Shown here one piece after another: positions 1-64,000 of a DNA stretch of 64,000 bases. Every line of letters starts with the position of its first letter. Position 1 is the stretch's first letter. The position numbers and the translations under genes were made by a program. This DNA is from Moniliella sp. 'wahieum' (lineage: Eukaryota): NCBI GenBank assembly GCA_003971905.1, contig RSEE01000048.1:248001-312000 (forward strand), given 5' to 3'. The notes beneath the pieces are model-generated. The model ran no database searches. It worked only from the letters and a program-made list of their open reading frames with translations, and was not told the origin of the DNA.

Positions 1-409
1 TCGGCGTGGATGGGTCCGAGGTACCTACAACCGGTCCGGGTGCAGCGAGCAATTCCAAGGCGCAACAGGCTGCCCATGTGGACCCTGTGGCAGTCTATGA
101 CGCAGCCAGTGCAGCTCTCGGAGCTTTTGTTGCTCGGATCCAGGCCGAGGAAGGGCGGGAAATCGGTCTGTTGAGAACTGACAGCTCGCCGGCCCAACAA
201 GCCTTGGGCCTTGACGTTTGCCCTGCCACACCCTGTTGTCTCTTCCGTACGACGAGCATCCGAAGCCCGCGTTGGCGGAAGAGAAGCGCCCAGAGCAGCT
301 GAGGAACGCTACGCTGGGGCGGTGGCGTCTCGCCGTGTTGGGATGTCCCGCCCTCGCGGCATGGCTCCGCTCGTTCCACTCACAAGTCGTGCGGCCGCAG
401 GGCAAATAG
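1..409 (+). CDS. 3' end of a gene entering from the left edge; possibly a metaxin/Sam35-Sam37-like GST-C domain protein
   Basis: Joined frames read VYDAASAALGAFVARI...LGLDV...HTLLSLP...LRNATLGRWRLAVLGCPALAAWLRSFHSQVV*, loosely resembling the metaxin GST-C tail. Requires frameshifts; weak match. Confidence 0.3.
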
Positions 410-547
410 ACTCTGCCAGCGTCAATTACACAAACACATCGCTCTCCCCATTGCATTATCTTCCCGCTTGCCTATGCTATCCCGCCTGAGGTTCCTGGAA
501 ATGCCATCGATGGGAGCGACTGGTTCATAGATGGAATCGGGGGGAAA

Positions 548-1570
548 TCAGGCTGCTGCCCGCATCCTGGACCGCTTGCCTGTGATGGCCTGGAACCCAG
601 TCTTGATCGCAGCCACGGAGCGTTGAGAGCCACACGTCTTGCACTTGACAAAGTAGATGCGGTTCTCGCGGCTCAACTCCGTGTCGGCGGATTTGCACGT
701 CTTGCACTGGACATACTCGGAAATATACTGCGCAGCACGTTCTGAATCTGCTGTTGCTGGAACCGACCCTTGATGATCAACCGGCCCGCACCATCCTCGT
801 TACCAATGGTACCCAGTTCGGCAAACAAGAACGCCTGCACGTGTTCATGGTCACGGTGCATGCGCCGGCAAATGTCAGCACAGTTGACAAACGCCGTCTT
901 CTTCGACCCCTCGCGCTCGACAACAGGCGGGACCATGGTGTACTTCTTCTTGTCCCCAGACAGAGCCGGGTTGTGCTCACGCAACGTGACAAACACCCGT
1001 TCAGTAGCTGGGGGCGGAGGAGAGGGGGGAGGGGGAGGGTCAGCACTTCATGTCACCGTCAGCAAACCAGGAAGGATAGCACAACGTACCCATGCATAAG
1101 GGTACTTGTCGGTGCCCTTGAGGAACTCGACCTCCTTCTCCGGATCGTTGGCAAAGGGTTGACCTCGGGGTTTTCATCAAACTCGTCTTGATCCTCCTCG
1201 GCCGCGCCGCCCTCAGCCAGCGCCTTGTCAAGCTCGGCCAGCTTGTCCTTCTTGGACTTTTTCTTCTTCTTCAGGTCGCCAAACAAGTCTTCCGGTGCGG
1301 GCGGCCGAAGTAGCAGGCTCGGTGCTGGCGGGAGCGGTGGGCAGAGTCCTCCTTGGGCGTGTCCTCGCGGCTTCCTTGGTAGAAGGCAAGTTGTCGAGGT
1401 TGACAGTAAAGTTCTTGGCCGTCTTCTTGCTCTTTTCTTCTTCTTCATACCACCAAACTGGCAGCCAGCTCATCGTCGCCCGTCTGGCCCTCGCCATCGG
1501 GGGCGGGCGTGGCAGTAGGCGAGGTGGAAGCAGCGTCAGCCGCCGGAGTGGTCAAGTCGTCGTGGGTCAT
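548..1570 (-). CDS. SUI3: Translation initiation factor eIF2 beta subunit
   Basis: Poly-Lys boxes (KKKKKSKK), [31 protein letters not shown]...[22 protein letters not shown] and C-terminal zinc ribbon CKTCKS...CKTCGS. ATG at 1570, GTACGT..CTGAC..CAG intron about 1089-1009, TGA at 550-548. Several indels. Confidence 0.95.
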
Positions 1571-1804
1571 GATGGCGAGGAACCAAAAAGCAGTCGCCAC
1601 TGCTCCTCTTTTTCGCCGGCTGGGGCCAGCGGCTCAAGACGAAGCCCCAGCAGCTAGTCACCGACTCGACCCCTCTTCCGCCCACCGTTCCGCCCACCGT
1701 TCCGCCCCCCGCCCAGCACCACACGACACTGCCGCCCAAGAAAAAAAAAGAAAACGGCAGACGGGCGGCGTTTGAAACGTTGCAATCTAAGCCGAGAAGA
1801 GGGA

Positions 1805-1857
1805 TGATCGATGACCGGTGACCCGTGACCCGTGACCAGTGACATGTGACATGCGAC
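1805..1857. repeat. 7-bp periodic TGA-NNNN array (7 units) upstream of eIF2-beta
   Basis: tgatcga tgaccgg tgacccg tgacccg tgaccag tgacatg tgacatg cgac, read directly. Confidence 0.9.
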
Positions 1858-3792
1858 AGGGGACACTCCCCACTTAACCTCTGCCTCCTCAGCAGCTGTG
1901 GAGGGGCAACAGAGGGGGGTCGTTGGCCTGCGAGGGAGACTGATGTGCATACGTGACCCAGTCTTCGTAGATTCTTTTTCTCCAGATGGTGTGCTGTAGT
2001 TCACAGCAGCCGGGGATACTCTCTAGCAAGGAACAGGCGGTTGGCTCTTCGGAAGGGAAGGAGAGAAGAGAGTCTTGAGACGCACCAGCCCTGCTCTCCT
2101 TGTTTTGTGGTTGGTGTTTTTGCTAGTAATCCGGTGTCTTGTGGAATTGCGGGGTCGTAGAACGTCGAATCAAAGCAGTCGCCGATAAAACGAGGATGGT
2201 GGTAGATAGGTGTAATGATGCATCATACAGTACTTCTGTGGTCTATATAATAGTTTCTGGACAGGGTTGTAGTGGAGAAGAGGATGCAGGTCGAGGCTAC
2301 AATAAGGTAAGAGCAAATGTCCACTGGCACGGTGGTGGGGTACATAAGGGAGTTGATAACAGAAGGTAGACGAGTCCAACACGGTCTTATAATGGAGGAA
2401 CCATTACTATGGGGGGCGCCATATAAAGAAACAGAACGATGCAGCTTTTTTCACAGCCTGAGGGTGTGGTATATGAGGAAGAGGGAAACGGAGAGTCACA
2501 GGTAGCAGCATGCAATTATCCCCCAAAGGGGGATACCGAAAGACGAGAGGGGGGGGGGAATTGGATGCGCCGGAATGAAAACTTCTGATGGCGGTACAGT
2601 GAAGGATGAAAAAGGAGCAGGACGTGTGAAGAGAAAATGGGTCCGAGCTAATGCTCAAAGTAACTCCGGCGTGAGCGAATGGGATGTACGTTCCAACCGC
2701 TTTGAGAGCTTCTGATAGTGTTATACGCCATGGATCCTTGCGCGACGGTTGAAAGAGGCTATACAGTCGCGCCTGCGTCAGAGTGTCTGAGCCCATAACC
2801 GGAGCGTGAGGGGATGCTGCAGTGCATGCCCAACACGGACCACCGCCGTCATCAATGACCCCGAACATCAGGACTTTTGCTCCCCGTCTCTTCGCATTCG
2901 GTCTTTCTCCCTTTGCTCTGGCAACACCTCTTCTGTCTCTTAACTCCTCCTCCTGCATTCCCGCCTGACCACGGCCAAGTGTTGGTCGTAAGATTCGCCC
3001 TCTTGCGGTTGCCAGCAGGCAGGGTAGAAAGAATCTCGAACGGAATGTATCATCATTGTGTATGGGGTGGTGTATTTGACTTTTGTTGTGCGTGCACAAC
3101 CGCCCTCCTCCCTTCGGTTTTGTTATTCTGTTCAACACACAGTCAGTGTATATTCCTCTACTGATAACATGTGTACCTCGAGATACTGCGTCTACCGGCC
3201 TCGCCCATCCACTCAACTGTTCTGTTAATTCTCACTTGCTTCAAAAAGAAGCATCGATATATATGTTCCTTTTGTTTCGTCAAACACAACGTTGTCTCTT
3301 TCCCTTCCTGGATTGATTTTGTTTCCCATTTTCACCCGGATGGACATGCCTGTGTCCAACTTCGCCTGGTATACGAGCTAGCCATTATCCTAACCACCCT
3401 CTCTCGCGGTTGGCAATCACTGTGAAAGGGCTACGCCTGGCTACCTCCGCGTCCTCTCTATATTTGGGTCACTCCAGTGAAAAACGAAGTGAAATAGGAA
3501 TGCGATGGCGTGCGATAGGGACATGCTTACATCATGCATCATGTGGGCAAGGGGGCTGCTGGTGATGGATGATCCCAGGGGTGAGGCGCGTGTGCGCTCA
3601 GACAGTGTGTGCTCTGGGGCGACCGACAGGCTGGCTGGTGCGCGGGCCGCACGGCGCGCGTGTCCTGCGGTGGGTGCCGCTGGCTGACGACGCCCCTCGC
3701 AGCAGCTGCTGGTCGCTGCACCACGCCGACGCCATCACGCATCACGCTGCGCCCGCACCCTCACCGCCACACCAAACAGGAGCCCCCGTAAA

Positions 3793-3816
3793 ACGTTCAA
3801 CGTTCAACGTTCAACC
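3793..3816. repeat. (TCAACGT)n heptad array upstream of ATG18
   Basis: acgt tcaacgt tcaacgt tcaacc. Confidence 0.85.
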
Positions 3817-4024
3817 TCCATCCCGCTGCTATTGCGGCAATCTGCCCCTCCCCCCGCCACCGCCTCCACCTCCCCTCCCCCTCACCACCACCGCCACCGC
3901 TACCGTGGACGAGTGTCTGCTTCCTCGTGCCTCTCCCTACCGAGCAGAGTCCCAATCTCCCCGCCCTCCGCTCTTCTCTTCTCGCGCTTATCTTCGCCTC
4001 TCCCCGCCCGCCCCCCCACTCACC

Positions 4025-5532
4025 ATGTCGCGTCTTTTGGGCGCCGGGACGCACAAGTCCTCCTCCTCGCTCCTGTCCGTGTCGTTCAACCAGGATGCAA
4101 GTTGTCTCTCTGTTGGAACGCGCAAGGGGTATTCCATCTGGAACACGGAGCCCCATGGCCGTGTGTTCAGCAAGAATGTCGGGCCCACCGGCATTGTGGA
4201 GATGCTGTTTTGTACCTCTCTTGTTGCCCTCGTCGGCACAGGCGAGCCAGCCTCGGCCAGCGCTGCCACGGCTGCCGGTGCGACGGGCCGGCAAGGTGTT
4301 GCGTCGCCTAGAAAGGTGCAGGTGGTCAACTCGAACCGCCAATCTACCATCTGTGAATTGCTCTTTCCCAGCACTGTACTGGGGGTCAAGCTCAACCGCA
4401 AACGGCTCGTTGTACTCCTGGAGGAGGAGATCTATATTATGACATTAGCAACATGAAGTTGCTTCATACGATCGAAACGAGCCCCAACCCCCAAGGTGTG
4501 TTCTTACTGCCCTGATCTTAACTTTAATCTGGCTTGCGATGAAGCGCTGACGACTTGTTGTTGTTTGTACCTTTGCCTTCAGCCATCTGTGCCCTGTCGG
4601 CCAGCTCCAATCCTTGTTACCTTGTTTTCCCCTCGCCTGTCCCTAGTCCCACCTCACCGCTTCCCGGCTCGTCGCAGAACGCAGCGGGGGCAAATGGTCA
4701 GGGGGGCTACAATATGCCGGGTGATATTATGATCTTTGATCTGCTCAACCTATCCATGATCAACATCATCCAGGCGCACAAGGCTCCGATTGCCGCGTTG
4801 GCCTTGAACGCCAATGGCACTCTGCTCGCCACTGCCAGTGAAAAGGGCACGATCATTCGCGTCTTCAGCATCCCGTCCGCGACCAAGCTGTGGCAATTCC
4901 GACGCGGTTCCTACCCGGCGCGCATCTACTCGCTTTCGTTCAATGCCACCTCCACCTTGCTCTCTTGCTCGTCCGATTCCGACACGGTCCACATTTTCCG
5001 CTTGGCACCCACCTATGGTGAGCCCGAGGAGCGACAGACGGCCAAGCTGGGCACGGTGGTCGCTGCGCGCAATGCGGCCTTGTCCGCCGCGGCCGGGCGC
5101 AGGTACGTTGGGCACGACTGGCAACGGGAGCAACAGTCCTGCCGTGTCGTTGGAGGATGACGAATCGGAGGCAGGCGCCGGGTTTGACGACCCGTGTCGG
5201 TGGCCAAGCGGGGGAATGGGGGTGGGTTTAAAGGCCTGATCAAACGCCAGTCGCGCGCCTTGGGCCGGAACGTGGCTGGCAGTGTGGGCGGGTTGCTGCC
5301 CAACACGTTTTCCGATCTGTGGGAGGTGCAGCGTGACTTTGCCCACCTCAAACTGCCTACGGCCGGGGTGAGTAGCATTGTGGCCATCTCCTCGGCCACG
5401 CCGACGGTGATGGTGGTGACCTCAGAGGGCTGCATTTACACCTACTCGATTGACCTCGAACAGGGGGGGGAGTGTGTGTTGATGAAACAGTACTCGTTGC
5501 TGGACTACAATGACGATGCCGAGGAGCGGTAA
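4025..5532 (+). CDS. ATG18: Autophagy PROPPIN WD40 protein Atg18
   Basis: [62 protein letters not shown]...[15 protein letters not shown], phosphoinositide-binding FRRG motif, RDFAHLKLP...[13 protein letters not shown]. Intron about 4496-4582; indels near 4441 and 5100-5195. Confidence 0.95.
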
Positions 5533-5637
5533 CTGGCGGTGGCCTTGCCGCTGCCGGCTGGGCAGGGACATTCGGCAGGGTGGGTTGGTTTGGCTCGGAG
5601 GCCCATGCGCCGTACTTGTCTGTTGCGATCCCTTTCC

Positions 5638-5660
5638 CGTTGCCGTTGCCGTTGCCGTTC
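5638..5660. repeat. (CGTTGC)n hexamer microsatellite in the ATG18 3' region
   Basis: cgttgccgttgccgttgccgttc. Confidence 0.7.
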
Positions 5661-6207
5661 CGGTGTGTGTGTGCGGCAACTTGTGCACCGTGTGCGTTGG
5701 GGGTGGACAGCGGGCTACGAGGGCAGGTCGTCGGGCACACGCTGCTTCGCTATGGATACACGTTTCACCTCTTTTGTGGACCGTAAGGGGGGAGGGGGAA
5801 GGAATGAAGAGTTGCTTGATCAAGAGAACCGGCGAGGCTGGACAGGCATTGATAAGAGGGAGGGGAGGTGTGGCTGATTGTGGGATGCTGGTCGGCTGGG
5901 GTACCCGGTGCCAGAGCAGGAGATGGCGTGTTGGTCGATGGTTGCGCCCACCTGTTTTGGTTTGAAACTCCGGCAGGCGGCCAGGGGCGCCACCACCGAT
6001 TGCTAGTTGCTGTGCGCCGAGCAAGAGGGCCGAGGGATGGGTTGGGCTAGCGAATGCTTTCGCTTCGCTTCGCTTCGCTCCCTGCGCGCTCGCTCCTCTG
6101 GCGTCGTCGTCCTGGCAGTGGGTCCCCCTTGGGTGCTGATTGGGATCACCCATGGCCACAGCACATCATGCACCATGCCCAGTCCCCCTCGGTCGATAAA
6201 CCCCGCG

Positions 6208-6396
6208 TCGCGCGTCACGCGTCACGCGTCACGCCGCCCGCGCACCCATGTGGGACACGCCGCCCGCCCCTCGTTTTGCGCACTGGGAATCAGGCACTAG
6301 GCAGGCGCTGGAAGCTTGACAGCCCGCCGCATTCAACGTTCAAACGTTCAATGTTCAACTTGAAAATTCAACATTCAATATTCAACCTCAATATTG
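6208..6396. repeat. Heptad arrays upstream of the bZIP gene: (TCACGCG)n and a mixed TCA-NNNN array
   Basis: TCA at 6215/6222/6229; TCA/TGA at 6333, 6340, 6348, 6355, 6361, 6368, 6375, 6382, 6388. Confidence 0.8.
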
Positions 6397-6993
6397 CACG
6401 TGCAACCAATCTTCCGCCACGATCTGGGGGGCCAGCTGCTCCCAGCGGGCGAGGAGCGGCAGGGGCAGCACGTGGCATGGCGCCAGTGGGCTGCACGCAT
6501 CCGCCGCTGGTGTCGTCATCGTCGTGCATGCGCCAGAAGACGTGCACGCCAGGCCGCAGGTGGCGCGCCTCCCCGCAGGCACAGCGGCAGCCAGCCGCCG
6601 CCACGGGCCCCGAAGCGGGCGGCGCGGGGACAGCGCAGGGCCAGTGTCGCGCGGGGGCACAACGTCATCGCATGCGCCCCGAAGCTCGAGGGCGGACGCT
6701 GCGGACAGAAGGCAGGCAGGCGGCCAGCACGCACACGAGAGCGCGTGGTGTGTGATGCTGGTGCATGATGCAATGCAGCTGGCAGGGCGCGCACGCCCCC
6801 CAGGCACCACGCCAGCCAGCCAGCCCACCGCACCCTGGCAGTGGGCGGCAGAGCAGGCGCAGTGTGCTCCCGTGCGCGCACCCGCGCAGCCGACGTCATT
6901 GCTCCTTCGTCAGCGTCATCGACGCCGCCGCCTGGCTACGTACCCGCCCCGCCACCAACACCTCCACCACGCTCCCGCAGCACACGCATCGCC

Positions 6994-9054
6994 ATGGGTG
7001 TGTTTCTCTGCCCCCCCCCCCCGTGTTCCCGTCCGCTGACTCCTCCCCTCTCGCCCACCACCCGCTCCCGCGTGCGCTGTGTCCATGTCTGCGTCCCCCC
7101 CCCCGCCCCCGCCCCGCCCCCGCCCCCGCGCCTCCCCCAGCCTCGACCGACACCCCCCACGCGTCGCGCCTCGAACTCGAGCCCAATCCCTTCGAGGTCT
7201 CCTTCAAGCCCGCCTCCCGCCCCTCCCCCTCCCCCCAGCCCCTCCCGCTCCCTCCCACGGCCAGCCGCGCCGTCGCCCAAAACCACTCGCCCTGCCGCCT
7301 CCACCGCGCCACCTGCCTCCCCTCCTTCCAAGCCGCGTCCCACCTCCGACCACCCCGCCCCCGACACGTCCCCGCGCCCACACTCCGCCCCGCACCCGCA
7401 GGCGACCCGCCAAGCAGCTGCTGATCCTGAGCAGCCACAACCATCCTCTCATTCCCCCGTTCAGCCCGACCGCCAGCCCGCTACCCCGGCCCGTGGCAAG
7501 GGCGCCAACCCCGAGCCCGTCTCGGGCGGTGGCTCGGGAGCCAGTTCGGGCAGCGGCAGCGCGTCAGCTTCTGCCACAGGGTCCAGTGCTGCCAAGGCTT
7601 TGCCTGGAATCACTTCTCTCACCTCCCCGTCGGACGGAAGCAACCCTTTCAATTGGGTTACCTCGCTCCGTGATGGTCCGCTGAGTCCGGCGATGCTGGG
7701 TGCTCCCTCGTGTCCCAGCAAGGCTTTGACGTGTCGGCGTTCCGCACGGGCTTGACCCCGGACCTGTCCAACTTCAAGACGGGCCTCACTCCGCTTGGAT
7801 CCGGGGTGAGCATGCCTCCCCCAGTCCCAACACGGCCGCCTTCCTCGCCGTCGTCAACTCCAACAGCGCCGCCCACGTTCCCACAGGCACCGTGTCTGCG
7901 TCGGGCATGCTTGCCATACTGCGCCCCCGTCGCAGACGGGCGTGCCCGCCACCCTGACACCCAACACGATCAACGCCATCACCCAGGCGAGCAACTCGAT
8001 GCACAACAGCAGTGCCCACCCTACCGTAGCCCCCGCCCCATCGACGGAGGGATCGGCCGACTACTTTTCCGGCCGTGGTTCGGCCGCGTCGGCGACAGGC
8101 GAGCGTCCTGGATCGCGGCTGCGCAACTCGCTTGTACCCCCAGTTGTCACCGAGCCCGGACAGCAGCCCGCACCAGCTGCTGCTTCCCCCTCGCGCCCCG
8201 CGTCGCATGGTGGCGTTCCTGCGTCCGACCCCAACGTCGCCCACTCGGCCGCTTCGGGACTGTATTTGCTAAGCCAAGCGCACCATGAACTGACCAAGCG
8301 CGAGGGCAATACGGCCGCGGCCCAAGCTGCCGCCCACGCACTTCAATCGGTTCCGTACCCGTCTGCGCCGGAGACAGGCGGGAAACCCACTGGTCGCGCG
8401 GGGAGCAAGCGTACCAAGTCGACCGTTTCCGCGGAAGAAGGTGGGCAGAGACCAGTCCTGCATCTGCAGCTCGTGGGCGGGGCCGCGCTCGTCCCGCCGG
8501 TGGACGGAAGAAGGCTCGTGGGGACGCCAAGCCTGCCCCGCCTCCCGTCTCGGCGGCGGAGGAGGAGAGCGAGGACGATGCGCCTGGGTGCGCCCGAGGG
8601 CGCGACGGAAGAAGAGAAGCGCAAGAACTTTTTGGAGCGCAACCGTCAGGCGGCACTCAAGTGCCGCCAACGTAAGAAGGCCTGGCTGCAATCGCTCCAG
8701 CAAACGGTCGAAGGCTTACGCGGGGGAAAACGAGACGCTAAATCGACCGTGGAGATTTTACAGCAAGAAAGTGCGTATTTACGTGCGCAGCTGATTCCCA
8801 CTGCTGGTCCCGGTCCAGCCTCCCAGCCTCCGCCTTCCAACCCTTCGGCCCCTCCCGTTGCGCCTGCCCCAGCTGGCCTAACAGGCCCACCCTACGTCGG
8901 CGCCATGGCCAGGCCTTCCTTCCCGCCCCGATCCATGCCGGCCCACCCTGGCGCCGGGGCGGACTATGCCTATAACCCTATGCCTCCGCCGCCCGCTCCG
9001 AGCGGATTTGGGCAGCCCATGCCGCCGGTGAATGCGAAACGGATTGATGTGTAA
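6994..9054 (+). CDS. atf1: ATF/CREB-family bZIP transcription factor (Atf1/Sko1 type)
   Basis: Aft1_OSA motif SRLELEPNPFEVSF, Aft1_HRA SLRDGPLSPAML, Aft1_HRR RTGLTP..KTGLTPLGSG, bZIP basic region EEKRKNFLERNRQAALKCRQRKKAWL. 4-nt first coding exon ATGG, intron about 6998-7140. Several indels. Confidence 0.9.
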
Positions 9055-9699
9055 GCAGGCTGGGGGTGGGCGGGCAGCACGCTGCCTGTCTTTGCCTGCG
9101 CCCGGTGGCGCTTGCTTGCCGTCGCGGTCGCGATTGCGGTTGCGGTTGCGGGTTGCTCGTCATTGACATGGTTGAGAGATTGAGTCCCTTCCTGGTCGTT
9201 GGTATCGCTCATCTTGGTTTTCTTTTGGTTTGGTCACCTGCTCCGTTTTCCCTTTGGTGCGTTTGTGCGTTTCCTCCCCTGTCTTTCCTCCTTGCCCCCC
9301 ACCACCGTCGCGTGACGATTTCGCCCCCCCCCCCTGCCCCCTTCGTCTGTCCCTCTGCCTCTACCTCGGCGCCGTACCCCGCACTCATTTTCTGCCCCTG
9401 TCTGCCCTCGTGTCGATAACCTGTCCGTCTACCAGTGGTCACCCCTCTTCGTGCATGGAACCTCTGTACCGTTTTGCCCTTCTTTCCCCTTGCCTTCCCC
9501 TTTGCCGTCGGTGGACGCCCCATGGCAAGCCACTCCTGCCCCCCTGATCCATAGTAGCAGTAGCATAGTAGCATTTTTTTCTTGCCCCTCTCTCTCCTTC
9601 TCTTCGGGGAAAGGGGCGCAAGAGACAGACCCAAAAGCCCAGCCCGGGAGACGCATCCCCCCATTCCGAACAAAGGAACGGGAGCAGGACACTCTGCCC

Positions 9700-12600
9700 T
9701 GCTCTTTCTCCGGTCAGCCACTCGCTCCGCATGCTCATGCACCTGCTGGTGCTGCGCATGCGCGCGCGCCCGAGCGCGCTCCCGCTCTTCTTGCCTCCGC
9801 TGCATTTTCCTTGAGCGTCAGGGGGCGGCCCGCCATCGCAGTCGGTGCCGCAGTCCGTGGCCGCATCGGGGCCGCTCCCCCATCCGCATCGGCCGCATCC
9901 CGTCGGGGTCGCGGTCGAGGGCGGACTGGGCGTCGAGGCAGCTTCGGGACCCGCTGGAGCCAATGCTGCCCCTGCTCCTGCCCCGGCCTCGGCACCTGCA
10001 CCTGCACCTGACGGCGTCCCGACCGGACCCGGACCCTCACCCGACGGCGAAGGGGGCCCGGTCGGCCGGTCGGTCGCAGTGGGGGAAGTGGGAGCGGGGG
10101 CGGGGGCGGGGGGGGCGTCGGCACCGCAGGCGGTTGATCGTCGGCGCTCGGCGACGCGCGTTGAGTGTCGCCTATCGACCGCGATCCCGAGCCGAGCCCG
10201 ACCGCGCGCGCGCGCGCGGCGAGAGCGTTAAGGGGCTTCCGGGGCTCGTGGGCGCCGAGAGGGTGTGGGATAGCTCGGGGCTGCGCAGCGGAGGCCGAGA
10301 GAGTAGGCGGGTGCGACGCGAGGGCGACGGGGACGGCGTGCGCGGGCGGGGCGAGGGCGAAGCGCTAGGTGTGTGCGGAGGAAAGGCACCCGGGGGGCGA
10401 AGCCGAAGCCGAATGCGAAGGTGAAGGCGAAGTGGGCGAGGCCGCAGGCAGGGGCGCGGGCGATGCTGCGTCTTGTGCTGCGTCCCGTGCTGGACCGGAC
10501 CCACTCGGGCTGCCAGGTCTGGCGGTGGTCGCACCTGGCGCTGGCGCTGGGGCCGGGGCCACAGGGAGCGACCGTTCGTCCTGATCTACTGCTGTGACCG
10601 AGGGTTCCGCCTCTCCTTTGTCCAGCTCAACGGGGACCGGTTCGTCTGGCATTGGCCTCTCCTTTTCAGCTTGCTCCTTCTCGGCTTGCGCCTTTTCGGC
10701 TTGCTCCCTATCGGCTTGCTCCTTTGGGCTTGCTCCTTCTCGGCTTGCGCCTTTCGGCTTGCTCCCTATCGGCTTGCTCCTTTTGGGCTTGCTCCTTCTC
10801 GGCTTGCGCCTTTCGGCTTGCGCCTTTTCGGCTTGCTCCCTATCGGCTTGCTCCTTTTGGGCTTGCTCCTTCTCGGCTTGCTCCTTCTCGGCTTGCTCCT
10901 TCTCGGCTCGTTCCTTCGCAAGTTGCTCTTGCTCCAAACGTTCTTGTTCTAAACGCTCTTGTTCCAAACGCTCTTCTCCAAACGATCCCGCTCGGCCTGA
11001 TCTCGTTCAAGTCGTTCCATCTGCAAGCGGCCACGCTCCTTGCGCTCCTGTTCTTCCCGCTCCTTTTCCAAACGGAGCTGTTCAAGTCGGGCTTGTTCAC
11101 GGGCAGCTTGGATCCTCCGCTCCTCTTCCGCCCTCTGCTCAGCTTGGATCCGTTCCTGTTCGGCCTTGGCTTGGGCTTCCAAACGCTCCTGCTCGGCCTT
11201 TTGCTCAGCGGCAAGCCGTTGCTCTTCCGCCCTTCTCTCAGCCTCAATACGTTCCTCTTCGCTTTCCTCTCCGCCTCAATGCGCTCGGCTTCGCGTTGCC
11301 GAGCCTCTTCTTCCCTCCGGGCACGTTCCTGAGCTTCCTGTTCTTGTCGCCTTTGTTCCCGTTGCACCGCTTCGTGCCATACATACCTTGACCTGAGCCT
11401 GGATCGTGTAAGTGCTTGGCCAGCCTGCGTTTCGGCCTCCTGGAGCGCGTCGACCCAACTGGGGCCATCGCCAGCCAAAGGGAAGATGGCACTATACATC
11501 TTCCACAACCGCGGTGCCGAGGAGAGGCACCAGATTCGGACGAGGTGCGTGGCCAGGAGCGTGGTCACGGTTCCAGCAGGGGAGTGGGATTGGGTGGGTG
11601 GCCAAGATGCGCGGCCAGGGAACGGGACAGTGCATTCTTTCCCTCGCTTGACAAGCGGACCTGGGAAGACCCGCCCGAATCGAATCCAGAGCGAGGCGCA
11701 GAGCGTGTTCGAGCGCGGCGCGCGTGCCAGCAAACGTGCTGGTGGCGCATACGTGCCCAACACTTCCAACGCCTCCAAGACCGCATTGTGGTGCGCCGCC
11801 AACGGCGACTCGGCCAACGGCGCCAACGCCTCTTCTGCATCCGAAAGTGGCGGAAGCTCGCCCTGCTGCCACAATGGCGCAAGCCAGCTGGGCAACGCTT
11901 GCGCCTGCGCCACGTCCGTTTCCAGTCGTCGCTGGGCAGTTGTGAGTAACGTTTGGAAGAGCTTGCGCGGAGCTTGGGCCAGCGAGCCGGCTGCAATGCG
12001 AGGCAGAGGGTCGGCGCCGAGCGGGCGGAGCGGGACAGCAGCAAAACGGACGTGACGATGCAAGTCGGCCAAGAAGCCAGCGACTTCGAGCGCGGGACCG
12101 CAGGGTCGGGTGCGGCGAGGGCGGAACGGACGAGCGCCTTGACGTCCACCTCGACCCGATGCGCCACGTCGTTCGACACCACCTCCCCCAACGAGGAGAG
12201 AATGGCGCGCGAATGCACCCGTTCCGGTTCCGGGCCGTGTTCGAGGAAGAGGGAAAGGCCAAGCCGGAGCGCATTGGCACTGCTTTCGCGAAACGTGTCG
12301 ATGTACGCCCCGCACGCCGCTGCGCGGCCCGAGAGCGTCGAGTCGAGCAACGGCAATGCTTCCCACTTGGCCCGCAGCGCTGCATATTGCGTGCGGGAAT
12401 ACGCCAGACACAGCGCCGGCAGCGGCAATGAAGACTGCGAAGTGAATCGGCCAGCTGCGCCGCGCCGGGCGCCGGTGCATGTCCATCCACCGCCTCGGCC
12501 AACGCTTGGGTCGTGCTGCCCAACTGCGAGAGGGTGTGCAGCGCGCTGCGCGCACGCGCCAAGTAGGGCTAGGGCCCGTGATATGATGTACCAGCTGATC

Positions 12601-13371
12601 CTGTACTTCGCGCAGCGTCGCCACCACGTTGCCCGTCAGCGCCCGCAGCACCGCCGCTCCCACCACGCGATCCTGGTCCCCGCTGTCCTCACGGGGTGGA
12701 GCGCCTGCAGGCGGGGCGGAGGCCGTGGCGGGAGCGGTGGCAGCGAGCAGCTGGCCAGGTGGTGCGTCAGGCGCAGCGCCACATCCACCCGGCCCTGGTT
12801 CGCAGCCAGTCTACTACTAGCGCCGGAAGCTCGAGCAAGGGAGCGGCCTGGGCATCGGTGGCCACTGCCAGCTGGGCCAGCTGGCTGCGCTGGGAGATGG
12901 CCTCGGCCACAGGCGCACCAAATGCGGCGGCATGGGAGCGCAGGCGCGGGACCCGCGACGAAGCGTCCTGCACTGCTTCCTCGACTGCCGCCGCTGCGGT
13001 GGGCGCTGCCGAACGTGCCGCAGCAACGGCCGAGAAGGCACGGGCGTGGCGCACACACGCGGCGGCAGCGTGTGCCCGGGCCGCCGCCGACGCACTGGCC
13101 AGCGCGGCCGGGGACTCGATCGTGGCGGACAGCGGGCGGGTGGTGAGGGCAGCGAGGAAGGCGAGCGGCTGGCGGTCGGGCTCGGGGTGGGTCGGATGCG
13201 GACAGGGCCTGGGCCTGGCCAGGGATGGAGGGGTTAGCGGGCGCAGGAGGGGGGCTGGAGACGACGCACGATCTGGGCATAGGCAGCGGCATGGGCGGTG
13301 TCGTGGCGAGCGGCGTCGCTGGCTTCGCGCGCGATGAGGACAGCCAGCGGCGGGGCCTCGGCCACGGACAT
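9700..13371 (-). CDS. COG8: Conserved oligomeric Golgi complex subunit 8 (Dor1-like) with a long coiled-coil/repeat C-terminal extension; 3' end approximate
   Basis: ATG in accgccATG context at 13371, intron about 13270-13219. Dor1-like segments PLLELPALVVDW, GRVDVALRLTHHL, LCLAYSRTQY, AYIDTFRES, PLGADPLP, PLAAHHNAVLEALEVL across shifted frames, followed by an E/R/Q-rich coil and EKEQA repeats. Confidence 0.7.
10665..10980 (-). repeat. Coding 15-bp minisatellite encoding EKEQA/DREQA/EKAQA/QKEQA and LEQER pentapeptides
   Basis: Plus-strand unit of the form ggcttgctccttctc repeated roughly 15-20 times with higher-order blocks. Confidence 0.9.
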
Positions 13372-13628
13372 GGCGGTGGTGGGGGCGGTGGGGGCGGGCG
13401 AAGGCACGCGGGTGGCGCACGGAAGCGTCCAAGTGGGTGGTAGATCTGCCGATGGGATTGAACTTCAATGTTCAGCTGCACATGTGATGTCGCGGTGACG
13501 CCCAACGGAGATTGCAGGCCCAGCTGTGACATGGATGTGACGCCGCCAGCCGCGTGCCGCACTGCCCACGCCGTGCCTTCTCGCTTCGGCCTGCCCTGCC
13601 GCTCGCCACCCACACCACACCCACACCC

Positions 13629-15717
13629 ATGCCCGCCTCCACCGCCGCGTCTTCCCCCCCGCCCGCCCCGCCGCCAACCGGCTGCTCCCACCCCGCGCCC
13701 TCCGCCGCTCCCCCGACCATCTGCGTCGCTTCCGCGCCGGCCTGCGCTGGGGCCGCATGATCCGCGCCGGCCAGGTCATGATGGACGAGGACGACGAGCC
13801 GCCCGAGGGCGTGGATCGCAGCAGGCTTCTTCCCTACCCCGAGTGGCACCTGCACCGTCTCCCTCCACCGCCCCTTTCTCTGCCTCGAGTGTGCCCACGC
13901 CGCCTGCCACATCCCCGCCCGCCCGCCGGACCGGGCATCGACGACGAGAGCCACATGGCCCAGCATCTCAAGCAGGCCGACCATCCGCTTGCCGTCGAGA
14001 TCCATTCCGGCACCGTGCTGTGTGCCGCGTGCGACGACCTGGTATTCGATGCCCACCTCCACCACATTGTCCAGCAGGAACAACGCCGCGTTACCCACCC
14101 CACGCGCGGACGCAAACGTCACATCCCGCCTGATTGGGACGACAAGGAGGGTGAGTGGCGCAACCGGTCCGGTGTGAGATCCCCGCTGCTGACCACGATC
14201 TTGTGATACCAGATCTCAAACGCAGCCTGAGTGGAAACTAGTAGTGCCGTGCAAAGGTGAGTGGGCTGTCGGCTGGGCTGCGCAGCGTAGGGGAAACCGA
14301 CTGACTCTGAATTGTCTGCAGCGCCCCGAGGACTGCGCAACATGGGCGCAACGTGCTATATGAACGTCGTCCTCCAATCATTTTCCACAACCCCCTCCTG
14401 CGCAACTTTTTCCTTCGGATCGGCACAACAGCTCCTTGTGCACCAAGCGAGAAAATTGTTTGGCATGCGAGTTGGACTTGCTTTTCAACGAGGTATGGGT
14501 GTCTCCCCCACCCCGCTCCGTCTCCCCCCGTACCCCCTTGTCTGACCTTCGTGCTGCCATGTTTAGTTTTTTACAGGCGATGCCAACCTCACTGCGTTTG
14601 GACCGACCAACCTGCTCTTTACCCTCTGGCTTGCCCGCGAGAGCAACGAGATTGCCTCGACGGGGCAGCACGACCCATGAGTGTTTATCAGCATGGCCAA
14701 CGCCATGCACAGTGCGCTGACCCAGTCCAACTTGGGTGCTCCTCCTTGACGCAAACCGAGGAGAACGGTCGACATCGATCGTCGGCGCTGCCTTCGTGGC
14801 CATGGGAAGCCTTTTACCCTTCCCACGCGACCGGGGGCAGATGTCCCTGTGCGATTCACCGCACGTTTAGCGGAACGATTCAGTCGGACGTGACGTGTCA
14901 GCAATGTGGCCGGTGGAACTCGACCAAGACCCGTTTTTGGACATTAGCCTCGACCTCAAACCGCCCAAGCCGGCCGGCGCGTCCGCGTCGGCGCAACCCC
15001 CAAACCCGAATTGACTGATCGAGTGCCTCACACGGTACACCCGTGCCGAGTCGCTGGATGTGGCGGGATACAGTTGCCCCAACTGTGGGTCGGCGCAAGC
15101 GACCAAGCAGCTCAGCTTCCTACGGTTCCCCCCAGTCTTGTGCTTGCAACTCAAAGTGCGTGCCCCCCTCTTCCGCTTCCTTCTCCCCCTTCTCTTCTTC
15201 TTCTTCTTCTTGCTTTCCTTCCTGTGCGTGCGGACCTCTAGGATTGTATACTAACTGCGCCAATTGGACTGGATAGCGTTTCGAGCACAGTTCCTCGGCC
15301 AGCAAGATTGACAATCCCATCCGCTACCCGCTCGAGCTGGACGTGCGCGAGTTTGCCACCAGCATGGTCCAAGGCGAGGCGGACAAGACGTTGCAAGACC
15401 CCGAGTACGTTTTCTTTTGACTTGTTTGCTTTTGGCCTTTTGCTTCTTGCTTGCTCTTACTGGATCTCTTTCTTTCCGTTCGTGGTTGCTAACCTGTATG
15501 GACAGGGCGTACATCTACGATCTGTTTACCTCGGTGGTGCATGAGGGCACGCTTACCACTGGACTACACCAACTACTCCAAGTACCGGGATCAGTGGTAC
15601 TTTTATGACGATGACAAGGTCCGTCCCGTCCCGGCACGCCAAGCATTGAATGGCAACGCGTACCAACTGTGCTACCGCCGTCGCGGGTTGCACAACTTGA
15701 TCGCTACCGATGCCTAG
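13629..15717 (+). CDS. UBP8: Ubiquitin-specific protease with ZnF-UBP domain (Ubp8/USP22 type, SAGA DUB module)
   Basis: ZnF-UBP-like HMAQHLKQADHPLAVEIHSGTVLCAACDDLVFD, Cys box PRGLRNMGATCYMNVVLQS, IHRTFSGTIQSDVTCQQC, PPVLCLQLK|RFEH, His box VVHEGTL, WYFYDDDKV, NAYQLCY. Multiple introns; start approximate. Confidence 0.85.
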
Positions 15718-15949
15718 CCCCCGGCTTGTCTTGTTTCCCTGGTCGTCTGCTTTCCCACACCAAGGTGGGGTCGTTGTCTGTTTTTGCTTTCTCGATTTGT
15801 GCACATCGTATCTGATCGACTCGCTTGGCGAGATAGGTTAGGGCGCGCGCGGGGGGGTAAGGGCAGCAGTGCTTCGGACCCATGTATGATATAGATAGTA
15901 GCTCCGAATCCGAGCGAGCAACCGAATCCCAGTCCAACAACCCCCATTC

Positions 15950-18900
15950 CTACTTGAGTCCCAACTTGGCCCACGCATCGTCGAGCCCGTTGTCTGTCCT
16001 TGTTCTGGCTCGCATGCTCCAGCGTTCCATCGGCCTGGGTGGTCCTCCGCCGCATCGGCGGCAAAGTCAGTTCCCGCCACACGTGGCCCAGCGAGGCCAC
16101 ATCCTCAATCACCCCATCCACCCCCACCACCCGTCCACCCCGTCGGGCGCGTCGCGCGGCAAGGCGGGCCGGTAGGCATCGCCGACAAACCCAATCCGGT
16201 ACAACGTGCCGTCTTGGCACCCACAATCAAACTTTCGTGGTCCACCACCATGGCCAACGGGCGCGTGGCCGGCGCCTGCAGCGCTGCTTGGTGCGCCGCC
16301 CACGCTCCGGTCAGCGGGACAAACTGGCCGGTCGACCACGCCTCGGTCGCCGTCGCCTCGCCCTCCAAATCGGCCTCGGCACGCTTAGGTTCGTCGGAGC
16401 GGGCGTGGTACGTGCTGACATACAACCTCCGGTCCGAGCCCGAGTGGGAACTGAACGTGCTGCACACAATGCGTTGCTTGGCCGCGTCCACGGCGCCCGT
16501 CGCCATATCGGGCGCATGCAGTACCTCGACAATCCGAGGCGCAGCAGCCAAGTTGGGCGCATACCGCATCGCTCCCGTATACACACCTTGGGTCGTAACG
16601 GCCGGCTGGGACTCAACACCAGTCGGAAACAGTGCGGCGCCGGCGCCGACAAGTCGCCGCTCACGCTCCCCTCCTGCTTGCGCGCAAGCCGAGCCAACGG
16701 CGGCGCGCCCTTTCCCAACGCGCGCTGGGCCGCGGTGGCGCACTCTGGCTCGGCGTCCCGGCGGCCGATGGGGACCCGGTCCCGAAGGCGACCGAGTCGA
16801 CGTCCGGGACAGCGAACGGGGAGCGTGGCCTGGGTCGAAGCTGTGCTGGTCAGCGAGTCGGAGCGGGACCGCGTTGGATCGGTGGCGCCGGTGGGAGTAC
16901 GGGTGGGGGTGGTAGGTGTGCCAGGGATGGAAGGTGGCAAGGAGGCCCGGCTGGGCGTGCGGAGGGGAGTGCTCCGGCTTGGGGCGCGCGGCGGGGGCAG
17001 ACTGGGGCGGGAAGAGGGTTCGCGGCGAGTTCGCAGCGCGCTGGCCGCGGCCGAAGCCGAGCGGGCCGAGGCAAGCTTGCGGATCTCCGAGGGCGGGATG
17101 TAGGGCTCGACGGGGACAAAATGGTCTTGCCACTGCAAGTGGACCACGTCTGCTTGGATGCGACGGTGATCGTCTTGGCGCTGGCATGGAACCATTGGAG
17201 CATGGCCTTGGCCCCCAACGTCGACGGTCCGCCCAACTTGTGCAGGTCAAACTGCTGAATCATGCAGGCTTGCGGGATGGAAAGGTGCGGATCATGCCGT
17301 CGACTGTCACGGCCACAATCTTGGTCTGGTCCACAATCGACACGCCCCAAACTCACGTTGCTCTGCTGTCCAAACCGAACAATCTTGCTCCCCGAGCGCC
17401 AATCCCAAACGACAATGGCCTTGTCCTGTCCGCAGCTGATGAGGTAGTCCTGGCTGAGGGCGACATGGCGAATGCCCTTGTTGTGGCCACTGAGCGTCTG
17501 CAGCAGCTCCCACGTCTTCATGTCCCACACCATCACCCGCCCCGAGTCATACAGGCCGGCACAGAGGATGTTGTGGTCGGGCAAAAAGTCGAGGCAGCTG
17601 ATGGCCTTGGCCTGGAGCACTTTGGTGCACTTGCCCGTGCGCAGATCCCACACGCGCACCGTCTCGTCGTACGAGCCCGTGACGAGCGTGGTGCGGCCCT
17701 TGATCTTGATGCTTGTCACATAGCCCGTGTGGCCGGGGAAAAACGTAGGGTCTGGGCCAGGCCTTGGGCCCAGTTGCGTTCGCGCCAAAACAGGCCTTTG
17801 ACCAACCCTTCCCACCCGGCCGGGTCGGCGGCGGGCGACGGGGCACGGGGTCGCCCCAGGTCAAGCGGCGCGCATGGGACGCCCACAGCGCCGGCGCGCG
17901 CGACAGCTGGTCCACTTGGTGCACCTGGCGGCGCAGCGCAGCAGGGTGGGCACGTCGAGGTAGCGGAGGATGCGGAGGCTGATGGCGTCAGCGAGCTGGG
18001 TGAGGCAGTCGCGGGTGCGGCGCAGGCGCTGGTCCAGTTGGGTGGCCAGCACGGTGAGCTCGGCGGTGGAGCAGGCGTCGAAGAGGAGCGCGGCGAGCTG
18101 GAGGCGCTCGGCGTGGGACAGCTGGGCGAAGCGGCGCTGGATCTGGGCCGTGTGTGCGCCCACGCCGCCGGGCGCCAGCGCCTCGTCGGGCAGGAGCGGC
18201 GGCGGGGCGGCGGCGGCCTGCTGCGGCGCATCCAGCGCGGCGGCCGCAGCGGCACTGGCGGGCGGCTGGTACAGAATGCACGAGCGCCACCCAGCGCCTT
18301 GGCGGCATGCAGGTTGCCCCGCACATCGTCCACCACGTAGCACTGCGCCCCTGCGCCAGCCTGCACCGCCGCCTGCGCCTGCATGCATGCGCGCCGCAGC
18401 CGCAGCCCACACAGTCAGCCGAGCCAAGCAGCCACGAGCCAGGAGAGAGCGACGTACCGCCTGGTAGAACGCCCGGTCGGGCTTGCATGCGCCGCGGCCT
18501 GCGCATAGTCGCAGTACACACACGCCTCCACCCACCGCAGCAGGCCGAGGTGGTGCAGGCGGCGCCGGCGAGCGTCCTGTACGAGCTGGTCAGCGCCACG
18601 ACGCGGCACTGGGTGCGGTCCAGGCGCGCGAGCTGGTGCAGCAGCACGGGGTCCGGCTGCTGCACGTTGCCCAGCGGCAGCGACGCCTCGCACGCCTGCT
18701 CGAACGCCAGCGCGTCGGCGCCCCACTGCTCTGCCCAGCTGCGCACCGCGCGCCCGCCGAGCAGCTGTACGCCGCCTGCGCCTCCTCTGCTGCACGGGGC
18801 GGCAGGCCGAGCGCAAGCAGGTGGCGCAGGACGGCGTGGCTGCGCAGGCGCGCCAGGCGCGGCGTGCTGCACAGCGCACTGTCAAGGTCCACAAACACCA

Positions 18901-19096
18901 CTGCCCGTGCATCGTCCGGCGCGCCCGGGCCGCCATGGTACCACTCCACGCCCACCGCCGCGTCGGGGCCGAGGGCGCTTCCACTGCGTGGCGCGGGGCC
19001 AGTGCCACCAGCAGCCGGCTGCGGGCCTACGCTCTTGCGCGCTGTGGAGGGCGCTGTGCTGCTGCGCGGCTTCGATGGCCGCTCCTGCACCACCAT
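15950..19096 (-). CDS. Fusion protein: SDT1-like HAD (pyrimidine 5'-nucleotidase-type) domain + F-box + WD40 repeats
   Basis: HAD motifs VVFVDLD (18889), ALTSS, CDY..CKP (18484), CYVVDD (18330), then GWRSCILY running in frame into the F-box DCLTQLADAISLRILRYLDVPTL. WD40 repeats GHTGYVTSIK...LVTGSYDETVRVWD and GHNKGIRHV...LISCGQDKAIVVWD. Intron 18457-18379. 3' end approximate. Confidence 0.8.
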
Positions 19097-20175
19097 CGCG
19101 CCCAGAACCAACAGAGCTCAGAACCAGACGCAGCCACGAGCCACGGCGGATGGAAGCGGGAAAGAGTGTTAGGAAGATTAGATTGTCAGTGCACCATCGC
19201 TACTGTCACTCGCCCGCAGCAGCACAACGGTGCCCTCAACGTCTCAACCTCAACACGCAGCATCCGGCCACTGTTCCTGCGCCTGCTGCCCGCGCAATGC
19301 ACAATGGCCGTGTGGAGCAGCCACCGCACCATCACCCATTGCCCATCACCCATTCCACACGGCCATCCCTGCTGCACCAATCCATTCCGCATTCCGCCCC
19401 ACTGCCCCGCTTATTTACACCGACCCCACCCAGTCCTCACGCTACGCTCACCCCACAGTAGATACGCACACCAACCCGCGCCCCTGTCATGTGCCAAACG
19501 CCATGTGCAGCGCAGGAAGGATAGAGTGCACCGACCGACTGCCCCACCACCGTACCCGACTCTTTTCCCTTGCGCATCCACTCTTCTCACCATCACCACA
19601 CTTGAGCTGCGGGGAAATGCTTGCGCCATATGATGCGTTGATCCGCAGCGCTGGGGCCGGGTTGGAAACCCTCCATCACCAGAGATACAAGAAGAAAGAC
19701 GCTTGATGGCCCCAGAGGCGGCAATTGACATGACTCGGCCATCTGTGGGGGCTGAGCGTAAGAGTGCTCACCGGTCACCGTGCCACACACAGGATAGAGC
19801 TCCCGGACGGCCAACACGAGCGGGTCGTCCCAGCATTGTGGGAGGTCTTTTTGGGGGTTAGCGACATCGACAGTGAGGATCCAAAACAGAACCTGTGGCA
19901 CCGCAGCCTCGAACATGTTCGGAGTCTTTGGTGCCAGCCCAGCCACTTTTCACTCTCGTAATATGCCCTCGGCGCCGCGTCCTGCCAAATGAGGAGACCG
20001 CCCCAACAACCGCTGCGTTCACTTGACCACCGTCGCCTCGAATGGCCCTTTACCTCCATCATCGCTGGCTTTGGCTGCTGTTCACCCCGCTCGCTGTTGG
20101 TCCTTGACCTCTCTTTGTGCTTCTCCTCTGTTTCTCGGCAGAGACGAGCAGGACAGACGATCGACCACAAAAGGT

Positions 20176-20217
20176 TCAGCATTTAATATCCAACGTTCAT
20201 CTATCATCGATCATCGA
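20176..20217. repeat. Heptad array upstream of PP2A-A
   Basis: tcagcat ttaatat ccaacgt tcatcta tcatcga tcatcga (7-bp register). Confidence 0.7.
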
Positions 20218-20475
20218 ATGTTGAGGGCGGGGAGGTGTGATGTGATGCATGGGACGTCGCACGTGATGAGACGGGCCGTGCGACGGTGCTTGATTACGTC
20301 ACCTCCAAGCGGCCCGCCCGGCGTGGGCTCCTAGGGTTGTCTGGGACGGCGGCAGTGTCGCTCTGCACCCAGCGAGGGGCGAGGCGCAGCGGCCCCGATG
20401 CACGGGTGCCCCTCGCCCGCATCCACCACCTTCTCTTCGACACGCGCTGCGTTGCTGTGCTTGCCCTTGCCCCCC

Positions 20476-22487
20476 ATGGAGACGGACGAGCAGCTGTACC
20501 CCATCGCCGTCCTGATTGACGAGCTCAAGAGCGAGGATGTGAACCTGCGCCTCAACGCCATCCGCCGCCTTGGCACCATTGCCCTCGCCCTCGGCCCCGA
20601 GCGCGCACGCGGCGAACTCATCCCTTTCCTACAGGACAGTCTTGACGATGAGGATGAGGTTCTCATGGCCCTCGCCGAGGAGCTCAGTGTTTCCTTTGTT
20701 GATTACATTGGTGGGCCTGCGTACGCGCACCTGCTGCTCCCGCCGCTCGAGAACCTGGCCGCTGTCGAGGAGGCCGTCGTCCGCGACAAGGCGACCGAAT
20801 CGATCGCCAAGATCTCGACCGTGCTTAGCACGCAACAGATCGAGGAGTACTACATGGAACTTCTCCGTCGCCTTGCCACCGGCGACTGGTTCACCTCCCG
20901 CACCTCGGCCACCGCCCTCTTCACCCCGATTTACCCCAAGGTCAGCCTCCAGACCCAAGCTGAGCTCCGCGAGAAATTTGCCAAGCTCTGTGCCGATGAG
21001 ACGCCCATGGTGCGGCGTGCGGCGGCCCGCGATCTTGCTGTATGTTGATCCACCCGATTTCCGCGCCCGAAGGATGCGACTGACCTAGGACTGCACTTTT
21101 CAGGCGTTTGTAAAGGTGCTGGGCAAGGAGTTGGTGGTGAGCGATGCCATCCCGCTTTATCGCCGGTTGTCGTCAGACGACCAAGATAGCGTACGCCTGT
21201 TGACAGTGGAGGACTTGGTCGCCATCTCGGAGGAGCTCGCGCCGGAGGAAGTAGCGGGCTATATGCTCCCCTCGATCCGCGCTTCGGTTGGAGACAAGAG
21301 CTGGCGGGTTCGGTACATGGCGGCTGACAATTTTGTCAAATTGGCCACGGCGGTGGGCCAAGAGATTGTCCGGAGCGAGCTGGTGGTTGCGTTTGTACAT
21401 CTGCTTCAAGATAACGAGGCCGAAGTGCGCACGGCGGCAACAAGCCAGCTTCCCGGGTTTTGCAAACTGATCAATGATCCTGCCATCGTGCTGTCTCCCA
21501 TTCTCCGCGCCATTCGCGACCTTTCCAACGACGCTAGTCAACACGTTCGGGCTGTTTTGGCCTTGCAGATCTCGGGGTTGGCACCGCTGCTGGGCAAAGA
21601 GGCGACGACTGAGCACCTCCTGCCTATCTTTTTGAGCTTGCTCAAGGATGACTTTCCGGATGTGCGGCTTCACATCATTTCCAAGTTGGACCAAGTTAAT
21701 CAGGGTATGTGTTTTTGTGGACTGCATTCGCTTGATGGTGGACTGATACAATTCTGGTGACAGTGATCGGTATTGACTCGCTCTCGCAGTCGCTTCTGCC
21801 TGCGATTGTTGAGCTGGCCGAGGACAAGCAGTGGCGTGTACGGGAGGCGATTATTAACTACATCCCGCTCCTCGCCCAGCAGCTCGGCAAGACCTTCTTT
21901 GACGAGCAGTTGTCGGTGCTGTGCATGACCTGGCTGGGGGATACAGTTTTCTCCATTCGGGAAGCAGCGACGGTCAACCTGCGCAAGTTGACCGAGACGT
22001 TTGGGGTGGAGTGGGCCCAACAAGCCATCCTGCCCAAAGTGTTGGAGCTGGGCAAGCACCCCAACTACCTCTACCGCATGACGACCATCTTTGCCATCTC
22101 CACCATGGCGCCGGCGCTGGATCGGCCGACGATCGCCAAGACGGTCCTGCCCACCGTTTCGGCCCTGATGGCCGACCCAATTCCCAACATCCGGTTCAAT
22201 GTGGCCAAGGCACTCGAAGTGCTTGCCCATCTGCTGCTGGGCACACGCGACCCAGACCCGGCCCCGGGCGCTGGGCCGCCGCCGAAGGCGAGGCCAAGAC
22301 CCACGACTCGCCGCCCGCCGCTGCCCCCCTCACCCCGGCCGACCAACAATTGGCGCACGAGGCGCTGCAGACGACCATCCTGCCCGGCCTGGCCAAATTG
22401 AAGGACGACCCAGATGCAGATGTGCGGTACTTTGCCCAAAAGGCGTTCACCTCCTTGCCCGCCTCGGTGCTGGCAGGGCATGTGTGA
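20476..22487 (+). CDS. TPD3: Protein phosphatase 2A scaffold/regulatory subunit A (HEAT repeats)
   Basis: [99 protein letters not shown]. Introns about 21040-21103 and 21705-21763. Confidence 0.97.
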
Positions 22488-23579
22488 AAATGATTGATTG
22501 GGGTGGCACATGGTGCATGGCACATGGCACGTGCCTTGCTTGCCCGCTTGTCCCCTCTCCCTTTCGTTTCCGCCGCCGTCTTTTGCCAGGACTTGGGGCT
22601 TCGGTTGCGCCAGAGCCGGCGCCGAGCGGGGCGAGCGGGGGGTAGGAGATTGCACGTGGAATCTACATAACCCGATCGGGATTGCGCGTGGGGACGAGGG
22701 TTGCTGCGGTGGAGCGTGCGGGCGCAGCGGTGCCAGAGGGTGGGACAGTTGTTGTAGGACCACTGAGTGCTGACTTGAACTACGGGTCAGCGGGCTCCCG
22801 CCTAGAGCCTACTACGCACCCCCGTGTCGCTGTCAGTGCCGCGCCAGAAGCTAGTATCGAAGGCACAGTCGGAACACAGCAGGCCTCCCAGGGGGTGTGC
22901 AAGTGAGGCCACGTGAGCGCGTGAGGCCTGAGGCACAGGAGGGTCGTGCGGGGCGCGGTGCGGGCGGCGAGGGAATGGGGCAAGGGAGGTGCCTAGAAGA
23001 CAGAGAGTCAACGTTCGGCTGAAGCGAATGCAGCGCATGTTGGTTGCCACCTTCGATCTGCGCCCGTGGGGGAAGGGCGGGGCAGGCGCCGAGGCAAGTG
23101 ACTACGACAGAGAGCGACGCAACGCAAAAACAAAACAAAGCCAAGCAAAACAACGCAGACCAGAGCAGGACGCCGCCACGCCATTGCTGGCTGCGGCCCT
23201 TGCGTCGCAGAAGCGGCTGCGATCGGTCCAGATTGCAACGATCCCAGCCTGGACGCGGTGGGTGGTGAGTGGTGCGTAGTGCGCAGGAGTTGAACGTTGC
23301 ATCACCCATCATACCCATTATGCATCATCGATCATCGTGCGATGGCAGGATGGCAGGCGCGCGCATCGGGAATGCTAATGCGCCCACGTGACGTCATCCA
23401 TTCCGGAGGGTGTTGCGAGCGGGAGCGCAGGGGCGGTGTGTGCTGCCCCACATGCCTGGCGCCGCACTGGGAGTGGAAAAGCGCGCAGGGCGGAATGCGC
23501 GGGCGGGCGGAAGCACGTGCGGCGTGCACCGCTGAGGCGCAGCACAACAGCCAGCGCGCCAGCACAGCCCTGGGCAAGG

Positions 23580-23607
23580 TGAACGGTGAACCATCAAGCT
23601 TCAAGTG
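23580..23607. repeat. Heptad array upstream of the zinc-finger-like gene
   Basis: tgaacgg tgaacca tcaagct tcaagtg. Confidence 0.7.
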
Positions 23608-23756
23608 TTGGGCAGTCACGTGATGGCCCGCTGGCGCGTGGCGGCTGCAGCGGGAATCAACAGCGGGTGGGCTCGGGTGGCCCGCAGGATGGGCGGCCAG
23701 CCCCCCGTCTTCCTTCTCCTCATCTGCCCGCGCTGCGCAGAGCCTTGGACAAGCCC

Positions 23757-26245
23757 ATGGCGTCCCACCACCCGGTGCCCGCGCCCCCGCCGCCCGCCAT
23801 GCCCGCCCCGCCCCCCGCCTCCTCCGCCGCCCCGCTCCCGCCCGCGCCCCTCGCACCCGACACGGCCCCCATCGCCGTGCCCGGCCCCGACGGCGAGACG
23901 ATCCACGATCCAGTGCCCCCACTGCCCCAAGTCGTACAGCGGCAAGCATGCCCGCTCCATCTGGCGCCGCCACCTCCAGTGCAAGCACGAGATCCCCCTC
24001 AGCATCCAGCCCCGCCGCACCCGCTGGGACGGCCATGCCAACCGACCACGCAATGCCGAGGAGCGCCGCGAACGCATGCTCGAATCCAAGCGCCGTTGGG
24101 CGCGCAAGAAGCGGCTTCAAGAGAAGGCAGCTGCCCTTGGCCTCCCGCCCGGCGCGGAGATGAGCCTGATTCAGCAGCACATGCGCACCTCTGCCACCCC
24201 CGACCTCGACTTGGCCAGCATCGACTCCGCCCCGGCCAGGGACAGTCGCGAGGCCGACTCCCCGGCCTTCCCGCCCCTGGCCAACGACGCCCGATCGTCC
24301 GCCGTGGCAGCTGCCGCCAATATCAGTACCGGCTCCGCGTTGTCCTCCTCGGGATCTGCCTCAGGCAGTGGGTTCCTGGGCGGAGACAGCGGCGACCTAT
24401 CTGCCTTTGGCTACTTTGGCAATGTCCTTCCGCAAGGTAACTACATGCCTCTCCCCAACATGGGCAGCCACCCAGGCATGTACTACTTTCCTCATTCTGG
24501 GCCTTCGCAGCCCCAGGGCCCTCCTCCGCTTCAACAGTCCTCCAAGCCCCCGGCAGGCGCGCAAGGCCAGGCTAGCAGCTCAACAGCGCCCTCCTGCCCC
24601 ACTCGCTGCCACACCCACCAGCCTGGGGGAACGTCCCACCGCCGTATGGTATGAACTTACCGGTCAATGGGCAAGGCGTCCCACTTCCACCGCAACTCCA
24701 ACCTGATTTCGCCTCCAATGGCATGTCCCTTGTCGGGCCAGGCATGCCACCCATGGGCGATGTCTCTTTCCCAAACTTTGGCTTAGGAGGGCAGCCTTTC
24801 TCCCTTCCGACGGGAAACCTGCCCGCATCTTCTGTACCTCAACCCAACCTCATGTTGCCCAATCGGGATACGGAAGTGATCAATCTTCTGCAACAGGAGA
24901 AACGGGTCATGCTCGACCGGATGCGGCAACGCAAGCAAGGCAAAACTGCGGCCTCTTCTGCCGCTCCAGCCCAACCTCTTCGCGTGGACACGGCGCCCCC
25001 GCAGCCATCCGGCCCAGCTTCGACATCCTCACCTGTCCCACCTCTGGCTGATCCCGAACCCAAGGTGATAGCCCCAAGCCAAACCCACTCGGCGCCCAAT
25101 GCCCCGGCAGAGGAGAACGGTACACGCAGTGATGAGGCCGCAGATGCGGCCGTCCAGCTTTTGGTTCTCGCTTCACCCGACCGTCCGCAACGCTTACCCA
25201 GCTCGAATGGTACGTCCTTCTTTCTTATTCCTCTTGTCTGAATCCAGCTCACCGTTCCACTTTAGGTACCGACAATGCAGCGCAGCGCAAGAATGCGATT
25301 CCTCCCCATCTTGCGCCCGATTCGGCCCGGGCTCCACGGATGGCGTCGACGCCAAGCAAGTTGGATGCATTCCTTGGCGCTCCAACGCCCTCCTTGGTTA
25401 CTCCGTCGAGTGGCTTACTGGATGTATTCAAGCCGCCCCCCACGGTGTCCCGTCCCTCGCCCGAACGCAAACGTCTTCGCACATCCCACTACGATGATGG
25501 CCACGACTCGGATGACGAGTTGGATGCTTCACGACGGACGCCCAAGGCGGACGGCGCATCGCCGGTCAAGAGGCTATCCAAACCCGACGGTGGTCGCGTG
25601 CTTCCGACCCCTCGCTTTGGAAAGTTCTCGTCGGGGACTCCTGGTTCCGCCTTGCGCGCGAGTCTGGCCATGTCGCCTGGGCTCTGGAACCCACTGCGGT
25701 CGGTACCGCTGTCGGCCACCCGGGGTGATGGCGATTTGGACGACGACGATGAGCAAGACCGGGACAATATGCTGGTCTTTTCATCGCCCCAGCACCCTGA
25801 CCTAACCCAAACCTTGGGATTGGCACCGGGAAGCTTACTGAGGTCAGGTGGGTTCGGATTTCCTACGCCTGGCAACCCGTTCGAGACTCCTCTTCGGTCT
25901 CGGCCTTTCCTCCTTTCCAACCCGCCTTCGCGCATGGACTGGCCCGCCAGCATTCGTCCTTTGAATCGGAGGAGGAGCGAACCCGAGAGCCCTGGGTCGC
26001 ACCGGTCGCCGAGTGCACTGGAACCCAACACTCCCAACAAGTCGCTGTCTCCGCTTCGGACGGATTGGACGCCGCTCAAGGCGACGCCGTTGCGCCCGAC
26101 CCCGCTCTGGTCCAAGTGCAAGACGCCGCGGTCGTCGGGCAAGTCGCCGAGCAAGTCCCCCCGTTCAGCGGGAAAGTCTCCGCTAAGCAAGCGCGGCGGC
26201 AAGTTGCTGCCACGAGCGGTGGATGTAAATGTACCCAAGTCGTGA
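23757..26245 (+). CDS. Uncharacterised nuclear-type protein with a C2H2-like finger and basic helix; S/T-P rich C-terminus
   Basis: IQCPHCPKSYSGKHARSIWRRHLQCKHEIPL...RRTRWD...RERMLESKRRWARKKR, then low-complexity frames joined by indels and an intron at about 25210-25266; stop at 26243-26245. Confidence 0.65.
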
Positions 26246-26781
26246 GGCGTGAGGCGGGGGGGACCTCTGCCGACTAGCTCAGCTGCACCATCTGTCTTGT
26301 CCATGTCCCCCTCCGCCCCGCGCTCCCGCGCTCGCCGCTTGACACTGTTTTTCTTCTTTTTTTGCTTCCTTATCCTCGCACTTATGGACCCCCCGCCCCC
26401 TCCTATGCACTGCGGTCTCGTCTTCCCTCCTCGCCCACGCCCACCCGTCTTACGCTCATCATCCTCTGAATTCTGCTCTTCTTCGATCTTCTTTGCTTGC
26501 GTGAGGGCCCGCCTGCTTGCCTGCTTGCCTGCGTGCCTCTTTGCCTAGCCTCCTTTGTTTCGTCTCGTCACCGTTCCGGCTGTTATGTCTCTTGTCTCTG
26601 TACATTGCTCCCTGCCTCGCACACGCCAGCTCGGGGCAGAGTAGTGGCTGTTCGCTTCCGTAGCAAATCCTATCCACACTGTCTTCACACTGGTCCGTAG
26701 AGCAATAAGTACCCGGCCAGGGGCACAGGCAATAACGTATGGCATTGCCAAAAGAAACCTAGCAAGCTCTGCTTCCGGGGC

Positions 26782-28167
26782 TTACTTGTCGTTGGCAACG
26801 GGCGCGACGGTAGGGTCTTTGCCATGCAGCTCGCCGAGCAAGCCCTCCATTTCCCACGCGCCAGCCCACCAGCGGATGCCAGCCTTGAGGTTGCCCTCGG
26901 TGCGGATCCGCTTTTCCAGGCCACGGCCCGAACGGACAAAGGCCACGTCCTTGGCACCCAGGCGCAAGACGGGGCAGTAGTCATTGCCACCGTCGCCAAC
27001 ATAGATGATGCGTTCAAACGCCTGGCGGCCACCGTGGCGGGCAATAAAGGCATCCAATTCTTCGCCCTTGCACATGTTGGCCGAGCAGCCCACCTTGCAG
27101 CCGTGGTCCCGGCTGCCTGGCTCGCCGGCAGGCGGGATGCGACGTTTGAGCTCCAACAAGCCGTTGGGCAAGAACCGAGCTGGGTTGGTCACAATCTCCT
27201 CAAAGATTGCCGGGCCCTCGGGCGGTTGCAACTTGCGTGCCGACAGGACGGTATCAATGTACACTGTGTTGGAGTTGGACAAGAGGAAGAAGGTGGTGTC
27301 CACCTCGGTGTCGGCCTTGAGTGCCTTGACACCGCGCACCATACCGGGGTGGAAGGGGAGCGCGCGCATTGCCTCCTTGATCTCGTCGGGCGTCTTGCCT
27401 TCGGCATAGAGTTCACGCAGCATCATCGCACACAGGTCGGTAAATTGCATGTGCGGCATGAGGCTCTTCATCCTTCTCCGCAGATGCGGAGCCAAATACT
27501 CGTGCACCCACCGGTCCGTGTCCTGGTCCGCCAACGACCAGTCAAAGTCAAACACAATCAGTTGGCGCTTGACCGGCACGAGCGGCGCCTTGCCAGCCAG
27601 CTGGCTCTCTTGCGACTGGCGTGCAATGATCGCGCGCAGCGCACGCACCACCAGCGAGTGATCTTCGCCCTGGGCCAAGCCCGACACGGCAATCGCAACC
27701 GGCACACCAGGCGCAGCCGCCACGTACACCGGCACGCCGCCGCCATGGGCCGCGTAAATCGACGTGTCCAGCCCAGCATCCAACGACTTGCCCTTGGCCA
27801 CGCGCTCGCGACCGACCAAGTAGGAAGCATGGCCAAAGCGCCGCACCGTCGCCGCCTTGCGACGCACCCAGTCCCAATTGTCACTGCTCGTCGCCGTGGG
27901 CCAACCAGCGGCGGACGCGTACAGGTCCTGGCCCGAAACAGACTGGATGCTGACCACCATGCCCGTCAGCGGCTGGCCGTACTGCGCCGCCTCGACCTGG
28001 GACGCAGGCACGCCCTTGGGGTAGTACTGGCGCAGGTAGTCCTCCCGAATCGTCTGGCCCAGCTGAAGCGCAACGTCGGCGTCAAAGCGGGTGAGGACGA
28101 GTTCACGCTCCTCGTTCTGCAGCGTCGACACGAGGTCGTGGTCGGACAGCAGGGCGTACTCGGCCAT
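26782..28167 (-). CDS. Fusion protein: GlcG/HbpS-like (YBR137W/UPF0303) domain + PHOSPHO1/PHOSPHO2-type HAD phosphatase, 461 aa, intronless
   Basis: N-domain RFDADVALQLG...DNWDWVRRKAATVRRFGHASY...YAAHGGGVPV...IAVSGLAQGEDH. C-domain LIVFDFDWSLADQDTD, LLSNSNTVYI, IVTNPA, CSANMCKGEEL, IIYVGDGGNDYCP. Single uninterrupted ORF. Confidence 0.9.
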   Translation of the reverse strand: MAEYALLSDHDLVSTLQNEERELVLTRFDADVALQLGQTIREDYLRQYYPKGVPASQVEAAQYGQPLTGMVVSIQSVSGQDLYASAAGWPTATSSDNWDWVRRKAATVRRFGHASYLVGRERVAKGKSLDAGLDTSIYAAHGGGVPVYVAAAPGVPVAIAVSGLAQGEDHSLVVRALRAIIARQSQESQLAGKAPLVPVKRQLIVFDFDWSLADQDTDRWVHEYLAPHLRRRMKSLMPHMQFTDLCAMMLRELYAEGKTPDEIKEAMRALPFHPGMVRGVKALKADTEVDTTFFLLSNSNTVYIDTVLSARKLQPPEGPAIFEEIVTNPARFLPNGLLELKRRIPPAGEPGSRDHGCKVGCSANMCKGEELDAFIARHGGRQAFERIIYVGDGGNDYCPVLRLGAKDVAFVRSGRGLEKRIRTEGNLKAGIRWWAGAWEMEGLLGELHGKDPTVAPVANDK

Positions 28168-28933
28168 GGCAAGAGAGCGAGGGAAGGTGGTGGGAGAGAA
28201 GCAGACGAGACGGGCCAGGCGACGTGGGGCTGGGATCGGACGACATGCCACCGCCCGACCCACCTGAGAATGTCCGTCGGCTGGTTCGGACCAGTTTCAG
28301 TTTGCTTGGCTTCCAGCTGCGCGCCTGGGCTCGCCCGCCGCCCTGGAAAAAAAGAAACTCCAGTGCCCACCTGGGGCCACGTGCCGGCCTGCTTAGGTAA
28401 GCCCTCGCGTCTTTCTCCGTCCCCACCGTACCCACTTGCAACTTCCACCCCCCCCCCTCTGGGCCACCGAATAGCACAGTGATAACCACAGTGGTTCACA
28501 ACATGATTACTATCACCCGGTTAGTCTTTCGTTGGTCGTAAGTGGACCTGTCGCCCTGGCTTTCCTTTTGTACCGCCGCCGTCCCACCCCACGACAAGGC
28601 AAAAGACTTCAATCTTCAAGCTTGAATCCTGGCTACGACAATCAACCGTCAAGGGGAGCGCTGGGTCAACACACGAGCTCATATGGCCAGCCGGGGAGTG
28701 CCAGCGACACCATTTGGATTAGGAAATGCATATGGGCCAGAAATATGCATAGTAGGGTCAACCATAGTCCCAGCGACTAGACTAGACTAGACAAAGATAT
28801 CCCCCGCGGGTGACAACGTCCCCAAGCCATAGAATTGGCAGGCGAGCACCCGTCATAAACCAAAGCAGGCTCCACAAGCGAGGTAGGAATGAGCTACAGA
28901 GGCTGCAACAAAGCCAAACGAGCCGACGCACGC

Positions 28934-29453
28934 TTAGGCCTTGAGCACGTAGGTCACCTTGCGGTAGCCGTGGGCCTTCTTCTGCTCACGCACCGTCTTA
29001 GCGTGCTTCTCCTCGGGCGCCAGGGCGCGGCGGAGAGCACGAGTCTTCTTGGCGCGAAGGTCGAGGGGAAGGTACTTGGCGTTCTTGTAGTACTCACGCA
29101 GGTTAGCACGCTGCTTGGCGTGCATGACCGTGTGGACACGGGCAATGTCCTTGCGCGTGCTGTTGATCTTGGCAATGCGCGACGACGAGCCGCCGGCAAC
29201 CTTGGCGACACGGAGCGAAAGAAGCTCAGCCTTGAGCTCCTCGAGCTGAGTGGTCAGCTCCGCCTTGGACTTGCCCTGAAGCTCCTTTGCCGTGATCTTC
29301 GCCTAAACAGACACAAGACGAGTCAGTTTCACTGTCCTTCATCGTCCCAGGTTCGCCTTGGTTCGATGGCAAACCATGGAACGCAGATACACCAGCGCAA
29401 GGGCACGCGCACGTCGTCCCTGGGACTCGTGGGGAGGACGAAATGCTCACCAT
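28934..29453 (-). CDS. RPL35: 60S ribosomal protein L35 (uL29)
   Basis: ATG-only first coding exon, intron 29450-29303 (GTGAGC..CTGAC..TAG), then AKITAKELQGKSKAELTTQLEELKAELLSLRVAKV...KYLPLDLRAKKTRALRRAL...YVLKA*. Confidence 0.97.
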
Positions 29454-29534
29454 CTTGAAGGAGTGCGTATGCGTGCTGGTCAGAGAAGAACGCGGTGGCA
29501 GGGGATGGTCTGGATGGAAACGCCGATGCAGATA

Positions 29535-29562
29535 ATAGGGTTGGACGGGGCCGTAACCCTAT
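29535..29562. promoter_or_regulatory. Inverted telobox-like pair (ATAGGGTT..AACCCTAT) upstream of RPL35
   Basis: ATAGGGTT GG ACGG GG CCGT AACCCTAT, about 80-110 bp upstream of the ATG; function inferred only. Confidence 0.4.
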
Positions 29563-29630
29563 GAATAGGTAAAATTAATCCCAGCACAGCGCTCCCTCCG
29601 AGCGGCAGCTGCGGGTGTTCCATTGCGCCA

Positions 29631-29651
29631 TCATGCATCACCGGTCACCCC
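29631..29651. repeat. Heptad array in the RPL35/FIST-like divergent promoter
   Basis: tcatgca tcaccgg tcacccc. Confidence 0.7.
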
Positions 29652-29871
29652 AAGTGAAATTTGCGTTGCAACCGGAGGATTTCTGCCACTTACGCGATTG
29701 GACCAGCATGCCACCGGAAATTGAAATGGCTATGCGATATTTCAACTTCTCGCATAGCGGCTTAGCCGGAGCGCTGACATACTTCCAACCGCTTGGGTTG
29801 GCCATTGCAGATGCCCCACATAAGCCAGCAGAATGTTGACTGGCTGATGCTTGCCCTTGGACACCAACAGC

Positions 29872-31419
29872 ATGCTCGTTCCTGTCCCCTGCGCGCGAGG
29901 CGCTGTGCATCGACTGGGGGCAGCGCGTTGGCTTGATATTAACCGACTGAGGGCATCAAAATACTTTCATTCTCATGCGTTCTCCATCTTTGGGAAGGAT
30001 GAAGGGCGGTTGATCGCCGAACTGCGCACGCAGTTGGACCAAGCTGCCAGTCAAGCCGTGCCGGCAAGGGGATGGACATTGCTATACACCCTCGATAAGC
30101 ATTTGTCCCCAGCACTTCTTCAAGAGGCGGTTACACTTCTTCGAACCACTACTACCATCCCTCAGATCCAGGCACGCGTAGGCGCTTTGACCAGTTCCTG
30201 GCCATCGTCAGCACTGCCTCCAGCCAGCCTCGCCGAGACGGAGAAGCAAGGCAACCTACCGTGCATATCGGTTTCCCTTCTTCCCGCCTGCTCTGCCATC
30301 GCGTTCCAATCGAAAATCAAAGGCAAGGCACCAATCGCTGTTGGGCGCTGGCAACCGCTTGATGTCCAACGGCAATGGTCCTCTGCTCCCTCTCGTCCCG
30401 AGCAGGGGGAGATCTGGGGCAAATCCAACCCAACTGTCTCGGTTCCATCCACCCTTGTCCCCTACATTGCCAATCCAAACACACCATCTCGAGTACTTGG
30501 TGCTCTGATTCTCTCCGATGCTGCTCCCAAGGATTGCTGGAGGGACTTGCATACCACTTTCCTACCGCTTGCCTCCTGGGACTTATCCTCCCACCCACGC
30601 CTTTTGAAACTGGCCGTGACCGTACCTTGTTCTACGATGGGCCCGGGGATCAGGGGACATCATTCACGAAACCTTTGACCAGGGGGCCGTTGGTGTAGCC
30701 CTTTTGGGGCCAGAGGAAAGTGGAGAGGCAGAGGGAGTTTCGGTGCTGGATGTGGAATCGGTCTATGCCAACTTGCATCCCATGGGGTCCCGTCAGACAT
30801 TGACAGGAGCCGAAGGAAACGTCATCTACCTTGGATGGGGAAAACGCTGTCGATCAATTCCGCAAAGCGATTGAAGCCCGTCCGATCAAGCGGCCAGACC
30901 ATGAATGTGTATTCCGCATCGGGGTCTACCTTCCAGACCAAAGCGTGCGTACCCCCGCCCTTGCTTTCTTTGCTCCCTTCCTTCCTTGCCTCCTTCATTA
31001 ACGTCTAGCGTGTTTGCTAACCCCGCTGTCTCTCCCAGGATCCCGCTGTGATGGCAACGATTGTTGGGGGCCAGTCGAGCCGCGGTGCCTTGCTGCTCAA
31101 TACGGATGCCAACTTGGGCCAACTGCTGCAACGTTCCTTCTTCCTCGGTCTCGATCCAATTCTTCCAAGAGGATCCCGATAGTAATCGGACGCCTGGGCC
31201 GCAAGACCTTCTGGCTCTGAAAAGGGGCAGACCCATGTTCTCTTTGCCAATCCGGGCTGCGAGGACGATGGACCGTCGACGCCTGGCGCGAGTGGTGACG
31301 TGGTGACTTGGAAAGACACGTTTGCTGCCGCCAGCCCCGAAGGTTGGTTCCAGTCCTATGCCACCAAGGTGCCAGGATCGGCCGTGTGGATGGGGTTGGG
31401 GCCAACGCCAAAGTCATAG
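29872..31419 (+). CDS. Uncharacterised fungal protein, FIST-domain-like, with possible mitochondrial presequence
   Basis: FQSKIKGKAPIAVGRW, LILSDAAPQGLLEGL...LLGLILPPTPFETGRDRTLF, GAEGNVI, SRGALLL. Arg-rich N-terminus; frames joined by indels and a probable intron at about 30947-31038. Confidence 0.5.
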
Positions 31420-31810
31420 ACAATTGAAAATGGTCAAGTTGACCTGTCGCATGTCACCCTAACCCAAGGCTGCTTGGTGGTCTTGGGTGCAATATATTGC
31501 TTGCATCATGCATCCTTGATGAAGAAGGACGTTATGGCTGTGTCCCCTCCTGAGGCCTCACCAGAGGGATCGGTCTGACCAGCAACGGACCGACGACCTG
31601 GGCCAGACGGACATGCTGGAGACCGGGGGGTTAGGGCGCCATGTGCGAGTCGGACTTGGCTGTCACTAGGTCGCTAGTAGTCTAAATTGCGTGTGATGTG
31701 GTATCACACTTCGTCACATGCCATTGTCATGTTGTCAGCCCAACAGGGAGCGATGGGCAAGTTGCTTAATTGGGCTCCCCTGTGCTTGGGCCGCGAGCGC
31801 GAGCAGGAGA

Positions 31811-31955
31811 CTTGAAGCTTGAAGCTTGAAGCTTGAAGCTCGAAACCGGAGAGGGTCAGCCAGTCAGCGGGAGATCTGGCCGCCTGTTGGCCTGAGCGCC
31901 TGGACGCCTAGCACCTGAGCACATGAACACCTGAGCACCTGAGCGCCTGAGCACC
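31811..31955. repeat. (TGAAGCT)4 heptad array followed by an 8-bp-period TGAGCRCC array
   Basis: TGA at 31813/31820/31827/31834; tgagcaca tgaacacc tgagcacc tgagcgcc tgagcacc at 31916-31955. Confidence 0.85.
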
Positions 31956-32388
31956 CCACAGCTCAGCTGCTCAGGGCCTCAGCAAGAGGGCTGACGCTGA
32001 GGCACCGAGCACTGAGGCTCCGTACCCAGTTACTCAATTGAGTCCAGAGGCTCAGGGCCAGTGCATGGCGACGCCTGATGGCGAGCGACGAGTGGCCACT
32101 GCTTGCTACGGCCTGCCACCACGGGACTGCGCCCTAGTAGCCCACACTGACGGATGACGCTGACGCCAGTTTACTTCGGCTTTAGCCGGTAGTCGCTTTG
32201 CCGCCAGTCGCCGCCGTTGGGCTAACCGTCTCTATCTCTCTCATCCCTCAGCATTCCGCCATCGCACCAGCAGCATCGCTCGCTCCACCCATCCCAGCCA
32301 CTCTGTCCGCCCTCGCCTCCATCCTCCCTGCCGCCGCCACCACCACCCTCAAGCCGGTCCACCCCACCAACATCTGACTGCCCGCATC

Positions 32389-33502
32389 ATGGATGCACCC
32401 GCCCATCCCCCTCCCTCGCCACCCCCGCCTCTCCCGGCCACCGCTGCCACCACCTCTGCCCATGCGGCGGTCCCCGTCGAGGAACTGCCGCCGCCGCTTG
32501 ACGCACCTGGTGGCCCGGAGGAGATCGAGCCATTCATATCACCGCCACCGGGTATGGACGAGCCACCTCCATCGTATCGCGATTCGGTCTCAGGGAACCC
32601 AAGCGCCAAAGCGTCTGCCAGCGGCCCTAGCGGGCACATCCCGACCATATTCGAAGGTGAATCATCTCGCTCGCGCCGTCGCGGTGGCAACTCCTCTGCT
32701 GGCCCAATGCACCTGCTGGAGGAGCGAGAACTGCCGGCGGGTTGGATCCGTCAGTTTTCACCTGACCACTCGCGCTGGTACTACGTTGACACGAGGGTAA
32801 CAAAGGCACTGGCCGAAGTTCATGGAACCACCCTTTCTTTGACGAGGGGTACCTTTCCTCGCTGGATCCCAACGAGCGCATTCTGATCGAGTGGGACAAC
32901 AAGCTCTTCAATCTACGCCAAAAGGACATCGATGTGTCCAGTGCGCTTGAGCCCGACCGGGTTGTGGACGCGCGCCAAGCGCTCGCAGATACCCCTGCGC
33001 CCAAGCCCGACCCCCCCGCCTTTGAACCCCGCCCCCAGCCGACCCAGTTGTGGCCTCGAGGCGCTTGTCAGGGTTTAAGAAGATTAGCGGTCGCTTCAAG
33101 CGGTCGAAGGCGCCCAAGGCACCCAAGGCGCCTAAGCCTCCCAAGCACGACAAGCAAAAGGGCAAGAAACGAAATGTCCACTCGTTTGCCCAAGCTCAAG
33201 CCCGGCTCAACAATGCGTTCGCACGTGCTCGTCAAACGGGTAAGGCCATCTATCTCGAAGAAGACCAAACTGGGCGGGACATATTGGTACTTCCTCCTCT
33301 GCCTGTCCCTCCCAACCCTTACACGCCCACAAGGTTGGATCGGTACGATGCTTTAAACTACGACTATCACTTCAGGTGCATCCGCGTTCCCAACTTCGAA
33401 GCTTCGCCCATCCCACAAGGAATGAACCAAACACCCTCCGCTTTGCCCGTCGTTACAGGAATCGTGGGGGGGCTGATTCTCGGTGCTGCATTGCTTGTAT
33501 GA
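32389..33502 (+). CDS. WW-domain protein with a Pro-rich N-terminus and hydrophobic Gly-rich C-terminus
   Basis: ERELPAGWIRQFSPDHSRWYYVDTR...SSWNHP (WW, split by an indel), PPSY motif upstream, ends GIVGGLILGAALLV*. Confidence 0.7.
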
Positions 33503-34069
33503 TTGATCCTTCCATTCTGGGCTTGAGCAAACTGTCCCGGGGGAATTTTGGCGTAAATATGTACACGAATGGACTTTCATGAATACCTTGGATGACCTCC
33601 TCCTCAGGCGTCAGCGTAAGACCTCAAGCTGAGGCCTTGGCTCAGGAGGCGTGGCTACAGCAACCCCAGGGAGGCAACGACCTGAAGGATGCCTTCATCC
33701 TGAGCCTCCAGCTATAGGAGCAACCCCACGTGCGGGTAAGGTGTAATACCTGGTCGATTGATCCATGTGCATGATCTAAGATCTAACGTCTAGCCTCCAA
33801 GCATGCGCAGTGTCGATCTCGGACGCGTCTCCCACGACGCAAGTGTTCGCCGCCCCACCTGCCCATTCACGCGATGACGTAACAAGCTCCTCCCACACTG
33901 GCGAGGTGGCACCCTGCCTGGGGGCAAGGTCACCGGCCACCTCAGTCACCTAGGCGCTCATCGTTCAGCCGGCCGCTTTCAGCATGCCTGGGGGCTGGGA
34001 GCTTAGCCACGCATCCAAAGCCTCTCATCGGGGCCAGCCCACCACCCTTCTCCTTCCCACCCATCATCG

Positions 34070-36180
34070 ATGACCGCGTCGCCCACGTCCCTCCATCGCG
34101 GCTACCAGCTGCACGTGTCGCCGTCGGCATATGTGCTCGAGCCCACCGGGGCGTCCGAGGCTCTGCGCATTGACCGCGCCTCTCGCGCCATCTCCATTTC
34201 CCCAGCTACCGATGGTCCCGGCGAAAAAGTGGTGCCAGTCCAGGCCCTAGTCGGCCTCCTGCCCCTTTCGCAAACCGACTATCTGATCGTCGTTACCGCT
34301 TCCAAAAAGGTGGCCACCCTCTCGGAGCCGATGTGTTCCGTGCGACCCAGTTCCAGGTGTTGCCCGTGGTGCCCCCGGCAGCCGAGGCTGCTCTCAAGTC
34401 CAACAAGACAGAACAACGGCTCGTGTCGCTGCTGGCTTCTCACCTCAATTCGGGCACGTGGTACTTTAGCTACGCTTACGACCTGACCAATTCACTCCAG
34501 CGTCAGACTGCGCTTGCCGCCAACGATCCACGCACGCCCAACCAGCCTTCTCCTTGGCTGACGACCGCTTCTTCTGGAACAAGTACGCTCGGCCAAGTTG
34601 ATTGATGCTGCTCGAGCTGCTCCCGAACTGTGTCGCTTCATCCCCCCTCATTTATGGTTTCTGCGAGGTGAACCCTGTTCAGGTCAACGGGCGCGAGTTT
34701 GTGTTCGCCGTCATTTCACGTCGCTCTCGCTACCGTGCTGGCACCCGGTACTTCAGCCGCGGCGTCGACGAGCACGGACATGTATCCAACTTTAACGAGA
34801 CGGAGCAGATTGTGTTGGCCGACAGCCCGACCACAGATGAGAAGCCAGCTGGACAAGCGGTTCCGGCCGCATACCGGCTGTCGCTGGTCCAGATCCGAGG
34901 CTCGGTGCCGGTGTATTGGGCAGAGGTGAACAACATGCGTTACAAACCTGACCTGCTCATCAAAGAAAAGCCTGAGACCCTCACTTCGGCTCAGAAGCAT
35001 TTTAATGAGGAGACTGCCTTGTATGGCGATATTTACATTGCCAACTTGGTCAACCAGAAGGGCTACGAGATGTCGGTCAAAGGAAGCCTTTGAGCGCAAC
35101 GTGGCTGCGATTGGTGACAAGAAGGTGCATTACACGTACTTTGACTTCCACATGAATGCGCGGTATGCACTACGAGAACATTGATAAGCTTCTCGCCGTA
35201 TTGACCTCCAAGGGCTTGCCTCCGACGTCTACTTTGCCGATGTGACAACCAGTACGGGTACAAAGGTGCCCAAGCAAATCCAGACGGGCGCGCTGCGGAC
35301 CAACTGCATGGACTGCCTCGACCGGACCAATGTTGTGCAGGCGGCCTACGCCAAGTCGGTTCTCACTACCCAGCTGGCCTCGATCGGGATCATTAAGCCG
35401 GGGCAGTCGGTCGAAGATTACCCGCAACTGTGGTCCATCTTCCGCAATGGTATGTCGTCGCTTCTGTTCTGATGGATGGGAATCAAACTGACCTGACCTC
35501 TTTTGCTCAGTCTGGGCTGACCACGCCGATGTGATCTCCAAGGCCTACTCGGGCACGGGTGCGTTGAAGACCGACTTTACCCGTACGGGCGTGCGCACCA
35601 AGCAGGGTCTGCTTCAAGATGGCGTCAACAGCCTGACCCGGTATGTCAAGAACAATTATTATGACGGCTCGCGCCAAGATGCGTTTGATGTGTTTACCGG
35701 TGCGTGGCAGCCGGCCCGTCTGGCCTCGGTGGCGGGGGGTATCCTTGGCTCGACCAGCGTTCCGTGGTGGAACAGTCGGTGCCCTACATTGCCATTTTCG
35801 CCGCCAGCATGATCGTTGCCGCCGCCATTCTGCCGCGGTCTAGCACGCTGCCTCTCTTTTGGTTCGTGCTGTTCTGGCTCGTCGTGCTCGGGGTGACGCT
35901 GCAGTTCATGACGGCGCGCGGGATTGACTATGTCAATTGGCCTCGCCTCAACCCATTGACGGACAACATCTTTTACGAGGGACCTGGCTACTACTCGGGC
36001 CGCAAGGGCCGTAAGGGCGTCCAGGGCCAGGCCGGTCGCAACATGAAGAAGACGGTGCGGGGCAAGACGGTTGCCCCGCCCATTGCGGCTGAATTGTCAG
36101 CCAATGGGGTGATCCCGTCAGCCGCTGGAGCGACTGGTGTCGCGCCTACTCTCACTTCGGTCCAGCAACGCCGTGCCTAG
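34070..36180 (+). CDS. SAC1: Phosphatidylinositol phosphate phosphatase Sac1
   Basis: [52 protein letters not shown], catalytic [30 protein letters not shown], two C-terminal TM segments then YVNWPRL. Intron about 35449-35510. Confidence 0.97.
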
Positions 36181-36689
36181 GCCCCAAGACGTCGGCCTGC
36201 AAACGGCTCTGGCACGGAAAGCCCCACTTTGGCCTTTGCAAATTGGCCCAAATTTCCCTCCTTTACCCTCTCCTACCTCTTCCTCCCCCTCTTTTGGCTA
36301 CTTGGAGGAACGTCACCCCTTTACGATCTCTCTCTCTAGCAACCACGTTTGCCGGCATTCTTTTCGTCGCTTGTGTTGATTGAAGATGCCGTGAATCCAA
36401 CTGCACGTCCACGGTAGTTTACCCCCCACATAGGACTCAGTGCAACATGGGAGTTACAACGAGGTGGGCTAGTTGGGCACTGGCTTGATTCCCGTTCGCG
36501 TTTCCCCCTTTCGACGAGGTTTTAATGATTGGTAGACACGCGGGGTTTTCCTGAATCTGTTGAAATCGGTGCAAAGAATTCTAATTACCCCAAGTGGCTA
36601 GTGTTACGTAACTGTCTAGCTTGCCCCTTGACCAAGGTATGGGACATCGCCGCTGGAGAGTTGGATCCCACTTGAAGCCCACCATCGCA

Positions 36690-37510
36690 ATGGCCTCTCG
36701 CTCGTACGACAGTTCGCGCCCCAACGGAAGCGGTGGCAATCCGCCCTACCGCTCCTCGGACGCTCGAAATTCAGAGAGGGGCTATCCTCCCCGCCGTGAG
36801 CGCGAGTACGACGTCGACCGGCGCGGGTATGACAGGCGAGATGAAGACCGCCGCCGGGGCCCGTACCGTTCGGACCGCTACCGCGACGAGCGTCCTCCGG
36901 CGGGGGACCATCGTCCTCGTGAAGACCGAGGTTGGAGTGAGCGGTACCGGCGAGAGTATCCTTCGGACCGAGGCGGGCGGTACCGAGACGAGTACCGGTC
37001 CGGTCGGGACGCCTACCCTCCCGCTACCGCTCTCGTTCGCCCCCCAGTCGGCGGTCGCGCAGCCCAGACGGTAGGGAGCAGTGGCGTGCGCGCGATGACT
37101 ATTCCCGGCGAAATGAGAGGGACGAATATGCCCGGCGAAATGAGAGGGACGAAGGGAGATCCCAGGAGCGGAGTGAACCTTCGCATCCGCCACAATCCGC
37201 CAAGGCCAAGGCCAAAACCAAAACCAACGCTACCTCCAACGCTGCCCCGCAGGGCGGGGCCGAAGTGGCGGTGGCGGACGAGGGAAACGATGCATTGGCT
37301 GCCATGCTCGGTATCTCTGGGTTTGGGTCGACCAAGGGAAAACATATTGAGGGTCAATTGGAAGGTGCCAAGGTCAAGAAAGAGCACACTTGGCGCCAGT
37401 ACATGAACCGGTCCGTCCCCTCTCCGCCAATGCTGATGAAAAGTGATACTAACCCGTTTTTTTTGTCATGCAGCAAGGGTGGCTTCAACCGCGTTTTGGA
37501 CAAAATCTGA
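36690..37510 (+). CDS. SNRNP27: U4/U6.U5 tri-snRNP 27 kDa protein (DUF1777)
   Basis: RD/RE-rich N-terminus, AMLGISGFGSTKGKHI...KVKKEHTWRQYMNR|KGGFNRVLDKI*; intron about 37411-37473. Confidence 0.9.
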
Positions 37511-40406
37511 AGTACCGCGAAAGGGAGACGGGGAACATGTCTTCTGCCAGTCGTTCACGGTGTGCATCAACAGCGCTGGCTTGCCATTCCGCATTTGGGC
37601 AGCTTTCACCCCAGTCACACCCCAGCCTCAATTCTCACCCCTATATATCTTTCATCCGCTGAGCTGTTCCATCCCTGTATGGAAGGAACAGCAATCAGCA
37701 CTGTCTACATCCCCCTGAGAGTTGCGCATCTCGTGACATGTAGTTTCTTCCCCACTCGGGTCCCCACCTACTTTAAGACTGCTATCAGTGTCGCAGGCAT
37801 GACGAAACGGGGCGGAAGTTGCACACAGATGAAGGATGGCAAAAAAACACTCCACCATCGGCCACAGAAGAGCCTGCATGCCGCCAGTTCCCCTCAACGC
37901 AGTGCTCCTTTTCCACACACCCCTCTTGGCCAGCTCCCCGAACAGCTGCCCGCACAAAGGACATTTGTCGGCCCGCACTTGTGAAGCGCCTACGTGGACA
38001 CACCCAAGTCTTCACCGACCTTTTATGCCTCGCTATTCTTCGTCCAGAAAGAGGCCACATGCCCTTCATCCTTGGTGTTGTCGTGCCATAACAAGGATCG
38101 TAGTCGTTGTGCATCCACTCTTGCGGGACAAACCCCCCTTCCTGTTCCATCTTGCCTGACGACGAGCCTGTGTAGGTGGTAATCGTGGGGCAGAGTGTTT
38201 CGCGAGGGCAAAGACGCCAGCATTGGGACAATGCATGCCCTATTTTGGACAATTTTGGACAACCGTTTCTCTGGTGACCAGGGTGACCACAGAGTGAACG
38301 CACGATAAAACTGAATCAATTCGAAGCACAGTAGTATGATCACACCAGCGAGGGATGCTAGCATCGAAACTGTAGCGTCAGCCACCAAAGTCGCGCTGCA
38401 GCCACAATGCAGCTGCAGTCGCTCAAGCCACTTAATGTCAGTGGGCAAAAGCCATTTACTGATGGTCAGTCTGAGCGAACTGATGAAGTGACCGTAGGGA
38501 TCCTATACGCCTTCACGGAGTAGCGCACGTCAGTGTCAGAGAGCGATCCCACCACAATCGCATCCCCACTGTAGAATCTGGTCCCACGGACGGAGACAGG
38601 CAGAATAGAGGCCTTAGATTCTATATCAAGGATGTCAAAATGTTAATGGCCGCGCACAGTATAGCAGGACATGTCGGCACCCGAGTACCGTTAGGCGGAA
38701 CGACCACAGCCTGTGCCAGCCATTTCCTAGCCTCTCATCCACAGTCTTATATGGACACAGCGGAGCTCTATGGGCTCTGCTGACGGTCATATCTTTTGGC
38801 CCACGAAGAGAGAAAGGAAGTGGACCGCATTAATGGTATGTCTTGGTGGGATATGTCGTTGTCCACACTGGGCACGACAATGTTCTTCAGCATCCATATT
38901 GCAGTTGTCACGGGCGGGCCCAGCCAGAGGGCTCGCACCTAGGTTTGTGGGGTACAGGAGGAGACGGAAGGACGAGTCACGGTGGTTCCGGACTTGGGCT
39001 AGTTGGTGGAGATCCGAGAGGTGCTAGGGGCGAAGGGAGGGCGTGAAGCGGAGGCGGCTGGACGTGTGGCAAGGCTCCGAACGCACCGGCTGGGGTCGTA
39101 GTAACGTGTCTGAAGCCTCCGAGTTTTAGGGACGGGTAGAGGCAGTGAAGAACAAACACTGTCAGAGCTGGGACTGAACAGGGTCGGCTGACGGCGTGGC
39201 CGGCAAGGAACCCCGCGATGAGAGTTGGTACAAGGACTCGACACGGCTGAACGTAGGCTCCGCGACTGGGCGGATGGAAAGCTGGGAGACGAGGTTAGAG
39301 AGAAGAGATGAGGAGGCAAGAAAGTGGAGACGAGATTGCCTGTGTATACTGAATCCATTGCTGGAGACGGGTAGGAGTTGGACAGAATGAAAGCGGGAAG
39401 GGGAGAGAATTGAAGGTGGGGAAAGGATCCCCATCAACCACGGGTATACAGGCTCTAGGTGTAAACCAGAAAGCGGACGCAATAGGGGTGTAAAAAGGAA
39501 GACAAGTCAAAAGAGGGGTTGTGGCATCCGCAGGCGCAACGGGCAAATATAGAGTGAAAGTGGTGACGGAGGACAGTCGTCGCAAAGATACCGGAAACGT
39601 ATTGGTGACCTCCTCATTCATACGCGAATCGACTTTGTCTCGAGCGGGTGGCGACCCCTGTTGCGCGGATGCGTGGCCACTCAGGCCACTATACATGGTG
39701 TAACCAACTATCATGAAACTTGGTTGGACTTCGGAGCACGCTCTATACTGTTGGGCATAATGTTCAGAGGATGAGGCGGCCCTTAGCTTGGATCAGACCA
39801 TCTCAGATCCAACGCGGCCCGTAACATAATAGAGGGCCCTATAACCTGCTGGCGAGGGACGTAAAAGATGCTTGTTGCCAATTCCAAGATCAAGTCGATA
39901 TAAAGGCACCACAGCCGCACCAACAAAATACGCGCGGGATGTTGAAAGAGGGAGAGAGGCTGTTTGTGTTAGCTAGGCGACGCGTTTCTCCTCTGCACTA
40001 TCCCCCCCCTCTGTCGTGGCGAAGTAGTACGGGATAGATTCCGTTTTCAGTATGCATACGTTTAAAGAAGACCATCCTTGTAATGTCCTCTACGCTGTCG
40101 GTCCACAAAAGCAGAGAAAACGCTCTCGTCGGCGGCGGTGGCAAAGAGAAGTTGTGTAAAAAAATGTGCACATATTAAAAGGCGGCCGGTGTGGGGTACA
40201 AACTGCAAGTCAGAACGCCACAGTACATGCAGGTACACGCACATTACTCCGACCCTTTTCATGCTCAGGGCGCACGCACAGTCTGAGCTTTCGCATGCAC
40301 ACACTGGTGGACAGACATGCATGGCCTCTCGGGGGGCTAGAAGGAGGGAGCCTGGGAATATGCAGTTTCACACACACGCAAAAGCCTCAAATGATGTGAA
40401 GGGCGT

Positions 40407-40481
40407 GTGACATGTGACATGCGACGAGAAGTATATGTGAGGCAATGAAGCTAGTGGCCGGTGACCGGTGACCGGTGACCT
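40407..40481. repeat. Heptad arrays (TGACATG)2 and (TGACCGG)n in a gene-poor region
   Basis: gtgacatgtgacatgcgac at 40407; tggccgg tgaccgg tgaccgg tgacc at 40455-40480. Confidence 0.8.
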
Positions 40482-40953
40482 GACCTATGGCCGACGTGTG
40501 GTTCGGTCGGAGTGAAGCTTGAGAAACCCTTTTGCAAAAAAAAGTGTGAGACAGTACGCCCCCACATTGACGAGGATATCGATACTGAACGTTCAGTTGA
40601 ACGTACTGCTGAACATATTGAATGCAGAGCTGGCCAGACCAGTACCAGGCCTTGTCTGGCCTCGTTGCCCTCCCTAGTGCGTACCCTCAGTTGCAGCGTC
40701 GTCCGCGTGGGCTGGCAGGTCGAGTGGAGGTCGACGTTCCACGGCGTCTTCTCTGTGCTTGCAATTTGTACTGCTCCACTGCAGATGCGGAGTTGGCATA
40801 TGGACTTGGGCGACGTAAAAGCGTAATATGTACATCTTTATCCCGACGGCGCTACACACCACCGCCAGAGTGGAGTTGTTGGCCCCCGCGTGGGTATGCG
40901 AGTGTGAGCAAGTCATGGAAGTGACATGTGGTACGCGCCGTTGCGAGAGCGGA

Positions 40954-40990
40954 TGATCGATGATCGATGATCAATATTCAATGATCAATG
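40954..40990. repeat. (TGATCGA)n heptad array
   Basis: tgatcga tgatcga tgatcaatattcaatgatcaa. Confidence 0.75.
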
Positions 40991-41855
40991 GTGCTCAGGC
41001 TGAGCCCCCGGGTGGGATCACCGGTCGGTCAGCCACTCTTTAGTCCGAACTAGTTCGCCCGGCCGAACAAGCTCTAAGCTGCAGCAGGCACCATGCCGCA
41101 GACGCTTGAGGAAGTCTGAGGTGGAAGTGTCTTTCTGTGCCCCAGTGCTCGAGCACATGATGCAGGGCACACAGGATCGACGCATCTGCAGAGCGCTTTG
41201 ACGCTCTGCAATGCCATCAGTCTCAGATCAGGGCCCTGTACGTTCACTAATTGAATACAGCCGTTTTCTGCCTCGCTCCAACGTCCAACGCACCGTGCAC
41301 TTGTTTGCGTAACGCAACGCGTGGCGGCAAAGGCATAAGGTGCTGCAGTTGGCCTGTTGGCGAGGGAATGGCCTGCGTCATGCATGTCATGCACCGTGCC
41401 TGTATGTAGCAGCGTAAGATCTAAGAGCTCCAGAACAGGCTACAAGCCAGAGCAGGCAAGATCAGCCACCAATCACACACATCACAGTGGCGCTGCCCTT
41501 GAATGAATGGGGGCGTTGGGGCGCCGGGGGTACCCGGCACATGTGCGGTACGCAGCATGTGGCCTCGGCCGCTCGCCCTCTGGAAAGCAGGCCGCGCACA
41601 GCAGGCACAGGCTGACTGTTCTATTTTTAATTTTAGTGTCACCGGTCATGCATCATGCAATGCAGCTTGTGGCTGCCAGGGCCTGGTGGTGAATGCAGCT
41701 ATTAGTAACTGTACGTGCCGTTGGCCCAGGGCCAGCCAGCCGATCTGTAGCATTCGATCTCGAATCTCACATGCCCACTCAGACTGAGGTGCCAAGTAGG
41801 ACTTGCTCAGTACTCGGTCCTCCCGCACTCAGGCCCAGGTACTTGGTTGGCGTCC

Positions 41856-41883
41856 TCAAGCGTCACGCGTCACGCGTCACGAC
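41856..41883. repeat. (TCACGCG)n heptad array upstream of the 42016 gene
   Basis: tcaagcg tcacgcg tcacgcg tcacgac. Confidence 0.8.
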
Positions 41884-42015
41884 TCGTACTCAGTCTGAGT
41901 TCTCACACGACCACGCTCTCCTTATCCTATCGATAGCGACTGGTGATTAACTAGTAGCTAGTCACGAGTCCCGACCGTTGATCAGTACTCAGTGTACCAG
42001 TACTCAGTGGCGGCC

Positions 42016-44323
42016 ATGCCTGAAGATGCACAGCGACGCACGCCTAAACTTCGAATCCCCTCACCACCCCCTCTTGTCCTCGCCTGCTCTTCTGTGCCTC
42101 CACCACACAAGATGCTCCAGTCCTTGCCCAGGCCAATACCGCCTATGGGCCAACGCAGGCTCAGCTCCTCACCCGCCCTCTTTACCTCTACCCCTTTGCA
42201 TTTGTCCCCGTTCCCCCGTCCGCCTCATCCCCGCCTTCGCCCGCTCCACTCAGGCCGACCTATCCTTTGCGCCTTTGCTAAAACTCCTTCCGCCCCGCTG
42301 GCCGGCAGAGAGCAACCTGCTGCATACTCCCGACGCGTCGCCTCGCTCTTCTCTTTCGGCAGGAGCCCTTACCCCCTCCTCCCCGTCCAGCACCAAGCAG
42401 GCATCACCGCTCGAAAGCCCGCCTCTCCGCCCCGCGCTGGCTTCTGATGAGCGTCGCCGCTCTAACCGCTCGAGTACTGGGAGGCGTGTGCGTGTTATCG
42501 CGCACGAATATCAGCCTGCGGTCGAGCCCTCCGACCCGCAAGTCGGGGTTTCTGACAAGACGAGCTTAACCTCACCTAGCGATACTTGGTCAGGATATGG
42601 TACCTTGTGGGTCGACGTTGAGTCTACTCTGCCCATGGGTGGGAGAGTGGATTCCGGGTGGAAGCAAGCACAGACCCAGTTTTACGTCGCCGTGCCCTTT
42701 CGCTCCTCGCCTCTGCAGCCCTTTCTCCATTCTTGTCGGCTTTTTGTTGCGCGAGCTTCTATGGCTGCGATCACCGCCATTGGAGCAGACACTGGTACCT
42801 AGGCATACACCTTGCCCTCATCGTAAACGCCACCTTCCTCGCGCTCCTGCCTTTCCGATCCTCTCTTCTCAGCAGCGCAGGTGACAAGTACCAGTGAGGA
42901 TGCCGCAAATCCCCCAGTGCCCCCAGGTGAGTGGTGGATGGAAGCGCAATACGAGTTTGCGCCCCCTCCGGACGTTGTAGCGGATACATCCCTTCTTTTC
43001 CACTCCGTTGGCAGGAGGCATCGGGGACATGTGCATATCCACACCGCCACAACACCAGTGGGGCCTCATGTGTCCCCACCAAGTGGCTCGGCGCCAGAGA
43101 CAACCATATCCGCTCTGGCGTGTGACACACAACCTCGCGCAACTGCTCAGATCTATGCATATGGCCCACATCGCGAGCTACTTGCTTCGTCGCTGGCCTT
43201 GGCCGAAGTGTTGACCCCGACGGGAAACGCGGTTTTGACTTTGGCGTCGCATGCTACCCCTGGTTTGACGATCGGAACATTCTTACGGTCCACGTAGAGC
43301 TCACTCTCCATCCGAATGGAGCCTGTTCCTCTCCGTCCGAACCTGCAACCAAGCCACAATCCTCTCGACAAGCTTCCGTCTCTGTTGCTACCGGCATGGA
43401 AATTGATATCGCTTCGTCTCGGCTTGGCATTACGTTCCATGGCTCGAATGGACCGCCGAACGATTCACCGGGGCTCTGAGCGAGGCGGAAGTGATGCTTC
43501 GCTCGCCGTCTCTCGTCGTACTACTCTTCAATCCACGTGGTCGACTCGGTTTCGGTCAAGACGCGGCGTCACTGCAAACCTGGTTTGGTGGGCTCACCAC
43601 GACTGGTGCCTTGGACGCGGGGAAGGGACAAGTTACCTGCATGCGCCTAATGGGCCCATGACACTGGGCCACATCCAAGCTGGCCAAATCACCGTTGAGG
43701 GAGGTTCGGCGGATATCCACCTTGCTCATCTTCAATCCTCCTTCTCCCACTTGTCTACCACCTCGGGGGGGTGTATGTGCGCTCAAGCCACAGGGACCTG
43801 GTGCTGGAATCAGAGCAAGGCGAGATCGATGTGGACATTGATTGGCCTTGGTGCAAGATACCTCTTCCGCGCTCCCTCCAATCTGCCCCCATCGCAGCAG
43901 CAAACGGCCAGGGCCGAGTCCATCCAGCGTGCTGCAGTCGCCGACGTGCGCATTGACAGCCGTACCGGCCGCATCATGGCACGCTACCATGCGCAACAGC
44001 TCATGTCCCTCTACGTTCGCACATTGCTACCGGGGGGGCGGTCAGTGTACTGCATCCCTCACTGTTCCAAGGCCAATTCAACCTATCAGCAGAGCAAGTG
44101 GCGCTCTCTGCACCGCTGTCCAAGGAATGGCGCGTCGACGATCCCTTACCGCGGGAAGCGGCGGCACTCGCGGACCAAGGCAGGTACACGTCGCAGCGCA
44201 AGGGAACAACCCAACTTGTCGGCCGTACCTGGCTCTCTGGTCGATCGCCTTATGGCTTGGACGAACGGGATGGGGTATAAGCACCATCTTGGCTGGCAGG
44301 TGCCCGTGGTCGTGGCCTTGTGA
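42016..44323 (+). CDS. Uncharacterised protein: S/P-rich N-terminus, one hydrophobic segment, then a possible DUF4097/putative-adhesin-like beta-solenoid
   Basis: GIHLALIVNATFLALLPF, then periodic beta segments YLHAPNGPMTLGHIQAGQITVEGGSADIHL, HLSTTSGG, LVLESEQGEIDVDI, VRIDSRTGRIMARY. Many frame breaks; boundaries approximate. Confidence 0.4.
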
Positions 44324-45381
44324 TGGACTTTGACAACATGCTCCTGACTGGGTCTTCCTTTCTTCTCGTCCCACATTTCTTCTCTTCAGCTCGGCCATCT
44401 TGATCCTCCCCTCCCCTCCTCCTCAACCTATGCATACGTTCATCACCCTACCCCTTTCCCTTCCATCTTCCTGGTCTGCCGATCTTATCGACAAGCAGCC
44501 TCTTGCATATTATCAAACTACCAGTGCATCTCGTACTACCCACAAGTCTCTCTCCTCTCTCTACCTGTGGAAGGAAACTAATCTGAATCTGTCGACCAAA
44601 CAATGGTCTTGTTCCAATAGCTTTTTTGTAAGTCATTGCAAGCCGTTGCATGCCCCCATCGTTGCATTGGATTGCTTTTGTAACGAGAAGCCGCGGATGG
44701 TGTACTGGCAATGACAAAAGAAGGCAGATACACGTGTGACACGATCTGCAGACTGCTGCGAGAGAAAGTAATCCTATGTGCAGGCATATGTGCTCTACGC
44801 TCACTTTCAGTTACGCGTTACGCGTTATATCGAGAGCCGTCGCGTCATGCAGAGCGCGTCATATGTGACGGTCGAGGAGTGTCGTGTTGGCGACGATTTT
44901 GTTGGAAAAAAGAGCGTAGCTTCCTGTATAGTAGGAGGCCGACAGTGCCCCCGACTACTCTAGTATAAGAGGATCACATATGTCACACAGGCAACGACCG
45001 GTTAGTACCTGGCTAACATATTGTCCTTGCTTGAAGCTTGACGTCAGTCAGAAGTCAGATCAGACACCGACCCCCACGGGTCCTGTCAGCGGGGAAAGCG
45101 TGAGGCTGTGTTGACGTTGAGGCTGTGTTGAGGCATGGGCATGCCGACTAGAGCGACTACAGTGACTAGTGAGCCAAATTAATGAGCGGTTGCTAGCAAG
45201 CGAGCTGAGTGCGCTGTGAACATGTGAACGTTGAACGTGCTGAGCGCTCGCTGAGCAGCGATTTGAACAAATCACAAGTTGAGCCTAGAGCCTAGCGCGT
45301 TGGGGCCCCGTCGTGTGAATCGGTTGAATTCCCAACGTTTAAAATTGAGCAACGACAGTTACTCGTAACGCTAGCCCAAAG

Positions 45382-46390
45382 ATGCCTGCCCAAAGGATTG
45401 CGAGTGTCCTTGGCTCCACTTCCCAACACCTTCCCGCCATGTCCTCCACCGCCATCCGGACCAACGGCTCGGCTGTCCCTCGACACGTCAATGGCCCATC
45501 TCTCCCCCAAGGAACTAGTCTCAGCCCCCGTCCCCACAACACCCCCCCCGCCACCCCCTCCAGCGCCAAGAGCTGGGAGATTCCACGCAAACTCTTCCAC
45601 AGCTCCATTGCACCCATTGTTCTGACCCTTCATTTACGCGGCACGCCGGTCGGCGCGATCAATACCTTTCTCGCCGGATTCCTCGCGCTTGTGGCCTCGA
45701 CCGACGCGCTGCGTCTGAATGCCGCCTGGTTTGAGCGCGCGTACGAGGCTGTGTTGGGCCCGCTGATGCGAGAGAGCGAAAGAAGCAAGTGAACGGGGTA
45801 CTGTGGTACTTAATTGGCTGTCTCTTGGTTCTCCACTTTCTTCCAGCCGACGTGGCCTGTGTCAGTATCTTTGTTTGAGCTGGTGCGATACGTCGGCCTC
45901 GGTGGTTGGTCGGTTGTGGGGGCGGTATACACCCAAGATGCCCTCTCCTCCGTTTGCCCAGCGCAAGTCGGTCGCAGGCTCTTGCTGCTGCTGTGATGGT
46001 GCCGTGATTGCAGTTGGGTTTTGGGGAACTCCGTTGGCTGCGATGGGCGTGCGGGGACGGGCTAACCTGACTGCGGGACGCCCTGCAGTGCTAGGCACAG
46101 CCAACGCGCCTGGACGTTGGGACCGGCTGGGCCGGTTGGGCCCAGGGGTTTCTGGCCGGGCCTGGTGGCTCGCCTTACTCGCTCTTGCCCCAGGACCAGG
46201 TGCCGACCAGAGGATTCGCCTCCCTTGGGCCCCCAGCTACTTCGTGGACGGTTAAGGCAACGGTGCCGGCCATGCCACTACCACTCTCGCTCTTCTCACC
46301 GGCCGCGGCGGCAGGGAGCGAAGCGGTGGACTTGGGTGGTTGGATGATAATGTGACCCTACCTGTCTTGATGGTGCCAGCCTCTACTTGA
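45382..46390 (+). CDS. DGK1: CTP-dependent diacylglycerol kinase (cytidylyltransferase family)
   Basis: SWEIPRKLFHSSI, LRLN..FERAYEAVLGPLMRESE, VNGVLWYLIG, LSWCDTSASVVGRLWG...KSVAGS, DDNVTLPVL; 3' end approximate. Confidence 0.9.
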
Positions 46391-47278
46391 TTTCTTTCTC
46401 TGGGGCCAAATGGCATCGGCCCTGTGGGGATGAATCTTACCTCCCCCCCTCCTCTCATCTACCACCTCCCCTCCTTGATTTTCTTTAATGTTTGGAGGAG
46501 ACAGGTCGCTGGCACCCTCTTTCACCAGTCACTTCCTGGCGTCTCCCACACACCTAGGATGAGTGTGTATCATAAGTACTTCCACAAGTCTATTCTAGTA
46601 GAATCGGGGACGCACAGGTCCAAAGATCGCTCACCGCTCGCCAACGTTCACCAACCACTCAGTACTCAGTTGGTGTTAATGCCATTGCATCAAAAAGGAC
46701 TGCTGTGATATGAAGGTGCGACTGCTGTTGTAGCTATCATAGTCGCTCTCTCCATTGCCGCCAACAAGGGGGCCGAGAGGGGGAATGCAAAACGCTGTGT
46801 GCATGACATTTACACATGGTGAAACTTGGCGAGGATGCCCCCAGACACCCATCCCCTCGCAAATAGCACAAAGGGAGAACGGAAGAACAGGGAACAGCAT
46901 ATCCGCCCTGCATTGTCGAGTTCGAGGCGCGTTTCGTTTTGGATGGGGCTTGGACGTGGGGTCGCGCTTTCGAGATGGACGATCCACCCCCCGTTCGGCA
47001 CGCGCAGCAGCTGCTACGAGGGGCCGAACGGGGCTGGCCAATTCCGCGCTAGCCCAATAGTAATATTGCAAGCGAACAGCGGAATGCCCCCAGCTGTATA
47101 ATATGCTGGCACAGCCAGGCAGCACGAGGGCAGTGCGTTTCCGACCCCCTCAATAACACTGGCGCTGTGCGTCTAAGCGCTGTGCTGGCTGGCGCGGCAG
47201 CTTCTTCGCTCGTAGCAGCTGGGCAGCTCCAGCTCCCAAGGGGCGGTTAGCGTTGTCCTGCTCTGCTCGACCACCGAC

Positions 47279-47859
47279 ATGATTGGCGCTGCTCTCGTCG
47301 CACTGCCCTCCCCGCCGCCCGGGCCGTCGTGCGCCCCGCTGCGCTCCCGCGCTCGCGCGGGTACGCGCGGCCCCGGTTTCCGACCAGCTGAAGCTCAAGT
47401 TCCTCCTGCCCCACGAGGCGGCCATTCCGGAACAGACGGTGGTTCAGGTCAACGCCTCTACCGCTACGGGTGACATTGGTATCCTGTCCAACCACGTGCC
47501 CACGTTTGAGCAGCTCAAGCCCGGTGTCGTGGAGGTGACCAAGGAGGGTGCGGCCGGCGAGAAGTACTTCGTCTCGTCCGGCTTTTTGGCCGTCCACCCC
47601 AACAACACCCTCGACATCACTGCTGTCGAGGCCTTCCCGCTCGACTCGTTCCCCAGAGGTGCGTCCTCTGCCGTGCTGGAGTTAACGAGAAGAACCACTG
47701 ACAGTATCATTTCTTTGTGTCTCTTCATCACAGGCCGTCAAGGCGAACTTGGCCGAGGCCCAGAAGGTCGCCGCCGGCTCGGGCAGTGAGATCAGCAAGG
47801 CCGAGGCGGAGATTGAGATTGAGGTTCTCACCGCCCTCGAGACTGCACTCAAGGGCTAA
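47279..47859 (+). CDS. ATP16: Mitochondrial ATP synthase F1 delta subunit
   Basis: LKLKFLLPHE...VVQVNASTATGDIGILSNHVPTFEQLKPGVVEV...YFVSSGFLAVHPNNTLDITAVEAFPL; intron about 47659-47733; AVKANLAEAQK...AEAEIEIEVLTALETALKG*. Confidence 0.97.
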
Positions 47860-48212
47860 ACAGCTTGACTCGGCGCTGGCAGACCCAATGAGTCGGTAGA
47901 TCCGAGATTCAGCCTGCCTTCTTGTCTCTGCCGACGCTCACGAGCTGGACAGGCCCCTTGCCCTGAATGCACATGAGAAGACAATCTAAGGGCCCTGTCT
48001 GGATGTGTACACTTAGCTAGCTTGTCAACCAACACCCTGGAGAAAAGGCCTACGAGGATGCACACCTACTCCCACTGTCGGGAAAACTGGTATGCTTACT
48101 AGTTGGCAAAACCAGAGATATGCACTTCCGGCTGGACGGGACGGGGACGAGGGGGATCATTCCTACCATGCTGCCATGACTGTACAGTCAACTCCACTCC
48201 AAGGGGGTCAGT

Positions 48213-49028
48213 TTAAGTGTAGTTCTCAACTGTATCAGGCCAGTAAGGTCAGCTAGGGCGAGAAGGTCACAAAAAGGGGAACGAATGAATCACGCACCTG
48301 GGAAATAGTCGAACTTGTCATGCGGAATGTCGCCGACTTTCTTCGTCATGGCATAGTTGGCATTGGCCGTGGGCGGCACAGGCGGCAGGGCGGAAACCGA
48401 GTAGAGCGGCTTGGCGCCTTGTTCCGAAACAGTGGCCAGTGCATCTGTAAACGCTTGAGGCTCACTGTACTTGTCAATCGCCGCCTGGCGTGCCGCCTCC
48501 ACGGGCAAGGGAGTGGGGTCAGCGGCCAGAGCCGGCTCGGCGAGCGTCTTGTACCCTTCAGGCGTAGGCTCGGCCAACGCAAGGCCAGTAAGGATAGACT
48601 GGGTAATGGCGATGGTGCGGGGATAGCTACGGCGAGCATCCCGCTTCAGGTACATGTGGCCAGCCGGGTCAGAGGCGACACTGGGGGGCGTGCTGTGGTG
48701 CTCGGGCCGCGAGCCAGGCTTCGGGTTGCGGTACAGCTCGTGGCGTGGGATACCGTTGCTGATCCCGGGTTGGGGATGACAAAGTCGGAAAAGGGCGCCA
48801 GAAGGGGGACGTGCCACCGGGACGGACGTGGTACTCGTGGCCGTCCACGGGGTTTTCGGTAGTGTGGTCACCGCGGTTGCGCACCAGACCCTCTGCCTTC
48901 TCGGCAACGGCGACAGTCGCTTCCGTGTTGACGCGCCAATGGTCGGCTGTGAGCGGGGGCGATGTGGAGGATGGGAGCGAGTTGAGCGCCGAGGCGTCGC
49001 ACGCACGACGAACGGGTGAGGTGAGCAT
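48213..49028 (-). CDS. NDUFA7: NADH:ubiquinone oxidoreductase accessory subunit (NDUFA7/NUZM, 21.3 kDa type)
   Basis: YHVRPGGTSPFWR...PNPGISNGIP...YRNPKPGSRPE...ASDPAGHMYLKRDARRSYPR; last intron about 48297-48230 gives PHDKFDYFPVENYT*; start approximate. Confidence 0.8.
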
Positions 49029-49405
49029 CCTGGTGGTGGCTCGTACACACCGACAGCTGCTCAGAGGCCTCGCTAAGGCCAGCTGCTCGTGGGGGCTGCC
49101 CCAAATCTGCACCTCAGGCGGTATTTCTAATCGTCTGGTGTACGTAAGCACCTGTTGGCGCTTCCATTATTTCAAGGGTGGCAGCGGCGACGGCACTCTT
49201 TCTACGCGCGTCCCACGGTTGGGTTGGTCCGCGGGGTTAGGGTTAGCTGGACTCGTGGTGATCGAGGTGATCTGGGACGAGATCGAGAGGAGAAAGCGCG
49301 ATTGCTCGTGGTGGGGCCGCCGCGACGGTCTGAGATTCATGTGTGCAATCAGAGGTCTGATGCTAATACACTACACCCAACTGACCGCATTCTCTGCATC
49401 CCTCC

Positions 49406-50257
49406 ATGTCCACCACTCTTCCGCCCGCATACGACAGCTTGGTCGCCCCCACGCCTACCTGGCTGGGGGCATATCCTGCCTATTGTCGCAGCACCAGCCC
49501 CATCCACCTCGAACTGCGTTCACAAGGTATCATGGGCGATGTGGTCCATGCTACAGTACGTTTCCCTCCCAGACCCCCTGCCCCGTCATCCCCTTCTGCC
49601 TTCGTGTCTCCTTTTTACAACTCCGCCTCTGTGCGACGTTCAGGATACAGAAACGGCCAGGTTTATTTACATGGCGCAAATCGAGTGGCCTGTTTGCCTT
49701 TCGGCATCGCTTACCATTACGGATGGCCAGACGGGCCAAGAACTGATGATGGCCTGTCGCGATAAACTGAAGGACGAGGACGACTGGGTGGTGCAAGATC
49801 GGACGCTTACAGCTGCCTTCAAACGGCCTTCCTTCTCATCTTCCTCCTCGCTCGATCAGGCCGCCAACAATACCTCAGAAGGAGTGGTGGTGCTGCGGGT
49901 TCATCCCCCAACCCTCTGTATCGAGCTCGGCCGCTCGAGGTGATCAATTCGGTGCCAACGTCTGCCTCCCTCACCGAAAGGCCAGACGATAAGGGTGGAA
50001 CTCAGCTGTATTTGCCGGAGCAGGGGGTCCATTTGCAGGAGATGGCATGGACATACCACTTCAGCGTGGACCATTGGACACTACGAGACGAGAAAGACCG
50101 GCTGCTCATGACCATTATTCAACGAATGGGTCCCAGGTCTGAAGTGGATGTGAAGATTGAGGTGGGAATGGATGTGGCATTGGCAACTGCAATGGCATGT
50201 GAGTGCATGGCTACATTGTGCTACGAAGGGTACCTGAATGACTGCTCACCTTTCTGA
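49406..50257 (+). CDS. Uncharacterised protein, possibly LURP-one/tubby C-terminal-like
   Basis: MSTTLPPAY..., intron about 49557-49643, beta-rich body, C-terminal VKIEVGMDVALATAMAC resembling the LURP-one terminal helix. Confidence 0.4.
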
Positions 50258-50572
50258 CTTGCTTGACCTGAACAGTCATTGCCTGGTCCAAGGACCTAGT
50301 TAACACATCAGTCCGAAGTGTCGCCTCTGGAAGTTAAATGTGAAAGACGGTAATGGATATCGATAATGCAGGAGTGTTCAATGTCCTGCAGGCTTCTAAC
50401 ACCTAAGCAGGAGGGCTGACAAAACACATGACTCAATATCGGCTTTGCGCTCTATTGACACCAGCGAAGGGAAGCTGGAGGACAGGCCAAATGTAGTCAA
50501 ATGCGGAATCGTAACAAGAATGGATCTGCAAGGCTACGATGCATAAGGAGAGACCCACGGTACCGAATCTTC

Positions 50573-51357
50573 TTACCGCCCTCCCTTCTTTCCCTTTTTC
50601 CCTTTCTTTTTACCCCGCCGCCAGCTGCGCCGGACGCGGCCGCCGGAGTCGTGCCAGTGGCCGCCGGACCAGAGGAACCAGCAACACCCCCTGAACTGGA
50701 GCCCCCAACACTGATTCGCTCCCGGCACGGCCGTCTCTCCGGCAGCAAAGAGCGCATGCGCCTCTTCTTGAGCCGCCTTGGCGTCGGCCGCCTTGCTCTC
50801 CTCGATTGGCTTGACCAGGGCACGTTGCTGGCGCAGATGAGCTTTGTGAGCTTCTTGCCTCTGGTACTTGCGTCGTCCGGCACCGCGACCTGTTGATTCA
50901 AGGAAAGGGTTAGAGCTAAGCCCACATGAAGACAACAAAACGTACGCTTCGCCTTCGTGGTGTCAGCCTCGACTGGATCGCGCTTGCGAGCGTCAGGTTT
51001 CGCATGCTTGGCCCGCGTGCGGGGTTTGAGTCCGGTCTGTGTTTGAGATAGACAGGAGCGGACAAGAGCCAGGTAGCTGGTGGTGAACGAGGCAAGGTCC
51101 GAGGCCGCAACGACAGTGGCCAACTTGGTGCGCTTGGCCTGGTCGGTCTTGCCGTCGGTGACGCGGACGAGGACTGGATGCTGCCCACCTTCCATCCCGG
51201 TCGCTGGTGACGCATTCGGGGATGAAACATCAGCGTCCGTCATCTCTACATCAGCATGCCCACTGGGCATACGCTTCTGCGTGACGAACACGCTGCTGGG
51301 TGTCGCTTCGAGCAACTGGCCCAGTTGGGTTAAAAAGGCACCGTTAGGCAGGTGCAT
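50573..51357 (-). CDS. SRP14: Signal recognition particle subunit SRP14 with a basic C-terminal extension
   Basis: MHLPNGAFLTQLGQLL...SVFVTQKR...PVLVRVTDGK...KLATVV...FTTSYLALVR...GLKPRTRAK; intron about 50945-50892; ends KKKGKKGKKGGR*. Confidence 0.85.
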
Positions 51358-54054
51358 GGTGAGAGCTGGGGGGTGAATGAGTGAGGAAAGGTGTGAATCC
51401 CGACGGGTGAAGACACAATCAGGTTGCCCGGGAACAGTTCAAAGGCGCCACCGAAACGAACGTGCTCAACGGACGCGGCAGACACGGGCAGGGGTAAGGT
51501 AGTGGAAGCACGCCAAGCCCAATGCGGATGGCGCCGAGCGAACTGGTTCTTGTGACCTGCCAGTTGGGTTGAGCTACGAACATTTCGATTTTGCCAAGCG
51601 AAATTTCAGCTGTCCATCGTCGAATGATTTTTTCTTCAGCTGTTTGTGCACTGGAGGGAGCTAGCCCAAAAAGTGTATTTCATTATGGAGATGGAGCAAA
51701 CCCCGGAACGCCGGAGAAGGAGCTGCTTCTGCTGCTGCTTGAACAAGCAGAATGCGACAAGAACGCCAAGTACCAGGGACGCACCCAAGAGCCGTTTTCC
51801 CCCTTGGTTTTGACGACACGACTAGGATACTACGGAACCAAGACAGCGGGCAAGTTGTTTGCGCATTGGAAGGAGTTGGCTACTAAGTCTCAGTGGAAAT
51901 GGTTCCTTGCTCGGATGTCACCACGTTCATCCGTGTCCACGCGCGCATACCTAGGGTACGGGACCGGATGGCGAAACCGGAGGGTCCTGGTATCATGGCG
52001 GTCCCCATGGCTCCTTAACCTTGGTGGCACTTCCAAGTAACCCCACTAGATGAACGGTTAGACGTAGCGTTCCCCCCTGTCCCAGCCTTAAGCTCTGTCA
52101 ATGAAATGGACGCAACATAAATGGACAACCGTGTCTCATCGCTCAAACACAATATCTAGTATACCACGCTCACTCGTATACACTCACAGTACATTCAGTT
52201 TGGAAACGAATGGGGAGCCAGAGAGTCCTGAGCTGCGGACGATACCGTTGGCTCCTGATGGGTTAACGAACTGACAGCACCTCTTCCAGGCTGTGTTTCT
52301 TTTTGCGAGCCCTCGGTATAGGCGCGCAGCGTTTCTTGTCACCGCGCGTGAAGTGTTTATCGCAAAAGTATGAATACCTGTCTGTATCGACAGTAGACAG
52401 ATGATAAAAATGAAGACCAACGTGATGAATAACGCATCAAGCAACAATCATCATCGTATATATCAAAAAGAGGTGTAGAACTCTTCTCACCCTTCGATAC
52501 TATCTCTATTCAAGGTCTTCTTCGAGCGCCAAACATTTTGTCGTTTTTTTTTCCCCAGGAAGCGGGCGGAGGTGTTGGCGTACACCTCGTCAGGGATAGC
52601 GCGTGTATATATAGGTAACTCGACTTTTGCGCTCGAAGTAGAAAACCTTCAGGCCCTCTGCTGGTTCCCACCGCCGACAATGAGAGTGGTGCGCACGACC
52701 TTGATTGACGGCGTGCTGGCGAAGGTCATGGCGGTAGGCAGGCCGCTCGTGCCTTCCTCATTGCCCTTGGCCAGAACCACGCATTGCGTTTTAAGAACTG
52801 ATTTTCCGGGGTGACCCCGATGGCGCCGACGCCAGTGTACACAGTATGCACTGCCAAGAGCGTCCTGACCTGCCGGCTACGCCATTGGCCTCCTGATTAG
52901 GTTTGGGCGCGGGCTGTCAGTAAACGAAGGATGTGGGAGATCCTCTCGTAGGCAAAATGCTGTTCCCAGGCTCTTGTTGCTAAGTTATTATGCAAATCCT
53001 CTATGTACTGTATTCTGTTTAAAGTCGTTTTTGTATAGGCCGCCAGAAGGGAGGATATGACCCAAAGAAAGGTCAAGGAATGATAGAAGAGTACTACATT
53101 GAGAGGAGCGATACGAAACGTGCAAGCGAGACGAGAACGAAGAAGTGAGAGAAACTAAGACATAAGTTTTCGGCTCAGCCTGAGTGTTGGCGCTGGCGTT
53201 TTGACTGTGTATATGGAAGGCAGCAGATACCCCAACAACTGTGGATTGTGGAGAACAGCGGGGATAAAAGTCCTTCTGTGGCCCGCCCGGTGGCTGACGT
53301 GCTGAGCGGCTGAGGCGCACTGACCGCAGTACTCAGGTATAAAGAGGGTCGGTGGAGATCAGTGGTTCCCCACCGCGACCAACACAGGGGTGTGTGGGGA
53401 GTATATCCCCACAGGGCACCGCGCCGACCGCGGCAGGGGTGGGCCCTTACCGAGAGAGTGGCGCCTGTCTGTGGCGTGGGGAGTCAACAACCAACGGGCA
53501 AAAAGTTTGTCGGTTGCCCCGGTGACTTTCTGCCTGAGCGCTAGGCCCTGTGGCAGCGCCGCGCTCAGCTGAGCGCTGAGCACTGGTGCCATCCGCGCAC
53601 GGCGGACATCAGTACTCGCAACACGTGCCGCGTCATGCATATGCAAAACTGTTGGGCTCTCTGAAATACATCATGCACATGCATCAGCATATCATAGTGT
53701 CTTCGCTCTTGGACACAGCGTTCTTCGCGCACCAGCGGCCGTTCATGACGTTCATGGAACGACCATCCCGTCATCGACTGCGGTCATACCGGTCATACTA
53801 CGCCTTAGATCTGAGACCTTATAGGCCGCGACCTTCAGCCTCCCGGCAGCATGAGTCATCGCAGGGTTCACGTGTGTTCATGCCGTCTCGCAGCGGCCGC
53901 GGCAGCGGTCCATGACTGTCTTAGATGCGGATGTTGTACGGAGGCGCAGTGCCAGTATCGAGCATCCCTTTCACCTGAATCCGGGGCCCCCAATACCCCT
54001 CAGACAACGGGGTTGGCGCTGGCTGGCACCCGAGCGCATGACAACAGAACGCTT

Positions 54055-54090
54055 GGAAGCTTGAAGCTTGAAGCTTGACATGTGACAATT
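54055..54090. repeat. Mixed heptad array in the long region upstream of CaMK
   Basis: tgaagct tgaagct tgacatg tgacaat (TGA at 54062/54069/54076/54083). Confidence 0.85.
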
Positions 54091-55216
54091 GTGCATGCGC
54101 AGGCAGGAACAGGCGCAGCATAGCTTCCAGTCGCTCTCCCTATCTCCACGTAAAAAAGAAATATAATGCGCGGGCCTGCCAGCTATTACTTCTCTGTCAC
54201 ATGTCACGCTACTATATACGCCACGCATCATGTGCATCATGCCTCATGCGAGCGACACCACGGTGTAGCTCAGCCTGAGCGCTGAGCCTCAGTAGGTCTT
54301 CAAGCTTCAGGTTCAAAGACAGTCGCCTTGAACCCCTCCCCACAGTCCCCTCCGCGCGTTATCCAGAGACATACACCCGAGATACTGGGAATGCATCCCA
54401 TCATCGGCCACCATCAGCACCATCATCCATCAGATCACCAATAGAACACCTGGCCACGGATCAACGCATCCACCAAGTAACAAGCGCTTACGGGTTACCT
54501 GTTACCGAGCGAGTGTTTAACATTCATTTGCGCCCTGCGCGTGGATCAGGTGGGTAAGAGCGCCCCCGCCATAGAGCGCGAGAAGCCATATTTTCCCTAA
54601 TTGACTGAGAAAGCATCACAGAAGAACAAGTGACCGAGAGAAGCTATGACGCGCGCAACGTTGTGGACGTGATTGCACTACGCTATTGACGCTGTTGAAC
54701 GTGTTTCGAACGTAGTACTGCGAACATGGCTGGGTTGTACGTGTTGAATGCTCAAGCTGAGTCTTGACACTCATGAGACACTCTTGAGCCGCCGGGCTTT
54801 GGTTCAAGTGTTTTCAAGCCCGATCGAGGTAATGAGCGCATGACTTTACGTTAAGACCGTGACATCGGTGGTTACACAGATATTGCCTGTGGGATGTGTA
54901 CCCAACGCAAACAACGAACACAACTCGCCCCTTGATGCATGATGCCTCTCTCTGCCCCTCGCGGAACCAAAGCCCTGGTAAGCCCTGGCAGCCAACCCAC
55001 ATATCTTGGCCCTATATACTGTCTGTGCCCCTGTATATGCTCTCAACCAGAGAGATATATACATCGTGCACAGCTCTCCAACCCCTGACTGAGAACCACC
55101 ACCACCTTGAAGCCCGTTACCCTCTACACACAACCTTCCCCCCCATCACACCGTATCCCTCTCAAGCCAACATCTCACAGCCACCCACTTTCCTCTTTGC
55201 CCCTACACATACCAAA

Positions 55217-56982
55217 ATGGTTCTCACCAAATTGACGGGTCATCCCGACTCGTACCGCAAGCGTAAAGAATACAAAATGGGGGAGATCATCGGCGAAGGT
55301 ACCTTCGGGATCGTGCGCGAGGCCCAGTGGAAGGGACGCCAAGTGGCGGTCAAGATCATTGCCAAGCGCCTCCTCAAGGACAATGTTGGTCTGATTGAGC
55401 AAGAGCTGCAGGTCCTTAAGAAGTGTAATCATCCTAACATCATCAAGCTTTTGGATGACTTGAGAGTAAGGACAAGGTGTGCATTTCTTCCTCATTCCTT
55501 TTTCCCTTTCGTGTGGCACATCTAACGAAATTTTGATCCTTGTATTCAGTTCTACATGGTGATGGAGCAAGCTACCGGTGGAGATTTGTTCGATCGTATG
55601 ATTCGTCGCGGGACTTTAACGGAGGCTCACGCTGCTCGGGTTATTCGGTCCATTACCAGCGCTGTGGCATACCTGCACAGCCGCCACATTGTCCATCGCG
55701 ACATCAAACGGTAAACATCCTATATCGTACAAAGGATGAAAACTCCGAAGTCGTCCTGGTCGACTTCGGTGTAGCACAGGCTTTGACAAGCAAGGGAGAA
55801 CTCATGTCCTCTTTGGCTGGTTCATACGGGTTTGTGGCACCCGAGGTGCTCAGGGGCCAAGAATATGGGAACGAAGTTGACATGTGGAGTGTTGGCGTCG
55901 TGGCATACGCCATGATCTCAGGGTATACCCCCTTTAAGGGCTCCTCGCCGCAAGAGTTGTTGCAAGAAATTATGAAGCACGCCGCCGGCTTTGACGAGAA
56001 ATATTGGGGCAAAGTGAGCCTGAGGCGAGAGACTTCATCCGGTCCTGTCTAAGTATCGATTGGACAAAGCGCTTGACAGCACACCAAGCTCTTAAGCACC
56101 CTTGGCTTACAGCAAAGCATGACAATCAAACCAACTTGATTGCTGGCTTGAGGGAAAATTACGGTCGGGACAAGCTTAAGCGTCCACCCATGCCTCGCCG
56201 CACTACTCGCCTTGTTCATGTACAGCGCCGCGGCGTTGATCGCCACGAGCTGGAGAGTTCGGACGAGGAGGACAATGCGGTGGCTGAAGTGGCCGAGGAG
56301 GAGACCAACGAAGAGCCTTCTGCGCAACCCTCGTTGCCTTCCGTTATCTCCAGCTACCACCCGCCGCGTCTCAGCGACTCCCACAGCCACGTCGTCTACT
56401 CGCCCCTCCGCAACAACGTCCAGGGCGCCTACACCGTCCATCGGTGCTAGCACAGCTCCCACTTCGGCAGCCCCCTCGATGGAGATTGTACGACCGACCG
56501 ACGGCAGATCGGAAGCTAAGCCTACTTCCCCCCCATCGCCAGCGGGAGTGCCTAGTAGCTCATCTCCTCCTGGTATCTTGGGCGGCTTGGTGGGTCGGAT
56601 GACGGGCGACAAGAAGGAGCGTAGGGTATCCGACCAGCAAAGTGCATCGCCTCGTCGCAGGAGCCGTTTTAGTTTCCTTCGGATGAGCCGTTCGTCGGGC
56701 AGCCGGACCAGCCAGACCGACCAAACACGTCCGAACGTGGGAAATGGGGTGAACTCGTCTGAACAATTAGACGAGGCCACCTTTGACGATGAAGAGGAGG
56801 GAGAAGCTCGTCCTTTCCGAGCTGCGGCAAACGCATCGTCGACTCTGGCAAGCGTTCCGGGCCGTACGACGTCCATCAAAGTTGCTCCCACCAATCTTAC
56901 CACCGCGGGTGTCCAAGCGGATCTCACGCCTGTGCAGGAACATAATACACCACCACTATCGGCAGTGCCAACCCGCAGCTAG
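55217..56982 (+). CDS. CMK1: Calcium/calmodulin-dependent protein kinase (fungal CMK1/CmkA type)
   Basis: LTGHPDSYRKRKEYKMGEIIGEGTFGIVREA...VAVKII, HPNIIKL, IVHRDIK, LVDFGVA, AGSYGFVAPEVL, DMWSVGV, RLTAHQALKHPWL. Intron about 55478-55549; S/P-rich tail joined across indels. Confidence 0.9.
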
Positions 56983-57570
56983 GGTGTGGTACTATGTTTC
57001 GAGTAGCCCCACACCGGGACTCTCTACCGACGGAGACGCTAATAGTCTTCTTCAATTTTGAACCCCCTTCTCGTTATTCTCGACTTGCAGTCATCACTGG
57101 TCTATATTCAATCCACAACAGTGGGCAAGTGCAAATGGTCTCGTGTACATAGTATTCAATTGCGTCCTCTCGAGCTGTGTGTGCTTCTCGATGAATATAC
57201 CCTACCACAGTGAACTTGATGAATAGTTTACCTTTGTGTGGATATACCCCCCCGTGTACACTCCGTCTGACTACCGACAATGGCGACAAAGGATGGGATG
57301 GATGGGGGATCAATGATCCTCTTCGAGAGTGCGGACGTGTCGCTGTGCTGCTCGCAGCGATCACGTAGCTTTGGAAGCGAAGGACAGCGGTCGCACGCGG
57401 ACTTCCGGCGCCGCCTGGCGCAGGGGCTGTGTGTGGCGCAGAGCCGTCACAGCGGCGCCACGCCAGCCACCACACCAGCCTTCTTTCCGCCCAGGTCCGC
57501 GCGCCCACATCCACCCACCCGAATCCACCTACCCCCATCCTACCGCCACCGCCACCCACCTGCTCTCGCC

Positions 57571-60430
57571 ATGACGGGAAGCGCCGCCGCCACTGTGCGG
57601 CCACAGCAGACGACCATCGCGGAGCTGGTCATGCCAGCAGCCCGGGCCTGCCGTTGGATCTGACCAGCCTCCAACACCTCTTTCGCCAGAGCGCTGGCGC
57701 CGGTGCTTCGGTGCCCGCTTGGGCGCGTGCTGTGGGCTGGCAGGCTTTGCTTTCAACCTTGCCCCGCAACCGGGGTCAATGGCCTGAGGTGCTTGCCAAG
57801 CAGCGTACCGAGTACTATGTATGTCATTCTGTCCCCGCCCTCGCTCCTCCTTTCGGCGCCCTCCATCGGGTGTGGGCTAACCTCCCACCATCAACACCCA
57901 CAGCGCTTTGTTCAGGACGTTTTGCCTTTGGCCGATGCCAAGCCGCCCGCGTCAGGCGGGGGGGCCGGTGAGCCGCTGTCGGAGCGGGACGAGCTGCTCA
58001 ACTCCATGTTCAACGACACCCAAACCTCGATCCGGAAGGGTGCCTCCATCTTCCACGCTTCCATTTATCCCTCGAACTCCAACCCCCTGTCTCCGCAGCC
58101 TCCAGGCGTGAATGATGAGCAGGCCGTGCCTCGCCTTTCGAAACGATGGCTTTTGTTGGACCGCCTCGCCAAGATCAACCCATCTTTCCGTTCGGCTCTG
58201 CCCCCGCCATCGCTCGCATCGGTGGAAGAGGCGGGCCAAGAGCGGTATGGTGACGTATGGTGGCACGCCTTGTTGCGGATCCTTTATGTGTTCTCTTGCC
58301 TGAACCCATCCATCGGATACATCCAAGTACGTCATCTTCCTATCTGTTGGCCCTCCTAATGGGCATCACACTGACTCTGACACTCATCCTGCAGGGCATG
58401 CACGATGTAGCCTCTGTTTTTCTCACTGTATTTAGCCAAGAAACTCAGGAAGATCAAGATGCCCCACCTTCTCAAATTATCCAGCTGGCCTTCTCTGAAC
58501 ATATTGAGGCTGATGCTTTTGGTGCTTCTCAGCCTTGATGACTGAGGTACGCGAGCTCTTTGACTTTGATGGGATTGATCATGCTCGGGCTGGGCTCCAT
58601 ATTACAAACACACGAGATGATTCTCTGGCGGGAACCAAGGCCAACGAGGGTATGGCTGGAGCGCTGAAGCAATTCAGTGTTCGTTTGCAATGGCTTGATC
58701 CGGAGATTTGGGGGCAATTGCATGATTTATCCCTTGATCCCCAATTGCCAACCTATGCCTTCCGTTGGCTCATTTCACTGCTTAGCACCGAACTGGCACC
58801 TTTGGACGTCGCGGTATTGTGGGACCATCTACTTACAGAGACGGCATCGCACAATACAGACCCCAGCTGTACCGATGGCATGTCCAAGATCGACTTTGCC
58901 ATTGACTTGAGCTGTGCCATGATTGTTGCGATCCGTGGACCTCTGATGCAGGCTATCGTACCCCAACCAGACGATGACGGGCAGCGCAAGAGCCCTTATT
59001 ATCGTACCATGAGCTTGCTACTGCGATACCCCACTAAAATTGAGATGAGCACCATCCTCTCTCTCGCCCAGACCTACCGTCAACGCCGACTCACTTCTTC
59101 TCTGACCGGTGACGGTCCCGACTCTGCTACCTTGTCTCTCGAACGCAAGCAGAACAATACTTCCTTTTTGTCCACATTGGGCCTGTCACGGACGGGCACT
59201 TCGTGGCTCAAGTCCGTTTCTTCGCCTTCCCCATCTGAAAGAGATGCCGGGGTCTGACCAACAGGAGACTTTGTCGTCTCCAGCGGGGGAAACGTCATTT
59301 TCCCGCTATGCTCACCAGCTGGCCAATACCGAGGCCGCCACTCACATTTCGCGCCAAGGCACTGTATTGGCGTCTATGGCACTGAAAAGTTGGAACCAAG
59401 CCGCAGCAGCAGCTTCATCAGCTATGGCCCAGCGCGCCAAGCCTGCTGTGACGGAGGACACATTTACATTGGGAAGCGACGATTCCCCCACCACCTATAC
59501 GCATATGGGGCGCCATGGTACGCTCAAGCCGCCAGGCCAGAATGCTTCCAATCGCAACTCTGCTCGCAGTCAGTCCAGTACGCCCGTTGGCTCTCCCTTG
59601 TCGATTGCGTCCGACACTCTGGTTGAAGGCGCACGGATCAAGGGATCTCGGCGCTCGCTTATCTTGGGTCCAGTATCGCTGTCGCACCAAGCCAGCCATC
59701 TAGACGAATACGATGATGCTGACATTTCAGCTATGAGCCTTGCCTCTGCCCCGGATTCAACGCCTTCAACGTTCCAGTCGATCGCGGCAGCTGTAACGGG
59801 AAACACCAGCACACTCATTCTGCCTCCCGATTGGCGCCCAAACCACTACTGCTTGCCTCCCATTCAGGGCCGACACAACATCGTCATTCTTCTGGCCCTC
59901 TTCGGTCGCATGCGCGCGGGGAAAGCACATCGACAAATAGCTCTTTTACCCACCGTGCCCGTCGAGACAGTCTGGGGAGTGCTACCTCCTCTCGTGCTTC
60001 GGAGATGCGGGTTCGGCGCGGTGTGGGCTACGTGACAGAAGATTCCCCTACAACTCGTTCCCCTCGCGCTTCTAAGCACCGGGACAGTGTGAGCAGCAGT
60101 TTCTCGGCATCCAGTCGGGGCCTGCGGAGCCAGGCTTCGTCGCGGCGTTCGTCCTCGGGCTTTCGCACTGCCTCTCGGCCGACCTCAACAGGAGCGTATA
60201 CGTACTCTCGTTCCCCCCTGACCAACCGAAGGGGCGAAAAGGAGCCGATCACGTCTCTCCCTATGCAGCGGTTTGTTGCCGACATGGACGTTTCGGCCGC
60301 TACGGAGAGCACGGAGCAACCGAACACTTTGGAACGCAACGATACGGTCAAGCCCCTGGCACGTGCCCCCCTCCGGCGCACTTCATCGCCGGTCAAAGAA
60401 CGGGTGGAGGAGGCAACGGCGTCAGTATGA
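57571..60430 (+). CDS. TBC-domain Rab GTPase-activating protein with a long S/R-rich tail
   Basis: WARAVGWQALL...W...LAKQRTEYY, LLRILYVFSCLNPSIGYIQ|GMHDVAS, EADAF, YAFRWLISLLSTEL..LDVAVLWD. Introns about 57819-57903 and 58327-58394. Confidence 0.85.
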
Positions 60431-61288
60431 ATATCGAAAAGTCCCACTCTTGAGGCCATATCACCCGCCCCCCTTCCACGGCCACAGAGCCTATTACTTT
60501 CCCCTGTCAACATACCAGTGCGAATGCGAATGCGAATGAAAGAGAATCTTGATGCCACAGGCAACCACACCTCGTATATACATTTCCCGACCACAGAGGG
60601 CGCTCTACGCCAAGCGTGACTCGGTTTCCATGTAGCGTTGGACAACCCATCAGTCTTTGATGTAAGACGCAAATGGTAGCATAGCCTGTTGGGGGCATAC
60701 CATCGAGGTCTGTTCGATCCTGTTTGGAGGGCTGAAAAAAGCGATGGGCGAGCCATTCCAGACCTGACTTATTCTGTGAGTCCAGTGTTAATAGCAGCGC
60801 TTTTAGTGACCCGCTAAGCAATCCCGATTCGAATGCTTTCTATGCCACCAAAGCCGGGCTCGACATTGGCCAACAACTCCGGGGTACATAAGGTGAGTGG
60901 GGAACGCTGTTCATTCATCACTGGGATTTCTCAGTGATGCATAGTATATCAAGAAGCAGGGTACAGAAGAGACGACAGAAGAGATGATGAGAGCCAGGGT
61001 GCGAATCTGACAAACCCTTGCGCGTGCAAACCCTCGCCTTGCCGGTCATGCCTTCCGGCGGGTTTCACGAGAAGAAGGACGCAGGAATGGATTTGTGGAG
61101 CATCATCATCAGATTTGCATGCGGTGCAGAGGAAATACGGCGAACACGTGTGGAGCGTGGGCGACAGAAACATAAACGAACGCAAATGGAGAACAGGACC
61201 AACAAGGACACAGGTTAATGTGCGTGTACTGTGTGTGGTGGCAAATGTAGAGTGGTACGGGGCGGGCTGGCAACTAACCAACCAACCA

Positions 61289-64000
61289 TCAGGCGCAGAG
61301 GCGCATAATTAGTGTGTATGTGGCGCCGATGCCAGCCGAAAAGGGGAGAAAAGATAGCGCTCCATCAGGGACTCCCTGCTCGCTGGGCCCCGTGGGAGTC
61401 CAGTAGGCAGCGGGACCTTCAGGACCTTCCATCATGGCCTTCAGCTGGTTGAGATGCCCTCCTCTGGTTGTGGCATCACTGCGGGAACGTAGACGCGCAT
61501 GCAGCTGGGTGTCTGACGTTTGCGTCCAAGACCCACCATGCGGGCGGGGCAAGAGTGGATGGGTAGAAGAAGACGTGTGGGCTGTTTCATCCATCGGGTT
61601 GGTCGTCGTCATGCGCAACGGAGAGGCCGGCATCGAGCGCACAACGCGCTGCCGTTCTTGTGCAGGCAGCAAAGGAGGCAGAGGCTTACCTACCCCACTT
61701 AATCAGCCGGAGAGCAAGAATCAGACCAGCCATCCGAGTCTGCTGCGATTCTTTGGATCCCTTTGCTGTTTCTTCTCCACCATGTCATCGCCTGTCTTGC
61801 CTTGGCGGGTGGAGGCGGCCCCAGTGTATAGATCCCACTGTTCCTCGTCTTGCTCTTCGTCCGCCTCGCCGTCCGAGTTGGCCGCGTTGTTCTTGGTCGA
61901 GCCCGAGCGCATGGCCACTTGGTGATGTGAGAGAAAGATTCGTTGGCAGGGACATATTGGTTTGTTGCTCTGTGTTGAGACGTCCACGCACCTCCTCTGG
62001 CACGCGGGCCCGCCCCGGCTCCCCCACGCCGCGCGCGTCGAGCGCAGTGCGGACAAAGTGCCGAGCCGAGCAAAGCTTGCTTGCTGGCATCGAGAAAGAG
62101 CATAGCCGGGAACACATGCGGACAGTCTTTGTACAGTTCAAACCGTCGTTTGACACCGTGTTGCTGGCATTTATGGGCCAAAAGAATAATCTCGTCCCGC
62201 AACACCTCAGCGCGTCGCCGGCCTGGATCAGGAGGGGGGGAGGCCATGAAGATCGCCAAAGAGCGGACTGCGTAAGGATGGGTAAGGTACTTGTCCATGT
62301 TTGTCACCCAAGTAGGCCCGAACGGGATCCAGATGATCTCCAGACTCAGGGCGCGGCAGGTAGTCAAACTCGGCATTGTCGTCCCATGAGCGGCACGACA
62401 TGGTCAAGTCGACCCAGGGGGAGAAGAGAATGGCGCCTCCTGGCAAAGGATAACCGTTGTCGCGCAAATAGAGCATCAATGCCAGGGATAACCCTCCCCC
62501 CGCCGAGTCGGAGCCCAAGACAATGTTCTGGGGTGGAATCTTGAGATCCCGGATCAACTAAAGTAGCCCACCACCACATCGTGCAGGCGCCAGGGAAAAC
62601 GGTGCCAGGCGCCAGACGGTAATCGATGGCAAAGAGGCGGCAGTCGGTGTAGCGCGAGATCGGAATGGTAAAGGTGCGGTGGGTAGCAGGACTCATAACA
62701 AAGTAGGCGCCACCATGGATGTAGTAGATGATGCGTTCGTCTTGGGGAGTAGGCTGCGCCGAGTTTGTTGCCCTTTGTTCTTTGCTTGGGATTGTCGCAG
62801 GCGGTGTCGGCTTGCAAACGCTTCCAGGTGCGCGTGGTCACTACCCACTCGGCTTGCATACACGCGCTCGCCCGTTTCAGCCGCATCGGCCTCAGCCAAA
62901 AAGCCCTTCAGCCCCAGTCTGCGCACCTTCAATGTTACAGGCGTAACTAGCCCGTCTTGAGCAATGGGTAGCAAAGCCCCAATGCTAAACATCTTTTGCA
63001 GCGTACCAATGGTGATCAGGTCAGACAGCTTGTTGCCTTCGCGAAGCATACGTGAAAACGGTCATCTCAATCCCCCAGCTCTCCTTGAGCGGTCCTTTGA
63101 TAATGTGCCGACCTACCGAAAGGCCAAGGGCCAGACCAGCCCGACCAACAGCCCACAGCATCTTCAACGTCCATGGGTTCCGCGGACGCGTAGGTACCGA
63201 TGGATCAACGCGGGCCGCCTTGGGGAGGTCAGGCTTGGCATACTGCTCCAAAATCCCGTTCAGCTCCCGAGCAGCATCCTCTGAGAGTCCGGGCGAGGTT
63301 GTGCCCCGACTCGAACGGTGAGGATGAGAGGTCCGAGTGGACTGGAGTTGCTCTTTTCCCTTATCCACGCGGGACGGACGCTGTGAAAATGGCACTCGGT
63401 TCCTCATCTCTTCGACGGGCGTACTGTTCCTTGTCATATCTGGCTCCGACTCTGAAGCGATGGGGCAAGCGACTGTGCACCCTTGCTGGCGGTTGGGGGG
63501 CGGTCAGAGAGCGTGTGAGGCGCGGAATGCGAACCATCATGACAGTGAGATCATTGGGGCCGCGCTTGGCCGGGAAGGATGGGATGGATGAAAGATCTGA
63601 GCTGTTTCGGTGTCGCTTGTTATGCTGCTCGTTTGTGAGCACATCTGAATGGGGGGCCAACTCATGTTCAGTGCTCGCTTCGGGTGAGGGTGCAAAGAAG
63701 TCTTTCGCCCCCAGTTTACTGGAGCTTTCTGGCTCACCTGGAGCGGGGAAGACATGGGCCGATGGGGGCATATCATCACTGACTCTCTCAATTTTTTCTT
63801 GGCTTCCATCCGCATACCCAAGATCCCAATTCCCACCTGGGCAATCGAGCACTTGTGCATCATGATCTGCGACGCACTGCTTGGCCTCAGCAACGAATTC
63901 GTCTAGCTTGCGTTTCTCAGACTCATTCAGAGCGTCACCATGTTGATGCCGGCAGATCAGGTCGGCCATCCCCTTGAGTTTTTCAATCCCAGCCGACGAA
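61289..64000 (-). CDS. Alpha/beta hydrolase, hormone-sensitive-lipase family esterase; 5' end may lie beyond the window
   Basis: IYYIHGGAYFVMSPATHR, LFAIDYRLAP, nucleophile elbow DSAGGG, AILFSPWVDLT, SPLFGDLHGLPP, EVLRDE, ELYKDCPHVF; frame open to the right edge. Confidence 0.85.

Follow-up and report, generated by a model that had tools for sequence, protein, structure and literature searches.

The hAT, Transib, RAG and MULE enzymes are described as producing hairpins on the flanks of the DNA they cut, which are opened by host enzymes and joined by NHEJ (PMC5499845), and P-nucleotide footprints are on record from fungal hosts (PMC5873905). Among the basidiomycete DNA transposons, 7-bp duplications are given for hAT7 of the Pucciniales and Kyakuja of the Agaricomycotina (PMC12730594). 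The short 7-base intergenic repeats of the smut-related fungus Moniliella sp. 'wahieum', analyzed here in one stretch of 64,000 nucleotides (the window), are real. On balance, we consider it probable that these arrays are scars left by the repair of double-strand breaks with hairpin-capped ends at 7-bp staggered, TNA-centered sites, with transposon insertion and excision as the likeliest source. One DNA-cutting activity is probably behind the scars, a jumping gene that repeatedly entered and left promoter DNA at TNA sites.

The pattern was present at all 16 array positions reported in the first-pass annotation, which had described TGA or TCA recurring every 7 bp; position 20176 is the start of a degenerate lattice, whose clean part lies at 20197-20217. 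The expression (T[CG]A.{4}){3,} matched 16 times in the window, compared with 1.4 ± 1.2 times (maximum 7) in 200 dinucleotide shuffles. The autocorrelation of TSA in non-coding-like DNA had the anticipated peak at lag 7 (92 versus about 20-50 at other lags), and there was no lag-7 peak in coding-like DNA (17). Of the words composed of a TNA, four bases and the same TNA, 49 of 92 (53%) had a palindromic spacer versus 6% expected, in agreement with the earlier description of the units as A-NNNN-T palindromes linked by one base; the fraction in the 15 other triplet classes ranged from 0 to 18%, about 6% overall. TNA, a 4-bp palindrome and the same TNA make a sharper rule than the expression above, and the words obeying it numbered only 2.0 ± 1.6 in 100 shuffles. 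In the window, the 49 palindromic words form 35 loci, with G (23), C (22), A (2) or T (2) as the middle base and with 13 different core sequences.

The minimal event consists of five directly repeated bases (TNAxy) and two bases which are an inverted copy of xy. The first half of the palindrome is formed by the two flank bases after TNA, followed by their inverted copy as the second half; because both halves derive from the flank, the core is dictated by local sequence, without a shared motif. Taking as a flank match the identity of the two bases beyond TNA with the adjacent palindrome half (chance 1/16 per side), templating was found in 21 of 24 single loci; 17 of them matched on a single side and 4 on both, while the other 3 loci matched on neither. 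The 2-nt filler was the reverse complement of xy in 63 of 86 TNAxy-2-TNAxy words (both strands counted) and in 30 of 504 words of all other triplet classes together. The TNA-distal bases were copied in these 63 words and the proximal ones in 9 (8 of the 9 being ambiguous), and since the filler inverts the distal bases, TNA is expected to be central in the target. Moreover, the scar is still bordered by both copies of the presumptive target-site duplication, with TNAxy recurring at a 7-bp distance, and the filler is P-nucleotide-like, inverted from the adjoining flank; both are general features of flank-hairpin footprints. This 5 + 2 structure points to a covalently closed hairpin at the broken DNA end that was opened two bases off the tip and, as the mark of a hairpin, argues against both a protein-binding code and plain slippage. 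The scars also decay: 13 of 18 flank-matched non-palindromic TNA-7-TNA words were one pair off a palindrome, with 40% expected.

Single events of the form TNAxy+filler+TNAxy are TCACC+GG+TCACC (19768-19777), TGAGG+CC+TGAGG (22922-22931), TCATC+GA+TCATC (23325-23334), TCAAG+CT+TCAAG (following a direct duplication, GGTGAAC x2, both within 23578-23607), TAAGA+TC+TAAGA (41415-41424), TCAGT+AC+TCAGT (41982-41991), TGAGC+GC+TGAGC (54276-54285) and TGATG+CA+TGATG (54933-54942), whereas CT-TGA-AG-CT-TGA (45032-45041), AG-TGA-CT-AG-TGA (45163-45172), TG-TCA-CA-TG-TCA (54197-54206) and CT-TCA-AG-CT-TCA (54300-54309) are mirror forms. TGACA+TG+TGACA (40408-40417) lies within the recurring motif TGACATGCGAC, and TAA-GATC-TAA is a single event at 33777-33786. 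At the single event TCA-TGCA-TCA (3532-3541), the flanks match on both sides, so the target was presumably the palindromic CATCATG; the targets of the single events at 46659-46668 and 53570-53579 would likewise be palindromic, ACTCAGT and GCTGAGC, respectively. TGA-AGCT-TGA (40513-40522) and TGA-CCGG-TGA (59103-59112) have no flank match, and the latter, situated in the RabGAP-TBC reading frame, is probably a chance match. A motif, TGACATGCGACAGG, occurs in one unduplicated copy at 31443-31456 beside two duplicated copies, the sole hint of an ancestral site.

Among the longer loci, the lattice at 1805-1860 has about seven TGA units with the cores TCGA, CCGG, CCCG, CCCG, CCAG, CATG and CATG, its last triplet being CGA. 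The degenerate lattices are situated at 6332-6388 (TCA units, cores ACGT, ATGT, ACAT and ATAT, with a one-base indel), 20176-20217 (ending in TCATCTA TCATCGA TCATCGA) and 28607-28629 (with the 10-bp palindrome TCAAGCTTGA). Repeats of one unit are (TCAACGT)x3 at 3792-3817, (TCACGCG)x3 at 6204-6235, with a decayed TCG unit at the left, and again at 41856-41883, (TGAAGCT)x4.9 at 31811-31844, (TGACCGG)x3 at 40462-40478, (TTACGCG)x2.6 at 44811-44827 and TGAACGT x2 at 45225-45234. Two-core arrays are TCA-CCGG-TCA-TGCA-TCA (41639-41655) and (TGAAGCT)x2 followed by TGA-CATG-TGA (54062-54085); at 40954-40980, (TGATCGA)x2 is followed by TCA-ATAT-TCA.

Ordinary heptamer microsatellites, growing via slipped-strand hairpins in self-complementary units, would account for the arrays of 3-5 identical units, the strands of which can self-pair, and slippage probably contributed to lengthening the long arrays. 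As the origin of the pattern, this explanation is very unlikely: 17 of the 24 minimal events have the 5 + 2 structure, with a one-sided 2-nt extension, instead of being whole-unit copies, the pattern is TNA-specific, and a loopless 2-nt inverted copy should be impossible by snap-back priming. Furthermore, the core varies while the register stays fixed, which the first-pass annotation had rightly judged beyond the power of single-microsatellite slippage. As an outside control served 124 metagenome loci picked for (TGA-N4)x5 arrays, 112 of which had no palindromic core at all; after pooling, 49 of 1,660 TNA-4-TNA words (3%) were palindromic. Since the heptamer arrays of the control loci are non-palindromic, the palindromic pattern is specific.

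The second triplet of the 57 TNA-palindrome-TMA words kept the same N in 49, carried its complement in 5 and had a different base in 3, and the prevalence of the same N indicates duplication and not independent sites. This result also bears on the idea of footprints from a canonical hAT element that duplicates 8 bp of its target, an idea to which we give little credence. Such elements are said to be common in fungi and to leave P-nucleotide footprints (PMC5873905), and, by our derivation, the loss of one base per flank with the element would let a directly ligated 8-bp duplication gain 7 bp as well. However, the palindromes of hAT footprints are described as centered on the complement of the element-adjacent base (PMC5873905), whereas those found here are even 4-mers, the filler being an exact inverted copy without a center base, and the complement is the exception in the second triplet. 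Likewise, the unit of 7 bp with a 5-nt repeat differs from the 4-nt repeat and complemented base which, again by our derivation, the 8-bp model predicts.

A closer competitor also starts from hairpins but assumes that the duplication is 5 bp long (TNAxy), as in RAG and Transib, and that two P-nucleotides are added on one flank only. The direct repeat indeed has 5 nt, with a filler of 2 nt, even palindromes are compatible with a nick placed precisely at the border of the element, and RAG, RAG-like and Transib enzymes are described as making 5-bp duplications via nick and hairpin (bioRxiv 10.1101/2023.08.20.553239). Nevertheless, we regard it as unlikely. The P-nucleotides would always be TNA-distal, with the 63 words standing against 1 unambiguous exception, which needs a fixed asymmetry; like-opened, directly ligated hairpins should gain the length of the duplication, 5 and not 7; and Transib is reported missing from fungi (PMC5751038). 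The fillers predicted by a 5-bp duplication with variable P-nucleotides are also rare (0 nt in 6 words, 1 nt in 5, 3 nt in 2 and P-nucleotides on both sides in 2), and hence the gain is fixed at +7. With the P side fixed and the length constant, a symmetric 7-bp target is favored over a 5-bp one, and it is on symmetry and constant length that the proposed 7-bp stagger rests. The two mirror forms numbered 11 and 6 among the singles, and both mirror products were present at one target at 1805 and at 29631-29647, where the two-core array CA-TCA-TG-CA-TCA-CC-GG-TCA-CC suggests CATCACC as the target.

According to the favored model of hairpin-capped breaks, a cut-and-paste transposon would repeatedly insert and excise with a 7-bp target-site duplication, abTNAxy. 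On excision, the ends of both flanks would be closed into perfect hairpins right at the border with the element. A host nuclease would then nick these hairpins at two (or three) bases from the tip in the 3' direction, leaving 3' overhangs of 4 nt that are self-complementary, with the sequence xyy'x' on one side of the break and b'a'ab on the opposite side. Ligation would join the untrimmed 3' ends crosswise, each to the recessed 5' end on the opposite flank, and replication or mismatch repair of the heteroduplex would yield abTNAxy-y'x'-TNAxy or its mirror, abTNA-b'a'-abTNAxy, always with a net gain of 7 bp per event. Lattices that keep the register and change the core could result when a site is hit again and again, acquires point mutations afterwards (frequently at CpG) and undergoes a degree of slippage. 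The events would survive in non-coding DNA only and be concentrated at the promoter side of genes.

Only 3 of the 35 loci are in coding-like DNA (32 outside), which, as called by a crude codon model, accounts for 45% of the window (binomial p = 4e-6). Among gaps of at least 250 nt, the divergent ones had 22 loci in 16.0 kb, the tandem ones 12 in 13.9 kb and the convergent ones none in 10.4 kb. The promoter-bearing gaps thus hold 34 loci, often no more than a few hundred bases from a start codon, which bears out the earlier claim of non-coding arrays upstream of genes. Such placement, together with the creation of hexamer palindromes of the kind bound by dimeric factors, would suit arrays that are under selection as a cis-regulatory grammar, with TGA half-sites in phase, or that serve as a signal for nucleosomes or methylation, which was the main idea of the first-pass annotation. 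We find this hardly credible: each of the 13 cores is set by its own flank, the units decay through point mutation and there is no shared sequence across sites beyond TNA. Promoter-code, nucleosome and methylation readings are therefore unsupported as the origin, albeit transcription factors may secondarily use the new palindromes. That annotation's interpretation was nonetheless partly right, since a hairpin-driven mutational process, alone among its three proposals, comes near the present reading, except that the hairpin would be a closed double-strand break end and not a slipped-strand repeat hairpin.

The promoter bias and the absence of the element from the window also fit a host nuclease or domesticated transposase (Kat1-like) that cuts TNA sites in open promoter chromatin without a passing element, and domesticated hAT transposases making hairpin-capped breaks exist in yeasts (PMC4763223). 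This, too, seems improbable to us. A simple break does not bring a target duplication of 5-7 bp, and staggered cuts with fill-in or prior integration would be needed; moreover, a candidate gene was not seen in the 64-kb window.

Several observations weigh against the transposon-scar model. Neither a transposon, nor terminal inverted repeats with a matching duplication, nor a transposase was found within the window. Among 300 of its 302 ORFs with 100 aa or more, there was no gene for a hAT transposase (BED finger, DDE core, hAT dimerization domain); the one relevant match was a marginal zf-BED (20.8 bits, cut-off 20.6) in a low-complexity one-finger protein lacking a DDE core. A search of the window for a Transib or RAG1-like transposase was likewise negative. 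Plain TNA-centered 7-bp duplications, which the model allows, made up 2 of 10 isolated runs, an enrichment that is not clear. Of the multi-copy arrays, 9 of 11 matched on both outer flanks, and about 7 of these 9 have a single core, implying a palindromic original target far more often than the 1 in 16 expected; this excess fits the model only under the assumption that cohesive overhangs or slippage favor array growth. Of the singles matching on one side, 8 of 11 by our reading agreed at one of the two bases of the opposite flank, while 4.4 were expected. Finally, Ustilaginomycotina genomes are said to be compact and to contain few repeats (PMC5751038).

As for the known systems, Kat1, the domesticated hAT transposase of Kluyveromyces lactis, is likewise fungal and makes hairpin-capped breaks that are left to host repair, but it acts at one locus, in mating-type switching, without a target duplication, and not at thousands of promoter sites. 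hAT7 and Kyakuja share with the present case the phylum and the putative duplication length, although the reports of them come from other subphyla, and the passages of PMC12730594 dealing with them describe neither a TNA preference nor footprints; hAT7 would be expected to leave odd, hAT-type palindromes, as opposed to the even ones seen here, and no copies of either were found in the 64-kb window. Footprints of hAT elements (Ac/Ds and others, in plants, budding yeast and Candida albicans) likewise keep the target duplications and, in a fungal host too, contain short palindromic insertions of P-nucleotides once the hairpins are opened and the ends joined (PMC5873905). They differ in the 8-bp duplications and heterogeneous footprints, compared with a 7-bp unit and even palindromes without a complemented base. 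RAG, RAG-like and Transib excision sites and V(D)J coding joints resemble the scars of Moniliella in another respect. Whereas those enzymes make 5-bp duplications and V(D)J joints are variable in length, the scars are stereotyped, their constant +7 and central TNA pointing to 7 bp. Overall, they have in common even-length inverted copies of the flank ends, as expected of an exact-border hairpin opened a couple of bases off its tip.

The TGA/TCA pattern with a period of 7 bp was present at all 16 positions where the first-pass annotation had reported it. A regular-expression search gave 16 matches, compared to 1.4 ± 1.2 in 200 dinucleotide shuffles, and the autocorrelation of TSA in non-coding-like DNA peaked sharply at lag 7 alone (92 versus about 20–50 at other lags), with small bumps at lags 14 and 21; in coding-like DNA, the lag-7 peak was absent. 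The pattern can be sharpened to a stricter rule: T-N-A, a 4-bp palindrome and the same T-N-A. Such a palindromic spacer was found in 49 of the 92 words with two TNA triplets 7 bp apart and in 0–18% of the words in the fifteen other outer-base classes. Shuffled sequence contained 2.0 ± 1.6 words of this type. The 49 words make up 35 loci (24 singles and 11 arrays having two or three junctions) and include 13 different cores, with N being G or C in 45 words. Near-cognate targets (TNG/CNA) had the signature in 7 of 56 words, not clearly above chance.

As an outside control, 124 metagenome loci containing five TGA at 7-base spacing were used. No palindromic core was present in 112 of them and the pooled TNA-4-TNA words were palindromic in 49 of 1660 cases; thus, heptamer repeats with TGA are not generally palindromic-cored. 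The few GC-rich control loci with palindromic cores (L061, L088 and L092) were uninformative. The whole metagenome contig of L061 (1–4563) is one inverted repeat around position 2540, with a short TGA lattice and two palindromic cores, and is probably an assembly artefact.

Among the 24 singles, 17 had, on one side only, two bases outside TNA that were identical to the adjacent palindrome half; 4 had such a match on both sides and 3 had none, the chance of a flank match being 1/16 per side. Since the matches are mostly one-sided, the minimal event is not the copying of a whole 7-base unit, but TNAxy + y'x' + TNAxy or its mirror (abTNAxy stands for the putative 7-bp target, and y'x' and b'a' for the inverted copies of xy and ab). 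The filler was the reverse complement of xy in 63 of 86 TNAxy-2-TNAxy words (both strands counted), and all other triplet classes pooled had such a filler at the chance level (30 of 504 words). The N of the second triplet was the same in 49 words, complementary in 5 and otherwise different in 3, and this triplet is therefore a copy rather than an independent site. Moreover, the filler copied the TNA-distal bases in 63 words versus the proximal bases in 9 (8 of which are ambiguous), which makes TNA the symmetry centre of the event. Fillers of 0, 1 and 3 nt and P-type filler on both sides were rare (6, 5, 2 and 2 words, respectively). A footprint of transposon-end bases, with a TNA duplication and 2 nt from each inverted end, was rejected because the core follows the flank. 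As the sequence of each core is set by the adjoining flank, a promoter code, nucleosome positioning and methylation, all proposed in the first-pass annotation, are unsupported as the origin of the arrays. Its other proposal, a hairpin-driven mutational process, came closest, and simple slippage had been rightly dismissed.

A loop-less 2-nt inverted copy beside its template cannot be produced by snap-back priming. By analogy with known P-nucleotide chemistry, such a filler would result from an off-centre nick of a covalently closed hairpin, for which the preferred opening position, from work on Artemis, is two bases 3' of the tip. The hAT, Transib, RAG and MULE enzymes are described as releasing their elements via hairpins on the flanking DNA, which are opened by host enzymes and then sealed by end joining (PMC5499845). 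P-nucleotide footprints are reported from fungal hosts, along with end joining by ligase IV without microhomology and hairpin cleavage in yeast by Pso2, a relative of Artemis (PMC5873905).

In the scheme proposed here, the target abTNAxy would be duplicated as 7 bp, the hairpins would form exactly at the border, and each would be opened two bases 3' of its tip (an offset of three would give the identical product, since T and A are complementary). The opened hairpins would carry self-complementary 3' overhangs of 4 nt (xyy'x' for the first flank, b'a'ab for the second), and direct ligation would join the 3' end of each flank to the recessed 5' end of the opposite one. The ligated top strand would then read abTNAxy-y'x'-TNAxy and the bottom strand would encode abTNA-b'a'-abTNAxy, whereby one of the two mirror forms would be fixed by replication or mismatch repair. 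This is the simplest symmetric scheme yielding every feature, and under it the net gain equals the duplication length regardless of the offset, hence the constant 7 bp. Similar numbers of both mirror forms are predicted; among the singles, they were 11 and 6. Two in-register cores, predicted for a twice-hit target, were found as an exact fit at locus 29631 (CA-TCA-TG-CA-TCA-CC-GG-TCA-CC) and at the left end of locus 1805 (GA-TGA-TC-GA-TGA-CC-GG-TGA-CC). Additional cores within one lattice would require a new event after xy had been altered by a point mutation; 13 of the 18 non-palindromic words with a flank match are one step from a palindrome, and many such units are CpG transitions. Separately, a perfect 14-base palindrome, ACTGAACGTTCAGT, at 40584–40597 has the form expected from a hairpin on the target ACTGAAC opened 7 bases from the tip.

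Both outer flanks match in 9 of the 11 multi-copy arrays, and about seven of these are single-cored, which implies that their original target was already palindromic (y'x'TNAxy), far more often than in the 1 of 16 targets expected. It is assumed that the identical cohesive overhangs of such targets could ease repair and repeated growth and that slippage may contribute to the growth of multi-copy arrays. In the one-sided singles, the other flank matched at one of the two bases in 8 of 11 cases versus 4.4 expected. Plain TNA-centred 7-bp duplications (2 of 10 isolated runs) were not clearly enriched, so the 7-bp stagger is deduced from the symmetry and the constant length only. A 5-bp duplication with P addition strictly on one side is a possible alternative to the symmetric 7-bp scheme.

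The non-coding placement claimed in the first-pass annotation was confirmed, with 3 of the 35 loci in coding-like DNA, which makes up 45% of the window (p = 4e-6) as called by a crude codon model. Loci 19768 and 44811 are borderline calls of this model, and locus 59103, lacking a flank match, is probably a chance hit. Among the gaps that separate coding-like segments by 250 nt or more, 22 loci fell into the 9 divergent (-+) gaps (16.0 kb) and 12 into the 15 tandem (++) gaps (13.9 kb), with none in the 3 tandem (--) gaps (1.4 kb) and none in the 9 convergent (+-) gaps (10.4 kb, an overstated non-coding length because some gaps hold weakly scoring exons, e.g., the low-complexity zinc-finger gene at 24.5–26.2 kb). 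The lack of loci in terminator-only regions is notable despite this overstated length. Overall, the scars occur at a density of about 1 per 2 kb of the window, on the promoter side of genes. Such placement is compatible with insertion into open promoter chromatin as well as with selective retention of the scars in promoters, and a function is not required.

The word TGACATGCGAC occurs in three exact copies, at 1847–1860, 31443–31456 (minus strand) and 40415–40425, two of which share 14 bases (TGACATGCGACAGG). With up to one mismatch, there were 7 matches versus 1.35 expected, and the word may be a real promoter motif. Its TGA carries the 7-bp scar at 1840 and 40408 and is unduplicated in the copy at 31446, giving a paralogous before-and-after view of one scar event. 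The hexamer ACGCGT, repeated in three arrays (6204–6235, 41856–41883 and 44811–44827), corresponds to the MluI cell-cycle box, the MBF binding site of yeasts, and its copies here are candidate sites.

The 64-kb window is eukaryotic DNA with 59.8% G+C and ordinary fungal genes with short introns. A Pfam search of 300 of its 302 ORFs of at least 100 aa identified eIF2-beta, PROPPIN (Atg18-like), bZIP/Aft1-HRA, PP2A subunit A, ribosomal protein L35 (L29 family), Sac1, SNRNP27, ATP synthase delta, SRP14, protein kinase, RabGAP and alpha/beta hydrolase, and no transposase. For the protein of one ORF, the closest named relative is Tilletiaria anomala (79% identity), with 88% and 83% in two other assemblies, which places the organism near Tilletiaria in the Ustilaginomycotina. 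In a single ORF at 26785–28296 (minus strand), an HbpS-like haem-degrading domain is fused to a "putative phosphatase" (PHOSPHO-type HAD) domain, and the two closest relatives also have both. Flanked by two protein-coding genes, a tRNA-Gly(GCC) gene is found at 31293–31367, near the scar loci 31502 and 31813. At 10659–10984, a 15-base tandem repeat (CTCCTTCTCGGCTTG; about 17 copies, 59-base super-period) sits at the end of the long minus-strand ORF 10843–12810, an ORF without a Pfam family, where a protein segment of repetitive sequence may be encoded. Low-complexity tracts of the CCCCGCCCC type, long and C-rich, occur on the coding strand close to the starts of genes (3845–3905, 7095–7257 and 23785–23828) and have no relation to the 7-base lattice.

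The repeat search within the window found low-complexity families only and no dispersed repeat, and inverted ends beside 5-, 7-, 8- or 9-bp direct repeats were limited to chance-level, gene-spanning pairs. A marginal zf-BED match (20.8 bits) at 23590–24651 falls in a low-complexity, one-finger protein. The corresponding ORF (23590–26245), the "zinc-finger gene" of the first-pass annotation, is long and proline- and serine-rich with a single C2H2/BED-like finger; it has no transposase core and is not a hAT element.

A reading that we consider unlikely, yet worth stating, is that the promoters of a compact, repeat-poor fungal genome are preferentially cut by an undescribed, hairpin-forming DNA-breaking activity characterised by a T-N-A centre, a 7-bp stagger and hairpins exactly at the border. 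Such an activity, which could come from a domesticated transposase or from a transposon lineage that is new, would keep writing hexamer palindromes (e.g., ACGCGT, ACCGGT and AAGCTT) into these promoters. If true, this would be a standing supply of potential dimeric transcription-factor sites for cis-regulatory change. 

If the reading of the arrays as hairpin-repair scars of a transposon holds, a seemingly near-transposon-free fungal genome would carry a dense record of hit-and-run transposition, and the enzyme chemistry (7-bp stagger, exact-border hairpin and opening two bases from the tip) would be legible from stereotyped scars. The element or enzyme responsible could then be searched for with a precisely defined target, a basidiomycete would offer a natural experiment on how hairpins are opened and ends joined, and palindromic motifs might be created steadily in promoters by this route. 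A smaller, practical consequence is that annotation should treat such arrays neither as regulatory motifs nor as ordinary microsatellites.

No published description of TNA-centred 7-bp palindromic scars in a fungal genome was found in the open-access literature searched. P-nucleotide footprints as such are textbook knowledge; unusual are the density, the strict stereotypy, the T-N-A centre and the even palindromes with a putative 7-bp stagger, as well as the setting, a repeat-poor genome with no element in sight within the window. New are the symmetric ligation model based on 7 bp, the explicit negative outcome for hAT, the bias of the loci to the promoter side, the control with metagenome loci and the pointer to 7-bp-duplication elements in Basidiomycota. 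Elements of the latter kind appear in print as hAT7 in rust fungi and Kyakuja in Laccaria (PMC12730594, whose supplementary table gives consensus sequences and no target sequences). A survey describes Ustilaginomycotina as compact and repeat-poor and reports Transib as missing from fungi (PMC5751038). The palindromes of Ac/Ds footprints are described as centred on the complement of the element-adjoining base (PMC5873905). An 8-bp hAT model with direct ligation, derived here, likewise results in +7, but the direct repeat would be 4 nt long, the palindrome odd and one base complemented; the footprints observed show none of these three features and are not hAT-like. The even palindromes fit the exact-border nick of RAG and Transib, whose duplications are given as 5 bp (bioRxiv 10.1101/2023.08.20.553239), compared to the 7 bp proposed here. 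If the reading as hairpin-repair scars holds, the combination of a 7-bp stagger, an exact-border hairpin and a two-base opening would match no well-studied hairpin-forming superfamily.

Follow-up and report, generated by a model that had tools for sequence, protein, structure and literature searches.

An F-box/WD40 receptor module probably nested within an SDT1-type HAD nucleotidase domain in a conserved family of Ustilaginomycotina

The locus on the minus strand of the DNA analysed here (a stretch of 64 kb, referred to as the window), at positions 19096-15953, is probably a real two-exon Ustilaginomycotina gene belonging to a conserved, uncharacterised family, in which an SCF-type receptor module lies inside a loop of an SDT1-type HAD 5'-nucleotidase. 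The encoded elements follow one another in colinear order: SDT1-type HAD nucleotidase, helical linker, F-box, WD40 propeller and a short C-terminal tail. The domain matches at the locus far exceed chance. Four independent lines of evidence (co-occurrence, homology, secondary structure and predicted docking) support the domain insertion proposed in an earlier sequence-only reading of this DNA over an end-to-end fusion.

Structure of the gene

A family profile of 1151 positions, built from 22 full-length relatives, mapped colinearly onto the window gene from 18919 to 16059 (profile positions 130-1130) across three frames, and the features located along it are collected in Table 1. A candidate ATG was found at 19096, the start codon being uncertain, and the stop directly follows ...WAKLGLK, this GLK-stop being in agreement with the end of the family, GLK. 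The positions given by the sequence-only reading for the HAD motifs and for VIEDVASLGHVWREL (16112-16068) were all verified on the minus strand, as was the continuity from GWRSCILY through the linker into the F-box in a single open frame (f2, 18289-17912, 126 codons, stop-free). The intron, of 79 nt, lies inside the HAD domain, between ...AFYQA and AQAAV..., and its position is echoed in the ORFs of relatives: P0126 reads through after ...AYYLA, and P0001 and P0003 begin just past the intron. This intron within the HAD domain distinguishes the window gene from family members of the type of Ustilago (Mycosarcoma) maydis UMAG_03518.

Table 1. Features of the window gene (positions are those of the 64-kb window)
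Feature	Position	Strand	Basis or remarks
Whole coding region	15953..19096	(-)	two exons separated by one intron; TAG stop codon at 15955-15953
SDT1-type HAD core + cap	18269..18919	(-)	frames f2/f1/f0/f2, intron, f0/f2
HAD motif I DLD (of VFVDLD)	18889-18881	(-)	read from sequence
HAD motif II T (of LTS)	18590-18588	(-)	read from sequence
HAD motif III K (of CKP)	18484-18482	(-)	read from sequence
Intron, 79 nt, phase 0, GTACGT...CTGAC...CAG	18379..18457	(-)	read directly
HAD motif IV DD (of CYVVDD)	18330-18325	(-)	read from sequence
Last HAD core strand WRSCILY	18289-18269	(-)	read from sequence
Ala/Pro-rich stretch, then helical pre-F-box region AQIQRRFAQLSHAERLQLAALLFDAC...	18008..18268	(-)	frame shared with last HAD strand
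F-box LTQLADAISLRILRYLDVPTLLRCAA...ALW	17860..18004	(-)	frame break near 17912 cuts F-box; family profile covers region
WD40 blades, first block	17147..17743	(-)	frames f2/f0/f2; family profile 334.8 bits
Blade end, then Ser/Pro/Arg-rich low-complexity insert within propeller	16641..17146	(-)	frame path ambiguous 16812-16640
WD40 blades, second block, ending ...DGTLYRIGFVGD	16154..16640	(-)	frames f0/f2; family profile 121.7 bits
C-terminal tail VGVDGVIEDVASLGHVWRELTLPP	16059..16127	(-)	family profile; probable displaced terminal strand-helix element of HAD fold
Extreme C-terminus ...DDAWAKLGLK + stop	15953..15997	(-)	separate frame; P0001 residues 792-801 map here

The HAD domain

The read-through of the window gene, with an X placed at every frame break, was matched at 137.6 bits (E 8.8e-44) by positions 8-201 of a 248-position profile built from 111 stand-alone SDT1 proteins, in the region 18900-18270 that the sequence-only reading had assigned to a HAD domain. 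The best single-frame HAD piece reached 35.6 bits (E 1.2e-12) with the same profile. In a Pfam search of ten single-frame pieces no match was obtained for the HAD pieces, the domain becoming visible only once the frames were chained; the four HAD motifs are spread over three different frames. The family has the HAD motifs and the cap in common with S. cerevisiae Sdt1/Ssm1 (PDB 3nuq, 3onn, 3opx) and S. pombe Ifn1, which are stand-alone HAD 5'-nucleotidases. Residues 84-273 of the HAD-bearing orthologue P0028 matched 3onn with an E-value of 1.6e-43, and its structural model fitted SDT1 with an rmsd of 1.3 A over 195 columns (TM 0.75 on target).

Residues D88, D90, T189, K225, D250 and D251 were invariant in all 22 aligned family members, and on these grounds the HAD is probably an active Mg-dependent nucleotidase in most of the family. 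The window HAD was found to keep the six of them, although it is much more diverged than that of UMAG_03518-like named members, which carry the canonical motifs DIDNT, TNAY, CKP and DDS. Motif I reads DLDSA (18889-18875) in the window vs DIDNT in the family, with S-A at positions 4-5 where 21 of the 22 members have N-T and the remaining one N-C. The invariant D156 of CDxSLPL is replaced by Glu and, in the cap, H126 by Gln, the GLAIRGL segment being altered as well. Altogether, the window HAD retained 37 of 61 invariant residues, vs 103 of 117 elsewhere in the protein (Fisher p 7e-5, 4 gap or X positions dropped), and its end branch in the HAD tree was 2.28 vs a median of 0.29.

According to PMC13059787, Asp174 of Ifn1 is a Mg ligand, whose D174A mutant retains 3% activity, Asp80 binds ribose, and the position held by an Asn in Sdt1 and by Arg50 in Ifn1 governs nucleobase specificity. 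The ribose-binding and cap residues of the window were likened by eye to the Ifn1 residues described there; in this by-eye alignment the specificity position is occupied by His in the family, and the window copy has Gln there. By its adjacency in the DD pair, D251 would correspond to Ifn1 Asp174 (PMC13059787). This second motif-IV Asp is missing in two close relatives, P0001 (VDGS) and P0004 (IDNS), and present in a third, P0003, the three being known from exon-2 parts only. Given this absence and the divergence of the window HAD, catalysis may be lost or altered in the window's clade.

The HAD of this clade might even be a pseudo-enzyme that serves the receptor as a structural or ligand-binding scaffold, a possibility that we take seriously but consider rather unlikely. 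It would account for the lack in P0001 and P0004 of the putative counterpart of Ifn1 Asp174 (PMC13059787), and for the persistence of domain and tail in the window gene in spite of changes at 22 of the 59 scorable invariant HAD residues, most of them in the cap. On the contrary, the DD pair is kept in both the window and P0003, the window retains both Asp of motif I together with the Thr of motif II and the Lys of motif III, and the losses are seen in relatives represented by exon-2 parts, through a residue equivalence that is itself deduced. The 'possibly active' phosphatase of the sequence-only reading is therefore a fair description of the family, whose catalytic residues are invariant, and a less sure one of the diverged window copy.

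The F-box/WD40 module

Pfam recognised WD40 repeats in the window with 76 bits, vs a cut-off of 27. The F-box-like match at 17983-17906 reached 19.1 bits (E 0.0012; cut-off 24.3) on a fragment cut by a frame break, with LA where LP is expected; in the orthologues the F-box is assigned to PF12937/PF00646. The module resembles Fbw7, Cdc4 and beta-TrCP (FBXW1A, FBXW11) in the order of F-box, helical linker and WD40 propeller, and these proteins came out first when the P0028 model was compared by fold (E 1.8e-17 to 1e-14) and when its WD40 part was compared by sequence; for Skp1-bound Fbw7, FBXW11 and Cdc4 the fold E-values were 2e-17 to 1e-15. By analogy with these receptors, the family F-box probably binds Skp1, so that the protein would act as an SCF receptor.

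The family also differs from these receptors in several respects: identity is only 13-21%, no Beta-TrCP_D domain was detected, the propeller contains a long disordered insert, and the module is joined at either end to a further domain. The helical region before the F-box presumably resembles the D domain of beta-TrCP; PF12125 (Beta-TrCP D) gave no match at E<=1 in the window at 17864-18589 and is missing from the precomputed Pfam annotation of the 94 relatives. When the piece comprising linker and F-box was used as query in a word-based search, no relatives were retrieved. In the P0028 model the region equivalent to the pre-F-box segment forms three helices (322-364) at low confidence, and region 677-828, equivalent to the low-complexity insert, has a pLDDT below 50.

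The C-terminal tail

The tail goes together with the HAD domain. It was present in all six HAD-bearing orthologues read (P0005, P0006, P0024, P0028, P0037 and P0048), and its motif is visible in the tail sequences of the 22 members of the alignment. The six HAD-less orthologues read end at most ~25 residues past the last WD40 blade and do not contain it. In addition, the stand-alone SDT1 profile of 111 proteins matched each of the 22 fusion proteins twice, in the N-terminal HAD and at the extreme C-terminus, the latter matches falling at model positions ~185-247, mostly 197-247; no such tail match was found in any of 16 HAD-less orthologues.

Comparison of the tail profile with the stand-alone profile by hhalign gave a probability of 96.1% (E 3e-9) at the C-terminal end of the template, and this terminal element of the stand-alone proteins in turn aligned with a 20-residue C-terminal segment of the crystallised yeast SDT1 chain (PDB 3onn). 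The tail is thus homologous to the terminal I..L.eLr.vWp..F element of Sdt1/Ifn1-type proteins, and the likeness of VIEDVASLGHVWREL to that element, which had been noticed by eye, was borne out at the family level by profile, hhalign and 3onn alignment. The window's own tail keeps the 3 family-invariant tail residues; it was missed by the stand-alone SDT1 profile and scored only -1.1 bits with the family profile.

For the fusion protein, AlphaFold2 predicted that the last core strand is followed by a strand (977-979) and a helix (982-988), equivalent to strand 237-239 and helix 242-248 in a stand-alone SDT1. Complex prediction, carried out at the family level, addressed the proposal that the peptide packs on the HAD core: the tail was predicted to dock on it, adjoining the last strand, with a score of 0.89 vs 0.65 for the best control. 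Among solved complexes, 51 of 78 attained the mark used for docking, and among mismatched pairs 2 of 108; contact agreement between runs was at least 42%, partner pLDDT at least 49, and one of the three runs reached only 0.58. This docking may reflect the model's memory of solved SDT1 structures, in which the element is in the same chain. Foldseek alignments of the full-length model are sequential and thus uninformative on the position of the tail.

An end-to-end fusion, in which the HAD is simply followed by the F-box/WD40 receptor and the tail is an unrelated extension of the latter, would fit the weak recognition of the window's own tail, the weakness of the per-protein matches (i-Evalues of 3e-6 to 0.69) and a docking that may echo solved structures. 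This arrangement is nevertheless improbable: a receptor extension is not expected to be missing from the HAD-less orthologues, nor to match exactly the C-terminal element of stand-alone SDT1 with identical predicted secondary structure, and a HAD without the tail would miss an element that the stand-alone profile and the yeast crystal chain both have C-terminally. Insertion also finds a plausible site, since the loop before the terminal element tolerates from 10 to more than 100 residues in stand-alone SDT1; in contrast with stand-alone Sdt1 and Ifn1, the loop of the window family comprises ~700 residues with the entire F-box/WD40 module.

Integrity of the gene

The advice in the sequence-only reading to polish the indels implied frame breaks, and at least 14 were counted in the ~3 kb of the gene. 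A decaying pseudogene, in which the breaks are real mutations, could be proposed from this number and from the high divergence of the HAD part. However, 12 of the breaks are of one type, shifting the frame by -1 like the single-base deletions expected from under-called bases, none of the 16 frame pieces contains an internal stop codon, the WD40 blades are 95-98% identical to those of P0001, and 100 of 114 invariant F-box/WD40 residues are kept. Furthermore, other genes in the window are broken alike: those for PP2A-A and a kinase are split into overlapping ORFs in different frames, the PROPPIN and UBP genes are likewise interrupted, and the longest ORF within the 64 kb has only 656 codons. Decay is thus very unlikely. 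Because most of the breaks look like single-base deletions and conserved neighbours are similarly affected, we infer that the breaks are assembly indels and that the ORF is probably intact. That the locus consists of adjacent genes, one for a nucleotidase and one for an F-box/WD40 protein, mistaken for a single gene is highly improbable, since, although both are separate in Agaricomycotina and a boundary could hide in the Ala/Pro-rich stretch after the HAD, the region from WRSCILY to the F-box is stop-free, the close relatives P0001, P0003 and P0004 have single ORFs from motif IV to the tail, gene models of ~1000-1400 residues occur in more than 20 named species, and the WD40 repeats are followed by a tail that belongs to the HAD.

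Distribution and origin of the family

The search across fungi for the HAD-Fbox-WD40 architecture suggested by the sequence-only reading showed that it recurs, the three Pfam domains being found together in 32 of 94 relatives. The named carriers were all Ustilaginomycotina, except for one record labelled as a fern, and the closest named relative was Tilletiaria. With a 130-residue WD40 query, the window shared 74-82% identity with named members of the family. Among these, U. maydis UMAG_03518, the 'related to pyrimidine 5-nucleotidase' of S. reilianum and the 'Suppressor of disruption of TFIIS' of P. hubeiensis show the same architecture, including the tail.

HAD-less orthologues were found in Wallemia, Calocera, Dacryopinax, Tulasnella, Rhizoctonia/Ceratobasidium (some automatically named 'pof1') and Paraglomus. 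They share the pre-F-box helices, the F-box and the WD40 repeats, with 55-62% identity over the 130-residue query, whereas a long N-terminal region, coiled-coil-like by eye, replaces the HAD. Tulasnella, Calocera and Dacryopinax have a separate stand-alone SDT1 besides the HAD-less receptor, and the best 120 named relatives of the Tulasnella protein were from Agaricomycotina as far as the names were recognised. In the HAD tree the 27 fused HADs all fell on one side of a branch with an SH-aLRT of 56, a value so low that a single origin of the fusion is permitted and not proven.

Discussion

In the model that we favour, the receptor module (pre-F-box helices, F-box and WD40) would occupy the variable loop that follows the last core strand and precedes the terminal strand-helix, so that the HAD fold would be made up of the N-terminal ~200 and the last ~25-50 residues of the protein. 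The arrangement could have arisen through a single insertion, into the loop of an ancestral SDT1, of a receptor gene that had lost the part for its N-terminal coiled coil, Agaricomycotina such as Tulasnella, Calocera and Dacryopinax representing the still-separate two-gene state. F-box SCF adaptors and catalytic domains are known to share one polypeptide in the Fbh1 helicase and the KDM2 demethylases. These are serially arranged; the window family instead nests the adaptor inside the catalytic domain, and a receptor nested in an enzyme domain is, to our knowledge, unusual.

No paper on the nested HAD/F-box/WD40 architecture or on UMAG_03518/um03518 was found in the literature. An inventory of F-box proteins lists 16 for U. 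maydis, of which 7 contain WD40 repeats, and neither 'hydrolase' nor 'nucleotidase' occurs in its main text (PMC7991009). The architecture is already present in public databases as uncharacterised gene models and has apparently never been studied.

As regards function, we tentatively suggest that the protein is bifunctional, with a nucleotidase acting on small molecules physically linked to an SCF receptor. Nucleotide binding or closure of the cap could be relayed to the receptor through the two junctions; alternatively, the abundance of the enzyme could be coupled to the turnover of the F-box protein. A more specific version, in which the nested topology is functional and the HAD acts as a nucleotide-operated switch gating the SCF receptor (by ligand binding only in the window's clade), is speculative and appears unlikely. 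In such a switch, cap closure would shift both junctions and thereby control the receptor's geometry, dimerisation or stability, and pyrimidine/NMN status would be coupled to the degradation of a putative substrate.

Taken singly, F-box/WD40 receptors are well understood, and so are SDT1 nucleotidases. Domain insertion mechanically couples the two folds, which makes it a natural candidate when a ubiquitin ligase is to be controlled by metabolites; the conservation of the family across a subphylum that includes the genetically tractable U. maydis makes a direct test possible. In yeasts, active Sdt1 or Ifn1 is toxic when overexpressed (PMC13059787), and tethering such a nucleotidase to an F-box protein could be a route for its control. 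The gene fusion links nucleotide/NAD-precursor salvage with an uncharacterised SCF receptor for which other fungi have a gene of its own. If the switch reading were true, Rosetta-stone logic would make functional partners of the SDT1 and F-box/WD40 proteins that exist separately in other basidiomycetes.

Organization of the locus

The HAD/F-box/WD40 gene lies in GC-rich eukaryotic DNA (52-71% GC per 2 kb across the window, 67-68% at the locus). A minus-strand map of the three frames from 19200 to 15700 placed each element named in the sequence-only reading where that reading had located it. The single frame proposed to run from the last HAD strand toward the F-box was also recovered, as an open frame (18289-17912) that holds the last HAD strand, the helical stretch and the larger part of the F-box. 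The intron site is shared by the exon-1 ORF of a relative (P0126), which runs through it after AYYLA, and the ORFs of two close relatives (P0001 and P0003) start just downstream of it.

Features of the HAD/F-box/WD40 gene and of other genes in the window
Feature	Position	Strand	Basis or remark
HAD motif DLD	18889-18881	minus	three-frame map
HAD motif LTS, T	18590-18588	minus	three-frame map
HAD motif CKP, K	18484-18482	minus	three-frame map
Intron, 79 nt, phase 0, GTACGT...CTGAC...CAG	18457-18379	minus	typical fungal form, splits the HAD domain
HAD motif CYVVDD, DD	18330-18325	minus	three-frame map
Last HAD strand GWRSCILY	starts 18292	minus	three-frame map
F-box	around 18004-17860	minus	three-frame map
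WD40 repeats	start 17743	minus	three-frame map
C-terminal tail peptide VIEDVASLGHVWREL	16112-16068	minus	three-frame map
Stop after WAKLGLK	15955-15953	minus	three-frame map
Ubiquitin hydrolase gene	13541-15717	plus	zf-UBP match at 13541-14203; UCH-like sequence downstream by eye
Aft1_HRA and bZIP_1 matches, adjacent ORFs	7674-9051	plus	domain matches
HbpS-like haem-degrading domain (PF03928, E 1.5e-13) and Put_Phosphatase (PF06888, 168 bits)	26785-28296	minus	504-codon unbroken ORF
PP2A-A HEAT repeats, split gene (example)	21089-21757 / 21736-22398	plus	ORF survey
Protein kinase, split gene (example)	54863-56447	plus	ORF survey
PROPPIN, split gene (example)	3566-5157	plus	ORF survey

The coding path contains at least 14 frame changes at places without a fitting intron. 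Matches to a full-length profile of 22 relatives (1151 positions), chained over the three frames, gave a single path, running from 18919 to 16059 and colinear with profile positions 130-1130, and the same frame hops were obtained by ungapped tblastn with P0001, a single ORF of 801 residues, as query. Twelve of 14 shifts were of −1, as single missing bases would produce; stop codons were absent from all 16 coding pieces, and the WD40 blades showed 95-98% identity to those of P0001. Breakage was also found among the 132 ORFs of at least 150 codons outside the locus within the 64-kb window, where PP2A-A HEAT repeats are spread over three ORFs (one pair lies in different frames and overlaps), a protein kinase over three, two of which overlap, and PROPPIN over two; the ubiquitin hydrolase gene beside the locus is also broken, and the longest ORF in the whole 64 kb has 656 codons. 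The assembly of the window seems to carry many single-base indels. Given the predominance of −1 shifts, the stop-free pieces, the WD40 identity and this window-wide breakage, the frame breaks are probably assembly indels in an intact gene.

The ubiquitin hydrolase gene is convergent to the HAD/F-box gene, with its frame break near HEGTLTTG / YTNYSKY. The ORF with the Put_Phosphatase match is a second HAD-type phosphatase fusion in the window, unrelated to the HAD/F-box/WD40 gene, and the domain matches at the Aft1_HRA and bZIP_1 ORFs are suggestive of an Atf1-like transcription factor.

Identity of the domains

The HAD, F-box and WD40 domains recognised in the sequence-only reading fared unequally in Pfam: the WD40 match was strong (76 bits), the F-box-like match, in a fragment that a frame break interrupts, reached 19.1 bits vs a cut-off of 24.3, and single-frame pieces of the HAD gave no match. 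Comparison of the read-through of the gene, with X at each break, to an independent profile, built from 111 stand-alone SDT1 proteins of Agaricomycotina, established the HAD domain (137.6 bits, E 8.8e-44, model positions 8-201 of 248). The F-box starts with LAD in the window (17983-18004, minus strand) and in P0001, vs the usual LP(D/E), in which the Pro is conserved at 90% or above across the 22 aligned family members.

The Exobasidium orthologue P0028 was modelled with AlphaFold2 from the 22-sequence family alignment (mean pLDDT 67.7, pTM 0.48). The model had Skp1-bound Fbw7, FBXW11/beta-TrCP and Cdc4 as best fold matches (E 1.8e-17 to 1e-14), together with a match to the SDT1 structure 3onn (TM 0.75 on target, rmsd 1.3 A), and the sequence matches of P0028 agree with both. 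From fold and sequence, the WD40-containing module looks like an SCF receptor, with putative Skp1 binding and a presumed substrate.

Probable position of the receptor module within the HAD fold

The proposal that the receptor module was inserted into the HAD domain, rather than fused end to end with it, was supported by several comparisons. All six HAD-less orthologues read end at most ~25 residues past the last blade (...GTIYVLGFVG...), whereas all six HAD-bearing orthologues read have a conserved tail beyond WD40, GDA[TV]I.DL..LR.VW.E...P, often with ..DHPGR......GLK after it; this tail motif is C-terminal in 22/22 aligned family members. In the 51 stand-alone SDT1 sequences listed, the last core strand (lGW....) is followed by a loop whose length varies from 10 to more than 100 residues, after which most end with I..l.eLr.vfPelF, and the Tulasnella stand-alone SDT1 P0096 has the C-terminus GVDATITSLHSLRKVWPQFF.

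The stand-alone SDT1 profile matched each of the 22 fusion proteins twice, at the N-terminal HAD (model positions about 4-223) and at the extreme C-terminus (about 185-247, mostly 197-247; i-Evalues 3e-6 to 0.69), vs no tail match in 16 HAD-less orthologues. In three close relatives, the tail gave one marginal match (i-E 6.1) and none in the other two. A tail profile of 21 sequences aligned with the stand-alone profile at template positions 234-262 of 282 (probability 96.1%, E 3e-9). The latter profile aligned end to end with residues 25-256 of crystallised yeast SDT1 (3onn_A, E 6e-85), its terminal element falling on a 20-residue stretch of that structure.

Predicted secondary structure followed the same pattern in both proteins modelled. 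In P0028, the last core strand (266-270) is followed by a nested module of ~700 residues, disorder at 962-974, a strand (977-979) and a helix (982-988), with pLDDT about 90 at 981-990; in P0096 (pLDDT 89.9), strand 205-209 is followed by a loop, strand 237-239 and helix 242-248. When the P0028 HAD (79-290) was modelled in three runs with the tail (955-996) as partner, the complex score was 0.89 (median of 0.89, 0.58 and 0.89), and the best of three controls scored 0.65. Of 78 solved complexes, 51 attained that mark, as did 2 of 108 mismatched pairs. Contact agreement between runs was at least 42% and partner pLDDT at least 49. Tail residues 977-995 contacted 83, 85, 92-93, 170-183, 247, 249, 256, 260 and 266-274, corresponding to the first, fourth and last core strands. 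The predicted packing of the tail on the HAD core is as expected under insertion; since solved SDT1 structures hold the terminal element within one chain, this result may be partly model memory, and it shows likeness to the SDT1 fold rather than binding. These comparisons and models support the nesting of the receptor module in a HAD loop that is naturally permissive to insertions.

Distribution and origin of the family

A search with a 130-residue WD40 piece retrieved 94 relatives at E <= 1e-10 among 539 candidates. By our count, the Pfam domains for HAD (PF13419 and/or PF00702), F-box and WD40 occur together in 32 of these; the architecture seen in the sequence-only reading is not unique to this genome. 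The named genera are Ustilago, Sporisorium, Pseudozyma, Moesziomyces, Testicularia, Thecaphora, Tilletia, Tilletiaria, Meira, Exobasidium, Sympodiomycopsis and Parajaminaea; the three of these twelve looked up in the taxonomy all belong to Ustilaginomycotina, where we presume the others to be placed. The family includes UMAG_03518 of U. maydis, and some members are annotated as 'related to pyrimidine 5-nucleotidase' or 'Suppressor of disruption of TFIIS'. The nearest relatives of the window's gene are ORFs beginning just after the intron (89-95% identity over the WD40 piece), and the nearest named species is Tilletiaria anomala (82%). A family member of 993 residues labelled as from the fern Adiantum nelumboides (P0010), with HAD motifs and tail near-identical to those of P0011, probably stems from fungal DNA within the plant's assembly.

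Orthologues with F-box and WD40 without HAD occur in Wallemia, Calocera, Dacryopinax, Tulasnella, Rhizoctonia/Ceratobasidium and Paraglomus; Tulasnella, Calocera and Dacryopinax have a stand-alone SDT1 and a HAD-less receptor as separate proteins. A tree built from 84 HAD domains placed the 27 rows of fused HADs on one side of a branch, with an SH-aLRT of only 56. The simplest history would be a single event in an ancestor of Ustilaginomycotina, the insertion of the receptor gene, minus its N-terminal region, into the SDT1 loop; the tree is compatible with this without proving it.

Among the main texts of openly available papers, no publication on the HAD/F-box/WD40 protein or architecture was found, and passages from an F-box paper (PMC7991009) yielded nothing on it. 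Gene models of the family are already public, under automatic names only. What is new is the apparent joining, by domain insertion, of an SCF F-box/WD40 receptor and an SDT1 nucleotidase, both of known kinds.

Catalytic residues and divergence of the HAD domain

In the 22 aligned members, the motif I Asp pair (D88, D90) and N91, the motif II Thr-Asn, the motif III Lys-Pro, and D250, D251, S252 and N255 of motif IV are invariant, and T92 is nearly so. A protein-phosphatase role of the fused HAD seems unlikely, since the substrates of Sdt1-type enzymes are small molecules. In S. pombe Ifn1, a characterised Sdt1 homologue that is toxic on overexpression when active, Asp11 serves as nucleophile, Mg is bound by Asp174, which is the second residue of an adjacent Asp pair (Ala mutant, 3% activity), Asp80 binds the ribose hydroxyls, and Arg50, Asn in Sdt1, tunes base preference (PMC13059787). 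By analogy with these residue roles, the invariance of the catalytic residues makes the family look like an active nucleotidase.

Within this family, the gene of the window is diverged. D88, D90, T189, K225, D250, D251 and N255 are all present, and family-invariant residues are retained at 37/61 positions in the HAD, 23/26 in linker and F-box, 77/88 in WD40 and 3/3 in the tail, a deficit in the HAD with Fisher p 7e-5 (4 gap/X positions left out). Its motif I reads DLDSA and motif II TSSY, Glu stands at the Asp of CDxSLPL, the cap segment GLAIRGLV.HH is mostly replaced, and its end branch in the tree measures 2.28 substitutions per site vs a median of 0.29. Blocks of 65-71% GC (6001-14000, 16001-20000) alternate with blocks of 52-60% in the window; the diverged HAD, in one of the GC-richest, is Ala/Arg-rich, with a letter make-up unlike the family's.

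Among the relatives, P0126 has canonical HAD motifs and P0003 an intact motif IV DD. In the other two of the three closest relatives, motif IV reads VDGS (P0001) and IDNS (P0004), lacking the presumed Mg ligand, and both retain the end of the HAD domain and the C-terminal tail. The diverged HAD of the window and the motif IV Asp losses suggest that the HAD of this clade may be changing function or losing catalysis, as a possible pseudo-enzyme whose domain and tail are retained.
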